Source: Minisyncoccota bacterium (GTDB lineage Bacteria > Patescibacteriota > Minisyncoccia > Phycocordibacterales > JAACPR01). Taken from it: 64,000 bases of DNA. The notes under the pieces are model-generated. The model was given only the letters and a program-made list of their open reading frames with translations. It did no database searches and was not told the origin of the DNA. Positions 1 through 64,000 of this stretch are shown piece by piece (the first letter of the stretch is position 1; each line of letters starts with the position of its first letter). Location of the stretch: NCBI GenBank assembly GCA_041674225.1, contig JBAYWG010000001.1:254667-318666 (forward strand). The letters are read 5' to 3'. The position numbers and the translations under genes are program-made.

Positions 1-1122
1 TTCGCATTACGTCTCTATGTGCAGCGCGAGCATATCTCCGCATACTCATTAAAATTCCAAGACCAGCAAAAGTCACGACCAGATGTGAACCTCCGTAACT
101 CATAAAAGGAATTGTTAGACCTGTCACTGGCATCAAACCAATATTCATTCCCACATGCACCACAAAGTGACTCATAAAAAGCACAGCTAAACCAATTCCA
201 AAAAGAGTTTCAAAGTTGGTGGCGCCACAAAGTGCATTGCTAATAATTCTCCAAATAACAATTCCAAATAGCAAAAATAAAATTAGCACTCCAACAAATC
301 CCCATTCTTCGGCAAATGCCGCAAAAATAAAGTCTGTTTGATATTCTGGCAAAAATGCTAAACGAGATTGAGTTCCATATCCAACTCCTTTTCCGATAAA
401 TTCTCCGGAACCCACAGCAATAGTTGATTGATATGCATTGTAACCAGTTCCTTGAACATCTTGCAAAGGATCTAGGAAAGTCATAATCCTAGCCTTCTGA
501 TATGGCTGAAGCATGCTAGTCCACATAAACATAAAAGCCAAAGCCCCTAACACAATCACAGCCAGCAAATGTTTTTTTGAAAGACCTGAAACCAAAATCA
601 TTCCAAACCAAATAAAAAATATAATCAAAGCAGAACCAAAATCTGGCTGAACCAAAACCAATACAAACAAAATAAAAGCGTAAGCTCCAGAAACAATAAT
701 ATGTTTTATATTTCTAATTTCTACATGTCTTCTGGAAAAATATTTTGCTAGGAGCAGAATTAAAACAAGCTTCACAACTTCTGCTGGCTGCACATTGAAC
801 AATCCGAAATTCAACCAACTTTGTGCACCTTTTGAAATTGTTCCGATAAAAAATAGCGAGCTCAAAACAACTAAAGATATACCAAAAATCCACACGATAA
901 CTTGTGTTCGTCTGAGAAATTTAAAATCAATCAAACTAAAAATAAAAAATATTCCAAAAGAAATAATCAACCACACTACTTGCCTATCAAAAAAAATACT
1001 ATTCCCGCCTAAAGATGACATCGTAACCAAACCTGCAAGTGAAAGCAAAAACATTGCAGAAACTAAAATCCAATCTATCCCACCGATTATTCTCTGAAAA
1101 ATATTAGTTACTGCTTCTGTCA
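1..1122 (-). CDS. SEDS-family peptidoglycan glycosyltransferase (FtsW/RodA), C-terminus beyond window start
   Basis: Reverse-strand translation from ATG at 1122 gives a multi-TM protein (MTEAVTNIFQRIIGGIDWILVSAM...) with FtsW/RodA-like loops (GSGEFIGKGVGYGTQSRLAFLPE, LTIPFMSYGGSHLV); runs off the window edge; absent from the ORF track because partial. Confidence 0.75.
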
Positions 1123-1895
1123 TAAACTGGTATCAATTCAAATCTTGAAAAATCTGATTCAAATGGTTTCGGCCAAACGAAAAATGCTTCTGTGTTAGTG
1201 TTTGGAAAAGATTCTTTAAACAAAGTACTAGAAGCTCCAATTGCGTTGTTTTGTGAATCGTAAACTATAGCAACAACTCTCAAATTTTTAATCACCTCCA
1301 CACCAGTGTTTCTTATAATGGCTCGAATCCTCGGACTATCTTCTAGTCTTGTGATTTGTTCATCTTGCACTGCCACCAGAGATTCTTCAGGAGTTTTTTT
1401 GTGCCAAACTAGTTCTTCAGAAAATTCAAAAGAAACTCTGTTCGCGTCTAGTTTTCCAACAGGTAAAGTATTTTCCAAAATCGGAATTATACTTTTAGGA
1501 GGAATTGAAGTAAACCCTCGTCTTTCTTGAAGTAAAACATTTTCATTATCAAAAACTTTAAACTTATACGAAATATTTCGCACTTCGGCATTTGGATTTG
1601 GATTTTCAACATATGCTAAAACATTATAAATTCCTGGTGCAACTTCGAAAACTCTAGTCCAACGAATGATGGGGCTTAGAACTTGTGATGAACACATCAA
1701 AGAACATGATCCTCCGCAATCGATGTTTACTTCATCACCATTCCATTTTTTATCAAAACAATTTGGCTGTTCATAAAGTGCATCAAAAAGTAAATATGCA
1801 ACAATAAGAAAAATTATTGAGAAGAAAGTAAAAACAATTGTATTTCTTCTGTGTGTTCCCCATGACATGAAATTTATTATAGCAAATAAAAACAA
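1104..1895 (-). CDS. hypothetical membrane-anchored protein
   Basis: 263-aa ORF with N-terminal TM helix; no recognisable family; overlaps the FtsW/RodA start by 19 bp. Confidence 0.5.
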   Translation of the reverse strand: MFLFAIINFMSWGTHRRNTIVFTFFSIIFLIVAYLLFDALYEQPNCFDKKWNGDEVNIDCGGSCSLMCSSQVLSPIIRWTRVFEVAPGIYNVLAYVENPNPNAEVRNISYKFKVFDNENVLLQERRGFTSIPPKSIIPILENTLPVGKLDANRVSFEFSEELVWHKKTPEESLVAVQDEQITRLEDSPRIRAIIRNTGVEVIKNLRVVAIVYDSQNNAIGASSTLFKESFPNTNTEAFFVWPKPFESDFSRFELIPVYDRSSN

Positions 1896-1927
1896 AAAGC
1901 CGCGGACAAAGTCCGCGGCTTTTTGTT
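1893..1927. terminator. rho-independent terminator hairpin, bidirectional (gccgcggac-aaa-gtccgcggc with A-run and T-run flanks)
   Basis: 9-bp GC-rich perfect stem flanked by A5 and T5; identical 21-nt hairpin recurs at 50427-50449. Confidence 0.6.
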
Positions 1928-1939
1928 TTGAATGTATAT

Positions 1940-2057
1940 CCTCTGAACTGGCGACTAGCTACTTTCCCCTTACGAGTATCATCGCCTCTACTGAGCTTAA
2001 CTGCCGTGTTCGGAATGAGAACGGGTGTGTCCCCAGCGACGAGTCACCAGATCAGAA
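1940..2057 (-). rRNA. rrf: 5S rRNA
   Basis: Reverse complement reads UCUGGUGACUCGUCGCUGGGGACACACCCGUUCUCAUUCCGAACACGGCAGUUAAGCUCAGUAGAGGCGAUGAUACUCGUAAGGGGAAAG...GUCGCCAG; helix I termini pair. Confidence 0.8.
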
Positions 2058-2461
2058 GATATACATCTTCTATTTTATTATATGACTATTGAAGAAAAAA
2101 TGTGTTTTTGTGGTAAAAATTTTATGCATTGCAACCAGTTTGAATGTATCAAAGCGACTTTCAGCATTCCGAACGGGAGTTTGAGCAATTAGTACACCTC
2201 AGCTGAACGTGTTGCCACGCTTATACTTGGTGCCTATCAACCTAATCATCTCTTAGGGCTCTCAAAAGATTTCTAATCTTGAGGTAGGCTTCCTGCTTAG
2301 ATGCTTTCAGCAGTTATCCCTTCCCGACATAGCTACCCGACGATGCCATTGGCATGACAGCCGGTACACCAGAGGTCAGTCCACTCCGGTCCTCTCGTAC
2401 TAGGAGCAGCTCCTCTCAAAAATCAACGCCTACAGCGGATAGAGAACCAACCTGTCTCACG

Positions 2462-2790
2462 CACCTTGCTCACCTATTACTAGGTGGATTGGACTATACT
2501 TTCTTCCCTAAGGAAGGCTGACATGTAGTCTCTACGGGTACATATTGATATGTTTCCCTCGGAATCGTCCTCGCTTAATAGCGATAGGATTTTCCCGATA
2601 TCAGTCAACTAATTCTTGTGTATCACTACACAAAACCGCCGTGATGTTGGTTCTATATTTTGGGACAGAAAGACAAAAATAATTCTTCTCGATAACCCTC
2701 GAAGGGATTCAGATTGATTCACACTTCAAGTTTTTTGTTTCTATATGTTTGACATCTTGGTCAGCACACATTCACACTCTTCAAGTGTGA
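2462..2790 (-). ncRNA. putative ORF-less group I intron in 23S at E. coli position L2593 (I-CreI homing site)
   Basis: 329-nt insertion exactly between ...GGGUUCAGACCGU and CGUGAGACAGGU; 5' exon ends in U and intron ends in G; contains R-like (GAGACUAca) and S-like (GUAUAGUCC) group I core elements. Confidence 0.55.
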
Positions 2791-3451
2791 ACGGTCTGAA
2801 CCCAGCTCGCGTATCTTTTTAATTGGCGAACAGCCAAACCCTTGGGACCTTCTTCAGCCCCAGGATAAGATGAGCCGACATCGAGGTGCCGAACACCGCC
2901 GTCGCTATGGACGCTTAGGCGGTACCAGCCTGTTATCCCCAGGGTAACTTTTATCCGTTGAGCTTCCTCCGCATCTAAAGCGAAAGGTCGGATCGCTATG
3001 CTCCACTTTCGTGTCTGCTCGGCATGTACGCCTTGCAGTTAAGCTCTCTTATGCCATTACACTATCGGCACGGTTTCCATTCGCGCCTAGAGAACCTTTA
3101 GGCCCCTCCGTTACAATTTAGGAGGGTAGCGCCCCACTAAAACTACCCACCAGATACTGTTCCCCGACGTTTTTGCCGTCGAGGTTAGACTATATATTCT
3201 CAAAGGATGGTATTTCACTGTCGACTCCATATCAACCGAAATCAATACTTCAAAGTCTCCCATCTATTCTGCGCAGAGAGAACATATACCCAATATCAAG
3301 CTGCAGTAAAGCTCCTGGGGTCTTTCTGTCCTGCTGTAGGTAGCCGGCATCTTCACCGGCATCGCATTTTCACCGAGCAAGTCCCCGAGACAGTTTCCCA
3401 GTCGTTACGCCATTCGTGCGCGTCTGAACTTACCAGACAAGGAATTTCGCT

Positions 3452-3752
3452 CTCTCGTGTTAACTCTATGTCGCCATAGAGGACGGACTCTATTTTACTT
3501 GATTTTACTCAAGCACTAGCATTTGGTCTCTGAGGATTCTAAAAATATTTTCATAAATTTAGTCTTTCCTGCTGATTGTCCGCACTCTAAAATTTTCACT
3601 GATTAAATAAATTTAATCTAGTATTTAAAGATACTCGGAGTTTCCAGCATATGGCTAGTTTTAAAAAGGCAGTTACTATTCTTTGTAACATGCTGTCTAT
3701 CACACCTTTATAACAGCCCCAATTCTTGGTAACACAATAAATTATGCTACCA
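3452..3752 (-). ncRNA. putative ORF-less group I intron in 23S at E. coli position L1931
   Basis: 301-nt insertion between ...GGUCCUAAGGU and AGCGAAAUUCC; 5' exon ends in U and intron ends in G; contains R-like (GGAAAGACUAAAU) and S-like (AUAGAGUCC) elements. Confidence 0.55.
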
Positions 3753-3787
<35 letters not shown>

Positions 3788-5226
3788 CGGGGCTTATATC
3801 GGTCAGCACTAAACACTCTACGCACGATTATGATTCAAAAATTTGAATCATGCGCACAGTGTTTAGCACCGCCAATATTTAACCTTCCGGCATTGGTCAG
3901 GCGTCACCCCCTATACATCCTCTTACGAGTTAGCAGGGAGCTGTGTTTTTGATAAACAGTCGCCAGGAATCTTTAGCTGCGGCCCACTTGCGTGGGCAGA
4001 CCTTATACCTAGGGTACGGTCGCTGTTTTGCCGAGTTCCTTGGGGACCCCTCACTCGTTCGCCTTGGTCTTCTCGACCTGACTACCTGTGTCGGTTTGCG
4101 GTACGGTCTCATTATGCTTAACCTTAGAAGCTTTTCTTGGAAGGCTCTTCGCTTAAGTTTGATGGCCTAAGCCACCATTCAGCCGACACCGAGTCTAACA
4201 TGAGCGGATTTGCCTACTCAATAACTCTAGTGCTAGCAACGTAAATCCAGTAATACGCTTAAACTTGTGTCCTCCGTCCCTCCATCGGAACATAATGAGG
4301 TGATGGAATATTAACCATCTGTCCATCGGATTCGACTTTCGTCATCTCCTTAGGCCCGACTAACCCTTCGCTGATTAACATTGCAAAGGAAACCTTAGTC
4401 TTTCGGCGTGCAGGAATCTCACCTGCATTGCGGTTACTTGTGCCAACATTCTTACTTCCACACGCTCCACGATGGGTCACCCCTTTCGCTTCAACGCAGA
4501 GTGGAATACTCTCCTACCAATCCACATGTGCGAACACACGTAAATTCCTCGTTTTCGGTAATACACTTAGCCCCGATCATTTGTGGCGCGTCATCTCTGA
4601 GCGAGTGAGCTGTTACGCTATCTTTAAAGGATGGCTGCTTCTAAGCCAACCTCCTCGGTGTCTCTGAAATGTCACAACCTTTCTTGCACTTAGTGTATAT
4701 TTTGGGACCTTAAACGGAGATCTGGGCTGTTTCCCTTTTGACCGACGGAGCTTAGCCCCCGTGGTCTAACTGCCATGCTCTTAATCTCTGGTATTCGGAG
4801 TTTGATAGGTCTAACGAGATTGCTCCCTGTTTAGACCTTCCAGTGCTCTACCCCCAGAAGGAACACATGACGCCAACCCAAAAGCTGTTTCGGAGAGAAC
4901 CAGCTATTACCAAGCTCGATTAGCTTTTCACTTCCTACCACAAGTCATCCGAAGGAGTTGAACTACCTACCGGTTCGGGCCTCCATTTATGTTTCCATAA
5001 ACTTCACCCTGCTCATAGCAAGCTCGCTTGGTTTCGGGTCTTATACGTACTACTAACGCGCTATTCACACTCGGTTTCCCTACAGCTCCAACCGACTAAG
5101 GTCTTAGCTTGCAGTACATATAAACTCGTTGGCTCATTCTTCAATAGGCACACCGTCACGGATCAAGTCCGCTCCGATTCCTTGTAGGCATATGGTTTCA
5201 GGTCTATTTCAACGCCCTTGTCGGGC

Positions 5227-5268
<42 letters not shown>

Positions 5269-5933
5269 TTCTAATATATTTAGCCTTGCCAGTTAGTTCT
5301 GGCGGATTCACCCGAGGTATTCGTGTCTCGGGCTACTCAAGAACAAACACAAGAGAGATTAAATTTTTTCGTATACGGGACCATTACCCTCTGGGGTACA
5401 ACTTTCCAGTTGTTTCTACTAAAATTTAATTTTGTAACTCTCCTCGTGAAGAAGTGTTTGTCTTACAACCCCAATCATACAAGTACGATTGGTTTGGGCT
5501 TTTCCCCTTTCGCTCGCCGCTATTGAGGGAATCAATATTTTTTTCTATTCCTCCAGGTACTGAGATGTTTCACTTCCCTGGGTAAGCATTACAAGTCAAG
5601 CTCGTAACGACCTATAAAAGGTCGGGTTTCCCCATTCAGAAATCTCCGGATCAAAGGTTGCTAGGCACCTCCCCGAAGCTTATCGCAGCTTTACCACGTC
5701 TTTCATCGCTATTAGAAGCCTAGGCATCCACCATACGCCCTTAGCACTCCCGTCAGGAATGCTAAAAACCGCTTTTTCTACATTTTTTGGTTCAATGCAA
5801 TTTCTACCTACATTTTTTCTTCAATTGTCGAAGATCTCATCGAACCCTCTTCCGGTTCGGCCTCACCATTCTGAACCGAAGTTCAAAATGACGAGGTCGA
5901 ATCACAAGTCACTTTTGTCTATATTTTATTTTT

Positions 5934-5956
5934 AAAAAAAGCCGCTTTTGGCGGCT
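5934..5956 (-). terminator. rho-independent terminator downstream of the GT2 gene
   Basis: gccgcc-aaaa-gcggc stem followed by a T7 run on the minus strand. Confidence 0.55.
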
Positions 5957-6030
5957 TGGGTGAGTGTCTGAAAAAACACTAACTAACCAAGCCGTTTGTT
6001 ACTTTTTTTACCTCTCAACATGTGAGCACG

Positions 6031-6059
6031 AGTATATAAAATTGCTTCAGATAAGTCAA
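6031..6059 (-). promoter_or_regulatory. candidate sigma70 promoter (TTGACT-17-TATACT) facing the 23S-5S genes
   Basis: Perfect spacing and near-consensus hexamers on the minus strand about 270 nt upstream of the 23S 5' end; caveat: the terminator-like hairpin at 5934-5956 lies between it and the rRNA. Confidence 0.3.
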
Positions 6060-6077
6060 CTAAATCTGGGGGTTGTT

Positions 6078-6845
6078 CTATATTATAGATTTGATTAATC
6101 GGAGCTTATTTTTAAGGCTCGCTTTTAGGGAGTGTGGATAGTGGTTTTTATGGTCATTTATTATCTGTCCGAGTGTTCTTACACCCTTTATTTTCCTCGT
6201 TTGAGAGATATTTGTGCCGTGTTTTTTATAAGCTGTGTAGATTTTAGGAAGGTTGGCAAATTTAAAGTTACGCCCTATATCTAACCACGCTGCAAGGTCT
6301 TCCCAAATGAAGTATTTCTCGTTATATGTGGGTAACGAATCTTTTCTAAATAAAACACTTGAGTGAGTAAACTGATTTTGTAGAAGAATTTTCTCGCGAA
6401 TTGATTCGTCTGTGGTTTCTGGTTTTAGTGTGCTTATTTCTTTATCTTCTGAATCAACTACTTTTGTAAAAGTCCCCACCAGCGCATAATCTGGATTTTG
6501 TTCTAGAAACTCTACTTGTTCAGTGAGCTTGTTTTCGTGTAGCCAGTAGTCATCACTGTCGAGCACTGCAATGTATTTACCCTGAGATTTTTGTAAGCCA
6601 AAGTTTCTGTTTTTTGTGATTCCTATGTTTCCCGCGTTTTTGTAATAAAAAATATTTGGATTTATAGCGGTGAAGTTTTTTACAATCTCTTCTGTATTGT
6701 CGGTAGAATTATCATCCACAATAATTATCTCGATGTTTAGATAATTCTGCGCAAGAGCTGATTCAATCGCCTTTGAAATCAATTTTGCACGATTAAAGGT
6801 ACAAATGTTTATACTAATTAGTGGTTTTTGGGCAATTGAATCCAT
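6078..6845 (-). CDS. family 2 glycosyltransferase (GT-A fold)
   Basis: ISINICTFNRAKLISKAIESALAQNY...IIIVDDNSTDNT...VLDSDDYW motifs; start moved to the internal Met (MDSIAQK). Confidence 0.8.
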   Translation of the reverse strand: MDSIAQKPLISINICTFNRAKLISKAIESALAQNYLNIEIIIVDDNSTDNTEEIVKNFTAINPNIFYYKNAGNIGITKNRNFGLQKSQGKYIAVLDSDDYWLHENKLTEQVEFLEQNPDYALVGTFTKVVDSEDKEISTLKPETTDESIREKILLQNQFTHSSVLFRKDSLPTYNEKYFIWEDLAAWLDIGRNFKFANLPKIYTAYKKHGTNISQTRKIKGVRTLGQIINDHKNHYPHSLKASLKNKLRLIKSII

Positions 6846-7711
6846 GTTTCTGGAATTATATTTTTGTGGGGGCTCGGCCATTGCTGTATCCAAGGAGTGG
6901 GAGCTATCACCAGCTTATCATGATTTTTATTTAGCCATGCTCCCCACCAAGAAAATGTTGAGTTGGATATTATGTTGTGTTTGCATGTGGACATTAGAAT
7001 TAATTCTTCTGGTGCAGATAGATTTTTATCTGAAATAATTTCAGAATTTTCGCTTAAATCAAAGTTTTCAGAAACCCATGCAGGATCGTCTGAGAAAAAG
7101 TAAAAGCTAGGATTTTCTACAGATTCTTTAATCGTGTTGATTGCGTTTTGATAATATTTTAATGAGCAAATTCCATGATATCTCCTAGCACCAGGATTTT
7201 GAACATAATCTCCACGTCGAACATGCACACTTACAGAATGACAATTCTGAATTTCAGTTTGCAAATCTTTAAAGGTTTCAGATTTAAATTCCTCTTTCAA
7301 TGAGAGTTCTTGAAGTAGTATCTCCCGAATTTCCAAAAAGTTCTTTTCACTTTGAAAATATCCTTCAACATATGCACTTTTATTTTTCTTTAATTTGTTC
7401 TCTATTTTTTTTAAAAAACTTGGATGGAAATCTATACGGTATTTAAAAAATATTTTTTGACTGATCTTTCGCATAATATCCGAAATTCTTCCGAATGGAT
7501 TTTTAATCTTTTGAATTTCTTCTATTGAGGCAGGTTTTGCTTGTATATTAAATTTAATTAAATCAAAATCTCGAGATATCTCTTTTTTATGACTAGGAAT
7601 CTGATTCGCATCCAAATATAGGTCGGCACCAGTTTTATAAGCCAAAAATCTTCCAGTCGCATACTCGAACATCTGATTTCCAAGCCCGCCTTTTATTTTG
7701 GTTATGATCAT
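6818..7711 (-). CDS. alpha-1,2-fucosyltransferase (GT11 family)
   Basis: N-terminal IITKIKGGLGNQMFEYATGRFLA motif and HVRRGDY motif, both diagnostic of GT11. Confidence 0.8.
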   Translation of the reverse strand: MIITKIKGGLGNQMFEYATGRFLAYKTGADLYLDANQIPSHKKEISRDFDLIKFNIQAKPASIEEIQKIKNPFGRISDIMRKISQKIFFKYRIDFHPSFLKKIENKLKKNKSAYVEGYFQSEKNFLEIREILLQELSLKEEFKSETFKDLQTEIQNCHSVSVHVRRGDYVQNPGARRYHGICSLKYYQNAINTIKESVENPSFYFFSDDPAWVSENFDLSENSEIISDKNLSAPEELILMSTCKHNIISNSTFSWWGAWLNKNHDKLVIAPTPWIQQWPSPHKNIIPETWIQLPKNH

Positions 7712-7718
7712 AAATTAA

Positions 7719-8447
7719 TTATTTTATAAAATGAAAACAGCCACATGCATATTTCTCTCCTAACAGTAAATTAATATCAGCGTTTCTAATTAGTCCACCA
7801 TCTTTAGAATCTTCAGGTATCAAAGAAAACTCTTTCAATCTCAATTCTGGAAACAGTTTTAAAACTTGATCATATGAATATATTCTGTGAGCGTTCCATT
7901 CTATTCTAGGTTCATCACTAATAGGCGTAACAAACAAAAGCGATCCATCTTTTTCTAAAACTCTAGATAATTCCTTGCAAGCATCAATATCTCCATCTGG
8001 ATTAATCGGGTCACCGTATCTTCCCAGTCCGATGTGTTCAATTGTATGCATACACGAAAGCGATTTAATACTTCCACTTTCAAAAGGTAGACTCATCAGG
8101 TTGCCCGACTTACTTTCTAAATTACTTAAAATCAAATCCGCGGGTCTTAAATCATAGAAATCCACCGGCACAAAAGCAGATACGATTCCAGAAAAATAAA
8201 GACTTGAAGATATATCAATATGTTTTTCCGGTTTGATTTCTGAAATAACTCTTGCAGCCCAAGACGTATGATACACATAATGCCTGTCAAAATTTGTTCC
8301 AATAGTTTTGTCTTTTATTTGAGGATAAAAATCTTTCAGCTTAATTGTAAATCTTTTTTCTTTATCAACTTTTAAAAATGAAAAATAATCTTTCAGAACA
8401 AAAGGAGTTAGTAATGTTTTGATAATTTTTTTTAAAAACTTTTTCAT
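7719..8447 (-). CDS. putative SAM-dependent methyltransferase (DUF268-like)
   Basis: 242-aa protein with a class I methyltransferase-like core (LSCMHTIEHIGLGRYGDPINPDGD); located in the glycan cluster. Confidence 0.45.
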   Translation of the reverse strand: MKKFLKKIIKTLLTPFVLKDYFSFLKVDKEKRFTIKLKDFYPQIKDKTIGTNFDRHYVYHTSWAARVISEIKPEKHIDISSSLYFSGIVSAFVPVDFYDLRPADLILSNLESKSGNLMSLPFESGSIKSLSCMHTIEHIGLGRYGDPINPDGDIDACKELSRVLEKDGSLLFVTPISDEPRIEWNAHRIYSYDQVLKLFPELRLKEFSLIPEDSKDGGLIRNADINLLLGEKYACGCFHFIK

Positions 8448-9172
8448 TGTTTAAATTTATTCAGAAGATTTTTTATATAAATCTTTGAAAATATTTTTCC
8501 GCCTCCGTGTCTTTTACTTATTAAAATCAATTCTTTGTCCATGTCACTCTTATTCTTTGAATTCGATTTTTGGTCTTCTCTGACCATAAAGTTTGATAGC
8601 ACCAAATCTATATATTTACTTGGTTTTTCTTTAATCAATTTAATATATAAATCATATTCCATCCAGTATTCCAAACTATCATCTAGGTATCCAACTTTTC
8701 TAACTAAGTCTAAATCATAAAAAGATGAAGGCTGATAAATTAGGTTACCTGAATTTATTAGTTTGTGAGATGATATGTTTTCAGGTGGTGTGTTAACAAG
8801 TGTACTGGTGTCACTCACAGAATTACATTTTCCATACAATATTGAAATCTCTCCTTTATTTTTTGAAAATTCTTCTGCCACTTTAGATAAAATATTTGGC
8901 TCATAATAATCATCGGCATTTATCCAAGCCACAACATCACCTGTAGCAATTTTAAAGCCTTTGTTTATTGCATCAGACTGACCTTTATCCTTTTCAGAAA
9001 TCCAAAATATTTTATCTCCGTAAGACTTTAATATATCAACAGTTTCATCTCTCGACCCGCCGTCAATTACAATCAACTCTTTGTTTTCGTAATCTTGATC
9101 AATAACGCTATCTATCGTTCTTTTAATATATCGGCCCAGATTATAGCTGGGAATTATTATTGATATTTTCAT
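8444..9172 (-). CDS. family 2 glycosyltransferase
   Basis: MKISIIIPSYNLGRYIKRTIDSVIDQDY...LIVIDGGSRDETV...WINADDYY. Confidence 0.8.
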   Translation of the reverse strand: MKISIIIPSYNLGRYIKRTIDSVIDQDYENKELIVIDGGSRDETVDILKSYGDKIFWISEKDKGQSDAINKGFKIATGDVVAWINADDYYEPNILSKVAEEFSKNKGEISILYGKCNSVSDTSTLVNTPPENISSHKLINSGNLIYQPSSFYDLDLVRKVGYLDDSLEYWMEYDLYIKLIKEKPSKYIDLVLSNFMVREDQKSNSKNKSDMDKELILISKRHGGGKIFSKIYIKNLLNKFKQ

Positions 9173-10251
9173 TATTTAAGTTTATCTAAAATTGCATCAA
9201 TTATTTTTCTTGATGCATCACCAACACCAAATGGATTCTCCCAGATTTTATTAAAATCGATCATTGTTTTAACAGAAGATAATATTTTCTCAGAATCAGC
9301 GCCGGCAAGTATATTTGCTCCAACCTCTATCGTTTCCGGCCTTTCTGTATTGTCCCTTAATGTTACGCAAGGCACCTTAAGAATACATGCCTCTTCTTGT
9401 ATTCCTCCAGAATCAGTCATGATTATTTTTGAATTTTTCTCTAACTGTATAAAATCAAGATAATCAACAGGTTCTATAATAATAATTTTTTCGCATGGTT
9501 TAATTTTAAATTGATCAATCATTTTGATTAATCTAGGGTGTCCTGGCAATAATATAGGCAACTTGGTAAATTCAGATACTTTTTCAAGTCCAACAAAAAT
9601 ACTTCTTAATCGTGATTCATTATCAACGTTTTCTTGTCGATGGATTGTAGATAAAATATATTCACCAGACTTCAGATTTACTCGCTTTAATATATCTGAA
9701 GTCTCTGAAATTTTTGAATGATCAATTAATGCATCTACAACAGTGTTTCCGGAAAGTAATATTTTATCTTCAGAAATTCCTTCATTTTTTAAATTATTAA
9801 TGGCATCAACTGTTGGTGCAAACAATAAACTCGATATGTGATCAACCATCACTCGATTAGTTTCTTCTGGCATTTGTGTGTCAAAAGATCTCAGTCCCGC
9901 TTCAATATGACCTACTGGAATATTTAACTTTACCGCAGCAAGAGCTCCTGCTAGTACACTGTTTGTGTCTCCTTGTACCAAAACAAAATCCGGTTTCTCT
10001 TCTATTAATTTTTCTTCTATGGAAATCAACATTCTTCCGGTTACCTGACCATGCGTTCCAGACCCAACATTTAAATTATGTTTTGGTTTTGGTAATTTCA
10101 AACAATCAAAAAATATCTCATCTAAGTTTTTTGAATAATGCTGATTTGTGTGAATTAGCACAAAATCAATTCCTCTAGACTCAAGTTCCTTGATTGTTGA
10201 AGAGAGTTTTATTATTTCCGGCCTGGTTCCAAATATTATGCAAATTTTCAT
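9172..10251 (-). CDS. wecB: UDP-N-acetylglucosamine 2-epimerase (non-hydrolysing)
   Basis: MKICIIFGTRPEIIKLS...HIEAGLRSFD...HRQENVDN; start placed at the internal Met, which abuts the upstream gene. Confidence 0.85.
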   Translation of the reverse strand: MKICIIFGTRPEIIKLSSTIKELESRGIDFVLIHTNQHYSKNLDEIFFDCLKLPKPKHNLNVGSGTHGQVTGRMLISIEEKLIEEKPDFVLVQGDTNSVLAGALAAVKLNIPVGHIEAGLRSFDTQMPEETNRVMVDHISSLLFAPTVDAINNLKNEGISEDKILLSGNTVVDALIDHSKISETSDILKRVNLKSGEYILSTIHRQENVDNESRLRSIFVGLEKVSEFTKLPILLPGHPRLIKMIDQFKIKPCEKIIIIEPVDYLDFIQLEKNSKIIMTDSGGIQEEACILKVPCVTLRDNTERPETIEVGANILAGADSEKILSSVKTMIDFNKIWENPFGVGDASRKIIDAILDKLK

Positions 10252-10256
10252 ATTTA

Positions 10257-11392
10257 TTATCTTAATTTTATTGTTTCTATTATATTTAAAAATGATTTTT
10301 CCCAAAGTTTGATATTAAAATTTTCCAGAACACTCCCCCTTTGCTCAGTAGAAAATTTATCAACATTATCCAAAACATCTGCTATAGACTTAGCGATTGA
10401 ACCGGGGTCTGGGTTTGTTTTGTATGCAGGAAGATCTTTTAAGCCCGCCACATCTGTAACAATTGTTGCCGTACCACAAGACATTGACTCCAATGCGCTC
10501 AAAGAGGTTCCCTCTTTGTCTAGTGTTGGAATTAAGGTGATTAATGAGGTGTTGTAATAATTAATCATCTCGTCTCTGTTGGCTTGACCTTTAAATATTA
10601 CCTTCTCATTTAAATCATATTTTGCAACCAGATCTATACAGTAATTATAATATTTACCAACACCACTCCCAACGATTAACATCTTAAAATCGGGATTAGT
10701 TTTTATAAATATATTGAATGACTCAATCGCAAGATGAATACCTCTGTCATAACTTATATTTCTTGGAACTAAAATTACTTTTTCTTTTTGAAATGTTTCC
10801 TTGGTCATTTTGAAAACTTCTGTATCTACACAATTTGGTACAAACCAAACATTTTTTTAACTTCCGAAAACATATTTTTTCCTGGCTCAACAGAGTAACC
10901 AATTTCTCTTAGAAAATTTGTGTCATTAGCCACAATAAAAACATCTTTGTTTTTTAGGTGTTTACTTATGTACTTATGATATATATCAAAAAAAACATTT
11001 TTTTTAGTATTACTCCATAAAACACCATGAGAAATTATGATGACTTTCTTGTGCCATTTCAATGGCGGATAATGAAATGGATAGTGACAAATTAGTATAT
11101 CTTGGTCTTTTAAGATTTTCTTAGAAAGAAATAAACCAATATTAAACGCAAACCAACCCGCGTTATATATAAATGGGTGTAATAAAAAATATCTCGGAAT
11201 TTGTGTAACAAAAAATATTTTTGTTCCGGTATTATTTTTTTGTTTTACTTTTCTTTGTAAAACACTAGCATCAAAATTATTTTCAACTAATATTTTATTT
11301 AGATTATCAATATAAACTTGTTGTCCGCCACTTATTGGCAAATAATGCATTGTAACCTGGCAAATCTTTGTTTTAGTTTTGTTTTCTTGCAT
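10257..11392 (-). pseudogene. GT4 glycosyltransferase split into N-terminal (10826-11392) and C-terminal (10257-10808) ORFs by a frameshift in an A7 tract
   Basis: The N-terminal ORF ends ...FSEVKKMFGLYQIV*; in the other frame the sequence continues VWFVPNCVDTEVF (the GT4 PNGVD motif), followed by a typical GT4 C-terminal domain; one extra A in the run at 10852-10858 restores a single reading frame. Confidence 0.6.
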
Positions 11393-12197
11393 GAATTATT
11401 TTCGTAAAATTTTGAGAATCTTCATCCCAAATATTTATTTTATAACCAAGTTTCTCAAGAAAATTAGACACATGAAACATCATTGGTATCGTGTGTATTT
11501 CAATAATCAATTCTGGACCATTTTGCTGTAATGTATTTATCCCACCTTCTAGTACCTTTAGCTCAGCTCCCTCAACATCAATTTTTATAAAATCTGGTAC
11601 TGATAATTTCTTTTGAGATATTAAATTATCTATAGTGTTTGATTCTACTTTAATTTTCTTGAAATCTTCGTAAGAATTTTCTTGCAAAGGAGGAGTCACA
11701 TCTTTTATATAACCACCAGATGAAGTAGCATCATCAGCATTTCCTACATTAAATTCCACTTCACCAACCTTGTTTGTGATTGCTTCTTTATTTATAAAAA
11801 TTCTTTTTGAATATGCTTCGTTAATATTTATATTTGACTCTAACCACTTTTGATTACTTGGGTTTGGTTCAAATGCATATACCAATGTTTCTTCACCGAA
11901 GGCTGATGAAAAAAATAATGATAAGTAACCAATGTGAGCTCCAATATCCCAAACAACTTTGTTTTTATTTGCGGCTAATTTTGATATCAAATCTATTTCA
12001 TAAGAGCCATCCAACATGCTCATATATGTTTCTGGAATTTCATTAGGCATAAGCAATGAAATATCTTTTTCCAAAACTTTTACGTTGTGAACATTCCAGG
12101 AATCCTTCTTTTTATCAAAATGTAAAAAATATTTTTTAAGTTTTTTAAACCAAGATTTCGGTGGGGAATTCCATATTTTCTTTAAGATTTTTTTCAT
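11373..12197 (-). CDS. FkbM-family methyltransferase
   Basis: VVWDIGAHIGYLSLFF...VYAFEPNPSN...FIKIDVEGAELKVLEGG. Confidence 0.75.
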   Translation of the reverse strand: MKKILKKIWNSPPKSWFKKLKKYFLHFDKKKDSWNVHNVKVLEKDISLLMPNEIPETYMSMLDGSYEIDLISKLAANKNKVVWDIGAHIGYLSLFFSSAFGEETLVYAFEPNPSNQKWLESNININEAYSKRIFINKEAITNKVGEVEFNVGNADDATSSGGYIKDVTPPLQENSYEDFKKIKVESNTIDNLISQKKLSVPDFIKIDVEGAELKVLEGGINTLQQNGPELIIEIHTIPMMFHVSNFLEKLGYKINIWDEDSQNFTKIIHARKQN

Positions 12198-13333
12198 ATA
12201 AGTATTTTTGACAATATCTCTTTAAAATTTTTATTAAATGATTCTAAACTATAATCTCTTAAAATATTTTCTACTATTCCAATCGAACGTCTTTTGAGCT
12301 CAATATTATCTAATGTTTGCGACAAATCCAATGAGTCTAATACTCCATCAGCACTTATTTCTCTTATCAAGATAGATAATTCATCTTGTTTAATAGATGC
12401 CTCATTAGTTAAAATTGGTATTAATCCCCCGTTAGCACAAACATTCACAACTGAAGTTGGCATAGCTTCGGAACAAGACGGTAAAATTACAAATGCACAC
12501 TTCGTTAATATTTTTTTAAAATTATCAGACTCAATTTTTACAAAGTCATATAAATGTATATTTTCACTTTTTAAATTTTCAGAAAATATTTTTACAAATC
12601 TTTTTTCATTCTGAAGTGGAGCACATACATGGAGATGGAGATCTTGTCTCTTTGAAAAAGCGTCCAATAAAACATCTAAACCCTTATGAATCATTCCTCC
12701 ACCACTAAAGAAAAGAAAATGTTTTTTTCCTTCAGAAAAATCTTTATCATTAATAATTTCCATTGGATTAAGTAATTCTATGAATGAAACGTTTAAATTA
12801 TAACAATCCGTATTTGTATATTTTTTATATGTATCAACCAGGTAATGGTCTCCTAGTAACACTAACGCATCGGAACCTATCGTCTGTATTGCATAATCTT
12901 TTTCTATAAATCTTAATGATTCTTTTAAAAGAACACCGCTTTTTTCGTAAACTTCAATACCCCGTTTTATTGTTGCCACATTGCTAAAATAAGGATGTCT
13001 TCCTGTACCATAGTAAATCCTTAATATTTTTTTAGAAGTAGAAAAACTTTTATCAAAAATATCCCCAAATCCAAATACAACATCATAATCTTCGTAAGCA
13101 ATTTTTTTAGTGCTGTTATAATCCACAACATCACAAATGAAACCTAGTTCATCAAATACTTTAGCAATTACCAAACTTTCTTGTATGTTGGTATGAGTTT
13201 TTAAGTTAGGTCTTTTAAAAGGAAAGGTAATGTAGGATATTAATACTTTCTTTTTGTGATTTCTGTTGAAAACATTACGGAGAATTAATTGCCTATTATA
13301 TATCGAGTATATTTTTCGTAGAATTTTTAACAT
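12194..13333 (-). CDS. glycosyltransferase, GT4-like (GT-B fold)
   Basis: C-terminal FLFFSGGGMIHKGLDVLLDAF...FVILPSCSEAMPTSVVNVCANGGLIP. Confidence 0.6.
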   Translation of the reverse strand: MLKILRKIYSIYNRQLILRNVFNRNHKKKVLISYITFPFKRPNLKTHTNIQESLVIAKVFDELGFICDVVDYNSTKKIAYEDYDVVFGFGDIFDKSFSTSKKILRIYYGTGRHPYFSNVATIKRGIEVYEKSGVLLKESLRFIEKDYAIQTIGSDALVLLGDHYLVDTYKKYTNTDCYNLNVSFIELLNPMEIINDKDFSEGKKHFLFFSGGGMIHKGLDVLLDAFSKRQDLHLHVCAPLQNEKRFVKIFSENLKSENIHLYDFVKIESDNFKKILTKCAFVILPSCSEAMPTSVVNVCANGGLIPILTNEASIKQDELSILIREISADGVLDSLDLSQTLDNIELKRRSIGIVENILRDYSLESFNKNFKEILSKILI

Positions 13334-13335
13334 AT

Positions 13336-14262
13336 CTAATTATTATTTAGTTTCCTCTTTAATAATCTTATTCGATATAATAAATTAGAATATAATCTTT
13401 CCAACATATTTGCCTTATAAAAATTATTGAATTGCACTCTATCAAGATAATGGTTTGCTTCTATTTTTTCAAGTAACATATCACTTAACTCTATTTCTTG
13501 GGTTTTTCGAAATAAATTCTGATCCTCAATTGTTTTTGTTGTTGTGTGTGTTCCTTGAACTCCAATATTCGTAACCAAATTATGTTTTGGTGTTATGCTT
13601 AATCCTTTATTTAATACACATGTATAATTCCATTGTATATCCCATGTATTTACTAGGTTGTGATAGGCGTGGTTAAATGAATCTTTGTAGTATTGGTATA
13701 TTTTTCTATCTTTATAAACATCTTCAAATGAACCTTCTTTAATAAGAATAGGCCACTCTTTCATTTCAATGTCATACAAATCCCAAGCTCTTTTCCATGT
13801 CGCCCATCCCCATATCTGAAAATGATTAGAGAAAAAATAATCATCATGAATTTCCAAATTTTTTAAGTGGTGTGTACCAGAAATCATCATAACTTGATTG
13901 TCATTTTTATATCTCAAAAGTAGTTTGGAACAGAAACTAAAAAAAGATTTATTCGGTAGACAGTCGTCTTCTAAAATAATTCCCATTTCTACATTATCGA
14001 AAAACCAAGTTATGGCTGAACTTATCGCCAATTTACAGCCTAAATTTTCTTCTCTAAATAATGTTTTCACTTCGCAGTCCCAATCAATATTTTTTACAAT
14101 TGATCTAACTTCCCCACATCTCAAACGATCATTATCGTTATTAATCCTCGGACCATCTGCGGCGATAAACAAATATTTAGGTTTTGCATTACGTATCTCA
14201 TCAAAAACCCTCTGAGTTGTATCAGGTCGATTAAAAACTAAAAATAAAATTGGTGTTTCCAT
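13336..14262 (-). CDS. GT-A fold glycosyltransferase (HlpA/GnT-I-like)
   Basis: METPILFLVFNRPDTTQRVFDEIRNAKPKYLFIAADGPR... resembles GT13-like bacterial transferases found in O-antigen-type clusters. Confidence 0.5.
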   Translation of the reverse strand: METPILFLVFNRPDTTQRVFDEIRNAKPKYLFIAADGPRINNDNDRLRCGEVRSIVKNIDWDCEVKTLFREENLGCKLAISSAITWFFDNVEMGIILEDDCLPNKSFFSFCSKLLLRYKNDNQVMMISGTHHLKNLEIHDDYFFSNHFQIWGWATWKRAWDLYDIEMKEWPILIKEGSFEDVYKDRKIYQYYKDSFNHAYHNLVNTWDIQWNYTCVLNKGLSITPKHNLVTNIGVQGTHTTTKTIEDQNLFRKTQEIELSDMLLEKIEANHYLDRVQFNNFYKANMLERLYSNLLYRIRLLKRKLNNN

Positions 14263-15584
14263 TATCTTTTGTAATTTAAATTAAAAATTGATTTTGTAAT
14301 CAGTAAAAAATGAGCTCGACTATCTTTAAACAAAACAATTGAAAAATTAACAACTAGATATGAAATTATGGTTGCATACGCCGCTCCTGCAATACCCATT
14401 TTTGGGATCAAGATAATATTTAAAACAATATTCAACAAGGCACCAATAATAGTTGTGTATAATGTTATTTTGGTTAAATTCTTTGCAATCAAATACTTTC
14501 CAATTACTATACCCAATGAAACTGCTACCAAAGACCAAATATAAACTTGTAGGACAGGAGTGGCTCCGATGTATTGTTCTCCAAAAAGTAATGTGATTAT
14601 TTTCTGAGCAAAAATTGAAACGACCGCTGAAAAAATTAAGGAAGACCAGAACATTACAAAATACAATTTGCTGAGCCTGCTTTCAAATTTTTCATTACTC
14701 ACACTTAATGAATTTATTATCGCTGGAAATATGGAAGCCCCTATGATGGTTGGTATGAGATACCAAATTTCTGAAAGTTTAACACTAATTGCATATATAC
14801 CCGTAGCTTCATTATTCAAAAAATGATTAATCATAATTTGATCAATTTTCATATAAACACCCACAGACAAGCCAGATAGAATCATGGGCCAAGAATCTCT
14901 TAACAAACTTAATGCAATTTTCTTATCAAATTTCCAATTCTTGAAGTGGTGACCACTTTTCAAAAACGCAACAATCAAAAATAGTGCAACTAAAGCTATT
15001 TCAACAACGTATATAAACAATAACCAGAAAATACCTTTATTTAATAATATAACTCCAAGTTTTAACACAGCTGAAATGATTCCAGACAATATTTGAGCTT
15101 TAACGATTTTTTTTGATAATACTTGTGATTGAAAATAAGTTTCTATAACATTAAAAGCCTGAGGCACGTAATGAAGTGAAAATAACCAAATAAGAATTAG
15201 AGTAAACATTTCGTCTGTAATGGCAAAAGATGCTAGAAAAATAAAAAATATAGCCAGTACGGATCCAGATATCTTTATAAAAAAAGCAGTTCCAATAATC
15301 TTATCTTTTATATTGTGATTTTTAACTATCTCTCTATTTACAATTTCATCAATACCTAAGGATGATAGGACACCAAAAATTCCTACAAAACTTATAGCAA
15401 AACTCATCAAACCATAATTCGATGGACCTAAATATCGAGCAACATATATCCCAACAAAAAACGAAATCGCTAAACTAAATATCCTACCTGCAAAAAGCCA
15501 ACCGGTGTTTTTGAAGTATTTTTGAAAGCCCTGATGCCTCCAAATTTCTGTTGTTTTACCCTTTATAGCCAGTAAGTTTTTCAT
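14262..15584 (-). CDS. wzx: Wzx-type oligosaccharide flippase (polysaccharide biosynthesis protein family)
   Basis: 440 aa with about 12 predicted TM helices and a Wzx-like N-terminus (ISFFVGIYVARYLGPSNYGLMSFAISFVG). Confidence 0.7.
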   Translation of the reverse strand: MKNLLAIKGKTTEIWRHQGFQKYFKNTGWLFAGRIFSLAISFFVGIYVARYLGPSNYGLMSFAISFVGIFGVLSSLGIDEIVNREIVKNHNIKDKIIGTAFFIKISGSVLAIFFIFLASFAITDEMFTLILIWLFSLHYVPQAFNVIETYFQSQVLSKKIVKAQILSGIISAVLKLGVILLNKGIFWLLFIYVVEIALVALFLIVAFLKSGHHFKNWKFDKKIALSLLRDSWPMILSGLSVGVYMKIDQIMINHFLNNEATGIYAISVKLSEIWYLIPTIIGASIFPAIINSLSVSNEKFESRLSKLYFVMFWSSLIFSAVVSIFAQKIITLLFGEQYIGATPVLQVYIWSLVAVSLGIVIGKYLIAKNLTKITLYTTIIGALLNIVLNIILIPKMGIAGAAYATIISYLVVNFSIVLFKDSRAHFLLITKSIFNLNYKR

Positions 15585-15667
15585 TTAATTAATTCCAAAT
15601 ATACCTTACTTTCAGGCTCTAAGCTAGAAAATCAACAAATACCTACACCGCATCTCATTTAATAGTA

Positions 15668-15697
15668 GTTGACATAATCATGTTTATGTGATAGTAT
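15668..15697 (+). promoter_or_regulatory. consensus sigma70 promoter TTGACA-17-TAGTAT
   Basis: ttgacataatcatgtttatgtgatagtat, about 14 nt upstream of the ATG at 15711. Confidence 0.5.
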
Positions 15698-15710
15698 CTT
15701 ATTTGAGTAT

Positions 15711-15992
15711 ATGAACCGTATCACCCACATCCTGACAGCTTTCCTGGCCATTTTCGGCCTTGGAAAGATCACTGAAAAGAACAACGAGCTTTCTACCGTC
15801 GAGCATGAAGTTCCGACAGAAGAAGTTCAGACACCCGGAGTCAACCGCGTCATCGCTGCTGGCGAAAAGAAAGTGCTCTACCGGTCTGGAAGGACCGGTA
15901 AACGCATCGTCGCCAAGATCGTCGACAGGAAAGGCACGGATTTCCGTGTCAGACAACTCGGTGGAAGGATCGAATTCACAGTCGTCGGCTAA
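15711..15992 (+). CDS. small hypothetical protein (93 aa) with strongly GC3-biased, foreign-looking codon usage
   Basis: ORF MNRITHILTAFLAIFGLGKITEK...; local GC about 50 percent versus about 33 percent in flanks; third codon positions mostly G/C; own promoter and terminator; no obvious SD. Confidence 0.45.
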   Translation: MNRITHILTAFLAIFGLGKITEKNNELSTVEHEVPTEEVQTPGVNRVIAAGEKKVLYRSGRTGKRIVAKIVDRKGTDFRVRQLGGRIEFTVVG

Positions 15993-16028
15993 GCCAACGC
16001 CTGATTCCGAACCGAACACCGAACAACG

Positions 16029-16061
16029 CGGCGCCCTTACCCAAGGGCGCCGTTTTTCTTT
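16029..16061 (+). terminator. rho-independent terminator (ggcgccc-ttacccaa-gggcgcc plus T-run)
   Basis: 7-bp GC stem and T5CT4, located 37 nt after the stop of the 15711-15992 ORF. Confidence 0.65.
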
Positions 16062-16070
16062 TATAAAACA

Positions 16071-16098
16071 AAAAGGCCTGAAATCTCAGGCCTTTTTG
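16071..16098. terminator. bidirectional terminator hairpin (aggcctgaaatctcaggcct)
   Basis: 8-bp stem with A5 upstream and T5 downstream; serves the minus-strand gene ending at 16120. Confidence 0.55.
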
Positions 16099-16119
16099 TT
16101 TGTATTTTATAAAAAAGAA

Positions 16120-16809
16120 TTAATCTTTTTTAATTTCATTCTTTATCTTCGCAATATAATCCCTAGCAGCATCTTGACCTCCTAGACCAAAAGCCAAACC
16201 TAAAGCGATAGCCAAAGCTACGATTAGACCAGTGAAAATTGTTTGGATAAATGTTGTTGCGATTTGCAACTCAATAAGAGCAGCCAAAATTGCTGAGATC
16301 CAAATTGCCCACTTAGCAACTGCACCAGCAAAATTTGCTGAAGCAACTCCAGCACCTTTTGCGCTTGCAACGATAACCTTTCTCAATGCTTCAGCAATAA
16401 CTGCAGCAATAATTAGAATTAATACAGCAGCAATAACTTTTGGAAGATACCCAATAGCAATATTAGCTAGAAAAGCTGTGATGTGATTCAATCCGATGAT
16501 ATCGAATGAAACAATCAAAACCACTACCACCAAATACCATCGTGCAATTTCTCCCAAGAATTTTCCTGAGTTTAATTTAACTCCCATTTTGTGCACCAAA
16601 TCATCTACGCCCGCTGTTTTTAGAAGTGTGTCCAATTTAATAGCTTTTACAATTTGTTCTACAACTCTAGAAACCAAACCTCCAATTAACCACCCTACAA
16701 CAAAAACAATTACTGCAACTAAAACAGAAGCAGCAACTGCTGTTAGACTACTTCCAACACCTTGTGCCGACATTGAAAGTGTACCTACAAGATCATTAAA
16801 ACTATTCAT
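16120..16809 (-). CDS. integral membrane protein with repeated conserved TM-helix segments
   Basis: Multiple TM helices and GVASANFAGAVAKW-type repeats; the start is uncertain (GTG at 16860 or ATG at 16809). Confidence 0.5.
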   Translation of the reverse strand: MNSFNDLVGTLSMSAQGVGSSLTAVAASVLVAVIVFVVGWLIGGLVSRVVEQIVKAIKLDTLLKTAGVDDLVHKMGVKLNSGKFLGEIARWYLVVVVLIVSFDIIGLNHITAFLANIAIGYLPKVIAAVLILIIAAVIAEALRKVIVASAKGAGVASANFAGAVAKWAIWISAILAALIELQIATTFIQTIFTGLIVALAIALGLAFGLGGQDAARDYIAKIKNEIKKD

Positions 16810-16871
16810 GTGATATTTAAAAATACTGATAATGGGTTCAAGATTTATTTTTAACCCCACTATTTATTGTA

Positions 16872-17444
16872 TCACCTAGCATATTCAATCCCCACTTTAT
16901 CCACAACAACTTTATGAGGAAATTCGAACACATCACGCACCAATCTATCGCATACACCTTGTCTATATTTAAAATCTGCAGTATCAAGTAAAGCAAATCT
17001 TAATTCTCGGCCAATTTCAGATTCCATATTACCAATAACAGTTTTCAGTCGGTTTGGACTCACATCATCCCCTACTACTAGAATATCTAAGCGACTTTCC
17101 GGGTTTTGGATAAACACACCAGATACAATTACAGCTTTAATTTTCCCGATTCCAGATAATCTCTTTGAGATTTCTTTATTTTGCATTGGAGCTGAGTGCA
17201 TCAAAAGAGTTTGAATTGGGTCTAGAAATGGAAAAGTTTTGTTTAAAAAGTATCCTTGGTTTTTTTTCTTTTTTAAAAGACCAGCTCTTGTAAGGAGATT
17301 TAATTCTTGCAAAGCGGCTTTTGAAGAAATTTTTGCTCTTTTTGAAACCTCCTTTCTTTCAAAAAAAGCTTCATCGTTGAATAGGAAAAGTTTCATCACT
17401 TTCACTCGTGCCAGACTTCCAAATAATTTTCCTAATGCTTCCAT
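16872..17444 (-). CDS. hypothetical protein: N-terminal winged-helix, C-terminal minimal nucleotidyltransferase-like domain
   Basis: N-terminal LGKLFGSLARVKVMKLF...AALQELNLLTRAGLL (wHTH-like); C-terminal VSGVFIQNPESRLDILVVGDD resembles the G[SG]x9-13Dh[DE] NTase motif. Confidence 0.4.
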   Translation of the reverse strand: MEALGKLFGSLARVKVMKLFLFNDEAFFERKEVSKRAKISSKAALQELNLLTRAGLLKKKKNQGYFLNKTFPFLDPIQTLLMHSAPMQNKEISKRLSGIGKIKAVIVSGVFIQNPESRLDILVVGDDVSPNRLKTVIGNMESEIGRELRFALLDTADFKYRQGVCDRLVRDVFEFPHKVVVDKVGIEYAR

Positions 17445-17537
17445 ATCAATTTTAATTATAAACAAAAACCATTAAAACAAAACTCAAAATAATAATAAAA
17501 ACAAAACCTAATATAAATCCGCTGCCTTTCATATATT

Positions 17538-18704
17538 TTACTCTAGTATTATAGCAGAAGTTTTCGTTGCTAAATCCCCAGTTGGAAAAAATAGATTCAA
17601 AGATTGATTTGCTCGGAAAAAATCCTCGGAATTATCACTGAACAGTGTCTCATCAAAAGTGATCTTTGCTTTAGGACTCAAAATAGTGTCTTGTGGAAAA
17701 GTAAAATCCGCCTTTTTATCTTCAGATTTTATTCGCCATAAACCTATGTTTATTTCATTTGAATCTTGATTTTCTATTTCAATTCCGTTTTCCTTTATAT
17801 TTAAAGCTAATTTGGGTTTTGCTACATAAACAATAGTCCTAGAGACTGCTTGCCTTATACCCGACACAGCATTTAAAACAACGTTATAAACACCTTCATT
17901 TTTGTAAAAATGCTCAATTTTCTTGCCTCTTTTTTCGTTTCCATCACCAAAATTCCAAAGATATTTGGCTCTGTGTAAACCTTTGTTTTCTCCTGTTTTG
18001 ACCTCAAAAATTATTGGTGATTTTATACTCGACAATCTTTCTCTGCCAATCGAAATCTCCAATTCTGTGACTTCTTTTGCTTTGACAGCAGAAGCGACTG
18101 AGGAATGTGAAGATATGTTTGTGATTGTAGTATTTTCGGTGGTGGTTGCGTTTGATTCTATTTGTTCTGGTGTTGATGCTTCTGTGGCATTTGGCAATCC
18201 TGGGGTTGGTTTTGCGCTAATTAGAAACTCTTCTTTAAACTGCAAAGAATTTCCATCTCCTTTTGCACCCAAAGTGTCCGAATAGCTAATTTCGTGTATT
18301 TTTTGGCCACTAGAATTTATCAAAACTAAAACTTCGCCAGTATTTGTAAGGCTAAAAACACTATCAAAAAGCGTACCGCTAAAATCTGGATTATCAATTA
18401 AAAACTTTTCATCGTTATCGGCAATAATTGCATAACCACCAGCCGGAATAACGGCATTTCCAAAGATTAATTTCACAGCATGATTGACCGAGCTTTCTAA
18501 TAATTTCCAGTTGGAGAAATCTATATCACTAGAAGTATTGTTGTACACCTCCACCCACTCCCTACCAGAATCAGTCCCAGAAACATCGTACATAATCTCG
18601 TTTATTTTCATTGCAAAAAGTGGGCTCGGAGAAATCAGGACCACCAGTATTAATAAAATATTTACTACTTTCGTTTTTATTTTTTGAATTTTTATAGGTT
18701 TCAT
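17538..18704 (-). CDS. lamin-tail-domain (LTD) containing secreted/membrane protein
   Basis: After the signal/TM (VVNILLILVVLISPSPLFA): INEIMYDVSGTDSGREWVEVYNNTSSDIDFSNWKL...GGYAII, typical LTD; the ORF-track N-terminus overlaps the terminator hairpin, so start at the internal Met. Confidence 0.6.
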   Translation of the reverse strand: MKPIKIQKIKTKVVNILLILVVLISPSPLFAMKINEIMYDVSGTDSGREWVEVYNNTSSDIDFSNWKLLESSVNHAVKLIFGNAVIPAGGYAIIADNDEKFLIDNPDFSGTLFDSVFSLTNTGEVLVLINSSGQKIHEISYSDTLGAKGDGNSLQFKEEFLISAKPTPGLPNATEASTPEQIESNATTTENTTITNISSHSSVASAVKAKEVTELEISIGRERLSSIKSPIIFEVKTGENKGLHRAKYLWNFGDGNEKRGKKIEHFYKNEGVYNVVLNAVSGIRQAVSRTIVYVAKPKLALNIKENGIEIENQDSNEINIGLWRIKSEDKKADFTFPQDTILSPKAKITFDETLFSDNSEDFFRANQSLNLFFPTGDLATKTSAIILE

Positions 18705-18773
18705 TGCGCAAAGAATATCAGAATGAACCTTAAATATATTTAAAGAAGTATTAAAAGTTAAAAAAGAAAAACA

Positions 18774-18802
18774 AAAAGCCGCCCTTGCGGGCGGCTTTTT
18801 GC
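18774..18802 (-). terminator. rho-independent terminator (gccgccc-ttgc-gggcggc) after the 18853-20838 gene
   Basis: GC stem with flanking A/T runs. Confidence 0.6.
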
Positions 18803-18852
18803 CTATCAATACTAGATTAGTTATGTGAAATTTAATTCACTATAAGTAATTA

Positions 18853-20838
18853 TTAGTTCTTGATTGTTTGTGTAGGAATTGAGTATTCACTTTCGTCCGG
18901 AACTGTGTAAGCAGCTTGTGTAGCTGTTGAAGTAGTTGCGAAGTTAATTGAATCTAGTTCAAGTCCGTATTGTCCTGTTGTTCCTGGGTCAAGTTCTACG
19001 ATGATTTCAAATGTTTCTGAAGTTCCTTCAGCAACTTTGTATCGGTCGTTTGTTTCAACATCAGCAGATGTATCTGAGATACGAGCTGAAGATGTTCCTG
19101 TAAATGTTGAACCTGTAACAGTAGCAACGAATCCTGCTGTTGATGAAGATGTTGTAGAAACGCTATCGTAAATCCAAGCATCTTCTTCTAGAGCTGTAAT
19201 TCTAATTTCGAATGTGTAAATACCTTCGTTATCTGTCAAAGTTGTGTCTACGTTCTCTCGTAGAGATGAACCTTCGCTCACACCTTCAACTACGATACCA
19301 GTTGTTCTTAGAGTATGTGTAGCACCTTCTTGTGTTCCAGATACTACTGAAGAGTCACCGTTTGCTGCTCCTTCTGCTGTTAGAGCATTTGTACCAAAGT
19401 CAGATCCGTTGATTTTACCAACTCCGAATTGTACTGATTCACCGTTATCAAAGTTAGCAAAAGAGCTTCCTGTTGAATTGAATTCAGCCATTACAACAAC
19501 TTCGATTCTTGAATCTTTTTCAAGTTCAATTTCGTCTCCATTGTCTTCAAAGTCGAATGTGTATTCTCCAACTCCAGCTGTAGTTGATGCAGTGTCGTAA
19601 TCAAATTCTTGACCATCGATTTCGATAGTAAGGTCAATTACAACGTCTTCTACATCGTCATCAGTTGTTGAAGCGATAATTGTAAGAGTATTTAGTAATA
19701 CATCTGCACTATCATCGTTATCAATTTCGAATCGGAATACTTCAAATGGTCCTGAGTTGTCGTCTGTATCTACAACCAAGATAGATGCGTCTAGATCATC
19801 ATCACTTGAACGAATTGTAACATCTCCAGCGTCAGCAGCTTCGATTTCGAATTCTGTTGATTCTGTGTTTGAACCTTCGTAGTGATCAATTCCTTTTCCA
19901 TCCACGGCTCGGATTCCATCTGTTGGGATCCAAATTTTCCATGATTGTGTTAGGTCACTATCATCAATGCTATCTGAAGTTGTAACTTCAACTTCGATTA
20001 GAGCGTCATCACCTTCTTCAACTACAGTATCCAATCCAGCGAATCTTACTTCGTAGGCTCGGCTAGTTGTAGGAGTTTCTGTGCTGTCTTCTCTTGACCA
20101 GTCATCTTCGCTATCTACATCCATTGAATCAACTTCGTCTCCGTTGATGAATAGAGCAATAGATTCGATTTGATTCCAAGGCTCATCTTCTAGAGTTTCT
20201 GTAACTGATTCAAGTCTGATGTCTACACGGTCGATTGAAACGTCTCCATCTTCAACTTCGAATTCAGCAGCAAAAACTTTTGCTGTTTCTCCTTCTTCAA
20301 GGTCTTCGTTAGAGTATGAGTTTTCTCGATCGTAACTACTTAGACGAGCTTCTTCTCCGTTAAGAGAACCGCTTGTTGTTGTAGTAGTTGTAGTTGTAGT
20401 TGTTGTACAGTCTCCTGCAACCTTAGCTCGTGTAACTGGGCCAAAGTATCCAGCAGCTGGTGAGATCATCACTGATGCTTGGTATTTAGCCAAAGCTGAT
20501 TGTGTAAGAGCTCCAAAGTATCCCTTTGAAGTTCCTGCAGGGATTGATAATGTTCCTTTAGCTTCTAGGAAAGATTGTAGTGAAACTACATCTGCTCCTG
20601 TTGAACCTAAAGTAAGGTCTCGTGTGTATGTACCACATGAAGCTGTGCTACTTGTTGAAGTAGTTGTGCTTAATGCAGCCATAGCTGCAGCAGCTTTGTC
20701 AGCTGGGATAACACCCATACTTACTAGAAGTTGGATATCAGCAGCTGTTAGGGCTGATGCTGTTGGAGCAACTACGATTGTAAGCGCAAACGCTACAACC
20801 ACAGCTGAACCAGCAATTTTTGAAAAAATGTTTTTCAT
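18853..20838 (-). CDS. secreted acidic cell-surface protein: N-terminal PG_binding_1-like domain, poly-Thr linker, D/E-rich beta-rich region
   Basis: Signal peptide MKNIFSKIAGSAVVVAFALTIVVAPTASA; DLTLGSTGADVVSLQSFLEAKG...GYFGALTQSALAKYQ...GYFGPVTRAKV; a T13 run; then about 480 aa of highly acidic sequence. Confidence 0.65.
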   Translation of the reverse strand: MKNIFSKIAGSAVVVAFALTIVVAPTASALTAADIQLLVSMGVIPADKAAAAMAALSTTTSTSSTASCGTYTRDLTLGSTGADVVSLQSFLEAKGTLSIPAGTSKGYFGALTQSALAKYQASVMISPAAGYFGPVTRAKVAGDCTTTTTTTTTTTSGSLNGEEARLSSYDRENSYSNEDLEEGETAKVFAAEFEVEDGDVSIDRVDIRLESVTETLEDEPWNQIESIALFINGDEVDSMDVDSEDDWSREDSTETPTTSRAYEVRFAGLDTVVEEGDDALIEVEVTTSDSIDDSDLTQSWKIWIPTDGIRAVDGKGIDHYEGSNTESTEFEIEAADAGDVTIRSSDDDLDASILVVDTDDNSGPFEVFRFEIDNDDSADVLLNTLTIIASTTDDDVEDVVIDLTIEIDGQEFDYDTASTTAGVGEYTFDFEDNGDEIELEKDSRIEVVVMAEFNSTGSSFANFDNGESVQFGVGKINGSDFGTNALTAEGAANGDSSVVSGTQEGATHTLRTTGIVVEGVSEGSSLRENVDTTLTDNEGIYTFEIRITALEEDAWIYDSVSTTSSSTAGFVATVTGSTFTGTSSARISDTSADVETNDRYKVAEGTSETFEIIVELDPGTTGQYGLELDSINFATTSTATQAAYTVPDESEYSIPTQTIKN

Positions 20839-20864
20839 TTGTTTTTTTATAAATTTTAAAAGTG

Positions 20865-20905
20865 CAACTACTAAATCGTTATTTTAAAAATGATTAGTAG
20901 TTGAA
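20865..20905. promoter_or_regulatory. imperfect 13-bp inverted repeat (GCAACTACTAAATC-N17-GATTAGTAGTTG) in the 5' leader of the surface-protein gene
   Basis: Seen directly; lies 27-67 bp upstream of the ATG at 20838. Confidence 0.3.
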
Positions 20906-21273
20906 CATTGGTAATTAATTACTAACGTTTTCGACTTCAATTTTAAATCGGAAGTCGAGCGATAAACACCATCTATTTATTTATAGTCGCCTACAAATAA
21001 ATAGGCTGGCTTCAATGTTTTAGTCTGAGTTTCTGACATACATCCATTACTGAATTTATCGTACGGGAAATACCTATTTGATGACGAATTTTTATTCAAT
21101 TATCAACGATCAATTCGTACCGTCTTACTCCTCCGTCTATAGGTACATTGCATATTGTATCGCACCCTAAGGCACTCGACACATAAACAAATGTGGATAA
21201 CTGAGTTTTTTAGGCTCAATCCACATCCCGACAGCATACAACAAAAAAGGTTAAAAATCAACAGGTTTGACCG

Positions 21274-21987
21274 CTATATAATAGAGTAAGTACTCCATCT
21301 TCTTTCACCTTCTTTTTTGATCAAATTCAAGGACACCATCTTTATCAACTCTCTCTGAATTGTCTTTTCTGAGCAGTTTTTTATTTTAGAAGAAATGTCT
21401 TTTATGGTGACTTTTTCATTGTCCTTTATAATTTTCATTATCTCTTCGTTTCTATTATTAAGCTCTACATTTTCTTTTTGTCCTTTATAAACATCTTCTG
21501 TATGTTTAATATCTTTAGGTTTATCAGTGTCTGAATCTTGTCCTTTATGTCCTTTATAAGAATCTGCTGGTTCTGGGAGTTTTTGTCTGGACTCCACTAC
21601 AAAAAAAGATTTCTTGAAGTCTGTGTCTCCGATAAAGTTGTCCTTGTGATTTTCGATTTCCTTATTTAGTCGAGAGATCTCATCTAGAATAATCTGCACA
21701 TTGTTTTGGTTCATCATATTAGAGCTAGCACCTAGCAATAGTAGTGTCTTTATCTCCAAAAAGTCTTGGGTTAGCTTTGATGAAACTCCTGAGTCAGAAT
21801 GTCCGCTATTAAATATAATAATGTCTTTTATTAAAACATCTGCGATAGATCTTATGTTTGTCTTTAAAGAAATCCTATCAGACAAATGGTTGGTAGATAG
21901 ATATAGCGCCAGGACAATCCTTTCAACCTTTTTAAATAAGAAAACTTTGAAGCTATTGTAGTTTTTAGGAAATACTTCTGTGTCCAT
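21274..21987 (-). CDS. hypothetical protein with C-terminal winged-helix DNA-binding domain
   Basis: C-terminal ...IMKIIKDNEKVTIKDISSKIKNCSEKTIQRELIKMVSLNLIKKEGERRWSTYSI resembles DeoR/MarR-type wHTH; divergent from ftsK. Confidence 0.45.
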   Translation of the reverse strand: MDTEVFPKNYNSFKVFLFKKVERIVLALYLSTNHLSDRISLKTNIRSIADVLIKDIIIFNSGHSDSGVSSKLTQDFLEIKTLLLLGASSNMMNQNNVQIILDEISRLNKEIENHKDNFIGDTDFKKSFFVVESRQKLPEPADSYKGHKGQDSDTDKPKDIKHTEDVYKGQKENVELNNRNEEIMKIIKDNEKVTIKDISSKIKNCSEKTIQRELIKMVSLNLIKKEGERRWSTYSII

Positions 21988-22141
21988 AAAGACATTCTAG
22001 ATAAATCTGAGACAGAATACAATTGTGGAGGTTGTTGAGGAGTGTTGTAATTGTGTCTTTTATATAATAATCCGACTAATATCAAATGTCTTTAATAAAT
22101 AAAATTTTAAATAGTTTTTCACATAGTGGCTAAAAATAAGC

Positions 22142-24400
22142 ATGTTATTATATAGAGACTTATTATCATCAATTAAACCAACAAAAGTGGCCAAGAAAAA
22201 AAACAGAAATAAAGATAGAAAGGATGTTGTGGAAGAGAGCGTTTCTTTTCTAAAAGAAGAAACCGTAGAAGCCATCATCGCTGTGGTATTTCTATTAGTT
22301 GGAGTGTTCCTGACTTTCGCAGCTTTTGGAAGTGCGGGATTTCTAGGAGACGCTGTCTATAGAGTATCTAATTTTCTTTTTGGAATTGGTTATTATTTAA
22401 TTCCTATAATTCTATTCGGATTAGGAATTTCTTTTTTAGCATCCCTGAAACACAACTTGGCAATCACAAAAATCGTTGGAGCTATCTTCATCTTCATCTC
22501 CGGATTAGGAATTGTTGATTTAGTTTTTGAAAAAGGAGGATTGATCGGAGACAAGCTGTCATTCGTACTTGAAAAACTTTTGGGATTTTGGGTGGCTTTG
22601 ATTTTCTTATTTTCGGTTTTACTAATTTCAGTTTTGGTAATATTCAACCTTTCACTAAAAGTAGATTTCAAAAAAATATTCGCTAAAAAAGAAAAATCTT
22701 TGACTGAGGAAGAGGATGCAATTTTGACAAAAGGAATTGAAAAAAATCTTCCACAAGAAAATCCAAATGATGATTATGATGACGAAGAGGATGCTCAGGT
22801 GCCGGTGATTTCTCCTACTCCAGCAGTAGCTCAATCTGCGAAACCAAGCGGATTGATTTTCTTTGCAAAAAGATCAGCACAACAAACTTTTACTCCCCCA
22901 CCACTTTCTCTTCTGCAAAAAGATTCTGGTAAACCAGAAGTAGGAGACGTGAAAGCAAACGCAAACATTATCAAAAGAACACTTTCAAATTTTGGTATTC
23001 AAGTAGAGATGGATGAAGTTTCAATTGGTCCGTCAATCACACGTTATGCTTTGAAACCTGCCGAAGGAGTAAAACTTTCTAGAATTGTTGCTTTGCAAAA
23101 CGACCTTTCTCTAGCACTTGCCGCCCACCCTCTCCGAGTCGAAGCTCCTATTCCTGGAAAGTCTCTAGTTGGTATCGAAATTCCAAACTCAATTAAAACT
23201 ACAGTTGGACTTGGTTCACTTATCAAAGATCCTACTTTTAATGATCCTTCAAAACCATTGAGTGTTTGTTTAGGAAAAGGGATCACAGGAAAAGCTACAA
23301 TTGCCAACTTTGCAAAAATGCCTCACGTACTTATCGCCGGAGCTACTGGTTCAGGAAAATCTGTAACAATTCACGCAGTTGTGACTTCTCTACTATATAA
23401 AAATCATCCAGACCAACTGAAATTCATTATGGTTGATCCAAAGAGAGTTGAGCTTACTCTTTATAATAAAATTCCTCACCTTCTAACTCCTGTTATCACA
23501 GATGCCAAAAAAGCTATTCTTGCTTTGAAATGGGCAGCAAAAGAAATGGATAGACGATACGATTTACTAGAAGAAAACGCAGTACGAGATATTCAGTCTT
23601 ATCATTCAAATATTTTGGAACCAGCTTTAAAGAAAGCAAAAGATAATCCTGAAGCTGAAGTACCAGAAAACATGCCTTATATAGTAGTAATCATCGATGA
23701 GTTGGCAGATATTATGCAGTCTTATCCTCGAGAACTTGAATCAGCGATTGTGCGCTTGGCTCAAATGAGTCGTGCGGTGGGTATTCACCTTTTGATTTCT
23801 ACACAAAGACCGAGTGTGAACGTTATTACTGGTTTGATTAAAGCCAACATCCCTACTCGTGTTGCATTGCAAGTGGCTTCACAAATCGATTCACGAACTA
23901 TTCTTGATATGCCTGGAGCTGAAAAACTTCTTGGAGCTGGAGATATGCTTTATCTTTCTGGAGAAATGTCACAACCGATTCGTCTTCAATCTGCTTTCAT
24001 TACAGAAAAGGAGGTGAAAGATGTTGTTGAATGGCTACAAAATCAATACAAAGATGAAATTGGTGTATCAAATATCGATCTTGGAGGAAATGCTAACAAT
24101 GATACAAATCCTATGGATGCAATCGCTGCTGCGGGGGGGTTTGATGAACCAGGAGACGACGATGATCTATATAACGAGGCGCGCCGGGTCGTGATTGAAG
24201 CAGGAAAAGCATCTACTTCATATATTCAAAGAAAATTGAGAGTTGGGTATTCTAGAGCGGCGCGCCTAATCGACCTATTAGAAGAAAGAGGTGTAGTTGG
24301 CCCTGCTGACGGCTCAAAACCTCGAGATGTAATAGGAGCTGGATCTTCTTCAGGAACACCACCTACAAACTACGATATAGACGAAGACGAACAATTCTAA
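22142..24400 (+). CDS. ftsK: DNA translocase FtsK/SpoIIIE
   Basis: N-terminal TM segments, Walker A GATGSGKSV, and a C-terminal gamma wHTH (YIQRKLRVGYSRAARLIDLLEERGVVGP). Confidence 0.9.
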   Translation: MLLYRDLLSSIKPTKVAKKKNRNKDRKDVVEESVSFLKEETVEAIIAVVFLLVGVFLTFAAFGSAGFLGDAVYRVSNFLFGIGYYLIPIILFGLGISFLASLKHNLAITKIVGAIFIFISGLGIVDLVFEKGGLIGDKLSFVLEKLLGFWVALIFLFSVLLISVLVIFNLSLKVDFKKIFAKKEKSLTEEEDAILTKGIEKNLPQENPNDDYDDEEDAQVPVISPTPAVAQSAKPSGLIFFAKRSAQQTFTPPPLSLLQKDSGKPEVGDVKANANIIKRTLSNFGIQVEMDEVSIGPSITRYALKPAEGVKLSRIVALQNDLSLALAAHPLRVEAPIPGKSLVGIEIPNSIKTTVGLGSLIKDPTFNDPSKPLSVCLGKGITGKATIANFAKMPHVLIAGATGSGKSVTIHAVVTSLLYKNHPDQLKFIMVDPKRVELTLYNKIPHLLTPVITDAKKAILALKWAAKEMDRRYDLLEENAVRDIQSYHSNILEPALKKAKDNPEAEVPENMPYIVVIIDELADIMQSYPRELESAIVRLAQMSRAVGIHLLISTQRPSVNVITGLIKANIPTRVALQVASQIDSRTILDMPGAEKLLGAGDMLYLSGEMSQPIRLQSAFITEKEVKDVVEWLQNQYKDEIGVSNIDLGGNANNDTNPMDAIAAAGGFDEPGDDDDLYNEARRVVIEAGKASTSYIQRKLRVGYSRAARLIDLLEERGVVGPADGSKPRDVIGAGSSSGTPPTNYDIDEDEQF

Positions 24401-24401
24401 G

Positions 24402-24833
24402 ATGAAATTTAGGAAAAAGTTAATTATATTTGGAACACTTACATTATTGATAATCATATTAATATACGCTTTTTTTAACGCTCGACTTCTGCTCGCTGGT
24501 CCTCAAATTATTATCAAAAGTCCAGAAAATGGTCTTACTTTTGATACACCTTTTATAGAATTAGTCGGAGAAGCTAGAAATACATCTTTCATAAGCATGA
24601 ACGGCAATACTATATATGTTAACGAAGAAGGAGAATTTCGAGAGCAATTGCTGTTACCTCCGGGGACAAGTATAATTAGAATCGACGCACGCGACAGATT
24701 TGAAAGATCAACAGAAGAGACTCTTTGGTACACATACAACGGCGAACGTTCTGAGATAGATATTTCAGAAATCGAAATCGCGACCAGCTCCCCTGCCACC
24801 TCGACCTCAACATCTTCACCGTCACTTGATTAG
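24402..24833 (+). CDS. hypothetical membrane-anchored protein
   Basis: 143 aa with N-terminal TM; start is adjacent to the ftsK stop (TAAgATG). Confidence 0.45.
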   Translation: MKFRKKLIIFGTLTLLIIILIYAFFNARLLLAGPQIIIKSPENGLTFDTPFIELVGEARNTSFISMNGNTIYVNEEGEFREQLLLPPGTSIIRIDARDRFERSTEETLWYTYNGERSEIDISEIEIATSSPATSTSTSSPSLD

Positions 24834-24875
24834 TTTTTTATAGGAATTTAATTACCAATAATTTAAAATACGAAC

Positions 24876-25928
24876 ATGGCAATAAAAAAGAAAGCAGCAA
24901 AAGAAAAAAAAGTAATTAAAGAATCAGATACTAGCGGTGAAAGAAATTCTTCAAAAAATATTGAAGACACAATTCGAGAAATAAAAACAAAATTTGGAGA
25001 CGACGCAATCATGAAGCTTGGTGAAAAACCAAAAGTTGGTGTCGATTCAATTCCAACAGGTTCAATTGGGCTAGATGAAGCTTTAGGAGTTGGAGGAGTT
25101 CCACGAGGAAGAATCATCGAAATCTTTGGTCCAGAATCTTCAGGAAAGACTACCCTTTCACTTCACATCGTCGCAGAAGCTCAAAAGAAACATGGTATTT
25201 GTGCATTCGTAGATGCTGAGCACGCTTTAGATCCTGAGTACGCAAAAAAGATTGGAGTAAATCTAGATGAACTTTTGATTTCACAACCAGACACAGGAGA
25301 ACAAGCTTTAGAAATTGTAGAGAGTCTTGTGCGTTCTGGAAAAATTGACGTTGTAGTGATCGACTCTGTCGCAGCACTTACACCAAAAGACGAAATCGAA
25401 GGAGACATGGGAGCGTACCACGTAGGTAAACAAGCGAGACTTATGTCTCAAGCTTTGAGAAAACTTACAGCGATTGTCGCAAAGTCAAAAACGGTAGTTA
25501 TCTTTATTAACCAAATCCGAATGCAAATTGGAGTTATGTTTGGAAACCCTGAGACAACTCCAGGAGGAAAAGCATTGAAATTCTATACATCTGTTCGCTT
25601 GGACATCAGAAGAATCGCTCAGATTAAAAAAGGTGAAGAAATCATGGGAGGAAGAGTGCGAGTGAAGGTTGTTAAAAACAAAGTAGCCGCACCTTTTCGT
25701 GTGACAGAGTTTGATCTTCTATACAATGAAGGTATTTCAATCGAAGGAGAAATGCTAGCTCTTGGAGAAAAATTTGAATTAATTCAAAAATCTGGCTCAT
25801 CTTATTCTTATGGTGAAGTAAAACTTGGACGAGGATACGATGCATCTAGAACTTTCTTGAAAGAAAACCCTGCTGTTTCAAAAGAAATCTTGAAGAAAAT
25901 CAAAGACAAAATTAAGGAAGAAATCTAA
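24876..25928 (+). CDS. recA: recombinase RecA
   Basis: [30 protein letters not shown], and a Lys-rich N-terminal extension of about 20 aa. Confidence 0.95.
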
Positions 25929-25963
25929 TTGCAGAGCCCTGCCCTGTTTGGTAGAATCCTGAA

Positions 25964-26543
25964 CATGCTAAATTACAACGAAGTTAAAGAAAGAGGTTTT
26001 ATTGTTATTGATGGTGACCCTTATGAAGTTATGGAATCGCAAGTTTCCAGAAAACAACAAAGAAAACCTGTTAACCAAACAAAACTAAGAAATTTAATTA
26101 CTGGCGGAACCCGTCAACAGACTTTTCACTATGCCGACACAGTTGAAGAAGCTTATCTTGAAAAGAAAGTTGTTAAATACTCTTTCAACAAATTCAACAG
26201 ACAAACAGGTACTACTGAATTTTGGTTCACAGATCCAAAAGATAAAAGTAAAAGATTTGAAGTAGCTGAATCTGTTTTGGCTGACAAAATCATGTACATG
26301 AAAGAAGATACCGAGTACGAAGTGCTTTATTTTGGGGAAAGAATTATTGGCATCTCCCTACCAATCAAAGTAGAACTAAAAGTTATTGAAGCTCCACCAA
26401 GTATCAAAGGAAGCACAGCTAGCGGTGGAGATAAAAAAGTTAAAGTAGAAACTGGAGCAATGATTACTACTCCGACTTTTGTGGAAGTTGGAGATGTGAT
26501 TCGGGTTAATACAGAAACTGGGCAATATACAGAACGAGTTTAA
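25964..26543 (+). CDS. efp: translation elongation factor P
   Basis: GFIVIDGDPYEV...TKLRNLITG...C-terminal GAMITTPTFVEVGDVIRVNTETGQYTERV; start moved to the ATG (MLNYNEV). Confidence 0.85.
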
Positions 26544-26570
26544 TTTATTAAATTCAGCATACTTAAAACA

Positions 26571-26633
26571 AAATAGTCATAATATATTTGCGGTCCTCGG
26601 TTCACATAACTTCGTTATGCTCCCTGCGGATGC
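26571..26633. repeat. structured intergenic repeat, copy C (inverted orientation)
   Basis: Reverse complement contains CATCCGCAGG-gagcataacgaagttatgtgaa-CCGAGGACC flanked by complementary atatatttgc/gcaaatatat. Confidence 0.6.
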
Positions 26634-26711
26634 AAATATATTGTGATTATTTTGTTTCTAATTTAATTATTTTTATAAACTCAACTCAATTACAATTACT
26701 GCATACAAAAG

Positions 26712-26740
26712 AAAAAAGAGGGGTTTGCACCCCTCTTTGA
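26712..26740 (-). terminator. rho-independent terminator (agaggggt-ttgc-acccctct)
   Basis: 8-bp stem with a T-run on the minus strand, just downstream of the 26744-27121 gene. Confidence 0.6.
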
Positions 26741-26743
26741 AGA

Positions 26744-27121
26744 TTAGAATATTCTACTACCCCAATCTTCATCGTCTTCTGTGAAATCACCAGGAAGGCG
26801 ATATTTCAGCATCACGATGTGGTCATCAGGTTTTGCATCCTCATACGGTCCGCCAACACCTAAAGTGCGGGCGGGTTGAGCATGACTAAAGTCTTCAAGA
26901 ATATCCTCTTGAAGATTCTTCCTACCCTCTCTTTCTGGATCTTCAAAAAGTTCTTGCATACAAGCAAAAGCTTCTTGAAGATTACTTGGTTTACCATCAG
27001 AAGAATCAACTTCATCAGACGGTTCAGAAGGTCCTGGCAGATGTGAATCATCACCCATACCCCAACACTCAAAAAAACTTCTTTGTATAATATTATCCAT
27101 AATAAATAAAGGTTCGTTCAT
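26744..27121 (-). CDS. hypothetical acidic protein (125 aa), GC-elevated
   Basis: ORF with its own terminator; no family recognised. Confidence 0.4.
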   Translation of the reverse strand: MNEPLFIMDNIIQRSFFECWGMGDDSHLPGPSEPSDEVDSSDGKPSNLQEAFACMQELFEDPEREGRKNLQEDILEDFSHAQPARTLGVGGPYEDAKPDDHIVMLKYRLPGDFTEDDEDWGSRIF

Positions 27122-27285
27122 TTATTAAAATACACCTTCCCCACTCAAAATAAAAGTTACCTTATCAACCTTTTAATGTCTTACTTAACCATTATTAATT
27201 TAGCCTTTTATACCTCATTGAGTAAAAACAAAACACACTGTGTGAGTACATTGCGGAGGCCGTTAAGGGCCGAGCATAGTGGCAA

Positions 27286-27318
27286 ACAAAAAAAGAGACA
27301 CAAGTGTCTCTTTTTTTT
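27286..27318 (-). terminator. rho-independent terminator of the rpsF-ssb-rpsR operon (agagacac-aagt-gtgtctct)
   Basis: 8-bp stem flanked by A7 and T8. Confidence 0.6.
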
Positions 27319-27358
27319 GTTTGAACACGTGTACGAATACAGTGTGTTTTGTTTTTAT

Positions 27359-27559
27359 TTATCGAGAAATAAAAGGCATCAACCCAATGAATCTAGCTCT
27401 CTTAATAGCACTCTCAACTTGTCTTTGGTGCTTAGCAGAAAGACCAGTTCTTTTTCGAGAAAGAAGTCGTCCGTTTGGATTAACAAAACGCTTCAAGTGC
27501 TCTAAATCCTTGTAATCGATTGTCTTTATATTTTTTTGATTAAAATAATCATTTGTCAT
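27359..27559 (-). CDS. rpsR: 30S ribosomal protein S18
   Basis: IDYKDLEHLKRFVNPNGRLLSRKRTGLSAKHQRQVESAIKRARFIGLMP. Confidence 0.85.
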   Translation of the reverse strand: MTNDYFNQKNIKTIDYKDLEHLKRFVNPNGRLLSRKRTGLSAKHQRQVESAIKRARFIGLMPFISR

Positions 27560-27604
27560 AGGTTCGAACACTATACACAAACTCTTTAAGTTGTGCAACT
27601 GGCT

Positions 27605-28066
27605 TTAAAAAGGAATATCTTCAGGGTTTATTTCGTCTTGTGGGTACTCGATTTGACCTCCATCATCTTGAGGCATTTCAGCCGAGTTTGATGCAGATGA
27701 ACCTGAGTCGGCTTTTGGAGAATAACCCTCTCCTGCACCTGCTTTTGGCCCAAATTGAACCCTATCTGCAACGATCTCTGTTCGATATTGCTTTTGTCCT
27801 GCTTGGTTGTCCCAACTTCTGGTTTGAATTCTTCCTTCTACCATTACGCTTTGTCCTTTTTTTAAATATTGAGCGGCTGTCTCAGCTGGTCGCCCAAAAA
27901 CTACGATATTATGATAATCTGTTGACTCCTGTTTTGCTCCACTTTGATCCTTCCACACACGATTTGTGGCCAATGAAAATTGGCATACAGAAGTACCATT
28001 TGGTAATGCTTTTTGTTCTGGGTCTCTGGTAAGGTTTCCTACTATTAATGCTTTATTTAAATACAT
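27605..28066 (-). CDS. ssb: single-stranded DNA-binding protein
   Basis: OB-fold MYLNKALIVGNLTRDPE...YHNIVVFGRPAETAAQYLKKGQSVMVEGRIQTRSW and the acidic C-terminal tail ending DIPF. Confidence 0.9.
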   Translation of the reverse strand: MYLNKALIVGNLTRDPEQKALPNGTSVCQFSLATNRVWKDQSGAKQESTDYHNIVVFGRPAETAAQYLKKGQSVMVEGRIQTRSWDNQAGQKQYRTEIVADRVQFGPKAGAGEGYSPKADSGSSASNSAEMPQDDGGQIEYPQDEINPEDIPF

Positions 28067-28142
28067 ACATCTAGTATGTTCGCAGAGTTGTAGGTAGTAG
28101 TCAATCTAGACCTTCATCTAGATTTTAGGTATTTTTTAGAAT

Positions 28143-28682
28143 TTATTTATCTTCTGCAACTAGAGCTTCTATAGCTTCGTCGATTTCTTCTTCAACAACT
28201 TCATCTTCTACAACTTCTTCTACAACATCAGCTTCTACTTCGTCATCTGTAGTTTTTCGTCTCTTTCTTTCATCTGGAGCCTCAGCTTTCTTTGATAGAG
28301 CTTCTGCAATAGTTTCCGCACTAGTGTTAGCGTCTTCTGTAGTTTTTAGAACAACATACCTTAAAATTTCAGCGTTTAAATCTAATTCTTCTTTAATCAA
28401 TTCGATTTGATCTGGAGTGATGTTGAATTTAACCCAACCGAATGAAGCGTTGTTGTATTTTAGGTTTCTAGAGTCAATATTTTTAACCATTGTGTACGCT
28501 AGTGGAATTGTTACAGGAGTAGATTCTGAAACGATTGCCCCACCGTGGTTTGTGATAACTTTTTTAACAGCATCGAAATCTGCTTGAATTTTGTCATCAA
28601 GAGTTGCGATAAGGTTAATACCAAGCTCATAAAGCCGTACTTCATCATTATTCATATTGTCTATTGTTGCGTTTTCTGACAT
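28143..28682 (-). CDS. rpsF: 30S ribosomal protein S6 with long acidic C-terminal extension
   Basis: Gene order rpsF-ssb-rpsR; S6-like core (VRLYELGINLI...FGWVKFNITPDQIELIKEELDLNAEILRYVVLK); the start is uncertain. Confidence 0.6.
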   Translation of the reverse strand: MSENATIDNMNNDEVRLYELGINLIATLDDKIQADFDAVKKVITNHGGAIVSESTPVTIPLAYTMVKNIDSRNLKYNNASFGWVKFNITPDQIELIKEELDLNAEILRYVVLKTTEDANTSAETIAEALSKKAEAPDERKRRKTTDDEVEADVVEEVVEDEVVEEEIDEAIEALVAEDK

Positions 28683-28723
28683 GAGCAAAAGATTAACATA
28701 AAGGCTTACCAGGCGCAAGATTT

Positions 28724-31700
28724 CTAAAGGCTATTTATAAAATTCCTAGTAATCGAACCAAAGTACCCCACCGCAGGAACAATCCCTACAGACATCTGGA
28801 AGTTGGATAGTGCAATCTGAGTTAATCTTCCAAAGAATGTAGTTTCTTGGCCGATTGATCCAGGACCTGATGTTGCAACTGTGAATCCTTGTGTATTTAG
28901 GAATTGTTGAAGTAGTTTCACTTCAGGGTCTTCATCGTTTAGTTCTAAGTCTTTAGTGAAAGTTGGAGTTTCTTCTGTGGTACTTGTATCACTAGAGAAC
29001 CAAGAATTAAATTCTTCTTTCATCTTTGAAATTAGATCTTGTATTTTTGAAGTGTTCTCTGGTTCAGATTGTATTGTTGATTTAAGTTCTGTTAGTAGTG
29101 AGTCTATTATGGTTGAAACAACTGAAGGTGTATCATCAGATGGAGTGTTGTTTGAAGATGAAGAAGAACCTCCTGATCTACTTCTAGATGATGGTGCTCT
29201 GTTTGTTGGTGTTTCTTCAACAGCTTCTTCTTCTTCGACAGTTTCTTCTGCGGCAGCAACCGTAGTGAAGTTCCATGTTGTTGAATCAGAGATTCCTTCA
29301 AAATAGTTTTCATAGTTATCAGAAACAGCAGTGTTTGGAATAATTATATAGTATGAAGTTCCATTAGATAAATCAGACTCTGGATTGATAGTGATTCTAT
29401 CTAGACCAGTTTGTGATATTTCATCTCCTTCAACATCAATTGTTAGAACTGTTGAGTCATCAGATGTTTTTTTGATAAGGATGTTTCCAGTTCCTACAGA
29501 TATAACTGAATTGAAAATCATGACTAGGTTAGAGTCTATTGCTACGTCTGTTGCGTTGTCTAAAGGTGAGAGGGTTTGAATTGGTGGAGGTGTTGTGTCT
29601 ATAAACAAATCTTTATTTGCAGCAAGGTTTGTAGCAGGTGTGAAGTTCACCATTGCATTACCTTCTTGATCAGCAATCGTTCCTGAGATTGAAGATACTG
29701 TCAAATCATCTGATTCATCACCTGCTTGTACAGTATAGTTACATGTTCCAGTGTCTGCGTTTGATACAGTGAATGTACATGTTCTATCTGTTGTTCCAGT
29801 TTCTAGAGTTACAGTTACGTTTCCAGTTGATGTGACAGCTTCAGAGAATGTTACGTCGATGTCGATCACTTCGCCCACTCCGTATGTACCGTCGGCTTTA
29901 GAAGAAGAAACTGAGGTAATTGTTGGTGCTGTGACGTCGTAGCCGAGGGTGGTGGTGTAGATGTATCCATTATAAGCAGGAGCAGCTAATTTGGATCCAT
30001 CATCAGATGAGGCAATATCGTACCAGTTTCTTAAACCTGCATCTGTTTGAGATATCCAAGTTTGACCCGAATCAGCAGAAACGTATAAATATCCATCATA
30101 TACACCGGCCGCAAGTTTAGTACCGTCTGATGATGATGTAATGCCGTACCAACCTCTTGAACCAGATGAGTTTGAGTTTGTAGTCCAAGTCACACCTGAG
30201 TCTGATGAAGTGTAGATGTATCCGTTGGTAACAGTAGCCGCGAGTTTTGTACCGTCTGATGATGATGTGATCCTCCTCCAATTTCTTGAACCAGATGAAT
30301 TTGAGTTTGTAGTCCATGTAGCACCTGAGTCTGATGAAGTGTAGATGTATCCAGGAGTCGAATCAACAGCAGCTAGTTTAGTTCCGTCTGATGATGATGT
30401 GATACCTTGCCAACCTCTTGAACCAGATGAATTTGAGTTTGTAGTCCATGTAGCACCTGAGTCTGATGAAGTGTAGATGTATCCGTTATATGCAGCAGCA
30501 GCGAGTTTTGTACCATCCTCAGATGAAGTGATACTTTGCCAATTTCTTGAACCAGACGAGTTTGATTGTGTACCCCACGTCGCTCCAGAGTCGGTTGAGG
30601 TGTATATGTATCCACTAGCAACAACTGCGGCAAGTTTAGTACCGTCTGATGAAGAAGTTATGCCAGACCAACCTCTTGAACCCGCATCGGTTCGCTCAGT
30701 CCATGTCGCTCCAGAGTCGGTTGAGGTGTATATGTATCCACCACTAACAGTTGCTGCGAGCTTAGTACCATCAGCAGATGAAGCCATTCTGGTCCACGCC
30801 TTATTACCAGAACTTACATGCTGTGTCCAAGTATTTTCACCCACAACAATATCCTTATTAGAAGAAAGATTTGTAAAACCTACAAAAACACTCATTTCGT
30901 TAAAGAAATTATCTGTAATTGTTCCTGATATTGAAGATACTGCTAAATCAGCAGAAACATCACCTTCTTGCACAGTATAATTACATGTTCCAGTTAATGA
31001 ATTTGCCACTGTAAATGTACATGTTCTGTCTGTTGTTCCAGTCTCTAGTGTGACAGTGACGTTTCCTGTTGAAGTTACAGCTTCAGAGAATGTGACATCA
31101 ATATCGATTACTTCTCCCACAGTATAAGTTCCATCAGCTTTATCTGAAGAGATTGAGGCGACTATTGGTTCTACAACATCTTCAAAAACAGAAACTGCTC
31201 CATAAGACATCGCTCCCACTATTTTTGTTCCAGCACCATCTATTGCTATATATGATAGTTGTTCCACATCTTGCATAACACTCCAAATTGAACCTCCATC
31301 TATAGATATATAAGGACTACTAGCATTACCTGCAGCAGCGACTATTCGACCTCCATCAGAAGACATATCAACATCAGTCCAATTTCTTGAACCTGCACCA
31401 GTTTGCTCAGTCCACGTCACTCCAGAGTTGGTTGAAGTGTAGATGTATCCATTACTTACAATAGCAGCAAGTTTTGTTCCATCATCAGATGATGTGATGC
31501 CAGACCAATTTCTTGAACCAGATGAATTTGAGTTTGTAGTCCACGTCTGTCCAGAGTCGGTTGAGGTGTATATGTATCCTCCATAAACAACAGCAGCGAG
31601 CTTAGTACCGTCTGATGATGATGTGATACCTTGCCAATTTCTTAATCCTGAAGAGTCTCCATTTGTATTCCACGACGCTCCTGAGTCTGATGAAGTGTAG

Positions 31701-32170
31701 ATGTATCCACTACCAGAGACTCCAGCGGCGAGCTTGGAACCATCTGCAGATGATGTGATGCTTGACCAATCTCTTGATCCCGAAGAGTCACCATTTGTTC
31801 TCCATGTTGAACCGGAGTCGTCTGATACATGAATCGGTCCACCCTCTATAACACCTGCCATTATATTACCGTCGTCTGAAACAACTACATCAGCCCATAT
31901 TTGTGAACCGGTTGAGATTTGAGTATGGAAAAAGCTATTATCTGTATCTGTATACCAAATTAAACCACTGACCCCATCATTTGAGTTACCAGAAGCAATA
32001 TAAATACGAGGCTCGTTATCTGCTACATCAACCGCAGACCAATATCCTGGATTTGACATATCTGTAACAGTCCAACTAGCTATCACCTTCTCAAATCCAA
32101 CCTTCAAACTAAAAGCCACTATTAAAAGAAAAAATATTGCTTCGATGATTCGTACTTTTTTATTTTGCAT
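28724..32170 (-). CDS. giant cell-surface protein: about 14 BNR/Asp-box repeat modules, two duplicated Ig-like domains, C-terminal PG_binding_1-like domain
   Basis: Signal/TM N-terminus; about 42-aa modules (SSGSRxWxxITSSxDGTKLAA...GYIYTSxDSGATWTTNSN, SxDxGxTW); the module ADGTYxVGEVIDIDVTFSEAVTSTGNVTVTLETGTTDRTCTFTV occurs twice; C-terminus LLQQFLNTQGF...FFGRLTQIALSNFQ...GYFGSITR. Confidence 0.7.
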   Translation of the reverse strand: MQNKKVRIIEAIFFLLIVAFSLKVGFEKVIASWTVTDMSNPGYWSAVDVADNEPRIYIASGNSNDGVSGLIWYTDTDNSFFHTQISTGSQIWADVVVSDDGNIMAGVIEGGPIHVSDDSGSTWRTNGDSSGSRDWSSITSSADGSKLAAGVSGSGYIYTSSDSGASWNTNGDSSGLRNWQGITSSSDGTKLAAVVYGGYIYTSTDSGQTWTTNSNSSGSRNWSGITSSDDGTKLAAIVSNGYIYTSTNSGVTWTEQTGAGSRNWTDVDMSSDGGRIVAAAGNASSPYISIDGGSIWSVMQDVEQLSYIAIDGAGTKIVGAMSYGAVSVFEDVVEPIVASISSDKADGTYTVGEVIDIDVTFSEAVTSTGNVTVTLETGTTDRTCTFTVANSLTGTCNYTVQEGDVSADLAVSSISGTITDNFFNEMSVFVGFTNLSSNKDIVVGENTWTQHVSSGNKAWTRMASSADGTKLAATVSGGYIYTSTDSGATWTERTDAGSRGWSGITSSSDGTKLAAVVASGYIYTSTDSGATWGTQSNSSGSRNWQSITSSEDGTKLAAAAYNGYIYTSSDSGATWTTNSNSSGSRGWQGITSSSDGTKLAAVDSTPGYIYTSSDSGATWTTNSNSSGSRNWRRITSSSDGTKLAATVTNGYIYTSSDSGVTWTTNSNSSGSRGWYGITSSSDGTKLAAGVYDGYLYVSADSGQTWISQTDAGLRNWYDIASSDDGSKLAAPAYNGYIYTTTLGYDVTAPTITSVSSSKADGTYGVGEVIDIDVTFSEAVTSTGNVTVTLETGTTDRTCTFTVSNADTGTCNYTVQAGDESDDLTVSSISGTIADQEGNAMVNFTPATNLAANKDLFIDTTPPPIQTLSPLDNATDVAIDSNLVMIFNSVISVGTGNILIKKTSDDSTVLTIDVEGDEISQTGLDRITINPESDLSNGTSYYIIIPNTAVSDNYENYFEGISDSTTWNFTTVAAAEETVEEEEAVEETPTNRAPSSRSRSGGSSSSSNNTPSDDTPSVVSTIIDSLLTELKSTIQSEPENTSKIQDLISKMKEEFNSWFSSDTSTTEETPTFTKDLELNDEDPEVKLLQQFLNTQGFTVATSGPGSIGQETTFFGRLTQIALSNFQMSVGIVPAVGYFGSITRNFINSL

Positions 32171-32194
32171 TATTTATAATTGTAATTGATTTTA

Positions 32195-33052
32195 TTACAA
32201 TAGTCTAAAAAGTTTTCCAGCATTTTTTACCAACTGGTCTTTTACCATACCTACATCCAACCCTTTAATTTCTGCAATTTTCCTTACCACCTCACAAACA
32301 TAAGCAGGCTCGTTTCTTTTTCCTCTATGAGGAGCAGGTGTGACATACGGACAATCTGTTTCTGAGAAAATACGGTCTAAAGGCGCCATTTTAACCAATT
32401 CTTCGTATTGCGATGCAAATGTAATGACACCTGTAAAAGAAAAATTAAAACCCAAATCTAAAATTTGTTGTGCATCTTCAAGGCTTCCAGCAAAGAAATG
32501 AAAATTACCTCGGAGTTTCTCTCCATGAATTTGTTTTTTGTCAGTTAAAATTTTTAAAACTTCTGGATACGCATCTCGGCAATGAATCATAAGAGGTTTG
32601 TCGTATTTCACAGCTAAATCAATTTGAGATTCAAAAGCTTTTGTTTGTTTTTCAATATAATTTTCTTTATCTCCTTCAATTCTAAAAAAATCTAAACCGC
32701 ATTCCCCCACTCCAACAACTTTTGGATGTGAAATTAATTTTTCAAATTCTTCTATGTTGAATTCTTCACCTTTTGAATTAAAAGGTTCACTCTCCTCTCC
32801 GATCTCTTCTTTGTCGTGAAATGAAACATTAGTGTGAATCGGATGAAGCCCAACTATTGCATAAACTCCTTCTGAATGTTTCTCTACCAACTCCACAGCA
32901 TCCCTCGAAGTCTTTAAATTCGTCCCTACATTTATCATCCATGTTTTGTTTTCTAAAGATCTTTTTATCACTTCGTCCCGATCTTCTGCGTAGGCATTAA
33001 ATTGCACATGAGCATGCACATCTACAAATTCTGGAAGATTATTTTTTTCCAT
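32195..33052 (-). CDS. tatD: TatD-family metal-dependent hydrolase (DNase)
   Basis: VDVHAHVQF...GLHPIH...GECGLDFF...LMIHCRDA motifs. Confidence 0.8.
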   Translation of the reverse strand: MEKNNLPEFVDVHAHVQFNAYAEDRDEVIKRSLENKTWMINVGTNLKTSRDAVELVEKHSEGVYAIVGLHPIHTNVSFHDKEEIGEESEPFNSKGEEFNIEEFEKLISHPKVVGVGECGLDFFRIEGDKENYIEKQTKAFESQIDLAVKYDKPLMIHCRDAYPEVLKILTDKKQIHGEKLRGNFHFFAGSLEDAQQILDLGFNFSFTGVITFASQYEELVKMAPLDRIFSETDCPYVTPAPHRGKRNEPAYVCEVVRKIAEIKGLDVGMVKDQLVKNAGKLFRLL

Positions 33053-33884
33053 TTTTAATTCTATTTAAAAGTTTTTCGTACACTTCAACAACTTTTTCAT
33101 CACCATTGTCTCGAATAAAGTAAGAGAATCCTGGTCGGACATTCAACTCCAAAACAACCCAACCACCATCAGCATCTCTGGCTATATCTAACCCTATCCA
33201 CGGAAAACTCTTCAGTATAGGACTTTTATCAACGATATCTGCAATATCTTTTTTAATAACTTCGTCAAGGATTATCACAGCTTTACCATCATCATTGTGA
33301 AGTGGGCTCAAATTTATATTTTTAATCTCTGAAACTTTTTCGTATAAAAGAATTATTTCACCATCTAACAAAATTACTCTGTACTCATTTTTAATATCAA
33401 TAAATTTTTGAGCTAGAACTGTTGAATCGTAATTTCTTTTCTTTTGGTTAAAAATAACTTTTACAGCTTTAGCCACTTTTCGTTTTGAATCGCATTTAAA
33501 AACATTTTTACCTTGAAGACCAGCACTCATTTTAACCATCACAGGGAAATCAAAATTTTTAACAATATCTTCTACAATTGCTTTCTGAGACTTAAATTGA
33601 GCATTGATACGAGTATGTTCTTCTTCAGAATTTGGATCATTGTAAGATCTTGTTTTAGGCATTGGAAGCTCATCCTTAAGCAACCGATATGTGTACGACT
33701 TAAAACTACAGATAAAAGAAACGGATTCATCGTTTATAGGAACACGAGCAATTGAAAAATAATACATCTGATCGTTAATCTTAATTTGCAACAGGTTTCC
33801 AATTTCATCCACCTTAGAAACTTCAATACCTAAATTTTCACAGGCCTTCACCAGAGCTTTCATGTTTGGTTTTGCGTTTTGCAT
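33039..33884 (-). CDS. ATP-grasp domain protein of unknown substrate
   Basis: FPVMVKMSAGLQGKNVF...EYRVILLDGEIILLYEK...GLDIARDADGGWVVLELNVRPGF. Confidence 0.55.
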   Translation of the reverse strand: MQNAKPNMKALVKACENLGIEVSKVDEIGNLLQIKINDQMYYFSIARVPINDESVSFICSFKSYTYRLLKDELPMPKTRSYNDPNSEEEHTRINAQFKSQKAIVEDIVKNFDFPVMVKMSAGLQGKNVFKCDSKRKVAKAVKVIFNQKKRNYDSTVLAQKFIDIKNEYRVILLDGEIILLYEKVSEIKNINLSPLHNDDGKAVIILDEVIKKDIADIVDKSPILKSFPWIGLDIARDADGGWVVLELNVRPGFSYFIRDNGDEKVVEVYEKLLNRIKNGKK

Positions 33885-33893
33885 AAAATAAAA

Positions 33894-35342
33894 TTAATCT
33901 TTTCTAAGAAATAATGCGCTCTCTGGTTTCTTGTTTTCTGAGATGGCAGAAATTATAGCATCTGAAGTAGCTGGTAATAAAGGTCTCAAAAGTTTTCCAA
34001 TATTAAATAATCTTTCCACTAATTCATGAATAATTTTCTTTGCCTCTTCTGGATTTTCTTTAATCACTTTGAAAGGTTGTTTATCTTGAATGATTTGATC
34101 CAGTTCAGAAATTTCTTTCCAAATAAAATCCATCACAGCTTGATAATTGAAACTCTCAAACGCGTTTAGATATTCTTGAGGTAAGTTTTCAAAAGAATTA
34201 TCAAAATTAAAGTTCCCTTCTAAATGATCTTCCGACATTTTCAAAATTCTATTCAACAAGTTTCCAAGGCCATTTGCCAAGTTGGCATTGTATGAATTTT
34301 TGATTTTTTCTAGTGTCACATCACTGTCTTCAAAAGGGCTTGTTTCCCTCAAAAGATAATAACGCAGCATATCTATACCATATTCATTCACAATATCAAT
34401 AGGTTCAATAATATTTCCAAGAGACTTAGACATCTTCTGTCCGTCTGAATTTATAAAACCATTTACAATGATGTGATTCGTCAGAGGAAGCCCTGCTGCC
34501 AAAAGCATCGCTTGCCACCGAAGTGCCTGGTGCTGAGTGTTGTCTTTTCCGCAAACTTGCACACGCACTGCATCCTCCCAATATTTTTTAAATTTAGATT
34601 CATCGTCTGGCCAACCCACAGCAGAAATATAATTAACCAGTGCATCAAACCACACATACATAACTTGTGTTTCATCATTTGGAATAGCCACACCCCAAGG
34701 CATTTTTTCTTTAATACGAGAAATACTAAAATCTTCTAGACCATTTTCGATCATTTGTTTCATTTCATTAAAACGAAAATTTGGAATCACGAAGTCTGGA
34801 TTTTTGTTATAGAAATCCATCAGCTGATCTCCGAATTTTGAGAAGGCGAAGAAATAATTTTCTTCAGTCAAAATAACTGGATCTTGAGTTGGATGATTTG
34901 GACATTTTCCATCAACTAAATCTTTTTCTTTTACAAACATCTCATCCCCTACACAATACAACCCTGAGTATTCTTTTTTATAAATAAATCCTGCGTCTAA
35001 ACATTTTTGCCAAAAACTTTGCGCGGCAGAAATATGATGAGCATCTGTTGTACGAATAAAATTATCATATGAAATATTTAAAACTTTTTTCAAATCTTTA
35101 AAAGATTCACACATTTCATCTACGTATTCTTGCGCAGTCTTTCCGTTTTCTTGTGCTTTCTCAAAAATCTTTACACCGTGCTCATCTGTTCCTGTATTGA
35201 AAAAAACATCAAAACCCATCTCCCTTTTAAAACGAGCAATCGTATCCGCACGAACAATTTCCATAGCAAAACCGATATGTGGTTTTGAATTCACATAAGG
35301 TAAAGTCGTAGTTATATAAAAAGATTTTCCTTTTTCTGACAT
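33894..35342 (-). CDS. metG: methionyl-tRNA synthetase
   Basis: TTTLPYVNSKPHIGFAMEIVRADTIAR (HIGH-like) and KMSKSLGN. Confidence 0.9.
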   Translation of the reverse strand: MSEKGKSFYITTTLPYVNSKPHIGFAMEIVRADTIARFKREMGFDVFFNTGTDEHGVKIFEKAQENGKTAQEYVDEMCESFKDLKKVLNISYDNFIRTTDAHHISAAQSFWQKCLDAGFIYKKEYSGLYCVGDEMFVKEKDLVDGKCPNHPTQDPVILTEENYFFAFSKFGDQLMDFYNKNPDFVIPNFRFNEMKQMIENGLEDFSISRIKEKMPWGVAIPNDETQVMYVWFDALVNYISAVGWPDDESKFKKYWEDAVRVQVCGKDNTQHQALRWQAMLLAAGLPLTNHIIVNGFINSDGQKMSKSLGNIIEPIDIVNEYGIDMLRYYLLRETSPFEDSDVTLEKIKNSYNANLANGLGNLLNRILKMSEDHLEGNFNFDNSFENLPQEYLNAFESFNYQAVMDFIWKEISELDQIIQDKQPFKVIKENPEEAKKIIHELVERLFNIGKLLRPLLPATSDAIISAISENKKPESALFLRKD

Positions 35343-35345
35343 AAA

Positions 35346-36416
35346 TTAGTCTTTAGAGTTGGCAGCGATTTTTGCTTTTTCCATATCACTCAAAAGTTCC
35401 ATCATAATTGCAGCAATCGGAACTGAAATCAAGATACCCAAGAATCCAGCAACCTTTGCTCCGATGATAATAGCAAAGATAGAAACCAAAACAGGAATAC
35501 CAACAATTTTTTTCACAACAAGAGGTTGGATCAATTGGCTTTCAAATTGTTGGATCACGATATAAATACAAAGAGTAATTGCTCCAAGTGTTACACCACC
35601 ACTCAAAAGTGCTAGAGCAATCGCAGGAATCGCCGCTAAAATCGGACCGAAAAGTGGAATCAATTCTAGAACCATCGCAATAAAAGCTAGAAGTGCGGCA
35701 TTTGGCACACCAACAATTGAAAGCAGAGTGAATGTAAGCACGCCAACAATCACAGCAAGCAGAAGTTGTCCTTGCATCCACAGACCAATTTTTCTTTGAC
35801 TTCTCTTCCACAGATCCAAAACATATTTTTCATGTTTTAAAGGAGTGACGATTCTCAAAAAATCTCTCACACCGTCTTCTTGTACTGCTAAATAAAAAGA
35901 AATAACAATGATAAGTAAGAAAGATAACGCACCTCCGAAGATTGCAGAAGCGGTTGTCAAAAATCCAAAAGTAGCACCAGAGAAAGTAGTTGTAACTTTA
36001 TTTAGAAATTCCTCTGTGATTTGCATTTCACTTACATAAGCAAAGAAAATATCTAATCCGGGGATGTTTGTTATTTTTTCACTACCCAGCTCGTCAATAT
36101 AAACTGGCAGTTGACTGAAAGTGGTTTTGATATCTGAAATAAAAGGAGGAAGAAATACCGAGAAAATACCTATGAAGAAAAGAATCGTTCCAGCATAAAT
36201 ACCTAGCACAGCCACCAAACGAGGTGCTTTTATTTTTTTAGTAATAAAATCTGAAATAGGTGTCACCGCTGAAGCAATGATAATTGAAGTAAGCAAAACC
36301 AAAATCAAATCTCGTATAACCCATAAAAACCAAAACAAAACAAAAACGACACCGGCTTTTATAATTGCACCAGTTGTGATGTTTATCGATATTTGGCGAT
36401 CAGTAGAGTCTCTCAT
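35346..36416 (-). CDS. AI-2E family transporter (PerM/UPF0118)
   Basis: Eight-TM topology and family-typical C-terminal region. Confidence 0.7.
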   Translation of the reverse strand: MRDSTDRQISINITTGAIIKAGVVFVLFWFLWVIRDLILVLLTSIIIASAVTPISDFITKKIKAPRLVAVLGIYAGTILFFIGIFSVFLPPFISDIKTTFSQLPVYIDELGSEKITNIPGLDIFFAYVSEMQITEEFLNKVTTTFSGATFGFLTTASAIFGGALSFLLIIVISFYLAVQEDGVRDFLRIVTPLKHEKYVLDLWKRSQRKIGLWMQGQLLLAVIVGVLTFTLLSIVGVPNAALLAFIAMVLELIPLFGPILAAIPAIALALLSGGVTLGAITLCIYIVIQQFESQLIQPLVVKKIVGIPVLVSIFAIIIGAKVAGFLGILISVPIAAIMMELLSDMEKAKIAANSKD

Positions 36417-36495
36417 TAATTAATATATTATCACTTCTTTTATTAAGAATAAAGTAAAGAAAAAAGCACCCCTGAGTTTAGGAGTGTTTTATAGA

Positions 36496-36948
36496 TTACA
36501 GGTCTTTATAATCTGCGAGTAACTTTGCAACACCTCGCACGACTGTGTATTCGGCAAGAAATATTGAGACGGTACAAATAAGCGAACCAATTATAATGTC
36601 TTGCTTACAAGAAAATCCTTCAGTTTTAGGTTTTTCAGCAAACAATTCATAGACGAGAAGCAGACCAAAGACTAGTAACCATATTAGAAAAATGACTAAA
36701 AAAATCAGTACGAAGTTTCTAATTAGGAAGTGATCATCGGGTTGAAGACTTGAAATGAGAAGAGAACAAATCATCCAACCACAAACTACTGTAACGAAGT
36801 TTTCTAGTAGTAAAAAACTGAAACAATATTTACGAAAAAAGGTCTCTGTAGGAGTTCCAAAAAAATAACCCTCATTGATTATTTTTAGTATTTTAGCCAC
36901 AGCCAAAAGCACCAACAATCCAAATAAACCAACGGCACCATTGTTCAT
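36496..36948 (-). CDS. hypothetical integral membrane protein
   Basis: 150 aa with 4-5 predicted TM helices. Confidence 0.45.
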   Translation of the reverse strand: MNNGAVGLFGLLVLLAVAKILKIINEGYFFGTPTETFFRKYCFSFLLLENFVTVVCGWMICSLLISSLQPDDHFLIRNFVLIFLVIFLIWLLVFGLLLVYELFAEKPKTEGFSCKQDIIIGSLICTVSIFLAEYTVVRGVAKLLADYKDL

Positions 36949-37020
36949 AATTTATTAAGTTCAAATTTATGTGAATATACAATGTTTCAACAAAAACTCA
37001 ACCAAAGAACCAGTCTTTTT

Positions 37021-38406
37021 TTAATTTAACTTAGATTTTAAATACTCCACCAAATCATCCTCAGAAATTCTTTCTTGTTCTCCTGAGTCTCTATCTCGCA
37101 CAGTCACACCAGTATTTTGTTCAAGAGTTTCGAAATCTACAGTGATGCAGAAAGGTGTTCCGATTTCATCTTGTCTTCGGTATCGCTTTCCTACTGTTCC
37201 ACTATCATCAAAAATTGTTTGTGGGATTTCTTTTTTAATTTTTTGGAAAATTTCTCGAGCCCTGTCTTGAAGTTCTGGACGATTTTTCAAAAGTGGAAAG
37301 ACTGCAACTTTTACCGGCGCAAGTTTTGGAGCAAGTTTTAGAACAACACGAGTTTCGCCATCCATTTCATCTTCATAATATGCATCAGAAAGTACAGCCA
37401 AAAATAAACGACCTAATCCTACTGATGTTTCTAAAATCCACGGAATATATTTCTCACCTCTCTCCTGATCAAAATAATTTAGATCTTCACCAGAAAATTT
37501 CATGTGCTGAGTCAAATCATAATCAGTACGATCATGGACGCCTTCTAACTCATCAAAACCAAGTGAAGGAAAATTGTATTCGATGTCCCACGCATCTTTT
37601 GCATAGAAAACTAAATTGTCGTGCTGTTTCCATCGCAAATTTTCTTCTTTAATACCAATTGATTTATACCAGTCCCAACGATCTTGTTTTATTTTTTCGT
37701 AAGCTTCTTTATTTTCATTTGGTCGAACAAAATATTGAGTGTCGGCTTGTTCAAGTTCTCGAGTTCGAAAAAGAAAGTTTCTTGGTGAAATTTCATTTCT
37801 AAAAGCTTTACCTATTTGAGACATACCAAAAGGAACTTTCGGTTGCAAAGTATCAACAACGTTTTTAAAATTTAAATAAATACCTTGGCAAGCTTCACCT
37901 GGTAAATAAACTGGCTCATTCCCTTCTGAAGTAAAATCACCTAAATTTGATTTAACTAACAAGTTAAATGCTTTTGCTGGAGTGAAATTTTTCTTTCCAC
38001 ATTTTGGGCAAGAAATTTTTTCTCTATTTTCATCAAACAATTTATTAATTTGTTCTTCAGACATTTTTTCATCTGCAACAACATCTATTTTTGCCAATTC
38101 TTTATCAACTCGAATACGAGTATTACAATCTCGACATTCAGCAAGAGGATCAGAGAAACCTTGAGTGTGTCCACTCGCCTCCCATACACGAGGATGTTTA
38201 AACATTCCAGAATCTATTCCAAAATAATTTTCTTTATCATAAACGTTGGCTTTCCACCAAGCTTGCTTAATATTATTCAAAAGCTCAACACCTCGCGGCC
38301 CAAAATCATAGACACCAGCCAAACCCCCATAAATCTCAGAACCTTGAAATACAAAACCACGGCGTTTTGCCAGTGAAACTATCTTCTCCATCTTGTCATT
38401 TATCAT
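37021..38406 (-). CDS. glyQS: glycyl-tRNA synthetase (dimeric class II type)
   Basis: RRGFVFQGSEIYGGLAGVYDFGPRGVEL...FKHPRVWEASGHTQGFSDPL. Confidence 0.9.
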   Translation of the reverse strand: MINDKMEKIVSLAKRRGFVFQGSEIYGGLAGVYDFGPRGVELLNNIKQAWWKANVYDKENYFGIDSGMFKHPRVWEASGHTQGFSDPLAECRDCNTRIRVDKELAKIDVVADEKMSEEQINKLFDENREKISCPKCGKKNFTPAKAFNLLVKSNLGDFTSEGNEPVYLPGEACQGIYLNFKNVVDTLQPKVPFGMSQIGKAFRNEISPRNFLFRTRELEQADTQYFVRPNENKEAYEKIKQDRWDWYKSIGIKEENLRWKQHDNLVFYAKDAWDIEYNFPSLGFDELEGVHDRTDYDLTQHMKFSGEDLNYFDQERGEKYIPWILETSVGLGRLFLAVLSDAYYEDEMDGETRVVLKLAPKLAPVKVAVFPLLKNRPELQDRAREIFQKIKKEIPQTIFDDSGTVGKRYRRQDEIGTPFCITVDFETLEQNTGVTVRDRDSGEQERISEDDLVEYLKSKLN

Positions 38407-38430
38407 AATCGAAATATTACACTACTTTTA

Positions 38431-40374
38431 TTACTGCACAACTTTTGAATTAGTTAGGTCTGAAAGTCTCTCCATATCGGTTGTTGGATTTTCTGATGTG
38501 TGAGTTGTAGAAGTTTGAGTAAAGGTATCAGTCCCAATGAAAGTTGGGCTCATTATCAAGGCTGGAGTTTGCCCAACCTGACTAGCTGAAGGAGTGAAAG
38601 TAAGTTGCATAGAAACAGATCTGCTCGGATCAATAAAACCAACATGCTCCCGAACATCACCCAAATCCCATTCGATAGTTCTAGAAGATGGTATATATGT
38701 TACTTTTTCATTACTTGGCGAAATCATATTATTCCACCGTACATAAGGAGGAATAACGGCTGTAACTTTTCCATTTTGAAGAAGGTTTGATGAGTTTGAA
38801 AGACTCAATGTGACAGTATAATTTGTATCATTTTCAACTTTCGGAGGGATTGGTCCACTGTTTTGGAAAGGTCCACCCGCGTATGATGTAACAGCACTCA
38901 ACACCACATCAGATTTTAATTTAATTCTTTTTGCAGCATCAACTTTTATTTCCTCAGGGACAGAGTCTTCTGAAATTCTTTTTCCAGTAATGCTTGCATT
39001 CACAATTACTTCCGGATTTTTAAAAACAGCTTGTCGAGTAGCTAAAGTTTTTGTTCTAAAATTAAAACTTAAAGTCTGTGTCTCATCCACAGCAATAGAG
39101 GTGAAAAATTCCGGGCTTGTAACTTTATTCCAAGTAATAGTATTGTCACTAGAATTAAAGAATCCGTCAGATACTTCCAGACTAGCATCATCTAAAACTT
39201 CTCCGTCGAGTTTTAAAATAATCTGAGGCTCTGTCACCACACTTCCAGTATTGTTTTTATAAGTTAATCGGCCACTAATTTGCTTTCCACCCTCTCTAAC
39301 CAAATCCACACCCAATTCCCCATCAATAGAAATATCCATAGCAAGGAAAGGTTTTATTAAAGAAATTGATTTTGGAAGTGTTGTAAATTTAACTTTAAAA
39401 TCTTCTGATTCACTATTTTCAGACAGACCAACATTCCATTTAAAAACTCTTTCTTCATTGTTTTGACCTATCAAAGATCCCCGCACTGTAAATGTTTTTG
39501 ATTCTTGTGGTGCAAGTTTTTCAAAATGCCAAACATTATTTCCCTGCGATGGAGACACTGTTGATTGAGAAAAGTTAAAACCAAAAGGATATTCAGCGGT
39601 TACTAAAATATTTTCTAAACTACTATTTGAATTTGAAGAAACTGTCACATCAAAAGCTAGAGCCTGACCAGATGTAATTTCTTTTACAGTATCCACCACA
39701 AGACGAATCGGTGAAGATTGCAAAGCCAGAGTGAAAGTTTTTTTAGTCTCAAATATTGCATTCGAGTTTGGCATTCTGTATTCTGCTCGCACTTCAATTT
39801 CTTTTTGATCACCCTCTTGTCCGAAAAGAGTTGCTGAATACGTCTTCTTAACAATTGAATTTGGCGGAATATCCCCCAAACCTTCTCTTATACGAGGAAG
39901 ATCTGTGGTTTGATCAACAGTTTTTGTACCGTCTGGAAATTCTAAAACAATATCAACTGTTTGAATCGCAAAAGGATTTCTGTTTTGAATAATAATATCT
40001 AGAGACATGTCTTCTCCTCCGCCCACAGCAACTGGACCAACAACAGAAACATCAACAGTACTTGAATATACTGCAGTGCCACTACCATTGAATTTATAAA
40101 AAGCAAAACCTAGTGCACCGATGAAAAAAATAAATGCGAAAATAAATATTTTTGTAAAAAAAGACATTTTGTTTGATTTAACTGTTTTCGAAAAACTATC
40201 TTGTTCAAGATCCCCCCAAGAATCTGGTACGTCTTTCACTTCTCTTTTTAAATTTTGCCTTGTACGAATTTGGAATTGAGTATTAGGAGAATAAAGCTTT
40301 TCTTGAAGCTTTGTTACACGACTTTTGACGTTTTTATCATTATTTAAATTAGACAAATCTAATGGCTCGTTCAT
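38431..40374 (-). CDS. hypothetical large single-pass membrane / extracellular protein
   Basis: 647 aa with one TM after about 75 cytoplasmic residues, then a beta-rich ectodomain; no family recognised. Confidence 0.5.
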   Translation of the reverse strand: MNEPLDLSNLNNDKNVKSRVTKLQEKLYSPNTQFQIRTRQNLKREVKDVPDSWGDLEQDSFSKTVKSNKMSFFTKIFIFAFIFFIGALGFAFYKFNGSGTAVYSSTVDVSVVGPVAVGGGEDMSLDIIIQNRNPFAIQTVDIVLEFPDGTKTVDQTTDLPRIREGLGDIPPNSIVKKTYSATLFGQEGDQKEIEVRAEYRMPNSNAIFETKKTFTLALQSSPIRLVVDTVKEITSGQALAFDVTVSSNSNSSLENILVTAEYPFGFNFSQSTVSPSQGNNVWHFEKLAPQESKTFTVRGSLIGQNNEERVFKWNVGLSENSESEDFKVKFTTLPKSISLIKPFLAMDISIDGELGVDLVREGGKQISGRLTYKNNTGSVVTEPQIILKLDGEVLDDASLEVSDGFFNSSDNTITWNKVTSPEFFTSIAVDETQTLSFNFRTKTLATRQAVFKNPEVIVNASITGKRISEDSVPEEIKVDAAKRIKLKSDVVLSAVTSYAGGPFQNSGPIPPKVENDTNYTVTLSLSNSSNLLQNGKVTAVIPPYVRWNNMISPSNEKVTYIPSSRTIEWDLGDVREHVGFIDPSRSVSMQLTFTPSASQVGQTPALIMSPTFIGTDTFTQTSTTHTSENPTTDMERLSDLTNSKVVQ

Positions 40375-40430
40375 GATAAAAATTATAACATGCGGGTTTT
40401 ATATTTGATAAAAGAAAAAGTCGCAGGTTT

Positions 40431-40823
40431 TTATTCAAAACCTGCGACTACTTTAAGGAAGAGTTTTTGCAAACCCCTTCTTCCATCCGGAAGCCAACAA
40501 TCGCTGACATAACAAATGGATTTAGAGGCCGATGTAACACTAAACGGAGTATACCCACAACCTTTGGGTATAAAAACCCCAAAACCACGGATAAAAGATT
40601 CTTGAAATAGAGTCAATAAATGAAAAGTCGATATGGGAAAATCATTATTCCCTGAAATAAGATGGTCTGCCAGAATTAAATCAGCAATCGGATTTTCTTC
40701 AGTTGATAACAAAAGAATATCTCTCAATGCCTCATATCCGTGAACAAACAAAACCTTATGACCTTCAAACTCTTTTTCAATATTTGTTCCGTTGTCGTCC
40801 AAACAAGAGTATATGATGTTCAT
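40431..40823 (-). CDS. hypothetical protein (130 aa)
   Basis: ORF only. Confidence 0.4.
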   Translation of the reverse strand: MNIIYSCLDDNGTNIEKEFEGHKVLFVHGYEALRDILLLSTEENPIADLILADHLISGNNDFPISTFHLLTLFQESFIRGFGVFIPKGCGYTPFSVTSASKSICYVSDCWLPDGRRGLQKLFLKVVAGFE

Positions 40824-40861
40824 TTGTTTATGAACTTACTTTTTTGAAACAAAATTGTCAA

Positions 40862-41458
40862 CTACAACTGACTTTCGCGGATTCCTGAGTTTATAACCTT
40901 CAAAGCATCTCTTCGCTCAGCTTTCATTTTTTCTACGACTTCCCCATCCCATGTATCATTCAAAATATAAAAATTAATATTTTCATTTGAACCTATGTAT
41001 CCTAGTCGATTTAAAATTCTTAAAACAATCACTGCTTCGATATCCAAAATTAATTCTTTACTAAAATTTTCTACATCTTGATTTTGTTTTAAGAAAATAA
41101 TTCCAGAATGAATTATTTCAAATAATTTTTCATCTCCCGTTTCACCAGCCACGAGTCTTTCAAGTAATTTAAAAATTCTTGCAATCACAGAAACTATTTC
41201 TGTTTTTGATTTAAGGAAATTACTTTCCAATGGAGCAGCGTTTGTGAGCCTCCAAACTCCTTTTCCGCGCACAAGCGACACATGACACATAGATAGAGTC
41301 TGTGTCCCGAAACGCAGTTTTGATTTTTCATATCTTATTCCTTGCGCCACAGCACGAATCAAACCAAGTTCTTCGGTAAAAAGAGTTAGCATTGCATCGG
41401 CTTCTCCGTGTGGAGTATTTTTTAATACAAAAGCATTTGTTTCGTAAATATGATGCAT
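40862..41458 (-). CDS. recO: DNA repair protein RecO
   Basis: N-terminal OB-fold pattern (ETNAFVLKNTPHGEADAMLTLFTEELGLIRAVAQGIRYEKSKLRF). Confidence 0.65.
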   Translation of the reverse strand: MHHIYETNAFVLKNTPHGEADAMLTLFTEELGLIRAVAQGIRYEKSKLRFGTQTLSMCHVSLVRGKGVWRLTNAAPLESNFLKSKTEIVSVIARIFKLLERLVAGETGDEKLFEIIHSGIIFLKQNQDVENFSKELILDIEAVIVLRILNRLGYIGSNENINFYILNDTWDGEVVEKMKAERRDALKVINSGIRESQL

Positions 41459-41459
41459 T

Positions 41460-44400
41460 TTATGAAACCTTTTTAATTTTTACAGCAATATCAATATCGC
41501 CCACTTTCACAGTTTCTCCGTCATTATCTTCAAACTTAATTTCTTTTGCACGAACTGATTTTTGAATTTCATTAACAAAATCCCCTACTTCTATTTTTGC
41601 AGAAGCCGAAACAATCATTGATATTTCATCATTTGGTTTGTAGCCAGATGTTTTTCGAAGTTGTTGAATAAATCTAATTAGCTCTCGAGCATTTCCTTCG
41701 AGTCGTAATTCTTCGGTAAGGTTTGTATCAAGAGACACTTCTGAGTCTTGATTTATATTAAACAAAACATCCTTAACATTTAATTCGTCTTTCAAAATTT
41801 CCAACAAATCATTTTTGTTTTTCAATTCTTCTTTTTTAAGAGTCACTGAAGCAAGTGGTTGTCGAACCTTGATTCCAACTTTTGTTCTTTCGTCTAGAGC
41901 TCGTGTCACTGTGTCTCGCAAAACTTGCATGCTAGAAATAATTTTCTCGTCTGACTTTTTAAGTTGTGGCCAAGAATCTAAATGGACACTTTCAAAATCA
42001 TTTTTTTCTCTCACTTTTTGATAAATATCTTCAGCAATAAAAGGTGTAAACGGAGCAATAAGTTTTGATAAGTTCTTCAAAACAAATTTTGTTGTTTGAG
42101 CTGCAAAAACAGCGTCTTCATTTTCTTCATCGAAGTTTTTAAATCTGTCTCGTGAACGACGAATATACCAAGTTGATAAATCATCCACAAAATCCATAAA
42201 CGGCCGAGTAGCTCTGTCTATTTCATAATTATCCAAACTCACTGTGACTTGATTTTGTAACTCAGAAAGCCGAGATAGAATCCATTGATCCAAAATGTTT
42301 GTACTTTCTTTTGCAACTTCAGAATTTTTAGAAAAATCTTTATACATCTCATAGAATGAAACTACATTATCTAATCTTGAAATCAGTTTGCTAGCGATTT
42401 CGGCAACTCCCTTTTCTGAAAAAGCCACGTCATCAGATTTCACTGCAGGTGAAGACATCAAGAAATATCTCAAAGAATCTGCGCCAGTTTTATTTAAAAC
42501 AGTGGATATATCAGGAAAATTATTTAGACTCTTCGACATTTTTTTACCATCTTCCGCCAACACAAGACCATTTACAACAACATTTTTATACGGCGCTCGT
42601 CCAAATAAAGCAGTATTCAAAACTAGCAATGAATAAAACCAACCACGAGTTTGATCTAAACCTTCAGCAATAAAATCCGCAGGATAATTTTTTGACTTTT
42701 TAAACAAACCAGAATCCGGACTAAATCTTTCTTTATTTGCAGGGTAATAATTTGAAGCATATGGAACAGAACCAGAATCCACCCAGGTATCAAAAACATC
42801 TGGAATTCTTTTCATCAATTTTCCGTTTTGCATGAAAGTCACATCATCAATATAAGGACGATGTAAATCAATTTCAAAATTATCATTTAGCGGCAATCTT
42901 GTTGGGATTAATTCCAAAGTTTTTCCTGTTGCAATAAAATCTTCTTTATCTTCTTTTATCGCGATTGTTTCTTCTTTATTTAAACCTCCGTTTGATGCAA
43001 CTAGCGCCCAAGTTGGATACTCATGAGTTACAATTATAATTCTTTTATTTTCATTTTGAGAATCAATTTCTTTTAGAAAATTCCCTACTCTTTTTTTCAA
43101 ATCTAAAACAGTTTCTGCACCATCGGCACATTTTTCAAATCTATCTTGTAGAGTTGGAAGATAATCTCGGTACTCAGAAATCGGTCGACCGTCAAAACCA
43201 GTTTGAATTTCTTTCAGTCTTTCATCAACAATAATTTTTTCTATCGGATATCCGATTTTTTCAGCAACAATTTCTGCTGTTTCTTTTGTCCGGAAAAGCG
43301 GAGAGCAATAAATCTCATCAAATTTTTCATCTGCAAATTTCTCCCCCACTCTCGCCACATCATCCTTTCCTTTTTGAGTTAAATGACTCGGAGAATTATT
43401 ACTGTCAGAAGTTCTGTTTTCCAAATTGTGATCTGCTTCACCATGACGCATTACCACAAATGTGTTTGTGCTTTTTGTTTTTTCTTTTAGATCATCTATT
43501 GAACCAATCACAGCAATCTCATTTCCATCTTCAGATTTCCATATTGGAATCGGTGTTCCCCAAAATCGTGCACGAGAAACAGACCAATCTTTCGCATCTT
43601 TCAACCAATTTCCAAAACGATTTTTTCCAACAAAATCCGGAGTCCAATTTACTTTTTCATTTTCTTTAACAATTTTATCTTTTATAGACGTCACCTTTAT
43701 GTACCAAGAAGACATCGCGTAATTTAAAAGTGGCGCATCTGTTCTCCAACAATGAGGATACGAGTGAGTATATTTTTTCTTATCAAACAAGAATCCGTTG
43801 TGTGCTAAATATTTCACAAACTCAATATCTGTTTGCATTGGATCTTCTTTTGGTTTTGCTTGAAGGCCAGCAAATTCTTTTACTTCTGGCTTTATAGTTC
43901 CATCAATTTTTACATGTTGTACAAAAGGTAGATTGTTTTCTTTCCCGAGGTTCAAATCGTCTTCACCAAATGCAGGAGCAATATGAACCACACCAGTTCC
44001 GTCTGTTGTTGTGACAAAATCACCATGATAAATTTTCCAACCATTTTCACGATTTTCTAAAGTTGCATCGTCAATATAACAATTGAAAGGTGGTGTGTAT
44101 TTCTTCCCTAACAATTCTTCTGCAGAAATTTCTGAAACCACTTCATGCTCTTTTCCTACAAAAACTTTTTCAACTAAATCTTTTGCTGCAATATAAATCG
44201 CATTTTCAAACTTAACTTTCACATATGAAAGATTTTTATTTATCGCAAGAGCGACATTTCCAGGAAGTGTCCACGGAGTTGTTGTCCAAGCCAAAACAAA
44301 AGTTCCCTTCTCTTCTGCCAATTCAAATTTCACTGTCGCAGATAAATCTGTGATGTCTTTGTATGCTTGATTTACTTCGAAGTTTGAAAGTGCGGTCTCA

Positions 44401-44960
44401 AGTAAAGGAGAAATGTGCATTGATTTGAAACCTTCATATGCCAAACCTTTTTGATGCAAGGTCTTCCACATCCACCAAACAGATTCCATATATTTTGAAT
44501 CCATTGTGATGTAGTTATCTTCAAAATCAACCCAACGACCAGTTCGTGGAATTATTTTTTTCCATTCATCAAGATATCGAAACACACTTGCTCGAGCAGC
44601 TTCGTTAAAATTTTTAACTCCAAAATTTTCTACATCTTGTTTTGTTTTAAGATTATTTTCTTTTTGAATTAAATTTTCAATCGGCAAACCATGTGTATCC
44701 CAACCCCATCGACGAGAAACTTTATAACCCGTCATTGTTTTGTATCTTGGGATTATATCTTTGATTGTTCCAGGTAGAATGTGTCCGTAGTGTGGCAACC
44801 CTGTTGCAAAAGGAGGACCATCATAAAAAACAAAATCACCTTTTGTGGATTCTCTTTCGATAGTCTTTTTGAAAATATTATTTTCTTCCCAAAAATTAAG
44901 GATTTTCTCTTCCCTTTGAGCTATTTGACTTTTATTAGTTTCGTCAGCTTCATTTGTCAT
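41460..44960 (-). CDS. ileS: isoleucyl-tRNA synthetase with an inserted histidine-phosphatase-like domain
   Basis: PPFATGLPHYGHIL (HIGH), KMSKSLNN, and editing/anticodon-binding regions; an extra segment of about 180 aa (residues about 500-680) carries RHGEADHN and VTHEY motifs. Confidence 0.9.
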   Translation of the reverse strand: MTNEADETNKSQIAQREEKILNFWEENNIFKKTIERESTKGDFVFYDGPPFATGLPHYGHILPGTIKDIIPRYKTMTGYKVSRRWGWDTHGLPIENLIQKENNLKTKQDVENFGVKNFNEAARASVFRYLDEWKKIIPRTGRWVDFEDNYITMDSKYMESVWWMWKTLHQKGLAYEGFKSMHISPLLETALSNFEVNQAYKDITDLSATVKFELAEEKGTFVLAWTTTPWTLPGNVALAINKNLSYVKVKFENAIYIAAKDLVEKVFVGKEHEVVSEISAEELLGKKYTPPFNCYIDDATLENRENGWKIYHGDFVTTTDGTGVVHIAPAFGEDDLNLGKENNLPFVQHVKIDGTIKPEVKEFAGLQAKPKEDPMQTDIEFVKYLAHNGFLFDKKKYTHSYPHCWRTDAPLLNYAMSSWYIKVTSIKDKIVKENEKVNWTPDFVGKNRFGNWLKDAKDWSVSRARFWGTPIPIWKSEDGNEIAVIGSIDDLKEKTKSTNTFVVMRHGEADHNLENRTSDSNNSPSHLTQKGKDDVARVGEKFADEKFDEIYCSPLFRTKETAEIVAEKIGYPIEKIIVDERLKEIQTGFDGRPISEYRDYLPTLQDRFEKCADGAETVLDLKKRVGNFLKEIDSQNENKRIIIVTHEYPTWALVASNGGLNKEETIAIKEDKEDFIATGKTLELIPTRLPLNDNFEIDLHRPYIDDVTFMQNGKLMKRIPDVFDTWVDSGSVPYASNYYPANKERFSPDSGLFKKSKNYPADFIAEGLDQTRGWFYSLLVLNTALFGRAPYKNVVVNGLVLAEDGKKMSKSLNNFPDISTVLNKTGADSLRYFLMSSPAVKSDDVAFSEKGVAEIASKLISRLDNVVSFYEMYKDFSKNSEVAKESTNILDQWILSRLSELQNQVTVSLDNYEIDRATRPFMDFVDDLSTWYIRRSRDRFKNFDEENEDAVFAAQTTKFVLKNLSKLIAPFTPFIAEDIYQKVREKNDFESVHLDSWPQLKKSDEKIISSMQVLRDTVTRALDERTKVGIKVRQPLASVTLKKEELKNKNDLLEILKDELNVKDVLFNINQDSEVSLDTNLTEELRLEGNARELIRFIQQLRKTSGYKPNDEISMIVSASAKIEVGDFVNEIQKSVRAKEIKFEDNDGETVKVGDIDIAVKIKKVS

Positions 44961-45016
44961 AAATTACAGCATACGATATTTAAGGCTTTGTTTCAATTGT
45001 GAGGGTAAAAGAAAAA

Positions 45017-45041
45017 AGCGCATCCCTATCAGGGATGCGCT
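45017..45041 (-). terminator. rho-independent terminator (agcgcatccct-atc-agggatgcgct)
   Basis: 11-bp stem with a T-run on the minus strand. Confidence 0.65.
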
Positions 45042-45050
45042 TTAAAGACT

Positions 45051-45404
45051 TTAGGCACAAAACCTCTCCGAATCTTCCATAGGAAACCCGTGTTCAGAAA
45101 GAATCTGAGCAGCCTCCTCAAACTGAGGAAGAACATCGGTTCCATAGTTTTGAAGAGCCTTCGAAATATGGAGAAAGATACTTGTGGCAAATTGATGTGG
45201 TGATCGCCGAAAAAAACTTCTCGGCTCTAAACCATCAGGTTGATAGGTTCGAGGGAGTTCAGAAATAACAGTTCTTTTAATTGGCTCAAAAGTAACCTCA
45301 ACTTTAACCCAATCTTTATTGGGAAGTTGTGCTTCACAAATCAGTTCGTGAATCATTTCATTTTTACAAACAGAAATGAATAATTTTTCTAGTTCTTGTG
45401 CCAT
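45051..45404 (-). CDS. hypothetical protein (117 aa), monocistronic
   Basis: ORF with its own terminator; GC-elevated. Confidence 0.45.
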   Translation of the reverse strand: MAQELEKLFISVCKNEMIHELICEAQLPNKDWVKVEVTFEPIKRTVISELPRTYQPDGLEPRSFFRRSPHQFATSIFLHISKALQNYGTDVLPQFEEAAQILSEHGFPMEDSERFCA

Positions 45405-45497
45405 AATTTTTTAAGGGGTTCAATTCAAATACAAAATTACAACTAAAAACAATTGCAGTCAACACAGAACTGAAATGATTTTGAAAACATAAGAGAA

Positions 45498-45520
45498 AAG
45501 ACCGACACGGAGTGTCGGTC
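45498..45520 (-). terminator. rho-independent terminator (agaccgacac-gga-gtgtcggtct)
   Basis: 10-bp stem with a T-run on the minus strand. Confidence 0.65.
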
Positions 45521-45536
45521 TTTTATTTTGGACTTA

Positions 45537-45956
45537 TCAGAACTTCTCGCAAATAGCGTAATCTTCATCACGAAACGCATACGCAATCCTGCGAATTCCT
45601 TTGATCCAACGACCATCTCGCTTGTATATACAAACAACATAATCATCACCATCTGTCTCGCGGGACAGACAGAACCTGGTTCCCCAGAAAAAATTAAAAC
45701 CATTTTCCCATTCTGAAGGAATCAGCTCCTGATTACTCATAAAAAAATCAGCAACACAGGCATTCAAAGGTTTCTTATTAATCACCTCATCGTAGAGTTT
45801 TGCCCCTTTGATGTGAAAGGTTTTTTGCACATCAGATCTCCATCGATCAATTTTTTCAGGGCACAAATCCACAATACCTCCCCGGTCATGAGCGGAGATT
45901 ATCATTCCACCAGGAATGATTGGTGTAGGATCACAATCAATAGTAATTGTTTTCAT
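45537..45956 (-). CDS. hypothetical protein (139 aa), monocistronic
   Basis: ORF with its own terminator; GC-elevated. Confidence 0.45.
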   Translation of the reverse strand: MKTITIDCDPTPIIPGGMIISAHDRGGIVDLCPEKIDRWRSDVQKTFHIKGAKLYDEVINKKPLNACVADFFMSNQELIPSEWENGFNFFWGTRFCLSRETDGDDYVVCIYKRDGRWIKGIRRIAYAFRDEDYAICEKF

Positions 45957-46034
45957 GTTTATTTTAATTTTGTTTGATTTTAAAGATCTCTAACACTTTT
46001 CAAAATCTATAACAAAACCATCTTTAGTCAACAC

Positions 46035-47750
46035 CTACATCCTCTCCGGCAATCCAATTCCCAAAATTTCCAAACCGTTTTGCAAAACAGTCAGAGTAGC
46101 TTGTGTGATCCCAACTTTGTACGAAGTCCCGATATTTTGTTTATCAATAATTTGTTCAGAAGAATAGAAAGAATTAAATTCACTAGATAATTCTGTGAGG
46201 TATGTGATTAATTTTTGCGGAGCTAGTTCATCATAAGCTTCGGCAACAACTTCTGGAAAACGATTTAATATTTTTTCAATATTTTTCACTTGCCAATCTT
46301 CTGGTTGAGTTCCCCCCACTAAACCAAGTCCTTCATTTTCTGCTTTTCTCAAAATAGATGAAGCTCGCATTGCGGTGTATTGAAGATACGGTCCAGAATC
46401 GCCTTCGAAAGAAAGTGATTTATCAAAATCAAAGATGATATCTTTTCCAATTGATTGTTTTAAAATTGAATATTTTAAAGAACCAAGGGCAACTTTTTCT
46501 AGGACTTGCTCTTTAATTTCCTCTTCATATTCTCTGTCTGCATTTTTTTCAGAAACTTTTGTTCGCACATCCTCAATCAAACTTTCAGCAGAAATTACAT
46601 TACCTGTACGAGAACTCATTTTTCCTGAAGGTAATTTCAACATTCCGTGAGAAATATGTGTTGTCTTCGCTTCTAACTCTGGAAAAATTTCTTGCATCGC
46701 TTTCAAGACCACTTTGAAATAATGCTCTTGCTCATTTGCGGTGATCACAATCGAACGATCGTATGCATAGGTTTCAGCTTTAATTTTTGCCAAACCAAGT
46801 TCTTTTGCTTCGTATGTCGGAAGTCCCATTGAGTTTATGAAAACACGCGTGTGCAGTCCGTGCTTTTCACCTTTATAAACCACAGCTCCATCCCCCATTT
46901 CAAAAATTCCTGTTGGAATATTTTTTTGCACAACATCTTTTCCAAACCCAGCAGTTTCACTTTCAAGAAAATATAAATCAAATTTAGTTCCCAATCTTTT
47001 GTAAACAATTTCAAAAGCCTCCAAGCTCCACTTTCTTCCTTTTTCATAATAAATATTTAACTCATGATTTGATTTTTCAAAAATCATTTTATTAGTCACT
47101 TCAATTTCTTTTTTTGCAGATTCATCCACTTCATATTCATGAGAACCAAAAGAATACGCATTTGAAAGAAAACGTACTTTTATATCTAAAGGATCATCAT
47201 CGTGCGGAAAGCCTGCGCGATTTTGAATCATTCCCCACACAGCCATTGCCACATGCAGACCCACATCACCTTGATAAACAGCTCTCTTCACTTCCGCGCC
47301 GTTCCATTCGGATATTTTGCAAATTGTTTCGCCAATAAAATTACTCATCATGTGTCCAATATGAAGAATCTTAAAAGGATTTGGATCTGTGAATTCGATA
47401 ATAGTTTTTTGATTATTTAAACGATTGTTTCGTCCGTAGTTTTTTCCCTGATTGATTACATCGTGTACTACTTCTTCAAAAAATTTGTCAGACAAATGAA
47501 AATTGATAAACCCAGGTCCAGCCACCTCAACTTTTTTTACTTCAAAATCAAAACTTGCTTCTAGACCTCTCTGCATTTCATTCGCAACTTCAACTGGATT
47601 CTTTCCAAGACTTTTTCCCAGAATCATCGCCACGTTCGTAGAATAATCACCATTTGCCAAATCCGCAGGATGCTCCACTACAAAATCAACCTCAGGCAAC
47701 CCAAGCCCTGTGATTATTTCTTTTATTACGCCCTTTATTTTCTCTTGCAT
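46035..47750 (-). CDS. argS: arginyl-tRNA synthetase
   Basis: ArgRS N-terminal domain (PADLANGDYSTNVAMILGKSLGKNPVEVANEM), class I core, and DALR-type C-terminus. Confidence 0.85.
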   Translation of the reverse strand: MQEKIKGVIKEIITGLGLPEVDFVVEHPADLANGDYSTNVAMILGKSLGKNPVEVANEMQRGLEASFDFEVKKVEVAGPGFINFHLSDKFFEEVVHDVINQGKNYGRNNRLNNQKTIIEFTDPNPFKILHIGHMMSNFIGETICKISEWNGAEVKRAVYQGDVGLHVAMAVWGMIQNRAGFPHDDDPLDIKVRFLSNAYSFGSHEYEVDESAKKEIEVTNKMIFEKSNHELNIYYEKGRKWSLEAFEIVYKRLGTKFDLYFLESETAGFGKDVVQKNIPTGIFEMGDGAVVYKGEKHGLHTRVFINSMGLPTYEAKELGLAKIKAETYAYDRSIVITANEQEHYFKVVLKAMQEIFPELEAKTTHISHGMLKLPSGKMSSRTGNVISAESLIEDVRTKVSEKNADREYEEEIKEQVLEKVALGSLKYSILKQSIGKDIIFDFDKSLSFEGDSGPYLQYTAMRASSILRKAENEGLGLVGGTQPEDWQVKNIEKILNRFPEVVAEAYDELAPQKLITYLTELSSEFNSFYSSEQIIDKQNIGTSYKVGITQATLTVLQNGLEILGIGLPERM

Positions 47751-47773
47751 GATTTTGTTAGTTTAACAGCATT

Positions 47774-48469
47774 TTAGTTTCTATCAATCAGATCATTTAC
47801 CGAATCCAAAACTATTTTATGAATTTCTTCTCGTGTCATCATCTCCCCATCCGGAGCACAAACTACTGTTTTCCAATTAAATTTATCTGCAACATATTTA
47901 TAAGCTTCCGAAGCATTTTTTAAATGATCTAAATCCGCCTCATGAATATCTCTCTTTTCACCTTTTGTATATTCTCTAGAAGATTTCTGATCAACAAGTT
48001 TTTGACCAACTTCTGGAGGAACATAAAGAAATATAACTTCATCTGGTTTTGGTATACCACAGATTTCATATTCGAGTTCATGAAGCCAATCCAAAAATTT
48101 ATCTCGCTCTTCTTGATCTCTTATCTTCCCAGTCTGATGACCCATACTCGCAGAAACATATCTGTTACTCACAATACAAACACCTTCCTCAAGCCATTTA
48201 TACATTTGAGTAGAAACATCAAATCTATCGAGTGCATAAAAAAGTGAAGCTCGTTTTGCACCAACCTCATCTGCTGTTCCATATTCTCCTCTCAAATATT
48301 TTTCAACAAAATGAGATGATGGATTTCCATATTGAGGAAAATCTGTAACAACAACTTGAACTCCTTGAGATTTCAATGCTTCCACAAGTAATTCAGTTTG
48401 AGTTCCTTTTCCAGAACCATCTGTTCCATCAATCACAATAAATTTTCCTTTTTTATTTTTTGTTTCCAT
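47774..48469 (-). CDS. tmk: thymidylate kinase
   Basis: P-loop GKFIVIDGTDGSGKGTQTELL. Confidence 0.85.
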   Translation of the reverse strand: METKNKKGKFIVIDGTDGSGKGTQTELLVEALKSQGVQVVVTDFPQYGNPSSHFVEKYLRGEYGTADEVGAKRASLFYALDRFDVSTQMYKWLEEGVCIVSNRYVSASMGHQTGKIRDQEERDKFLDWLHELEYEICGIPKPDEVIFLYVPPEVGQKLVDQKSSREYTKGEKRDIHEADLDHLKNASEAYKYVADKFNWKTVVCAPDGEMMTREEIHKIVLDSVNDLIDRN

Positions 48470-48472
48470 TTT

Positions 48473-48895
48473 TTATTTCCCAGTACTTCCAAATCCACCC
48501 TCTCCCCGCGTAGTGTCAGAAAGCTCAGCTGATTCTATCAAATTCACTTGTTCAACTTTTTGAATCAGCATTTGTGCGATTTTGTGTCCTGCTTCAAAGT
48601 GATATGTTTCGTCGCTCAAATTTATCATTCCAACTTTTATTTCTCCGCGGTATTCAGAGTCGACCACACCACCAACAGTTTTCAATCCGGACTTATGAGA
48701 CAATCCGCTTTTATCCCAAATCAAACCAACACAGCCTTCAGGAATTTCCATTGCAATACCAGTTGATATTTGAACTCTCTGGTTTGGCTCCACTGAAATA
48801 TTTTCTAAACAAAATAAATCCATACCTGCATCAAATGAATGTGCGTATTGTGGAGCAACAGCATTTTCATTTAATTTTTTAAATTTAATTTGCAT
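48473..48895 (-). CDS. dut: dUTP diphosphatase
   Basis: dUTPase motifs (GLIWDKSGLSHKSGL, VVDSEYRGEI, RGEGGFGSTG). Confidence 0.85.
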   Translation of the reverse strand: MQIKFKKLNENAVAPQYAHSFDAGMDLFCLENISVEPNQRVQISTGIAMEIPEGCVGLIWDKSGLSHKSGLKTVGGVVDSEYRGEIKVGMINLSDETYHFEAGHKIAQMLIQKVEQVNLIESAELSDTTRGEGGFGSTGK

Positions 48896-48907
48896 TTTCT
48901 ATTAAAT

Positions 48908-50080
48908 TTAATTTCGCAAAATTTCGTCAATTCTTTGTGCGATTTCTTCAAAATCTTTTTCTGTTTTTCCGTTTGTAGTTTCAGCCGGAGTTCCAATACG
49001 AATTCCAGATGGATCAGAAGGACTTCTAGTATCATTTGGAATTGTGTTTTTGTTCACAATAATCCCCTCTTTTTCCAATCTATCGCTCGCCTCTTTTCCT
49101 GAAATTCCTTTTCCATCCATCCAAGTATCAACTAAAACTAAATGTGAGTCAGTTCCACCAGAAACAATTCGCCAACCCAAACCGCTCAAAGTATCTGCTA
49201 GAGTCTTCGCATTTTTCACTACTTGCTCTGCGTATTTTTTGAAATCACCTGATTGAGCTTCTTTTAAAGCCACCGCCACACCAGCGATTTGATTCATATG
49301 CGGACCACCTTGAAGCCCTGGGAAAACAGCTTTGTTAATTTTTTCATTTAATTTTCTGTCGTCTTTTTTCGCAAAAATTAAAGCGCTTCGTGGACCTCGT
49401 AGAGTTTTGTGAGTTGTTGTTGTGACAATGTCAGCATACGGAAACGGAGATGAATAAACTCCACCCGCCACAAGCCCTGAAATGTGTGACATATCCACCA
49501 TTAAATACGCACCAACTTTATCTGCAATCTCTCGGAACTTTGCCCAATCAATATTTCTCGGGTACGCAGTGAACCCTGCAACAATAATTTCTGGTTTCGC
49601 ATCAACTGCAATTTTTTCTATTTCTTCAAAATTTAAAAGTTCAGTTTCTTTATCAACTCCGTATTGAATTGATTCATAAAAACTTCCTGTCGCAGAAACT
49701 TTGTGCCCGTGAGTTAAGTGCCCTCCGTGATCAAGTCGCATTCCCATAATTTTTCCTCCTTTTGAAACTAGAGCAAAGTACACAGCCAAGTTTGCAGGTG
49801 AACCAGAAAGAGCTTGAACATTTACTGCCCAATCATTTTCATTTAAACCAAAAGTTTTTAGTGCACGACTTTGTGTTAAAAGTTCTACTTCATCCACGAC
49901 TTCATTTCCTCCGTAGTATCTCGCATTCGGATATCCTTCTGCATATTTGTTATTAAATTTTGAACCCAAAGCTTCTAGAACATCTTCTGAAACATAATTC
50001 TCTGACGCAATTAGATTTATTACACTTCCCTGACGTTCGTTTTCTCTTTTTATTAAATCTGCAATTTCAATATCTTTCAT
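48908..50080 (-). CDS. glyA: serine hydroxymethyltransferase
   Basis: LIASENYVSEDVLEALGS...YAEGYPNARYYGG...TTTHKTLRGPR. Confidence 0.95.
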   Translation of the reverse strand: MKDIEIADLIKRENERQGSVINLIASENYVSEDVLEALGSKFNNKYAEGYPNARYYGGNEVVDEVELLTQSRALKTFGLNENDWAVNVQALSGSPANLAVYFALVSKGGKIMGMRLDHGGHLTHGHKVSATGSFYESIQYGVDKETELLNFEEIEKIAVDAKPEIIVAGFTAYPRNIDWAKFREIADKVGAYLMVDMSHISGLVAGGVYSSPFPYADIVTTTTHKTLRGPRSALIFAKKDDRKLNEKINKAVFPGLQGGPHMNQIAGVAVALKEAQSGDFKKYAEQVVKNAKTLADTLSGLGWRIVSGGTDSHLVLVDTWMDGKGISGKEASDRLEKEGIIVNKNTIPNDTRSPSDPSGIRIGTPAETTNGKTEKDFEEIAQRIDEILRN

Positions 50081-50179
50081 AAAAGTAGTGTTAGTTAAAT
50101 AATTTGGCTGTCGCAGAGTTAAATCATGGTAGTTAATTTATAAATACATTTTAGCAAAAAATGCTATTATGGCTAATAG

Positions 50180-50398
50180 ATGAAGGAGCGTAAATATCAA
50201 TCAGATAGTTCTGTTTTCCCGACATCGGATACAGGGATTCAGAAAGAACCCGAAGTAGAAATCTTAATCTTTTCAGAAAACTCAAGAGAACTAGAGACAT
50301 TTCCATGGTTTTGGTTCAAAGGGTGGGCCTTAATCTCCGATGAATTTATAGTCGAGGAATACAAAGGTATTTCTCATGGAAACGGTCTTCCGAGATGA
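50180..50398 (+). CDS. possible small hypothetical protein (72 aa)
   Basis: ORF only, opposite to its neighbours; followed by the terminator at 50421-50453. Confidence 0.25.
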   Translation: MKERKYQSDSSVFPTSDTGIQKEPEVEILIFSENSRELETFPWFWFKGWALISDEFIVEEYKGISHGNGLPR

Positions 50399-50420
50399 AA
50401 TATTTGGAATTATTTAAAGA

Positions 50421-50453
50421 AAATCAGCCGCGGACAAAGTCCGCGGCTTTTAA
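50421..50453. terminator. terminator hairpin, second copy of the gccgcggac-aaa-gtccgcggc motif
   Basis: Identical 21-nt hairpin to the one at 1899-1919. Confidence 0.6.
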
Positions 50454-50465
50454 CTTTCCATTGAT

Positions 50466-50960
50466 CTATTTAAATTGCTTTCCGACAATATTATCCGGAT
50501 GATTTTTATCGAAAAGAATTTCACTTCCCTCCAACAAATACACATCACGAATACCAGCCGAAATCATTGCATCCCAACAAGGTTCACAGCACCACCAATG
50601 ACCCCATAGATAAATGTCCGCACCTTGAGTGTTTACACCCTTTGCTATGGCATCTTTAATAGCAGACTGCTCTCCATGATTTTTTGGATGACAACCTTCG
50701 CAAAGCTCATAGCCTTGCCCGGTCGGAATACCTTGCTTAATTCGCTCACACTCATTGTTTTCATGAAATGTGCTTCCATTAGCTCCCATCGCGACGACAG
50801 CTCTGTCACGCACAATTACGCTCGCATTAGGCATAACTTTGTCCAAGGAATGATTCTGAGCAAACTCCCGAGCCATTTTAATGAACGGATTATCAGCTGG
50901 AACATACTTGATTTCTCGCCCTTCTGGCAGAAACGGATATTTTATTTCTTTCTTTTCCAT
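50466..50960 (-). CDS. dCMP deaminase / CMP-dCMP-type zinc deaminase
   Basis: HGEQSAI...CCEPCWDAMISAG, the zinc-binding H-x-E and PC-x-x-C motifs. Confidence 0.75.
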   Translation of the reverse strand: MEKKEIKYPFLPEGREIKYVPADNPFIKMAREFAQNHSLDKVMPNASVIVRDRAVVAMGANGSTFHENNECERIKQGIPTGQGYELCEGCHPKNHGEQSAIKDAIAKGVNTQGADIYLWGHWWCCEPCWDAMISAGIRDVYLLEGSEILFDKNHPDNIVGKQFK

Positions 50961-51021
50961 ATATTTCTTAAAGTGTCTATAATGCAGATTATCTTTTAGC
51001 CATTATAATGTAAATACTACC

Positions 51022-51858
51022 ATGACCAAATTCGATCAAATCTATCAAAACCTTTTAAAAGATATTCTTGAAAATGGATACAAAGAATTCTCACAAAGAA
51101 CCGGTCTAGAAACATCAGCAATTCCAGGAATGCATTTCAAAATCAATCCAGAAGAAGATGGCTTCCCTCTTTTAACACTTCGAAAAATTCCAATACGCGG
51201 ACCAGTGGTGGAACAAATTTGGTTTTTATCTGGCGCAAGAAAACCTGCAGACTTTTTAAGAAACCACACAAAGATCTGGGACGCTTTCACAAACCCAAAT
51301 GATGTTGTGACTGTGGCCTATGGATATCGTTGGCGAAAACATTTTGGACGAGATCAAATAAAACTTTTAGTTGAACTTTTAGAAAAAGAACCAAGCTCAA
51401 GACATGGAGTGGTAATAGCTTGGGATCCTGCACAAGACGGACTTTCACTTGTAAAAAAAGCCAACGTTCCCTGCCCTTATACATTTACGATAAATATTAT
51501 CGCAGGCAAACTTCACATGCATAATATTGTGCGTTCAAACGATATGATTCTCGGCGCTCCTTTTGATATTGCAGGATTTTGTTTTCTTCAATACATTCTT
51601 GCTCAAAGACTTGGCGTAAAAGTCGGCACATATTCTCACTCAATTTCAAACGCACATATTTATGAAAATCATTATGACGCAGCGAGAGAAATAATTTCTA
51701 GAACAAATGACCATCCTCTAATTAAATTAACTTTACCTGAAAATTCTTTTGAACGTTCGGAACAAAAAGATGAAACTCTTTTGGAAGAAGTTGTTGCTCA
51801 ACTGGAATCACAATACAATCCAATGCCTGCGATTAAAGGATTAAAAATCGCACTCTAA
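51022..51858 (+). CDS. thyA: thymidylate synthase (ThyA family)
   Basis: GFPLLTLRKIP...EQIWFLSG; YGYRWRKHFG; catalytic Cys in VPCPYTFT (PCH replaced by PCP); SNDMILGAPFDIAGF; HIYENH. Confidence 0.8.
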   Translation: MTKFDQIYQNLLKDILENGYKEFSQRTGLETSAIPGMHFKINPEEDGFPLLTLRKIPIRGPVVEQIWFLSGARKPADFLRNHTKIWDAFTNPNDVVTVAYGYRWRKHFGRDQIKLLVELLEKEPSSRHGVVIAWDPAQDGLSLVKKANVPCPYTFTINIIAGKLHMHNIVRSNDMILGAPFDIAGFCFLQYILAQRLGVKVGTYSHSISNAHIYENHYDAAREIISRTNDHPLIKLTLPENSFERSEQKDETLLEEVVAQLESQYNPMPAIKGLKIAL

Positions 51859-51863
51859 ATAAT

Positions 51864-52361
51864 ATGAAAGTTTTTCTAATAGCAGCCGAAACAAAGGATG
51901 AATTTATTGCAAAATCTGATTCTCAAAATTCTATGGATTGGACAAGCGCAGAAGACAAGAAATTTTTTGTCGAAAAAACAAAATCGGCAGGAACTGTAAT
52001 AATGGGAAGAAAGACTTTTGAAACTTTTGGAAGACCACTTAAAGACCGTCGAAACATTGTGATGAGTCGCCAAGAGATTGAAATCCCAGGAGTCGAAGTA
52101 ACTAAAGAATCACCCGAAGAAATCGTAGCTAGATTAAATTTAGAAGGAGTACAAGAATTAGCAGTATGTGGTGGTGCTGAAATTTATAAGATATTTATGG
52201 AAAAAGGTTTAGTTGATGAAGTATTTGTAACTCAAGAAGATGTCGAATTCGGTGAAGGTGTTCCCTTTTTGAACCCTGAATTGCGTCAAAAAATGAAACT
52301 TGTTTCAAGTACAAACTTGTCGGTAAATACGTTATTATTGGAATATAAAGTTGAAAAATAA
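51864..52361 (+). CDS. folA: dihydrofolate reductase
   Basis: MKVFLIAAETKDEFIA...MDWTSAEDKKFF...TVIMGRKTFE. Confidence 0.8.
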   Translation: MKVFLIAAETKDEFIAKSDSQNSMDWTSAEDKKFFVEKTKSAGTVIMGRKTFETFGRPLKDRRNIVMSRQEIEIPGVEVTKESPEEIVARLNLEGVQELAVCGGAEIYKIFMEKGLVDEVFVTQEDVEFGEGVPFLNPELRQKMKLVSSTNLSVNTLLLEYKVEK

Positions 52362-53013
52362 AATGTCTATCATCACCAAAAAACAAATACTAGAAAAAAT
52401 TAATGCCGGAGAAATTATTTTTGAACCAAGTCTTGATGAATTTCAACTTCAAGCTCACGCAATCGACTTGAGACTTGGTTACACTTTTCTTTTACCAAAG
52501 AGATGGCACCTTACAGAAAAAGGGCGTGAGGCATTAAACATTGATCACTTGAGCGACCAACGCCCTGATTATTTTGATGTAATTGAATTAGAAAAAACTC
52601 AGACTTTTGATTTACTTCCCGGAGAATATGTTCTGGCTTCTACTCTTGAAACAATTGGAATTCCAGATGATTTGATGGCAATCCTCTACCCTCGATCTTC
52701 TACAAACAGAAAAGGTCTTTCTGTAGATCTTACTGGGATTGTAGATTCTGGATACAAAGGACAATTAGCGATTCCTATTCGAAACAATACAGAATCACAA
52801 ATTATTAAACTCTATCCAGGAGAAAGGTTCTGCCAAATTGTTTTCCAAAAATTAGATGAAAAAGCTGAGATTAAAGAAAGTCGTTATCACCAAAAAGATA
52901 TAATCGAAGGATTCATAAAACAAAACTTCAAAAACGCAGACAAAGACCGGACTGAAGCAAATCTTGTTAAGGAAGGAAAAATCCCAGAACTTAAATCTGA
53001 ACATAAAGTTTAG
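52351..53013 (+). CDS. dcd: dCTP deaminase (dUTPase superfamily)
   Basis: Dcd-like pattern with a dUTPase beta-barrel (IGIPDDLMAILYPRSSTNRKGLSVDLTGIVDSGYKGQLAIPI). Confidence 0.75.
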   Translation: MKNKMSIITKKQILEKINAGEIIFEPSLDEFQLQAHAIDLRLGYTFLLPKRWHLTEKGREALNIDHLSDQRPDYFDVIELEKTQTFDLLPGEYVLASTLETIGIPDDLMAILYPRSSTNRKGLSVDLTGIVDSGYKGQLAIPIRNNTESQIIKLYPGERFCQIVFQKLDEKAEIKESRYHQKDIIEGFIKQNFKNADKDRTEANLVKEGKIPELKSEHKV

Positions 53014-53023
53014 AAGAGATTTA

Positions 53024-53108
53024 AATAGATAAAACAAAAAACTGCTTTTGAGAACATCCGCAGGACTGTGTAGCGAAGCTACATTGTCCGAGGACCGTTC
53101 GAAAAAAG
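53024..53108. repeat. structured intergenic repeat, copy A (extended hairpin, bidirectional terminator between dcd and rplK)
   Basis: aaaaactgctttt-GAGAACATCCGCAGG-actgtgtagcgaagctacattgt-CCGAGGACCGTTCG-aaaagcagtttttt; outer and inner stems are self-complementary. Confidence 0.65.
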
Positions 53109-53120
53109 CAGTTTTTTGTT

Positions 53121-53543
53121 TTATTTTATTTCTACACCCATTGAACGAGCAGAACCCTCAATGATTTTCATCGCAGCTTCTACATCATTCGCACTTAGAT
53201 CTTCCATTTTCTCTTCTGCAATTGCTCGCAGTTGGTCTTTTGTAATTGATCCAACTTTCTTTGTAAGATTATTTCCAGAACCACCTTTAAGTCCAGCAGC
53301 TTTCATAACTAGAAAACTTGCTGGTGGTTTTTTGTATTCTAAATCAAAGCTTCGATCTTCGTACACTGTAACAACTGTTGGTACAATGTCTCCCATTCGA
53401 CTTTGTGTATCTGCGTTGAACCGATTGATAAATTCACTGATATTAATACCAGCTTGCCCTAGAGAAGGTCCAAGTGGAGGAGCTGGAACAGCCTTCCCTG
53501 CCGGTACTTGAAGCTTCAATTGTTTCATTATTTTCTTAGCCAT
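53121..53543 (-). CDS. rplK: 50S ribosomal protein L11
   Basis: [21 protein letters not shown]...[14 protein letters not shown]. Confidence 0.9.
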
Positions 53544-53561
53544 AGGTTTATAGAGATTAGC

Positions 53562-54107
53562 TTAAATTTTCTTAACCTGCAAGAAGTCTAGTTCTACAGG
53601 AGTTTCTCGACCAAACATTGATACAAGAACTTTGATTTTTCCACGTTCTTCATCAACTTCTTCAATTTTCCCTTCAAGCTCTTTGAAAGGTCCATCGATG
53701 ACCATAATCATGTCATCAACATCTAGATTCATTGAGTGTTTTGCAGTATCTTTTTGCATTCTACCAAACAACTCATCAACTTCTTTTTGTTCTAGTGGCA
53801 CAGGGTAAACTCCTGAACCAACGAAACCTGTAACACGAGGTGTGTTTCGAACTACAAACCAAGAATCATCCGTTACAATCATATCCACCAAAACATATCC
53901 AGGATAAATTTTTTCTTCTACTTCAACTCTCTTCCCTGCTTTGATTTTAATTTTCTTTTCAGTAGGAACTATCACATTGAAAATCTTTTCTTCCATTCCC
54001 AATGATTCAGTTCGTTGTTTTAAATTTTTAAGAACAGCGTTTTCGTATCCAGCGTAAGTATGAATTGCATACCAGTTTCGGTCTCTAGAAGGTTGTTGTT
54101 TTGCCAT
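53562..54107 (-). CDS. nusG: transcription termination/antitermination factor NusG
   Basis: NGN domain (NWYAIHTYAGYENAV) and a C-terminal KOW domain. Confidence 0.85.
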   Translation of the reverse strand: MAKQQPSRDRNWYAIHTYAGYENAVLKNLKQRTESLGMEEKIFNVIVPTEKKIKIKAGKRVEVEEKIYPGYVLVDMIVTDDSWFVVRNTPRVTGFVGSGVYPVPLEQKEVDELFGRMQKDTAKHSMNLDVDDMIMVIDGPFKELEGKIEEVDEERGKIKVLVSMFGRETPVELDFLQVKKI

Positions 54108-54120
54108 ATGAAATTAATTA

Positions 54121-54324
54121 TTAGACGAATAATTTAACGAAGCTAGTAAACAACCAGTCAAATAGACCTAGGTAAGCAGCTACAAAAAGTGAAATAACAA
54201 TAATCAAACTTGTGTAAACTAAAGTTTGTTTTTTTGTAGGCCAAACAACGTGTTTTAGCTCAGCTGATGTTTCTTTTATATAACGAATGATTCCCATATT
54301 TTTATGTAATTTAAAACGCCCCAA
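54121..54324 (-). CDS. secE: preprotein translocase subunit SecE
   Basis: 67 aa with KETSAELKHVVWPTKKQTLVYTSLIIVISLFVAAYLGLFDWL, a single TM. Confidence 0.8.
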   Translation of the reverse strand: MGRFKLHKNMGIIRYIKETSAELKHVVWPTKKQTLVYTSLIIVISLFVAAYLGLFDWLFTSFVKLFV

Positions 54325-54350
54325 AGGGGCGAACTCCTAGATAATACCGT

Positions 54351-54369
54351 ATTCGGTGGTTGGAGTCAA
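54351..54369 (-). promoter_or_regulatory. candidate sigma70 promoter (TTGACT-17-TATTAT) for secE-nusG-rplK
   Basis: Read on the minus strand, about 30-50 nt upstream of the secE ATG. Confidence 0.4.
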
Positions 54370-54427
54370 ATAAAAAAGAGTGCCGAGTTTTTGGCTCGAC
54401 ACTCTTGTAAGCGAGGGTTTTTAGGAA

Positions 54428-55138
54428 TCACTCGTCAAAGAAACCTATAATGCAAGCACTGGAGTCAGAAGTGTTTTCGAACAGATCTAGACCGAGTCCG
54501 AATACAGCACTCGATTTAGAACCAATACATGGAACTCTATGGAACTCCGCAGCATCTTTCCAAAGTCGATTTTTTTCATCAAGCGACAAGTACCGCGGAC
54601 CGTCCGGCAACATATCCCGTTTTTGTTCGAAGACAAGCGACGCACCTTGCGCACCGGCAAAGAAGGCGTTTTGACTTGCCAAGAATGCTAAGCGTTCTTC
54701 ATTCGTGGTTATACCATCAACAACCTGCTTGAACACACGAACATGAATTTTGTCTCCAGACTTGAGGATCCTTGATGGGTTCGGGAAGTTCCCGTCAATA
54801 ATATTTTCATTGAAATAGAATTTGCTACGGTTCTGCATACCAAATCTTCCGAGTTGAGTTGCGTGTTTATAGTCGAAAGGAACAATGATAATTCCTAGAT
54901 CTACAATCAGTGTAAATCTTTCAATTGGATTGGTAATTACATTTCTAAACTTCTCCAGAAAATCTGGTAGTCGCTTAAATTTGCCACCACCAAACATTTT
55001 CTCCCTATCATTAAATGAGAGCTTGTTAAACCTCTCCAAATGTTCGAGTGTTATCTGCCCATTCCTGAGCTTCTGTAGCATGTCAATTTGCAAACCAGCC
55101 AATTTGGCCGCGTCTGCGCCGATGTGTTTTGTACTCAT
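54428..55138 (-). CDS. hypothetical protein (236 aa)
   Basis: ORF with GC-elevated composition; terminator hairpin at 54375-54402; no family recognised. Confidence 0.5.
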   Translation of the reverse strand: MSTKHIGADAAKLAGLQIDMLQKLRNGQITLEHLERFNKLSFNDREKMFGGGKFKRLPDFLEKFRNVITNPIERFTLIVDLGIIIVPFDYKHATQLGRFGMQNRSKFYFNENIIDGNFPNPSRILKSGDKIHVRVFKQVVDGITTNEERLAFLASQNAFFAGAQGASLVFEQKRDMLPDGPRYLSLDEKNRLWKDAAEFHRVPCIGSKSSAVFGLGLDLFENTSDSSACIIGFFDE

Positions 55139-55257
55139 CGTTTTCCTTTCGTTTTTAGTTTATTTCTTGCACCCATATCAAAGTGCTTTGTCTAAAAACT
55201 ACAACACAAAGAGTTCTTTGTCAATCTGAGATTAAACAACATATAAACCTTAAAAAC

Positions 55258-55342
55258 AAAAAATCTCTGAATTTGAGAACATCCGCAGGGAGCATAACGC
55301 AGTTATGTGAACCGAGGACCGTTCGATAATTCAGAGTTTTTT
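55258..55342. repeat. structured intergenic repeat, copy B
   Basis: aaaaatctctgaattt-GAGAACATCCGCAGG-gagcataacgcagttatgtgaa-CCGAGGACCGTTCG-ataattcagagtttttt; the outer stem is complementary but differs in sequence from copy A. Confidence 0.65.
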
Positions 55343-55360
55343 GTTTTAGAGACTTAAACT

Positions 55361-56167
55361 TTATCTAATCTCGTATGTCACATAAACTCTACTTGTAACC
55401 TTCTCCTCCCCTGCAGGCAATTGCGGCGCCACAGAAGACTTAGCCATCATTTCAGCACCACCCATTGCGTCGTATCCATAGTAAGGTGATGGACTTGATT
55501 CTTCATTAAAACTCACAACACCCTTCAATTTTACACCCAAACCTTCTGCCAAAGTTTCAGCTTGTGCTTTTGCTTTTTCAATAGCAATCAAACGAGCTTC
55601 TGCTTTAAACTTTTCAGTATCATCTACTTTAAATGAAATTCCTGAAATGTTTGAAACACCAACAGAACCCACCCCTGAAAGTAGTTCTCCAGCTTTTGAA
55701 GTATCTCGTACAGTTACAGAAATTGTTTGACTCACTTCATAACCAACCAGTCTTTGTTCATTTACACAAACATAATCTCGACAAGTTGAATATTCGTATT
55801 GAGGGTACGCATTGTATCCTGTTGTTTCGATATCTTTTTCTTCAATTCCTCTTCCTTTTAGAAAATCAATTGCTGCATTCATTTTTCCTGAAGCAATATC
55901 TTGTGCATCTTCCACTGAAGGACCTCTTTCATTTACAGAAAATGAAAACTCGGCCACATCTGGTACAGCCACCACTTCCCCCTCTCCTGTTACAGAAATA
56001 ACGTTTGAAGGATATGTTGTGTCTCCATCTGCCCAAGCAATCACTTCTGTTACAATTTTTACAAAAAGAAATGTTGCCAATAAACACAAAACTATCACAC
56101 CCATATAAATTGCCTTGCCGACAGCATAAGATCTATCTGAGACAAAACGACTTGAATCTAAACTCAT
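55361..56167 (-). CDS. SIMPL-domain (DUF541) periplasmic/secreted protein
   Basis: N-terminal TM/signal; VSQTISVTVRDTSKAGELLS...FKAEARLIAIEKAKAQAETLAEGLGVKLKGVVSFNEE. Confidence 0.65.
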   Translation of the reverse strand: MSLDSSRFVSDRSYAVGKAIYMGVIVLCLLATFLFVKIVTEVIAWADGDTTYPSNVISVTGEGEVVAVPDVAEFSFSVNERGPSVEDAQDIASGKMNAAIDFLKGRGIEEKDIETTGYNAYPQYEYSTCRDYVCVNEQRLVGYEVSQTISVTVRDTSKAGELLSGVGSVGVSNISGISFKVDDTEKFKAEARLIAIEKAKAQAETLAEGLGVKLKGVVSFNEESSPSPYYGYDAMGGAEMMAKSSVAPQLPAGEEKVTSRVYVTYEIR

Positions 56168-56202
56168 AAATAATTATTAAATGATAATAACTAATTATAC
56201 TC

Positions 56203-57030
56203 CTATTTTTTGCTAATCAAAAGAAGGTTCTCAAATAAATAAAATACGTTCAAAGGCCCAATTCCACCGGGTACCGGAGTGATTGCAGACACAAGACCCT
56301 TCACAGCTTCAAAATCCACATCCCCTGCCACCTTTCCATCATCAAGCCGACTAATCCCTACATCTATAACTACTTGATCTTTTCCAATATGAAAACTATT
56401 TATTAGGTTTTGCTTGCCCACTGCCACAATCAAGATATCTGCTTGTTTTGTAAAATCCGCCAAGTCACGAGTTTTGTCATGACAAATTGTTACTGTCGCA
56501 TCCCTGTTTAAAAAATGAATCGCCATCGGTTTTCCGACAAGAATTGAATCCCCTACAATCACAACATGCTTCCCAGAAACTTCGATGCTGTATTCTTTCA
56601 AAAGCAAATCCACCGCACCCGCAGTCGCAGGAATAATTCCCGAACCATCATTCATTAATTTCCAAAGATTTTTCGCAGTCAGACCATCAACATCTTTTTC
56701 AGAATCAATCGCGTTGATAATTTTCTCTTTATCAAAATTTGCAGGAAGAGGAAGTTGTACAATAATTCCTTTTACCAATTTGTTTTCATTTCCACTTTTT
56801 ATTTTAGAAATAATTTCTTCTTCGCTCGCAGTTTCTGGCAAATGAGCCACTTCTACATTCACACCAACCTTTTCACCAAACTCAACCTTTTTTGAAACAT
56901 AAACATCAGAAGCCTTATCTTCCCCAACACGCACTATCAAAAGAGTAGATTTATAATCCAATTTTTCAAACTCGTTTTTTAAACCCTCCGATTTTTCGTC
57001 GGCGATTTTCTTTCCTTCTAATAAAATCAT
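56203..57030 (-). CDS. folD: bifunctional methylenetetrahydrofolate dehydrogenase/cyclohydrolase
   Basis: KASDVYVSKKVEF...GIIVQLPLP...VDGL...GKHVVIVGDSILVGKPMA...TPVPGGIGPLNV. Confidence 0.85.
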   Translation of the reverse strand: MILLEGKKIADEKSEGLKNEFEKLDYKSTLLIVRVGEDKASDVYVSKKVEFGEKVGVNVEVAHLPETASEEEIISKIKSGNENKLVKGIIVQLPLPANFDKEKIINAIDSEKDVDGLTAKNLWKLMNDGSGIIPATAGAVDLLLKEYSIEVSGKHVVIVGDSILVGKPMAIHFLNRDATVTICHDKTRDLADFTKQADILIVAVGKQNLINSFHIGKDQVVIDVGISRLDDGKVAGDVDFEAVKGLVSAITPVPGGIGPLNVFYLFENLLLISKK

Positions 57031-57167
57031 TTTTAAAGAATTACAACTGTGATCAAAATCAAAACAAGTAAAACCATCAACATCACACTTGTGACTCTTG
57101 TTTCTTGATTTGAGGTTATCATTAAATCCAACTCTTTATCAAGCTCCACTCCGTTTAAATCTTTTTT

Positions 57168-57333
57168 ATTCTTCATTATCTGTTTTTTCCATTTCTGCAA
57201 TTTGTCTCTTTACATCGTTTCTAAAATCACAATCTTCGCATCGTCCAATTTTAGGACCCTCTGCACAAAGACATTGTTCATCTTCAATTGCAGTTTTTGC
57301 AAAACCTAATTCTCTTTCAGAAAATTCTTGCAT
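57168..57333 (-). CDS. small Cys-rich protein (54 aa) immediately downstream of nrdB
   Basis: Reverse translation MQEFSERELGFAKTAIEDEQCLCAEGPKIGRCEDCDFRNDVKRQIAEMEKTDNEE; four Cys arranged C-x-C...C-x-x-C; below the ORF-track length cutoff. Confidence 0.4.
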
Positions 57334-57344
57334 AATATTTTTAA

Positions 57345-58319
57345 TTAAGCTTTTGAATTAACTTCGTAGTTTGTGTTTTGTTGTTCGAAAAAGTTCACTA
57401 ATTCCAGAACATCTGTTGATGTCGCCATCCATTTTGCTGGATTTTGTACATTGTAGAATGTTTCGAATCCAAGTTCTTCCAATCTTCTGTCAGCAACGTA
57501 TTTAACATATTGATTTACATAATCAGCGTTCAATCCAAGAATTCCATTTGGGAAAAGCTCTTGGTTGTATGCGATTTCAATCTCAACACCTTTGATTACC
57601 ATGTCTCGAATTTCAGTAGCAAATTCTTCTGTTACAAGATCAGAGTTTTCTTCAAGAATTGTTAGAAGCAATGTCATTCCAAATTTCAAGTGAAGACTTT
57701 CATCTCGTACAATCCAGTTGATCAAAGATCCGAAGTTTCGAAGTTTGTTTCTTTGTCGGAAAGAAAGCATCACCATAAATCCAGAGTAAAACCACACACC
57801 TTCCATGATCACGTTTGTTGCAACAAGGTTTCGAATGAAATCTTTCTTCCCTTCTGGAGATTCGATATCGATTTTGTCTTCTGTCATTCTCTTTGTGAAG
57901 GTTTGCACAAAATTTTCTTTTTCAATCATTGCTGGAACAACTAAATGTTTTCCATAAATTTCTTCTCTGTCCCACGGGAAAGTTTCTAGCATGTATTCGA
58001 AAGTCATACAGTGGTTTGCTTCTTCATACATCCATTTTGCCAAAAATAAGTGGCACTCAGCAGATTTGATATAAGGATAAATTCCAAGTGCAATTGATCG
58101 GTTTACCACAAGCTCAGCAGGGTTCATAAAAGACATGATGAATTTAACAGCATCCACCTCGTCTTCAGTCATTGATTGCAAATCGTCCAAATCCTCTTTC
58201 AAAGGAACCTCTTTTGGAAACCAAGTGTTTGCAACAGCTTGCTCAAACAATTCTCTGGCCCATCCGTATGTTGATGGATAAATGTTGTAATCTTTTTCTT
58301 CTGCTTTTCCAATTAACAT
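57345..58319 (-). CDS. nrdB: ribonucleotide reductase small subunit (class I R2)
   Basis: Ferritin-like di-iron ligands (EANHCMTFEYMLE, EGVWFYSGF...RDESLH). Confidence 0.8.
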   Translation of the reverse strand: MLIGKAEEKDYNIYPSTYGWARELFEQAVANTWFPKEVPLKEDLDDLQSMTEDEVDAVKFIMSFMNPAELVVNRSIALGIYPYIKSAECHLFLAKWMYEEANHCMTFEYMLETFPWDREEIYGKHLVVPAMIEKENFVQTFTKRMTEDKIDIESPEGKKDFIRNLVATNVIMEGVWFYSGFMVMLSFRQRNKLRNFGSLINWIVRDESLHLKFGMTLLLTILEENSDLVTEEFATEIRDMVIKGVEIEIAYNQELFPNGILGLNADYVNQYVKYVADRRLEELGFETFYNVQNPAKWMATSTDVLELVNFFEQQNTNYEVNSKA

Positions 58320-58364
58320 AATATTTTCAATTAATAACTTGATTAATAAACCCTACTTATAATT

Positions 58365-60908
58365 CTACTGACAACTATCACAAACAAATCTTTCTTGTGG
58401 ATCTACTGGACCGTCATTCTTTTTTGCGATTACTGGTTCATGTGTTTTTACCTCAGTCGATGAAGGCACAGCTTCTGCTGTCACTTCTTCTGGTACAAAA
58501 GATGTTGCGGCCATTTTTGCTTTCATTGCTCCGAATCCTGTCTTTCCCATTGTCACAGCTTTGTTCACTTTCACCGTAGATTGCTCTGCAGTGTGTCGAG
58601 GTTCCATGTGTAGGTAGTATGTTGTCTTCACACCCTTATCCCAAGCTGTTGAATAAATTTTCATAATCTCTTCATTGTCTCGTGTTCGAAGATACATGTT
58701 TCTAGAAAGTGCTTGATCTACCCATTTTTGTGCACGCGCTGCGATTTCGATAAATGCATAAGGAGAAGTTGTGAAAGATGTTTTGTAAATATCTTTTAGG
58801 TCTTGTGGCATTTCCTCGATTTTTTCTATATCTCCTTGAGTTTCAAAAATACGAGTTCGTAGTTTGTCCCAAAGTCCTCTTTCTTTAAGTGCATTCACCA
58901 AGTTCACGTTGATGTCCAAATATTTTCCTGAGATTTTATTTCGTGAAAACACTTGTGCGAATCTTGGGTCGATTCCAGGAACTGTTCCTCCGATAAGACC
59001 GATGTTTGCGTTTGGAGCAATTGCCATCAGTGTTGCGTTTCTCATTCCCTTCTTAACTTTCTCTCGAAGAATATTCCAATCCAATCCCCCATGCTTTGAA
59101 GATTTATCTACTGTCAAAGGAACTCCTCTTTCTTTTTCCAATTTTTCTAAAGTATCGATTGGCACTTTTCCTTTTGACCATTCAGATCCAGCGAAGTTCG
59201 CATAGCTTCCTCTAACTTGCGCAAGGTTGGCACTTTCATCTATCGCCATGTAGCTCACAAATTCAAATAGACTATCTGTAAAATCATAAGCTTCTTTGTG
59301 TTCATATGACCATCCCATTTTTTCAAACACATCTGCTAACCCCATCACCCCAAGTCCTACAGCTCTGTTGCTTCTGTCTGAATTTGTAGCTTCTTGCACT
59401 GGAAGTTGGTTGATATCAATCAAGTTGTCTAAATGTCTAATTGCAACTCGCACTGTGTTTTCTAGTTTTTGCCAATCAATTTCTTTTCCTTTGATGTGTT
59501 GAGAAATATTTAAAGAAGCCAAGTTACATACAGCGATATTGTCTTTGTCTTGTGGCAAACAAATTTCTGTACACAGGTTCGACATGTGAATTGTTCCAGT
59601 GTTGTTGTTTAGAGCCCGTAGGTTGATTGGGTCTTTGAAAGTAATCCAAGGGTGAGAAGTAGAAACAAGACTTGATGTGATTTGTCGAAATTGTTCTCGA
59701 GCAGGAACTTTTCTGTACATTCGCATTTTTCCAGATTCCGCCATAGCAATATATTCGTTGTATCTTCGTGAAAATGCTTCTCCATAAAGTTCATTCAAAT
59801 CAGGAACTTCTTTTGGATCAAATAAATACCATTGTTCCCCGTTTCTCACTCGCTTCATAAATTCATCAGAAATAAATGCAGCGGTGTCGGCTGTTCTAAA
59901 TCTCAAGTGATCATCTCCGTTGTTGAATCGTGCTTCAACGAATTCAGGAAAATCTAAGTGCCAGTTCTCCATATAAAAAGCTAATGCTCCCTTTTTCTTT
60001 CCTCCTCTTTGAATTGCGCGAATAGCAACATCGATAATTTTCAAAAATGGAATTGGACCTGATGAAACTGTGTTTGAAGAAGTTAGAGGAGAACCAGATG
60101 CTCGAAGTTTTGTAACAGATGCTCCGATACCAGCAGAACCTTTTGAAAGCATCATGATATCTGAAACAGATTTTGCAATGTGATCCATTGAATCGTGAAT
60201 TTCCAAAAGAATACAGTTTGAAAGTGCAGGCATTGATGTTCCTGAGTTTAAGTTTGTTGAACCTCCTGGAAGATACTCTAGTTTTGAAAGTTTTTCATAA
60301 AACTTTTTCGCTTGTTCGTTTGGATTTTCTTCATTGTATGAAAGTCCCATCGCAACTCGCATGAAAGTAAATTGTGGAGTCTCGATTGCTTTTTGGTTTT
60401 CTCCTTTCAAAGCGTATCGGTTTAATAATCCAGAAAGTCCAGCGTAGTTGAAAAGCTCATCTCGAGAAATATCTAAAGCTGTTGCCAAATCTGGTAGATC
60501 AAATTTCTCGATCATTCTTTTATCTAGAAGACCTCGGTCAGTCCATTGCTTTATGTGTTCAGGAAATCTTTTTTGATGAAGAATTTGTGGAGCTTCGTTG
60601 TCTAGTTTGTCGTAATCCCCTAGTACTCGAGCATAAATAGTTTTTAGGAGAATTCTTTTTGCAACAATATCGTAATTAGGGTCTTCTTGAATGTTTTGTA
60701 GAGCAGCATTGATGACAGCTTCGTCCAACTCATCCTCTGTAACACCATCGTACAAAGTAAGAGAAGTCTCTGTAGCCACTTGCATCACCATCTCCGTAGC
60801 ATTCGGTAAATCAGCACAAACTCTTTCAATCGCACGGTTAATTCTATCTGCGTTGAATGTGGCTTTTGTACCGTCGCGCTTTGTGACAGTGATCTCAAGT
60901 GGTGTCAT
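58365..60908 (-). CDS. nrdA: ribonucleotide reductase large subunit (class I R1) with N-terminal ATP-cone
   Basis: ATP-cone (VTKRDGTKATFNADRINRAIERV), active-site SNLCTEI, C-terminal Cys pair CDSC. Confidence 0.9.
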   Translation of the reverse strand: MTPLEITVTKRDGTKATFNADRINRAIERVCADLPNATEMVMQVATETSLTLYDGVTEDELDEAVINAALQNIQEDPNYDIVAKRILLKTIYARVLGDYDKLDNEAPQILHQKRFPEHIKQWTDRGLLDKRMIEKFDLPDLATALDISRDELFNYAGLSGLLNRYALKGENQKAIETPQFTFMRVAMGLSYNEENPNEQAKKFYEKLSKLEYLPGGSTNLNSGTSMPALSNCILLEIHDSMDHIAKSVSDIMMLSKGSAGIGASVTKLRASGSPLTSSNTVSSGPIPFLKIIDVAIRAIQRGGKKKGALAFYMENWHLDFPEFVEARFNNGDDHLRFRTADTAAFISDEFMKRVRNGEQWYLFDPKEVPDLNELYGEAFSRRYNEYIAMAESGKMRMYRKVPAREQFRQITSSLVSTSHPWITFKDPINLRALNNNTGTIHMSNLCTEICLPQDKDNIAVCNLASLNISQHIKGKEIDWQKLENTVRVAIRHLDNLIDINQLPVQEATNSDRSNRAVGLGVMGLADVFEKMGWSYEHKEAYDFTDSLFEFVSYMAIDESANLAQVRGSYANFAGSEWSKGKVPIDTLEKLEKERGVPLTVDKSSKHGGLDWNILREKVKKGMRNATLMAIAPNANIGLIGGTVPGIDPRFAQVFSRNKISGKYLDINVNLVNALKERGLWDKLRTRIFETQGDIEKIEEMPQDLKDIYKTSFTTSPYAFIEIAARAQKWVDQALSRNMYLRTRDNEEIMKIYSTAWDKGVKTTYYLHMEPRHTAEQSTVKVNKAVTMGKTGFGAMKAKMAATSFVPEEVTAEAVPSSTEVKTHEPVIAKKNDGPVDPQERFVCDSCQ

Positions 60909-61098
60909 ATTTTTATAAAATTATTTTCTATTAAAGTTAAAGACATTATAGCTTGTTTAAGAGAAAAAAACCTAACTAAAATTTTCCTAAAAATATAATA
61001 GACTGTGGATAATAAAAATAAGAAAATTGACACAGTAAATTGACAAGAGCATTGCAAGACTTGGGTAAGTATGATAAAAATGACTAACTAGAAAAAAC

Positions 61099-61215
61099 GC
61101 AAAAAACCATGAAAGTTAAGTCATCAATCAAAAAAGAAAAGCCAGGAGATCAATTGGTTCGACGCCGAGGGCGACTTTATAGAATCAATAAGCTAAATCC
61201 TCGTCGAAAAGCGCG
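61099..61215 (+). CDS. rpmJ: 50S ribosomal protein L36, zinc-independent (YkgO-like) type
   Basis: 38-aa [41 protein letters not shown]; Cys-less L36 paralog pattern; below the ORF-track cutoff. Confidence 0.7.
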
Positions 61216-61345
61216 TCAGCGATAATCCTTTCGCTTTATACCCTCCTCGAAAGGTTAGTTAAATAGAGCCAATATACCTAAAAAAGCGAGTACCGTGATT
61301 ATTATTCTTGTTCTTGATGACATATTTTTATTTTAAATTAGAATC

Positions 61346-61903
61346 TTAAATTCCAGGACATTTAGCGAATTCGCAATTTGGACCTTGTCTTCCGACATAA
61401 GTCACACCATCAGGACACATCATTGCTTCCATTGTACAGGCTACAGGAGATATAGGAGGATTTGATGGAGTAGTCGGAGTGGGTTGAGTAGGAGTTGAGG
61501 GTGTCACAACAAAACCATCATTAAGCCAGTTTTGCATCATTTTTATTTCTGAAGTTTGAGCGTCAATAATATCTTGAGCGAGATTAATCAATTTAGCTTC
61601 TTTTGATTGAACCAAAACCATTCGTGCCATTTCCACAGCTCCTTCGTGGTGAATAATCATTTGTTCTAAAAATTCCCTATCGAATTCTGCACCCATCTTT
61701 CCTTCAAGAGAAGCTGTCATACTGTGCATCATTTCATCCATGTTTGAAGCTCCAGATTTGTGATCATTGTGCATCATTGTGCCGTCTGGCATTTGATGCA
61801 TTTTTGAATTACTTTTGAAATCACCTCCCCCGATAAAATGACCAACAAAAATACCCACCACTAATCCTGTAATTAAAAATACTACTTTTTGATTTTTTTC
61901 CAT
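61346..61903 (-). CDS. DUF305 (ferritin-like, copper-tolerance associated) protein with Cys-rich C-terminal tail
   Basis: FDREFLEQMIIHHEGAVEMARMVL (DUF305 HH motif); N-terminal TM; C-terminal CTMEAMMCPDG...CEFAKCPG; start moved to MEKNQK because the promoter TTGGAA-17-TGcTATAAT lies inside the longer ORF. Confidence 0.7.
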   Translation of the reverse strand: MEKNQKVVFLITGLVVGIFVGHFIGGGDFKSNSKMHQMPDGTMMHNDHKSGASNMDEMMHSMTASLEGKMGAEFDREFLEQMIIHHEGAVEMARMVLVQSKEAKLINLAQDIIDAQTSEIKMMQNWLNDGFVVTPSTPTQPTPTTPSNPPISPVACTMEAMMCPDGVTYVGRQGPNCEFAKCPGI

Positions 61904-61996
61904 TAACCTATTATAGCAAAAATCTCCTATTTCATATTCCAAAGTTTGGTAGCAAAAAATATTGTTTTTGCTATGATGCGATAAAAGTCCTTAATT

Positions 61997-62263
61997 ATGA
62001 ATAAACTGCAAAAAATAAAACTTGGTTGGTGGTTTTTTTGGTTCGACTTGAAATGCGGAACGGCAAACATCAGACGCAGAATTTGGAATAAAAGAATTCT
62101 GCTCTGGTGGTACCGGCTGTGGATCAGGAAAGATGAATTTCATAAATCTCTAAGTAGTGATTTTTCGGCCAAACTGGTCATGACTGAAGAAGAACGTGAT
62201 GAATACGACAAGGATCTATGTCGTCGCAGAAGAATCGCACACGACCGAGACAACCAAAGATGA
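61997..62263 (+). CDS. hypothetical Trp/Arg-rich small protein (88 aa)
   Basis: ORF followed by the terminator at 62272-62300. Confidence 0.35.
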   Translation: MNKLQKIKLGWWFFWFDLKCGTANIRRRIWNKRILLWWYRLWIRKDEFHKSLSSDFSAKLVMTEEERDEYDKDLCRRRRIAHDRDNQR

Positions 62264-62271
62264 GATAAATA

Positions 62272-62300
62272 AAATCACCCCTAACATAAGGGGTGATTTT
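62272..62300 (+). terminator. rho-independent terminator (tcacccct-aacataa-ggggtga plus T-run)
   Basis: 8-bp stem with T6. Confidence 0.6.
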
Positions 62301-62317
62301 TTCTTTCACAAATTTTG

Positions 62318-62389
62318 GGCGCCCAGAGGGAATTGAACCCTCGTAACCAGATCCACAGACTGGGGCTTTACCACTAAGCTATGAGCGCC
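62318..62389 (-). tRNA. tRNA-His (anticodon GUG) with genome-encoded G-1
   Basis: Reverse-complement cloverleaf: G-1, acceptor GCGCUCA/UGGGCGC, D-arm GCUU-AGUGGUA-AAGC, anticodon loop CUGUGGA, T-arm GAGGG-UUCAAUU-CCCUC, discriminator C; CCA not encoded. Confidence 0.85.
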
Positions 62390-62419
62390 ATGAGTGCTAC
62401 AAAATTATAGCAGAATAAT

Positions 62420-62953
62420 TTAGTTTTCTTCCTTCTTGTCTTCGGCAACCTCTTCTGAAACTTCCTCTACTGTCTCCTCAGGAGTTTCAGAAACCTCTTC
62501 ATTCATCTCAGCTTCAGCTAATTTGATTTCTTCTGGAGTTAGTTCTTCGTTCTCAGGTATTTCTGGCATATCTAGATCTTCTCCTTTTGCAGAGTCATCA
62601 ATATTAACAAACATCATTTTCATTCTCTTAGAAATTTGTTTAATAGCTTTTCTTCGGATGTAATAAAGTTTGCTTCGTCGTACTTTTGATCTCTTTACTA
62701 TTTCGATTTTATCAATCATTGGAGAGTATAGTGGGAAGATTTTTTCTACTCCGTATCCACCTGTTGAGCGACGTACTGTAAAAGTAGCGCCTGCTGTTGT
62801 ACCGTGCTTTCGAGCTAGAACTAAACCTTCAAAAATCTGGATTCGAGTCTTTCCTTTTTCTTCAATTTTTTGAGAAACGCGAACAGTATCTCCGGCTCTT
62901 AAGTCCAAAGTTCGTCGTGCTTCTATGTTTACTGGTGATATTACTCTATTCAT
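62420..62953 (-). CDS. rplS: 50S ribosomal protein L19 with acidic C-terminal extension
   Basis: [44 protein letters not shown]...[21 protein letters not shown]. Confidence 0.9.
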
Positions 62954-62989
62954 ATGTCGGGGTACTTTAACACAAAGGTTTTATACGAG

Positions 62990-63040
62990 CAAGATGTTTG
63001 AAAAGAAAAAGAGCCTAGCGAACATTGTCCGCCAGGCTCC
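62990..63040. terminator. terminator-like hairpin with flanking A/T runs (gagcct...aggctc)
   Basis: aaaaagagcctagcgaacattgtccgccaggctcccgtttttt. Confidence 0.4.
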
Positions 63041-63359
63041 CGTTTTTTGGCCCGCACAAGGTAGCCGAATGCTAGGGCGATTAACCCTAACACCTGTCAC
63101 CACACACAACTGGATGCGAGTGACATAATAATTTGGATCACTCTCCTTTCTACCAGCTCTTCGCTGATGGTTCAAAATCGACACAGAATCGATTTCGAGA
63201 TTATTTCAGCCTCGATTACTCTTCGAGACAAAACCACGGACAGCCTGCAATCTTGCAAAGAGAACGTCTCTTCTAGGATAACAATGTCCCCAGACCCTAA
63301 ATTTTCTTATTCTGATTGATCAACCTCCTTTCCGACTTTCAATTTACCAATTTTAAATA

Positions 63360-64000
63360 TTAATGTAAACACTTTAAAGCATTCTCGAAATCTTCCGGAA
63401 AGTCGGCTGTAATAGTTTTTCTTTCACCATCGCAATCATAAAAAGAAATCTCGCGCGCGTGCAGAGCAAGTCGATTAAAACCTAAAAGACAATCACGATT
63501 CGGAGCATACAAAGAATCACAAACGATTGGTTTTTCAATTGCTTTTAGATGCACGCGGATTTGATGTGTTCTACCAGTTTTGGGTTCGGCTTCAATGTAT
63601 GTAAAAATTTCACCTTTATAATTTCCGCGATTTAAAACTCGAACCAAAGTCAGAGCATCACGCATCTGCCCTCTAGAATCACGGAGAGATGTCCATTTTC
63701 TAATATCTTTTGAAGATCTCCCTATCGGCTTGTCTATAATAGTTATTTCTTCTTTTATATTTCCATAAATAAAAGCGTGATAATTTTTTTGAATAATTCT
63801 GTCTTGAAATTGTTGTTTCAGGTTTTCAAATCCTTTTGTTGTGCGAGCAATCAACATCACTCCTGAAGTGTCTTTATCCAAACGATGAACAATTCCAGGT
63901 CTCAATATATTTATTTTTTCAGAAACAATCGGCTCCCCTACATCTTTCGCTTCTGGATATTTTTCCAAAATCCAATCAACCAAAGTTCTGTTGTCATTTT
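63360..64000 (-). CDS. RluA-family pseudouridine synthase, N-terminus beyond window end
   Basis: HRLDKDTSGVMLIARTTKGFENLKQQF (HRLD-DTSG catalytic motif); the reading frame stays open to the window edge. Confidence 0.75.
   Translation of the reverse strand, partial: NDNRTLVDWILEKYPEAKDVGEPIVSEKINILRPGIVHRLDKDTSGVMLIARTTKGFENLKQQFQDRIIQKNYHAFIYGNIKEEITIIDKPIGRSSKDIRKWTSLRDSRGQMRDALTLVRVLNRGNYKGEIFTYIEAEPKTGRTHQIRVHLKAIEKPIVCDSLYAPNRDCLLGFNRLALHAREISFYDCDGERKTITADFPEDFENALKCLH

Follow-up and report, generated by a model that had tools for sequence, protein, structure and literature searches.

What are the long intergenic hairpins that recur in this CPR genome? The window, as we call the whole stretch of 64,000 nucleotides that was analysed, contains several hairpins that share a core and differ in their flanks. 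They could be ordinary terminators, a selected RNA structure or members of a repeat family. CPR/Patescibacteria genomes are small and usually described as repeat-poor, and an element spaced at 4-16 kb would make up a notable share of their intergenic DNA.

Copies in the window

The sequences at 53024-53108, 55258-55342 and 26571-26633 (copies A, B and C) read as the original prediction described them. The motif CATCCGCAGG-N22/23-CCGAGGACCG has three exact copies in the window versus a chance expectation of 0. The pattern ATCCGCAGG-N15-40-CCGAGGACCG matches at exactly three places, 53056-53097 (+), 55281-55321 (+) and 26591-26631 (-), and 0 of 100 dinucleotide-preserving shuffles of the window contained a match. 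The repeat family with a conserved core is real. Looser matches to a single half of the core lie in coding sequence and were rejected as chance. The count of three was too low, because a fourth, diverged member (copy D) had been missed. The features are listed in Table 1.

Table 1. Coordinates of core-bearing hairpins and plain terminators in the window
Feature	Position	Strand	Description
Copy A, whole palindrome	53029..53124	+	between dcd and rplK
Copy A, arms	53029-53049 / 53104-53124	+	21/21 bp, 100% complementary
Copy A, left half	GA 53050-51; P1 GAAC 53052-55; A 53056; P2a TCC 53057-59; loop GCA 53060-62	+	
Copy A, apical hairpin	53063-53089	+	
Copy A, right half	loop GA 53090-91; P2a' GGA 53092-94; CC 53095-96; P1' GTTC 53097-53100; GA 53101-02	+	
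Copy B	55251..55347	+	3' of SIMPL gene (55361-56167, -), 5' of 54428-55138 (-)
Copy B, arms	~55252-55273 / 55328-55347	+	stem with 1-nt bulge; right arm aattcagag-tttttt
Copy B, inner unit	55275-55326	+	15+14 nt core flanks identical to copy A
Copy B, apical hairpin	55288-55313	+	
Copy C	26566..26659	-	type I core without P1; core directly adjoined by arms
Copy D	27223..27357	+	diverged, type II form 2; P1 GUACAU / GUGUAC; 3' of rpsR (27361-27559, -)
Copy D, arms	27223-27241 / 27339-27357	+	
Copy D, core	27252-27276	+	UGC-GGA-GGCC..GGCC-GA-GCA
Copy D, additional terminator-like hairpin	27282-27322	+	
Plain bidirectional terminator, for comparison	1889..1929	.	AAAACAAAAA-GCCGCGGAC-AAA-GTCCGCGGC-TTTTTGTTTT
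Further plain bidirectional terminators	16066-16101, 18772-18801, 45015-45043, 45496-45524, 26713-26738	.	

Around copy A, dcd (+) ends at 53013 and rplK (-) at 53121. Copy C is just 3' of efp (+, ends at 26543), and the convergent gene facing it (26744-27121, -) has its own plain terminator, the last one in Table 1. The gene products identified around copies C and D are efp, S18, SSB and S6. The outer stems had been described as perfectly complementary; this holds for A but not for B, because of its bulge, or for C, whose arms contain two transition mismatches. The stems are also longer than had been given (21 bp in A, 26 bp in C). The apical hairpins of B and C differ at a single loop base. 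Folding stability was far beyond that of shuffled sequences (z-scores of -10.65, -7.04, -8.1 and -10.95 for A, B, C and D), and the z-scores of A, B and C were similar when the opposite strand was folded.

Family extent and architecture of the inner unit

The core was searched for in relatives, as had been proposed, and 24 distinct copies emerged from about 360 kb of Paceibacteria-type (CPR) sequence. At least ten other genomes or contigs have the same core with unrelated arms, and up to 5 copies lie within 10 kb in L163. Of the 24 copies, all but one uncertain case (L058b) are intergenic, and most are at gene 3' ends.

The inner unit is composed of two conserved, imperfectly complementary half-sites around a variable apical hairpin; some units have a second hairpin on the 3' side. 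In the commonest subtype the half-sites are GA-GAAC-A-UCC-GCA-GG and CC-GA-GGA-CC-GUUC-GA. The 30-nt core of the original prediction describes one subtype only, and the family-wide invariant part is much shorter. Helix P1 varies by subtype (GAAC, AAC, GUAC, GAUAC, ACUAC, GGGAC or AAUCAC), and GA..GA flanks the inner unit below P1 in 15/24 copies. The internal loop has G-N-A on its 5' side in 24/24 copies and GA on its 3' side in 23/24. The covariation claimed for the apical hairpin proved genuine across the 24 copies and extends to the short helix beside the internal loop. Pair 2 of that helix (P2a) is C-G in 17, G-C in 5 and U-A in 2 copies, and pair 3 is C-G in 18 and U-A in 6. The first apical pair is G-C in every copy, and the second is G-C in 18, C-G in 5 and A-U in 1. 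The apical length, which is the spacing of the halves, ranges from 9 to 28 nt.

The Rfam 15 covariance models (4227 families) gave no match, the far sub-threshold hits being to generic long hairpins and terminator-bearing sRNAs. No description of the element was found in the databases and papers searched. In form 2 copies, a terminator-like hairpin and a U-run come after the core hairpin when the forward strand is read; copies B and D run antisense to the genes beside them, and weak sigma-70-like hexamers lie just 5' of C (26695-26666) and, by eye, of B. These features would fit independent small RNA genes read on the forward strand from their own promoter, the perfect stem being an RNase III-type processing stalk or a guide-like variable region. 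Such genes would resemble the stem-loop guide arrays known from CPR bacteria, whose palindromic stems vary (PMC12045711). We nevertheless consider small RNA genes improbable. The promoter-like matches are not commoner than in shuffles, the copies are dispersed singletons and not arrays adjoining a Tas-type gene, variable unpaired 'spacer' loops are absent, and three arm sequences had no exact match in IMG/VR viral contigs. The inner terminator of form 2 would stop transcription before the right arm, so the outer stem could not form in that RNA, and yet it is kept perfect.

Outer arms and terminator character

The outer arms are locus-specific, almost perfectly Watson-Crick palindromes of 13-30 bp with the inner unit at their tip, and their sequences are unrelated from locus to locus. 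Among the arm pairs of 22 copies, 445 of 453 positions were Watson-Crick, 4 were G.U and 3 were A.C. The covarying outer stems had been taken as compensatory RNA evolution. Nearly all-Watson-Crick arms without G.U excess instead indicate DNA-level or both-strand symmetry, with no RNA-specific signature. Covariation is genuine in the inner helix and the apical hairpin; none of the tests showed RNA to be the functional form. The module has no fixed direction with respect to the transcription around it.

The arms have AAAACAAAA/TTTTGTTTT tracts, as in the plain terminators of these genomes, whose own arms reach up to 19-25 bp. The layout is that of a bidirectional terminator: a 5' A-tract, a stable hairpin and a 3' U-tract, with both strands reading hairpin plus U-run. 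The genes that end at A, B and C (efp for C) are followed by no other hairpin with a U-tract. From this layout, the core-bearing palindromes probably double as bidirectional terminators. With its loop limit of 8 nt, a simple terminator scanner misses them.

As predicted, the copies are placed where terminators are expected; in the window, each of the four lies at a gene 3' end and has A/T tracts resembling those of plain terminators. The same location would be seen if they were ordinary intrinsic terminators, alike merely through a few recent local duplications. That explanation is already contradicted by the cross-genome data, and we give it hardly any weight: the core occurs with unrelated arms in other genomes, the covariation and the invariant internal loop hold over 24 copies, and plain hairpins (loops of 3-9 nt) are sharply separate from core-bearing ones (centres of 23-111 nt).

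Orthologous sites and sharing of inner units

The site downstream of efp has type I in the window, I' in L147, II in L167 and minimal I in L168. No element is present there in L153, and L159, L163 and L170 have plain terminators. Downstream of rplK, L293 has a coreless 22-24-bp hairpin whose arms resemble, by eye, those of the core-bearing hairpin of L294; deletion of the core could equally explain this single empty-versus-occupied pair. No within-species insertion/excision polymorphism was found. At the rpsR site of four genomes, the longest invariant runs in the spacer of about 250 nt are ACATTGCGGAG and CGAGCA; the arms, the second hairpin and the spacer diverge around the invariant core.

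Module orientation is kept at every orthologous site, which is not predicted by random insertion. Relative to the upstream gene it is mixed, being sense at L163-724 and L163-4732 and antisense at most others (7 of 9 informative sites, not significant). One copy (L163 5856-5943) sits in a divergent intergenic region, and three (L163-2040, L085 and window C with respect to 26744-27121) come after a gene's own plain terminator.

Parts of the inner unit are shared between loci. The 41-nt cores of B and C differ at one position, whereas their arms are unrelated. L058a and L073 have a common inner unit (core plus second hairpin) on different arms. The efp-site copy of L167 is close to the rpsR-site type, including the second hairpin, on new arms and in the opposite orientation. 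In the L295 orthologue of B, the 15+16-nt flanks are identical but the spacer is 5 nt long, in place of the 22-nt hairpin common to B and C. Apical hairpins are common to paralogues within a genome and absent from orthologues.

These results bear on a host-selected RNA motif, in which a protein- or RNase-binding core would sit at the tips of terminator hairpins in mRNA 3' ends. Such a motif would be a terminator, factor-assisted or TRIT-like, or else a stability element, and would be selected at each locus, with new copies arising by occasional duplication and not by mobility. The invariance of the rpsR-site core, the constant orientation at orthologous sites and the conserved, purine-rich unpaired bases (GNA/GA, and GA/GA below P1) argue for it, as does the forward strand being the more stable fold in 20 of 22 inner units; the Mycobacterium TRIT offers a precedent (PMC3152330). 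That the core has stayed strictly conserved between orthologous loci, despite saturating divergence, is explained by selection at the host level no less well than by selfish spread. Against such a motif, G.U pairs are not in excess on either strand (4 versus 3 in the arms when set against A.C, 21 versus 28 in the inner units), orientation to the upstream gene is mixed, some copies are off gene 3' ends or past a terminator, paralogues have apical hairpins that orthologues lack, and close relatives are without the element at some of the same sites. We hold this explanation tentatively, as possible but on the unlikely side.

Relation to known systems

REP and REPIN elements are mobilised by RAYT (Y1, HUH) transposases. 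REPINs have two conserved inverted halves and, between them, a hairpin-forming spacer that is less conserved and shows compensatory changes (PMC3116915). The present family resembles REP/REPIN sequences in being short extragenic imperfect palindromes in many copies (24 here), in its inverted conserved halves around a variable spacer (9-28 nt) with covarying apical pairs, in its location at gene ends and in gaps between convergent genes, and in its long persistence and vertical inheritance. It differs in that no subtype has the GTAG tetranucleotide that REP hairpins conserve at their 5' foot, the conserved halves are just about 10-15 nt, an optional third hairpin makes a three-way junction, and the module lies inside a longer locus-specific perfect palindrome, whereas REPINs are without palindromic flanks. 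The only GTAG is in the apical stem of copy A and is not conserved. No RAYT (Y1, HUH) gene, other transposase or integrase was found in the window ORFs or in the gene and Pfam tables of the fetched loci, which are genome fragments.

TRIT of Mycobacterium is a conserved Rho-independent terminator motif with 147 bidirectional copies, for which its authors suspected extra machinery (PMC3152330). Like TRIT, the present family consists of hairpins conserved in sequence and structure that are associated with gene termini, are mostly bidirectional, occur in many copies and are confined to one lineage (PMC3152330). The sequences are unrelated, however, and TRITs, at about position -8, overlap the region of the stop codon, whereas here a conserved tip stands on a locus-specific stem next to the U-tract and some copies are off gene ends.

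Known hairpin-targeting insertions are IS1397/ISKpn1 into REP loops and class C group II introns adjoining terminators. Like these and like MITEs, the element is a small non-coding repeat in intergenic 'safe' sites, possibly with a hairpin or terminator preference, and GA..GA could be a 2-bp duplication, although this is ambiguous. The suggested comparison with MITEs nevertheless led to their rejection. P1 varies by subtype, unlike the conserved terminal inverted repeats of a MITE; conservation lies in the centre, giving the reverse layout; and no autonomous partner IS was found in the loci examined.

Three further candidates were rejected. Integron attC sites likewise fold as a single strand, with AAC/GTT in the basal stem (in some subtypes here), an unpaired spacer, extra-helical bases in the stem and a variable terminal structure whose length differs greatly. 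The flanks here, which are GAGAAC / GTTCGA or lack AAC/GTT (type II GUAC), do not match the R''/R' consensus RYYYAAC/GTTRRRY, however; the flanking genes are core housekeeping genes and not cassettes, and the gene tables contain no integrase. TIGR of CPR bacteria are tandem arrays that adjoin a Tas gene and have 8-12-nt spacers lying in the loop between box C/D motifs (PMC12045711). CPR hosts and variable yet consistently palindromic stems around short conserved motifs are common to both (PMC12045711), but the present copies are dispersed, without spacer loops, and no Nop-domain (Tas) gene is in the gene tables. An L7Ae-type kink-turn, which joins a C stem to an NC stem through a 3-nt bulge and then tandem sheared G.A pairs, was dismissed by inspection: the 3x2 internal loop (GNA/GA) has 0-1 bulged base, and no bulge adjoins GA/GA below P1.

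Proposed explanation

The many copies in the genome and its relatives look REP/REPIN-type and not like a set of ordinary terminators. At about even confidence, we favor a lineage-specific family of structured, non-coding repeats of REP/REPIN-like kind in Paceibacteria-type CPR bacteria. The original prediction, a genome-specific terminator, REP-like element or protein-recognition site, came close to this. The conserved part, and probably the copied one, is the inner module, with its two deliberately non-identical inverted half-sites, variable hairpin spacer and optional 3' second hairpin. As a single strand it is predicted to fold into a short helix in which the invariant G-C pair closes an equally invariant, asymmetric internal loop (5'-G-N-A / 5'-G-A). 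A putative protein would most likely recognise it as a hairpin, since a half-to-half distance of 9 to 28 nt argues against recognition as duplex DNA. The module sits at the tip of a locus-specific perfect palindrome with A-/T-tracts, presumably a local bidirectional intrinsic terminator, and the whole structure may still terminate or insulate transcription from both sides. If the element is mobile, the conserved centre and local palindromic flanks point to hairpin tips as its targets. We infer from sequence comparison that modules may spread or be replaced among the hairpin tips of one genome by transposition or gene conversion. They can persist long at one site.

More speculatively, and with rather low expectation, the core could be a handle for putative new CPR machinery acting on hairpin tips. 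It might be a structure-targeting mobile element that enters or converts terminator loops with no transposase that can be recognised, or an RNA-binding factor dedicated to a 3'-end tag that many mRNAs share in these minimal genomes; our low expectation covers the two versions jointly. If mobile, the repeat family would be a REPIN-like system of an uncultured lineage with an unusual layout; if host-selected, it would be a common 3'-end signal with a putative binding factor. The element is a ready marker of terminators and operon ends in these genomes. It also appears to break short-read assemblies.

Core-bearing hairpins of the window

Forward here denotes the strand reading GAGAACATCCGCAGG...CCGAGGACCGTTCG, and rc its reverse complement. 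The sequences of the intergenic hairpins A, B and C agree with the original prediction. A search of the window for their two-part core, ATCCGCAGG-N-CCGAGGACCG, gave these three copies and no others, and 0 of 100 dinucleotide-preserving shuffles contained it. One-mismatch matches to a single core half were dismissed as chance, all of them lying within coding sequence. Each copy folds into a single long interrupted hairpin with z-scores against shuffles of -10.7 (A), -7.0 (B) and -8.1 (C), the opposite strands being about equally stable. The outer stems had been described as perfectly complementary; this holds for A (21 of 21 bp), but B contains a one-base bulge and C, with 26 bp, two transition mismatches. 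The stem lengths first given for A and C were too short. An inverted-repeat census of the window yielded a fourth large palindrome, copy D, whose centre reads GAGUACAU-UGC-GGA-GGCC..GGCC-GA-GCA and is followed by a terminator-like hairpin and then by GUGUACGA. Copy D is the design of A-C with altered letters and one additional arm.

Positions of the hairpin copies and of other features in the window and in loci of other genomes (L-numbers)
Feature	Source	Position	Strand	Remarks
Copy A	window	53029-53124	+	core 53056-53097 (+); between dcd (+) and rplK (-)
Copy B	window	55251-55347	+	core 55281-55321 (+); after SIMPL gene (55361-56167, -), before 54428-55138 (-)
Copy C	window	26566-26659	-	core 26591-26631 (-); after efp (+)
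Gene convergent with efp	window	26744-27121		own plain terminator 26713-26738
Copy D	window	27223-27357	+	after rpsR, at end of rpsF-ssb-rpsR
Terminator-like hairpin of D	window	27282-27322
Sigma-70-like hexamers directly upstream of B left arm, forward	window	55218-55247	+	TTGTCA-18-TATAAA, by eye
Sigma-70-like hexamers directly upstream of C left arm, forward	window	26695-26666	-	TTGTAA-18-AATAAT, by scanner
Deoxynucleotide-metabolism gene cluster	window	46035-60908
23S rRNA match	window	2170-5754	-	spans 3585 nt; model 2925 nt
AT-rich dips in 23S	window	about 2500-2800, 3400-3800
5S rRNA	window	1946-2051		adjoins 23S
Plain terminators with AAAAGCCGCCC-TTGC-GGGCGGCTTTT	window	18772-18801
	L163	2123-2158
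	L147	2764-2801
	L153	3089-3122
	L170	2426-2465
	L159	2565-2592
Form 2 hairpins with conserved tip	L052	6860-6905
	L058	1884-1925, 3640-3700
	L073	3109-3150
	L135	750-790
Gene beside efp-site element	L168	2228-3235	-	Pfam AcrVA2-like (anti-CRISPR-type) domain match

A fixed loop on helices of free sequence

Read forward, all copies share one layout. The 5' half runs from an outer arm, in many copies followed by GA, through the short helix P1 and (C)A or (C)AU to the 3-bp helix P2a; in the centre, the G-N-A loop leads to an apical hairpin with G-C as its closing pair, then to the loop G-A and to P2a'; the 3' half consists of CC, P1', often GA and the other outer arm. Form 1 (A, B and C) is a continuous interrupted hairpin. 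In form 2 (D), a whole extra hairpin takes the place of CC and the structure is a three-way junction.

P2a begins with U in 24/24 copies. Its first pair is U-A in 17 and U.C in 7, its second C-G in 17, G-C in 5 and U-A in 2, and its third C-G in 18 and U-A in 6. The 5' loop is always G-N-A (GCA 16, GGA 7, GUA 1) and the 3' loop is GA in 23 copies and AA in one. The apical hairpin is 9 to 28 nt long; its first pair is G-C in all 24 copies, and its second G-C in 18, C-G in 5 and A-U in 1. P1 varies (GAAC, AAC, GUAC, GAUAC, ACUAC, GCAAC, GGGAC, AAUCAC), and every version is complementary to its own partner. The conserved feature is a fixed asymmetric purine loop carried on a short helix of free sequence. 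The linear distance between the two core halves is very variable. This is consistent with a folded single strand being recognised and counts against a site in duplex DNA.

No Rfam family was found in gathering or E-value mode, and a full-text literature search returned no description of the family. Several known motifs were rejected by inspection: kink-turns (the core lacks a 3-nt bulge), small ribozymes, the hammerhead among them (no conservation in the junction strands), domain V of group II introns, the tRNA T-loop (GUUCGA is P1 plus GA, with no closing stem), CsrA sites (GGA is not conserved), and the SRP and Y RNAs (encoded by single-copy genes). The sarcin-ricin loop of 23S rRNA shares only the 8-mer GAGGACCG, and mimicry of it was also discarded.

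Distribution in related genomes

Syntenic regions of relatives were retrieved via EF-P and SIMPL homologues, the best EF-P matches of the window being labelled Pacebacteria or Parcubacteria. A covariance model built from type I copies (R1) gave these 61-72 bits and variants only about 13 bits; a hand-built structure descriptor was used for the search instead, and with its matches the census of genome fragments comprises 24 distinct copies. Some 20-kb pieces (L159, L172) gave no copy, and L163 gave 5 in 10 kb; these densities are minimum values, since variants such as the L295 copy with AA for GA escape the descriptor. Public collections were scanned with exact patterns, so that diverged members are under-sampled; the core gave 4 real loci (L085, L052, L058, L073) among 120 matches in the genome collection and 1 (L135) among 24 in the metagenome collection, the others being chance matches in high-GC DNA. 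Exact-pattern scans of viral contigs found no real core copy. All 120 viral matches of a short type II pattern were due to chance, in coding sequence, and three arm sequences, searched there with the idea of arms as guides, had no exact match.

Conservation across phyla is unsupported, since the L085 contig, labelled Saccharibacteria, is a relative: it is syntenic with the window and its SIMPL gene is 68% identical. This contig, CAZVRT010000001.1, which also holds L294, is entered as 'uncultured Candidatus Saccharibacteria' despite the gene order of the Paceibacterota window, and judged by that order and by the SIMPL identity the label looks doubtful. The tip of the form 2 extra hairpin, CCCTGCAGGG, is conserved in the GC-rich relatives and contains a PstI-type palindrome; CTGCAG is also present in type I' cores. 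Five independent short-read contigs (L148-L152) carry the same EF-P and end 61-68 nt past the efp stop codon, inside the palindromic element, which suggests that core-bearing hairpins break assemblies.

Core presence at orthologous sites

Core-bearing and coreless states of orthologous sites (I, I' and II are core subtypes)
Site	Core	No core
rpsR-downstream	type II form 2: window, L147, L167, L153	plain terminators: L168, L159, L165, L170
efp-downstream	type I: window; type I': L147; type II form 2: L167; minimal type I: L168	none (19-nt spacer): L153; plain terminators: L159, L163, L170
recA-efp spacer	type II: L163; type I': L170	none elsewhere
rplK-downstream	type I: window, L295; type I': L294	coreless hairpin: L293
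SIMPL-downstream	type I: window, L295	plain terminator: L293; coreless 21-bp hairpin: L294

A four-way alignment of the rpsR site, about 250 nt long, has ACATTGCGGAG and CGAGCA as its longest invariant runs. The efp-site copy of L167 strongly resembles the rpsR-site unit, extra hairpin included; its arms are unrelated to those of L167-D and its orientation is opposite. At the rplK site, L293 has a hairpin of 22-24 bp with UGA within the loop, and its arms resemble by eye those of L294 (aaaattatCTTT vs aaaattatTCTCT). At the SIMPL site, flanks of 15+16 nt are identical between the window and L295, while the spacer is 5 nt in L295 and a 22-nt hairpin in B, common to B and its paralogue C. These comparisons suggest that the inner unit (the half-sites and apical hairpin, with the extra hairpin where present) is long-lived at its sites, yet open to gain, loss or replacement, and that paralogues are homogenised for it. 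The arms are a property of the locus.

Copies at one orthologous site always have the same orientation. Relative to the upstream gene, the forward strand runs antisense at seven sites (rplK, SIMPL, efp, rpsR, recA, L163-2040, L085) and sense at two (L163-724, L163-4732); the L163-5888 copy lies between divergent genes. The antisense bias, 7 vs 2 sites, is not significant.

Outer arms and plain terminators

In 22 copies the arms (13-30 bp) comprise 445 Watson-Crick pairs, 4 G.U, 3 A.C and 1 other mismatch. With symmetric scoring (4 G.U : 3 A.C) the arms show no G.U strand asymmetry, and none was seen in the inner units (21 G.U forward vs 28 reverse). The forward strand of the inner unit folds more stably in 20/22, probably because the energy model scores G.A mismatches above U.C; as evidence this difference is weak. 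Complementarity of the outer stems had been taken as compensatory evolution of a single RNA stem; perfect Watson-Crick symmetry is not that signature, and would be expected if the process acted on DNA or if the hairpin had to form in the transcripts of both strands, as with a bidirectional terminator.

Plain terminators of the window are perfect palindromes in which a GC-rich stem of 7-9 bp with a loop of 3-5 nt lies between AAAACAAAAA and TTTTTGTTTT; their arms reach 19 bp, and 25 bp in relatives. The arms of A-D bear the same A/T tracts. Several copies lie beyond the gene's own plain terminator, so that the element is not merely a terminator. Plain terminators alone fit the family poorly, and we consider this explanation very improbable. 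A near-identical stem-loop, AAAAGCCGCCC-TTGC-GGGCGGCTTTT, is common to plain terminators of the window and several relatives and may mark an orthologous site or a favoured terminator design.

Relation to known repeats

Among known elements the REPIN comes closest: its two inverted halves are conserved, and the hairpin spacer between them is variable and shows compensatory changes (PMC3116915). Unlike REPINs, the present family has no GTAG signature, is much shorter and is nested within a locus-specific palindrome, and no RAYT was found in the genome fragments. Integron attC sites are alike in design, but the core fails the attC sequence rules and this identity was rejected by inspection, as were the stem-loop TIGR arrays of CPR bacteria (PMC12045711), from which the family differs.

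We favour a REPIN-like structured repeat, a reading to which we give about an even chance. We infer its mobility, protein binding and terminator activity: the inner unit would be copied or converted from one hairpin tip to another, a putative protein would recognise it as a hairpin, and the complete structure would terminate transcription locally in both directions. The chief alternative is an RNA tag under host selection that serves a termination or stability factor; we regard it as possible although rather unlikely. For the TRIT motif of Mycobacterium a comparable tag for an extra factor is suspected (PMC3152330). The repeat and the host tag are mutually compatible readings, because REPs are both mobile and functional.

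Genes around the copies

The window ORFs and the gene tables showed no domain of a transposase or integrase. Promoter scans of the window gave no promoter-like matches above shuffle expectation, and independent small-RNA genes, a poor fit to the family, are improbable. The gene order lacks rplA after rplK and rplI after rpsR. The length of the 23S rRNA match and its AT-rich dips suggest two or more insertions in this gene, in which no ORF of >=100 aa and no intron family at the Rfam threshold was detected; no 16S lies beside it. The deoxynucleotide-metabolism genes are densely clustered and comprise those for both ribonucleotide reductase subunits (large and small), thyA, folA, dcd, dCMP deaminase, SHMT, dUTPase and dNK/thymidylate kinase.

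Follow-up and report, generated by a model that had tools for sequence, protein, structure and literature searches.

Why should the gene for an isoleucyl-tRNA synthetase carry, within the catalytic body of its product, the sequence of a phosphatase? Few enzymes are as well studied as the aminoacyl-tRNA synthetases of bacteria, in which catalytic additions beyond the editing domains are rare. The question is raised by gene ileS in the window, the whole 64-kb stretch of Paceibacterota (CPR) DNA analysed here, for which the original prediction proposed a histidine phosphatase domain placed between two conserved synthetase blocks that are normally about 20 aa apart. The strings that it quoted (WGTPIPIW, IGSIDDL, VVMRHGEADHN, CSPLFRTKETAEIV, IIIVTHEYPTWAL and DLHRPYIDD) are all present in the open reading frame, and the normal spacing agrees with the ~22 aa that separate GSIAEL from DLHRP in a fragment of a normal IleRS2 (P0016). 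The host gene and its synthetase parts are arranged as follows:

41460..44960, (-) strand: ileS, open reading frame of 1166 aa for a complete type-2 isoleucyl-tRNA synthetase with a nested phosphatase
43485..44960, (-) strand: N-terminal part of IleRS, aa 1-492, aligned with residues 10-475 of 8C8U
44781..44792, (-) strand: HYGH motif, aa 57-60, in the first Rossmann half
41460..42872, (-) strand: C-terminal part of IleRS, aa 697-1166 plus stop codon, aligned with residues 485-1028 of 8C8U
42528..42542, (-) strand: KMSKS motif, aa 807-811, in the second Rossmann half

The deduced product scored 852.5 bits on the IleRS equivalog model TIGR00392 (cutoff 621.4) and showed Pfam matches to tRNA-synt_1, Anticodon_1 and DUF5915. 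Its closest PDB structure is the IleRS2 8C8U from P. megaterium (E=6e-218), which together with eukaryotic IleRS makes up the top matches, as is proper to a type 2 enzyme. The N-terminal part contains the first Rossmann half, the CP1 editing domain, CP2 and the first CP3 hairpin, and the C-terminal part contains the second CP3 hairpin (DLHRPYIDD), the second Rossmann half, the anticodon-binding domain and a C-terminal DUF5915 domain. Residues K807 and K810 of the KMSKS motif are kept in 80/80 homologues, as are the key positions of the CP1 editing motifs TTTPWTLP and GTG..H..G.DD in 79/79; by these comparisons, the synthetic and editing motifs of the window IleRS are intact. No second ileS was found in the window, which covers 64 kb of a 476-kb contig. 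The NCBI entry for the protein (MFA7193576.1) is named just "class I tRNA ligase family protein", and the phosphatase is therefore invisible to pathway reconstruction.

The Pfam match of this protein to PF00133 is broken in two by a match to His_Phos_1 (PF00300), with 109.9 bits and E=1.6e-31 (cutoff 21.7), or E=5.4e-33 when the segment was excised, which bears out the proposed assignment to the histidine phosphatases. The nested segment was delimited thus:

42873..43484, (-) strand: nested insert, aa 493-696, inside CP3, composed of an N-linker, the His_Phos_1 domain and a C-linker
42969..43457, (-) strand: Pfam match to His_Phos_1 (PF00300), aa 502-664

The insert first proposed, at 42920..43465, lies within the mapped one. 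In the alignment with 8C8U, aa 492 and 696 of the window protein pair with residues 475 and 485, respectively, so that a CP3 loop of ~9 aa in 8C8U is replaced by aa 493-696, ~204 residues. Since position 494 aligns with position 498 of the Candida albicans IleRS (6LDK), and CP3 has been published as spanning residues 473-534 (PMC7191050), the insert lies in CP3. The phosphatase domain sits at the tip of CP3, flanked by the two beta-hairpins of this subdomain, within the second Rossmann half.

An architecture this unusual could, for that reason and no other, be taken for an artefact or a dead domain, be it an assembly chimera, a removed intein-like element or a degenerate insert. Nevertheless, the GC content is continuous across both junctions of the insert and the composition is uniform, and the nested architecture occurs in at least 113 species-representative genomes and in 80/80 loci fetched from independent assemblies, each of these loci with one open frame. 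A search for it in other CPR ileS genes had been suggested at the outset, and the same 80 loci contradict the chimeric join that had been considered. The size of the insert is 195-217 aa in 80/81 homologues, with a pairwise identity of just 36%, and it evolves ~1.6x faster than the IleRS core. A Mantel test of insert against core distances gave a significant yet weak correlation (r=0.22; 0/2000 permutations), which is compatible with co-inheritance of insert and core and does not by itself prove a single origin; the tree of the phosphatase domains carries no support values. An intein was rejected, because there was no Hint or intein match in Pfam and the junctions (K/S-G-N...PHN-E/D, with K-S-x-N at the N-junction and E/D/K after PHN) lack the required Cys/Ser/Thr nucleophiles. 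The literature searched contained no description of a phosphatase nested in an IleRS, and the architecture, as originally supposed, has apparently never been described before.

Whether the nested domain retains the means for catalysis was assessed by alignment with PhoE (1EBB), which allowed the location of the following residues:

43440..43448, (-) strand: RHG motif, with R505, H506 (predicted phospho-accepting nucleophile) and G507, aligned with the RHG of PhoE
43425..43427, (-) strand: N512, phosphate-pocket Asn equivalent to Asn16 of PhoE, kept in 77/81 homologues
43290..43292, (-) strand: R557, second phosphate-binding Arg, in the motif SPLFRTKET, aligned with PhoE and kept in 81/81
43209..43211, (-) strand: E584, predicted general acid, in the motif DERLKE, aligned with the catalytic Glu in DERLRE of PhoE
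43023..43025, (-) strand: H646, second catalytic His, in the motif VTHE, aligned with THG of PhoE and kept in 81/81

Residues R505, H506 and G507 are kept in 81/81, 81/81 and 80/81 homologues, respectively, and E584 in 79/81, with Asp in the other two. Such near-invariance of the catalytic residues, in 81 sequences that have otherwise diverged, gives no support to a degenerate structural insert, one of the options initially contemplated, and the nested phosphatase is apparently still active. We consider that the artefact, intein and dead-domain readings have next to no chance of being correct, since they stand refuted within the reach of sequence data. The AF2 model of the insert alone had a pLDDT of 91.8, and in the full-length model residues 500-690 had a pLDDT of 80-98, with the CP3 strands 473-484 and 708-718 on either side. 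The full-length model (pTM 0.54) offers no usable inter-domain geometry, and its N-terminal 160 aa were unmodelled because the alignment there is thin. These models suggest that the insert folds as an independent domain and, together with the conservation over 81 sequences, agree with the intact RHG...H core that had been predicted. The Pfam gathering score, the catalytic core and an alpha/beta fold of the PGAM type all identify a branch-1 histidine phosphatase. The ileS product is thus shown, at the level of predicted function, to be one polypeptide that unites a working type-2 IleRS and a branch-1 histidine phosphatase domain with a full catalytic set.

The best PDB sequence match of the insert is PhoE (E=8e-13, ~27% identity), representative of a type of phosphatase with broad activity towards aryl, sugar and nucleotide monophosphates, its close structural neighbours are all small-molecule enzymes, and its fold of ~190 aa resembles those of PhoE, PspA, GpgP and CobC. 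Nevertheless, it scored below the curated cutoffs for the alpha-ribazole phosphatase CobC (TIGR03162, 79.7 vs 162.9; NF011580, 49.5 vs 250) and below the equivalog cutoff for PspA, a novel type of phosphoserine phosphatase (NF045917). The specificity cap (aa 585-615) contains only generic motifs of the family, with no specific conserved substrate residues. By its motifs, the nested domain falls into a phosphatase subfamily of CPR whose hallmark is N-x-Y/F-x-x-x-RHG, and in nested form it also has a conserved PHN C-linker; free-standing relatives carry the source annotation PhoE or "histidine phosphatase family". A separate proposal, that N499 within KSGNxY is a "neck" specific to nesting, was rejected, since the N-x-Y motif occurs also in the free-standing members.

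The domain had been called PGAM-like, and cofactor-type mutases deserve separate attention. The dPGM signature consists of a long specificity cap with conserved basic residues for substrate binding, an Asn that follows the second His, and a tail at the C-terminus. This signature is absent from the nested domain, where E584 and H646 are 62 aa apart, no RR pair is conserved, residue 648 varies and, once the last strand of the phosphatase ends, the chain goes straight back to IleRS. All the curated dPGM cutoffs were also missed (NF038349, 83.8 vs 225; TIGR01258, 31 vs 81.7; NF010713, 27.6 vs 305). Since the mutase-specific criteria fail, the label is valid at the superfamily level only. The nested domain could still be imagined to supply the phosphoglycerate mutase that is apparently missing in some Parcubacteria, as the archaeal dPGM model is its top phosphatase-type match in NCBIfam (83.8 bits) and PGM was undetected in several shallow Parcubacteria clades (Jaffe et al., 2020; PMC7304191). 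However, the cutoffs and signature residues led us to reject a hidden dPGM, which we judge very improbable.

The surroundings of ileS offer a clue to the origin of the insert. Two genes flank it on the same strand:

46035..47750, (-) strand: argS, open reading frame of 571 aa, upstream neighbour of ileS
40862..41458, (-) strand: recO, 198 aa, 1 nt downstream of ileS (Pfam RecO_N, E=1.6e-16)

Among related loci with the nested form, argS is the upstream gene, in the orientation of ileS, in 51/59 that could be assessed, and recO lies downstream on the same strand in 52/66, with a median gap of 11 nt. In other CPR lineages there is a free-standing phosphatase gene between argS and ileS, or the phosphatase is fused to argS. 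Three of these loci (L087, L093 and L095) have the order argS, phosphatase, insert-less ileS and recO, and in another contig (P0161) the free-standing gene overlaps argS. In every informative context, gaps of 1-8 nt hold the free-standing gene between argS and ileS; such contexts number just four or five, those of P0076 and P0087 being uninformative. A second phosphatase copy was absent within ~6 kb in 79/80 nested loci, and the window contains the nested copy only, which suggests that nested and free-standing copies are complementary in distribution. The free-standing members of the subfamily are encoded in a tight argS-phosphatase-ileS-recO operon. One free-standing copy from Paceibacterota (P0282) adjoins a KTI12/AAA_33 gene.

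The phenomenon is broader than the original prediction saw, extending to other sites in IleRS, to ValRS, ArgRS and Sua5/TsaC, and to free-standing operon neighbours. An exhaustive search of representatives identified an ArgRS::phosphatase fusion, a Sua5/TsaC::phosphatase fusion and a ValRS with four phosphatase copies, the latter present in two assemblies, each of these fusions represented by one protein cluster; a word-indexed protein search listed only short free-standing proteins of up to ~530 aa, a range of lengths in which fusions would be missed. The module occurs in tandems of 2-4 copies. In IleRS, phosphatase copies were found at four or more different sites, from CP2 to the anticodon-binding domain, and the two-copy form recurs on six contigs, which reach 1 Mb in length. 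The IleRS proteins of CPR host unrelated domains as well, namely GNAT, AAA_18 and a REP-associated tyrosine transposase, and one CPR IleRS (P0193) has both the phosphatase and GNAT. The AAA_18 kinase-like domain is nested in the IleRS P0178; its membership in the family of the kinase next to the P0282 copy was not supported, their similarity being limited to the P-loop (E=0.03).

With the operon and fusion evidence, a connection with aminoacylation gains a credibility that could not be known from the window sequence at the outset. The reading that we put forward, tentatively and as a little short of an even chance, is that IleRS and phosphatase work in one chain, that the phosphatase derives from a relocated operon cistron and that its likely substrate is a small product of adenylate chemistry. 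In the Paceibacteria lineage of the window, the phosphatase cistron would have moved from the operon into ileS itself, which would tie production of the phosphatase 1:1 to that of IleRS and keep it at the surface of the synthetase. The phosphoryl group of a phosphomonoester, or one from a terminal phosphoanhydride, would pass to H506, with the phosphate held by R505, R557, N512 and H646 and the leaving group protonated by E584. The module would have been coupled repeatedly to enzymes (IleRS, ValRS, ArgRS and Sua5/TsaC) that convert ATP to an adenylate plus PPi, with AMP released later. This adenylate chemistry of the partners, the 2-4 tandem copies and the occasional P-loop kinase-like domain point to a small diffusible phosphorylated product as the most likely substrate, a weaker part of the argument than the relocation of the cistron. 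A first guess would be a nucleotide-type monoester (AMP or other NMP), the alternatives being PPi or the terminal phosphate of an NDP, and tRNA charging would benefit from removal of the product. A nucleotide by-product had been among the substrates suggested at the outset. An AMP phosphatase that is tied to a producer of AMP would waste nucleotides in an organism that is believed to depend on salvage. For PPi hydrolysis by a branch-1 enzyme we know of indirect precedent only, and the literature on pyrophosphatase in Parcubacteria held nothing bearing on the idea.

Operon and fusion linkage can also reflect co-expression without mechanistic coupling. A housekeeping phosphatase, PhoE-like or similar to phosphoserine phosphatases, might have been an operon neighbour that was then fused or nested in a shrinking genome, independently of aminoacylation, with CP3 simply being an insertion-tolerant loop. 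To our knowledge, coupling has not been proven for known His_Phos_1 fusions, such as that of RNase H and acid phosphatase, which we count in favour of such a passenger. The faster evolution of the insert, the lack of specific conserved substrate residues in its cap and the nesting of unrelated domains in CPR IleRS, with one NCBIfam model devoted to an ileS with GNAT, argue in the same direction, as does the topology of CP3, which is solvent-exposed and varies among solved IleRSs (PMC7191050, PMC13439101). Conversely, the same subfamily was independently coupled to four tRNA-pathway enzymes that convert ATP to an adenylate, at no fewer than four sites in IleRS and with tandem amplification, and its free-standing gene was kept between argS and ileS with minimal gaps in every informative context. 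This would be more coupling than expected of a random passenger, although the survey of fusions and neighbours was seeded with the phosphatase, and we regard an uncoupled phosphatase as rather unlikely.

The recurrence of tRNA-related partners could also mean that CPR have a dedicated accessory translation phosphatase, needed near IleRS, ValRS, ArgRS and TsaC for removal of by-products or inhibitors, or for repair of tRNA ends or of the synthetase, a possibility that we place well below even. Its targets would be AMP/NMP, PPi or NDP, or a phosphorylated antimetabolite, or else phosphorylated tRNA ends or a phosphorylated synthetase, and the requirement would have been fixed in three ways: as operon neighbour, as end fusion and by nesting in the catalytic body. 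In a more specific version, with an action on tRNA ends that had also been suggested at the outset, tRNAs damaged at the 3' end would be freed by the domain of their 2'- or 3'-phosphate, or of what results when a 2',3'-cyclic phosphate is opened, and could then be charged by the synthetase that carries it; where a P-loop kinase is present, the two would form an RNA end-healing module. The identity of the partners (IleRS, ValRS, ArgRS and the TsaC of the t6A pathway) and the location of CP3 in the catalytic body fit this idea, as do the KTI12/AAA_33-type neighbour, the nested AAA_18 and an AlkB-like partner, the last a weak match that at 27 bits falls short of its cutoff. But the kinases are not demonstrably related to one another, the close structural neighbours act on small molecules, and tandems of two to four copies, as well as insertion sites that range from CP2 as far as the anticodon-binding domain, are ill-suited to a macromolecular substrate that depends on geometry. 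Additionally, we know of no member of the histidine phosphatase superfamily that acts on RNA ends and, as far as we know, TsaC itself does not bind tRNA. A tRNA-end phosphatase therefore seems improbable. Quite improbable, too, is a protein phosphatase acting in cis as a built-in immunity, which would remove inhibitory phosphorylation of the synthetase, for example that due to toxin kinases of the HipA/HipT type, whose targets are class I synthetases.

If coupled to aminoacylation, as we favour, the nested domain would reveal that an accessory step has been missing from the picture of translation in cells that are ultra-small and poor in energy, be it the removal of products, detoxification or repair. 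Throughout a large radiation of uncultured bacteria, IleRS has kept in its catalytic body a second active site unrelated to the first, and the same module was recruited repeatedly to other adenylate-forming enzymes of tRNA. Were it uncoupled, the locus would still be a clean example of the relocation of a gene into a domain, with neighbour, fusion and nested states in one locus, of a tolerance of CP3 to insertions of 200-800 aa that is useful for synthetase engineering, and of how genome annotation under-describes such proteins.

Comparison with known systems places each half of the protein. The synthetase has the same domain order and motifs as the type-2 enzymes of Priestia megaterium (8C8U) and Thermus thermophilus (1ILE), with 40-50% identity in the core and the same C-terminal DUF5915-type domain, but it has lost the CxxC...CxxC zinc-knuckle cysteines of CP3, which are retained in about 35/81 insert-bearing relatives. 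The phosphatase is akin to PhoE (YhfR, Geobacillus stearothermophilus), PspA, GpgP/Rv2419c, CobC and the HFP of the riboflavin pathway, compact branch-1 enzymes of ~200 aa, which are free-standing; unlike them, it is nested in a loop of another enzyme and has its own hallmark N-x-Y/F before RHG, and its scores are far under the curated cutoffs for CobC, PspA and dPGM. A curated precedent for a bacterial IleRS with an extra catalytic domain is NF040702 (ileS_w_GNAT), with a different inserted domain; the window protein is not a member, because it scored 321.8 vs a cutoff of 1999, and Pfam detected no GNAT domain in it. The RNase H/acid phosphatase of the Rv2228c type (NF005567, 74 vs a cutoff of 326) and MutT1 of M. 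tuberculosis (Nudix plus histidine phosphatase, 9CXX) are end-to-end fusions with other partners, whereas here the domain is nested. A classical parallel is CP1, a catalytic hydrolase domain inserted in the Rossmann fold of IleRS, ValRS and LeuRS, and thus a connective peptide that hosts a second active site. The CP1 editing domain is universal and ancient and acts on aminoacyl-tRNA or the adenylate, whereas the nested phosphatase is lineage-specific, lies in CP3, belongs to an unrelated superfamily and has the chemistry of phosphoryl transfer.

The window contains an open reading frame that clears the threshold of TIGR00392, the ileS equivalog (852.5 bits vs 621.4), and is matched in Pfam by tRNA-synt_1, Anticodon_1 and DUF5915. 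A His_Phos_1 match (PF00300, aa 502–664, E=1.6e-31; E=5.4e-33 for the excised segment alone) interrupts the synthetase core, bearing out the original prediction of a histidine-phosphatase domain inside isoleucyl-tRNA synthetase (IleRS), all of whose quoted motifs are present. The closest solved enzyme is Priestia megaterium IleRS2 (8C8U, E=6e-218), in which residues 475 and 485 align with window residues 492 and 696; therefore, ca. 204 residues replace ca. 9 in the reference. Likewise, GSIAEL and DLHRP are ca. 22 residues apart in the ordinary IleRS2 fragment P0016, close to the 20 aa originally taken as normal.

41460..44960 (-): ileS, ORF of 1166 aa
42873..43484 (-): insert, aa 493–696, delimited by alignment to 8C8U

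There is no GC shift at the insert junctions. Judging from its motifs, the synthetase itself looks functional: HYGH and KMSKS are both present in the window IleRS, and KMSKS, the CP1 editing motifs and the CP2–CP3 linker are conserved family-wide.

In Candida albicans IleRS, whose CP3 spans 473–534 (PMC7191050), the counterpart of window residue 494 is residue 498, within this subdomain; the yeast definition of CP3 is 459–526 (PMC7955072). Solved IleRSs differ in CP3 topology, with zinc bound only by the Thermus CP3 (PMC7191050), and in human IARS1 the CP3 serves as a docking surface (PMC13439101). The insert sits at the tip of the CP3 hairpin pair (window 43461..43545 and 42816..42846), because a CxxC...CxC knuckle brackets the insertion point. 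This knuckle is kept in about 35 of the 81 aligned insert-bearing IleRSs and in the insert-less IleRS of locus L087, and its cysteines have been lost from the window enzyme (WKSEDGN / FMQNGK). In the full-length AF2 model, strands 473–476/482–484 and 708–711/714–718 flank a confidently folded domain.

A scan with the insert alignment, using one genome per GTDB species, showed that the insert recurs in other CPR ileS genes, being encoded in at least 113 genomes. All 80 loci fetched came from Patescibacteria/Paceibacteria-type MAGs (among them Zambryski-, Adler-, Taylor-, Wolfe-, Nomura-, Colwell-, Wildermuth- and Yanofskybacteria, and Minisyncoccia), and in each of them a single unbroken frame of ca. 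1000–1290 codons runs from the N-terminal part of IleRS through the insert to the C-terminal part. This recurrence and the single frame rule out an assembly artefact; together with the uniform GC, the intact frames also dispose of the chimeric join contemplated originally. The insert is 195–217 aa long in 80 of 81 sequences. The other aligned IleRS (insert of 169 aa), like P0013 and P0019, has a short variant of the nested domain, in which some 40 residues of the specificity cap are missing, DERLRE is directly followed by ...SE...R, and RHG and the second His are kept.

When the nested domain is aligned with G. stearothermophilus PhoE (1EBB/1H2E, E=8e-13), all catalytic positions match. Over 81 sequences, R505, H506, R557, R624 and H646 are invariant, G507 and E616 occur in 80 and N512 in 77; E584 occurs in 79, the remaining two having Asp. 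This near-invariance contrasts with a pairwise identity of 36 % for the whole insert (51–57 % for the Rossmann halves), which evolves ca. 1.6 times faster than the core, and argues against the degenerate structural insert proposed as one option. Modeled alone, the domain folds confidently (pLDDT 91.8, pTM 0.89), and its RHG...H core is intact. The evidence points to a live enzyme. From family knowledge, H506 would be the phosphoryl acceptor, R505, R557, N512 and H646 would bind the phosphoryl group, and E584 would protonate the leaving group.

The domain is assignable at the superfamily level only, since it failed every curated subfamily cutoff: archaeal dPGM (83.8 vs 225), CobC (79.7 vs 162.9), RNase H/acid phosphatase (74 vs 326) and PspA (60 vs 350). 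The specificity cap is short (62 aa from E584 to H646) and its motifs are generic (G588, aromatic 589, G591, K/R592, E596, aromatic 597/601/608). Since some Parcubacteria reportedly lack PGM (PMC7304191), a hidden phosphoglycerate mutase deserved a test. This candidate, which we consider less likely, was rejected on the short cap, the dPGM score and the absence from the insert of a dPGM-type basic pair, an Asn following the second His and a C-terminal tail. Of the term PGAM-like, superfamily membership stands, and the mutase connotation does not.

True free-standing members of the subfamily are 176–208 aa long, start with Met and carry the hallmark N-x-Y/F-x-x-x-RHG of the nested form. In every informative context they adopt the window's own neighborhood:

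L087: argS, small ORFs, phosphatase, ileS (955 aa, CP3 intact, insert-free), 178-aa ORF, recO
L093: argS, phosphatase (gaps of 3 and 1 nt), ileS (931 aa, no insert), 154-aa ORF, recO
L095: phosphatase, ileS (949 aa, no insert), recO
Contig of P0161: argS overlapping the phosphatase gene
L082: argS::phosphatase fusion, then recO

Among nested-insert loci, argS lies upstream on the same strand in 51/59 and recO follows ileS in 52/66, with a median gap of 11 nt. The window has this same order, with argS at 46035..47750, ileS at 41460..44960 and recO at 40862..41458. A second phosphatase copy was found neither within ca. 6 kb at 79 of 80 nested loci nor elsewhere in the 64-kb window; the sole exception, L024, has a weak (51 bits) histidine-phosphatase ORF upstream of ileS (1580..2410, +). 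The most parsimonious account is that these are successive states of a single conserved locus, from operon neighbor to end fusion or nested domain. In the window, the argS–ileS interval, which is the slot of the free-standing phosphatase in other lineages, is filled by two small ORFs (45051..45956, -; 117 and 139 aa; GC ~0.40 vs ~0.34) without Pfam match, homologs of which occur in 1/80 and 0/80 related loci, respectively.

In an NJ tree without support values, site-A inserts (those at the window's insertion point), CPR free-standing forms and ArgRS- or Sua5-fused forms constitute one subfamily, site-B copies stand apart and ValRS copies cluster together. The separation of the site-B copies and the grouping of those from ValRS suggest several independent insertion events. 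Insert and core distances show a weak but significant correlation (Mantel r=0.22, 0/2000 permutations).

An exhaustive HMMER search of 1.84 billion representatives with the insert as query retrieved 709 matches at E<=1e-10. The best 150 representatives were covered, and all counts are thus minima; because the survey was seeded with the phosphatase, other inserted domains enter only alongside it. Local HMM mapping of the top matches found an IleRS core in at least 104 of 166 domain-bearing proteins, nearly all with the domain at the window's site. Further IleRS sites are:

ca. window 713–716: between DLHxxxD and MKRIPxVxDxWF
ca. window 751–755: before PADFIAEGxDQTRGW
ca. window 875–886: start of the anticodon-binding domain

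Five IleRSs (P0205, P0134, P0157, P0140 and P0173) carry two, or a partial third, phosphatase domains, and six contigs, the longest of 1.06 Mb, have the P0173 form. In the ValRS P0085 (L084/L085 366..3851; two assemblies, single cluster) the domain is present four times: once in the CP2 region and as a tandem of three following WGHRIPVWY, the CP3 equivalent. The top NCBIfam match of P0085 is valS (411 bits), below the equivalog cutoff because the protein is cut off at the contig end. A C-terminal phosphatase is found in ArgRS P0209 (argS, 405 bits vs cutoff 261.65) and in the Sua5/TsaC threonylcarbamoyl-AMP synthase P0185 (146.8 vs 123.2), each a single cluster. RHG or RHA is kept in all extra copies. 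Besides the phosphatase, IleRS P0178 has a nested AAA_18 P-loop kinase-like domain (aa 747–863), and P0193 bears two additional domains (aa 326–472 and 921–1065): a GNAT acetyltransferase and, in frame within the editing-domain region, a REP-associated tyrosine transposase (NF047646, 81.3 bits vs cutoff 80). It seems that the class Ia synthetases of CPR bacteria serve as platforms on which entire domains can land.

A single polypeptide combines an intact IleRS with the complete catalytic residues of a histidine phosphatase; this combination is conserved in a large clade and linked in the genome to argS and ileS. The chemistry common to the associated enzymes IleRS, ValRS, ArgRS and TsaC is conversion of ATP to an adenylate and PPi, followed by AMP release. 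The tandem copies and scattered surface sites argue for a small substrate that diffuses rather than a macromolecule whose geometry is critical, making a tRNA-end phosphatase less likely; a cis-acting protein phosphatase is also less likely. Several structural neighbors of the domain act on ribose- or ribityl-5′-phosphate compounds, and P-loop kinase-like partners exist (AAA_18 in P0178, KTI12/AAA_33 beside P0282). On these grounds, the putative substrate that we favor, with modest confidence, is a nucleotide-type phosphomonoester (AMP/NMP), although it may be PPi or the terminal phosphate of an NDP; its local removal would favor tRNA charging. Confidence is modest because cleavage of AMP would seem a waste in a cell that depends on salvage and because the full-length model (pTM 0.54) does not fix the orientation of the phosphatase relative to the synthetase. 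The chief alternative is a housekeeping phosphatase, uncoupled from aminoacylation, that was fused during genome streamlining; it is supported by the tolerance of CP3 to insertions and by the unrelated domains likewise nested in CPR IleRS.

P0282, a free-standing Paceibacterota phosphatase of the wider subfamily, is known from 17 contigs. At L089 (4272..5333; also L090 and L091) its gene starts 10 nt after a KTI12/AAA_33-type P-loop kinase gene and precedes a class II ribonucleotide reductase; kinase and phosphatase may form a pair in a nucleotide-metabolism context. Large predicted surface proteins are encoded near the window ileS (28724..32170, 38431..40374 and 17538..18809, all -), with Sortilin/BNR plus Big_5, DUF11, and Lamin-tail plus PKD domains, and a DUF11-like protein lies downstream of recO in 55/80 related loci. 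The 23S rRNA gene of the window (2170..5754, -), followed by a 5S rRNA (1946..2051), is 3585 nt long vs 2925 positions in the Rfam model, and thus exceeds the latter by ca. 660 nt, as insertions or introns. It encloses no ORF that convinces, since the sole one of at least 90 aa is on the opposite strand and looks spurious.

The NCBI record of the window protein (MFA7193576.1, 476-kb contig) reads only ‘class I tRNA ligase family protein [Candidatus Paceibacterota bacterium]’, despite passing the ileS equivalog cutoff here. Insert-bearing sequences have been public for years, RIFCSP/RIFOXY MAGs being among the matches, solely under that family name or as ‘isoleucyl-tRNA synthetase’; the insertion apparently disturbs automatic naming, hiding both activities from pathway reconstruction. 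Full-text literature searches turned up no account of a histidine-phosphatase domain in an aaRS, in keeping with the initial view that the architecture was undescribed. Curators had already met one other nested-domain IleRS, for which the NCBIfam model ileS_w_GNAT exists. Both component families are known; what is new is the nesting of one in the other, how widely it occurs and the series leading from operon neighbor to domain.
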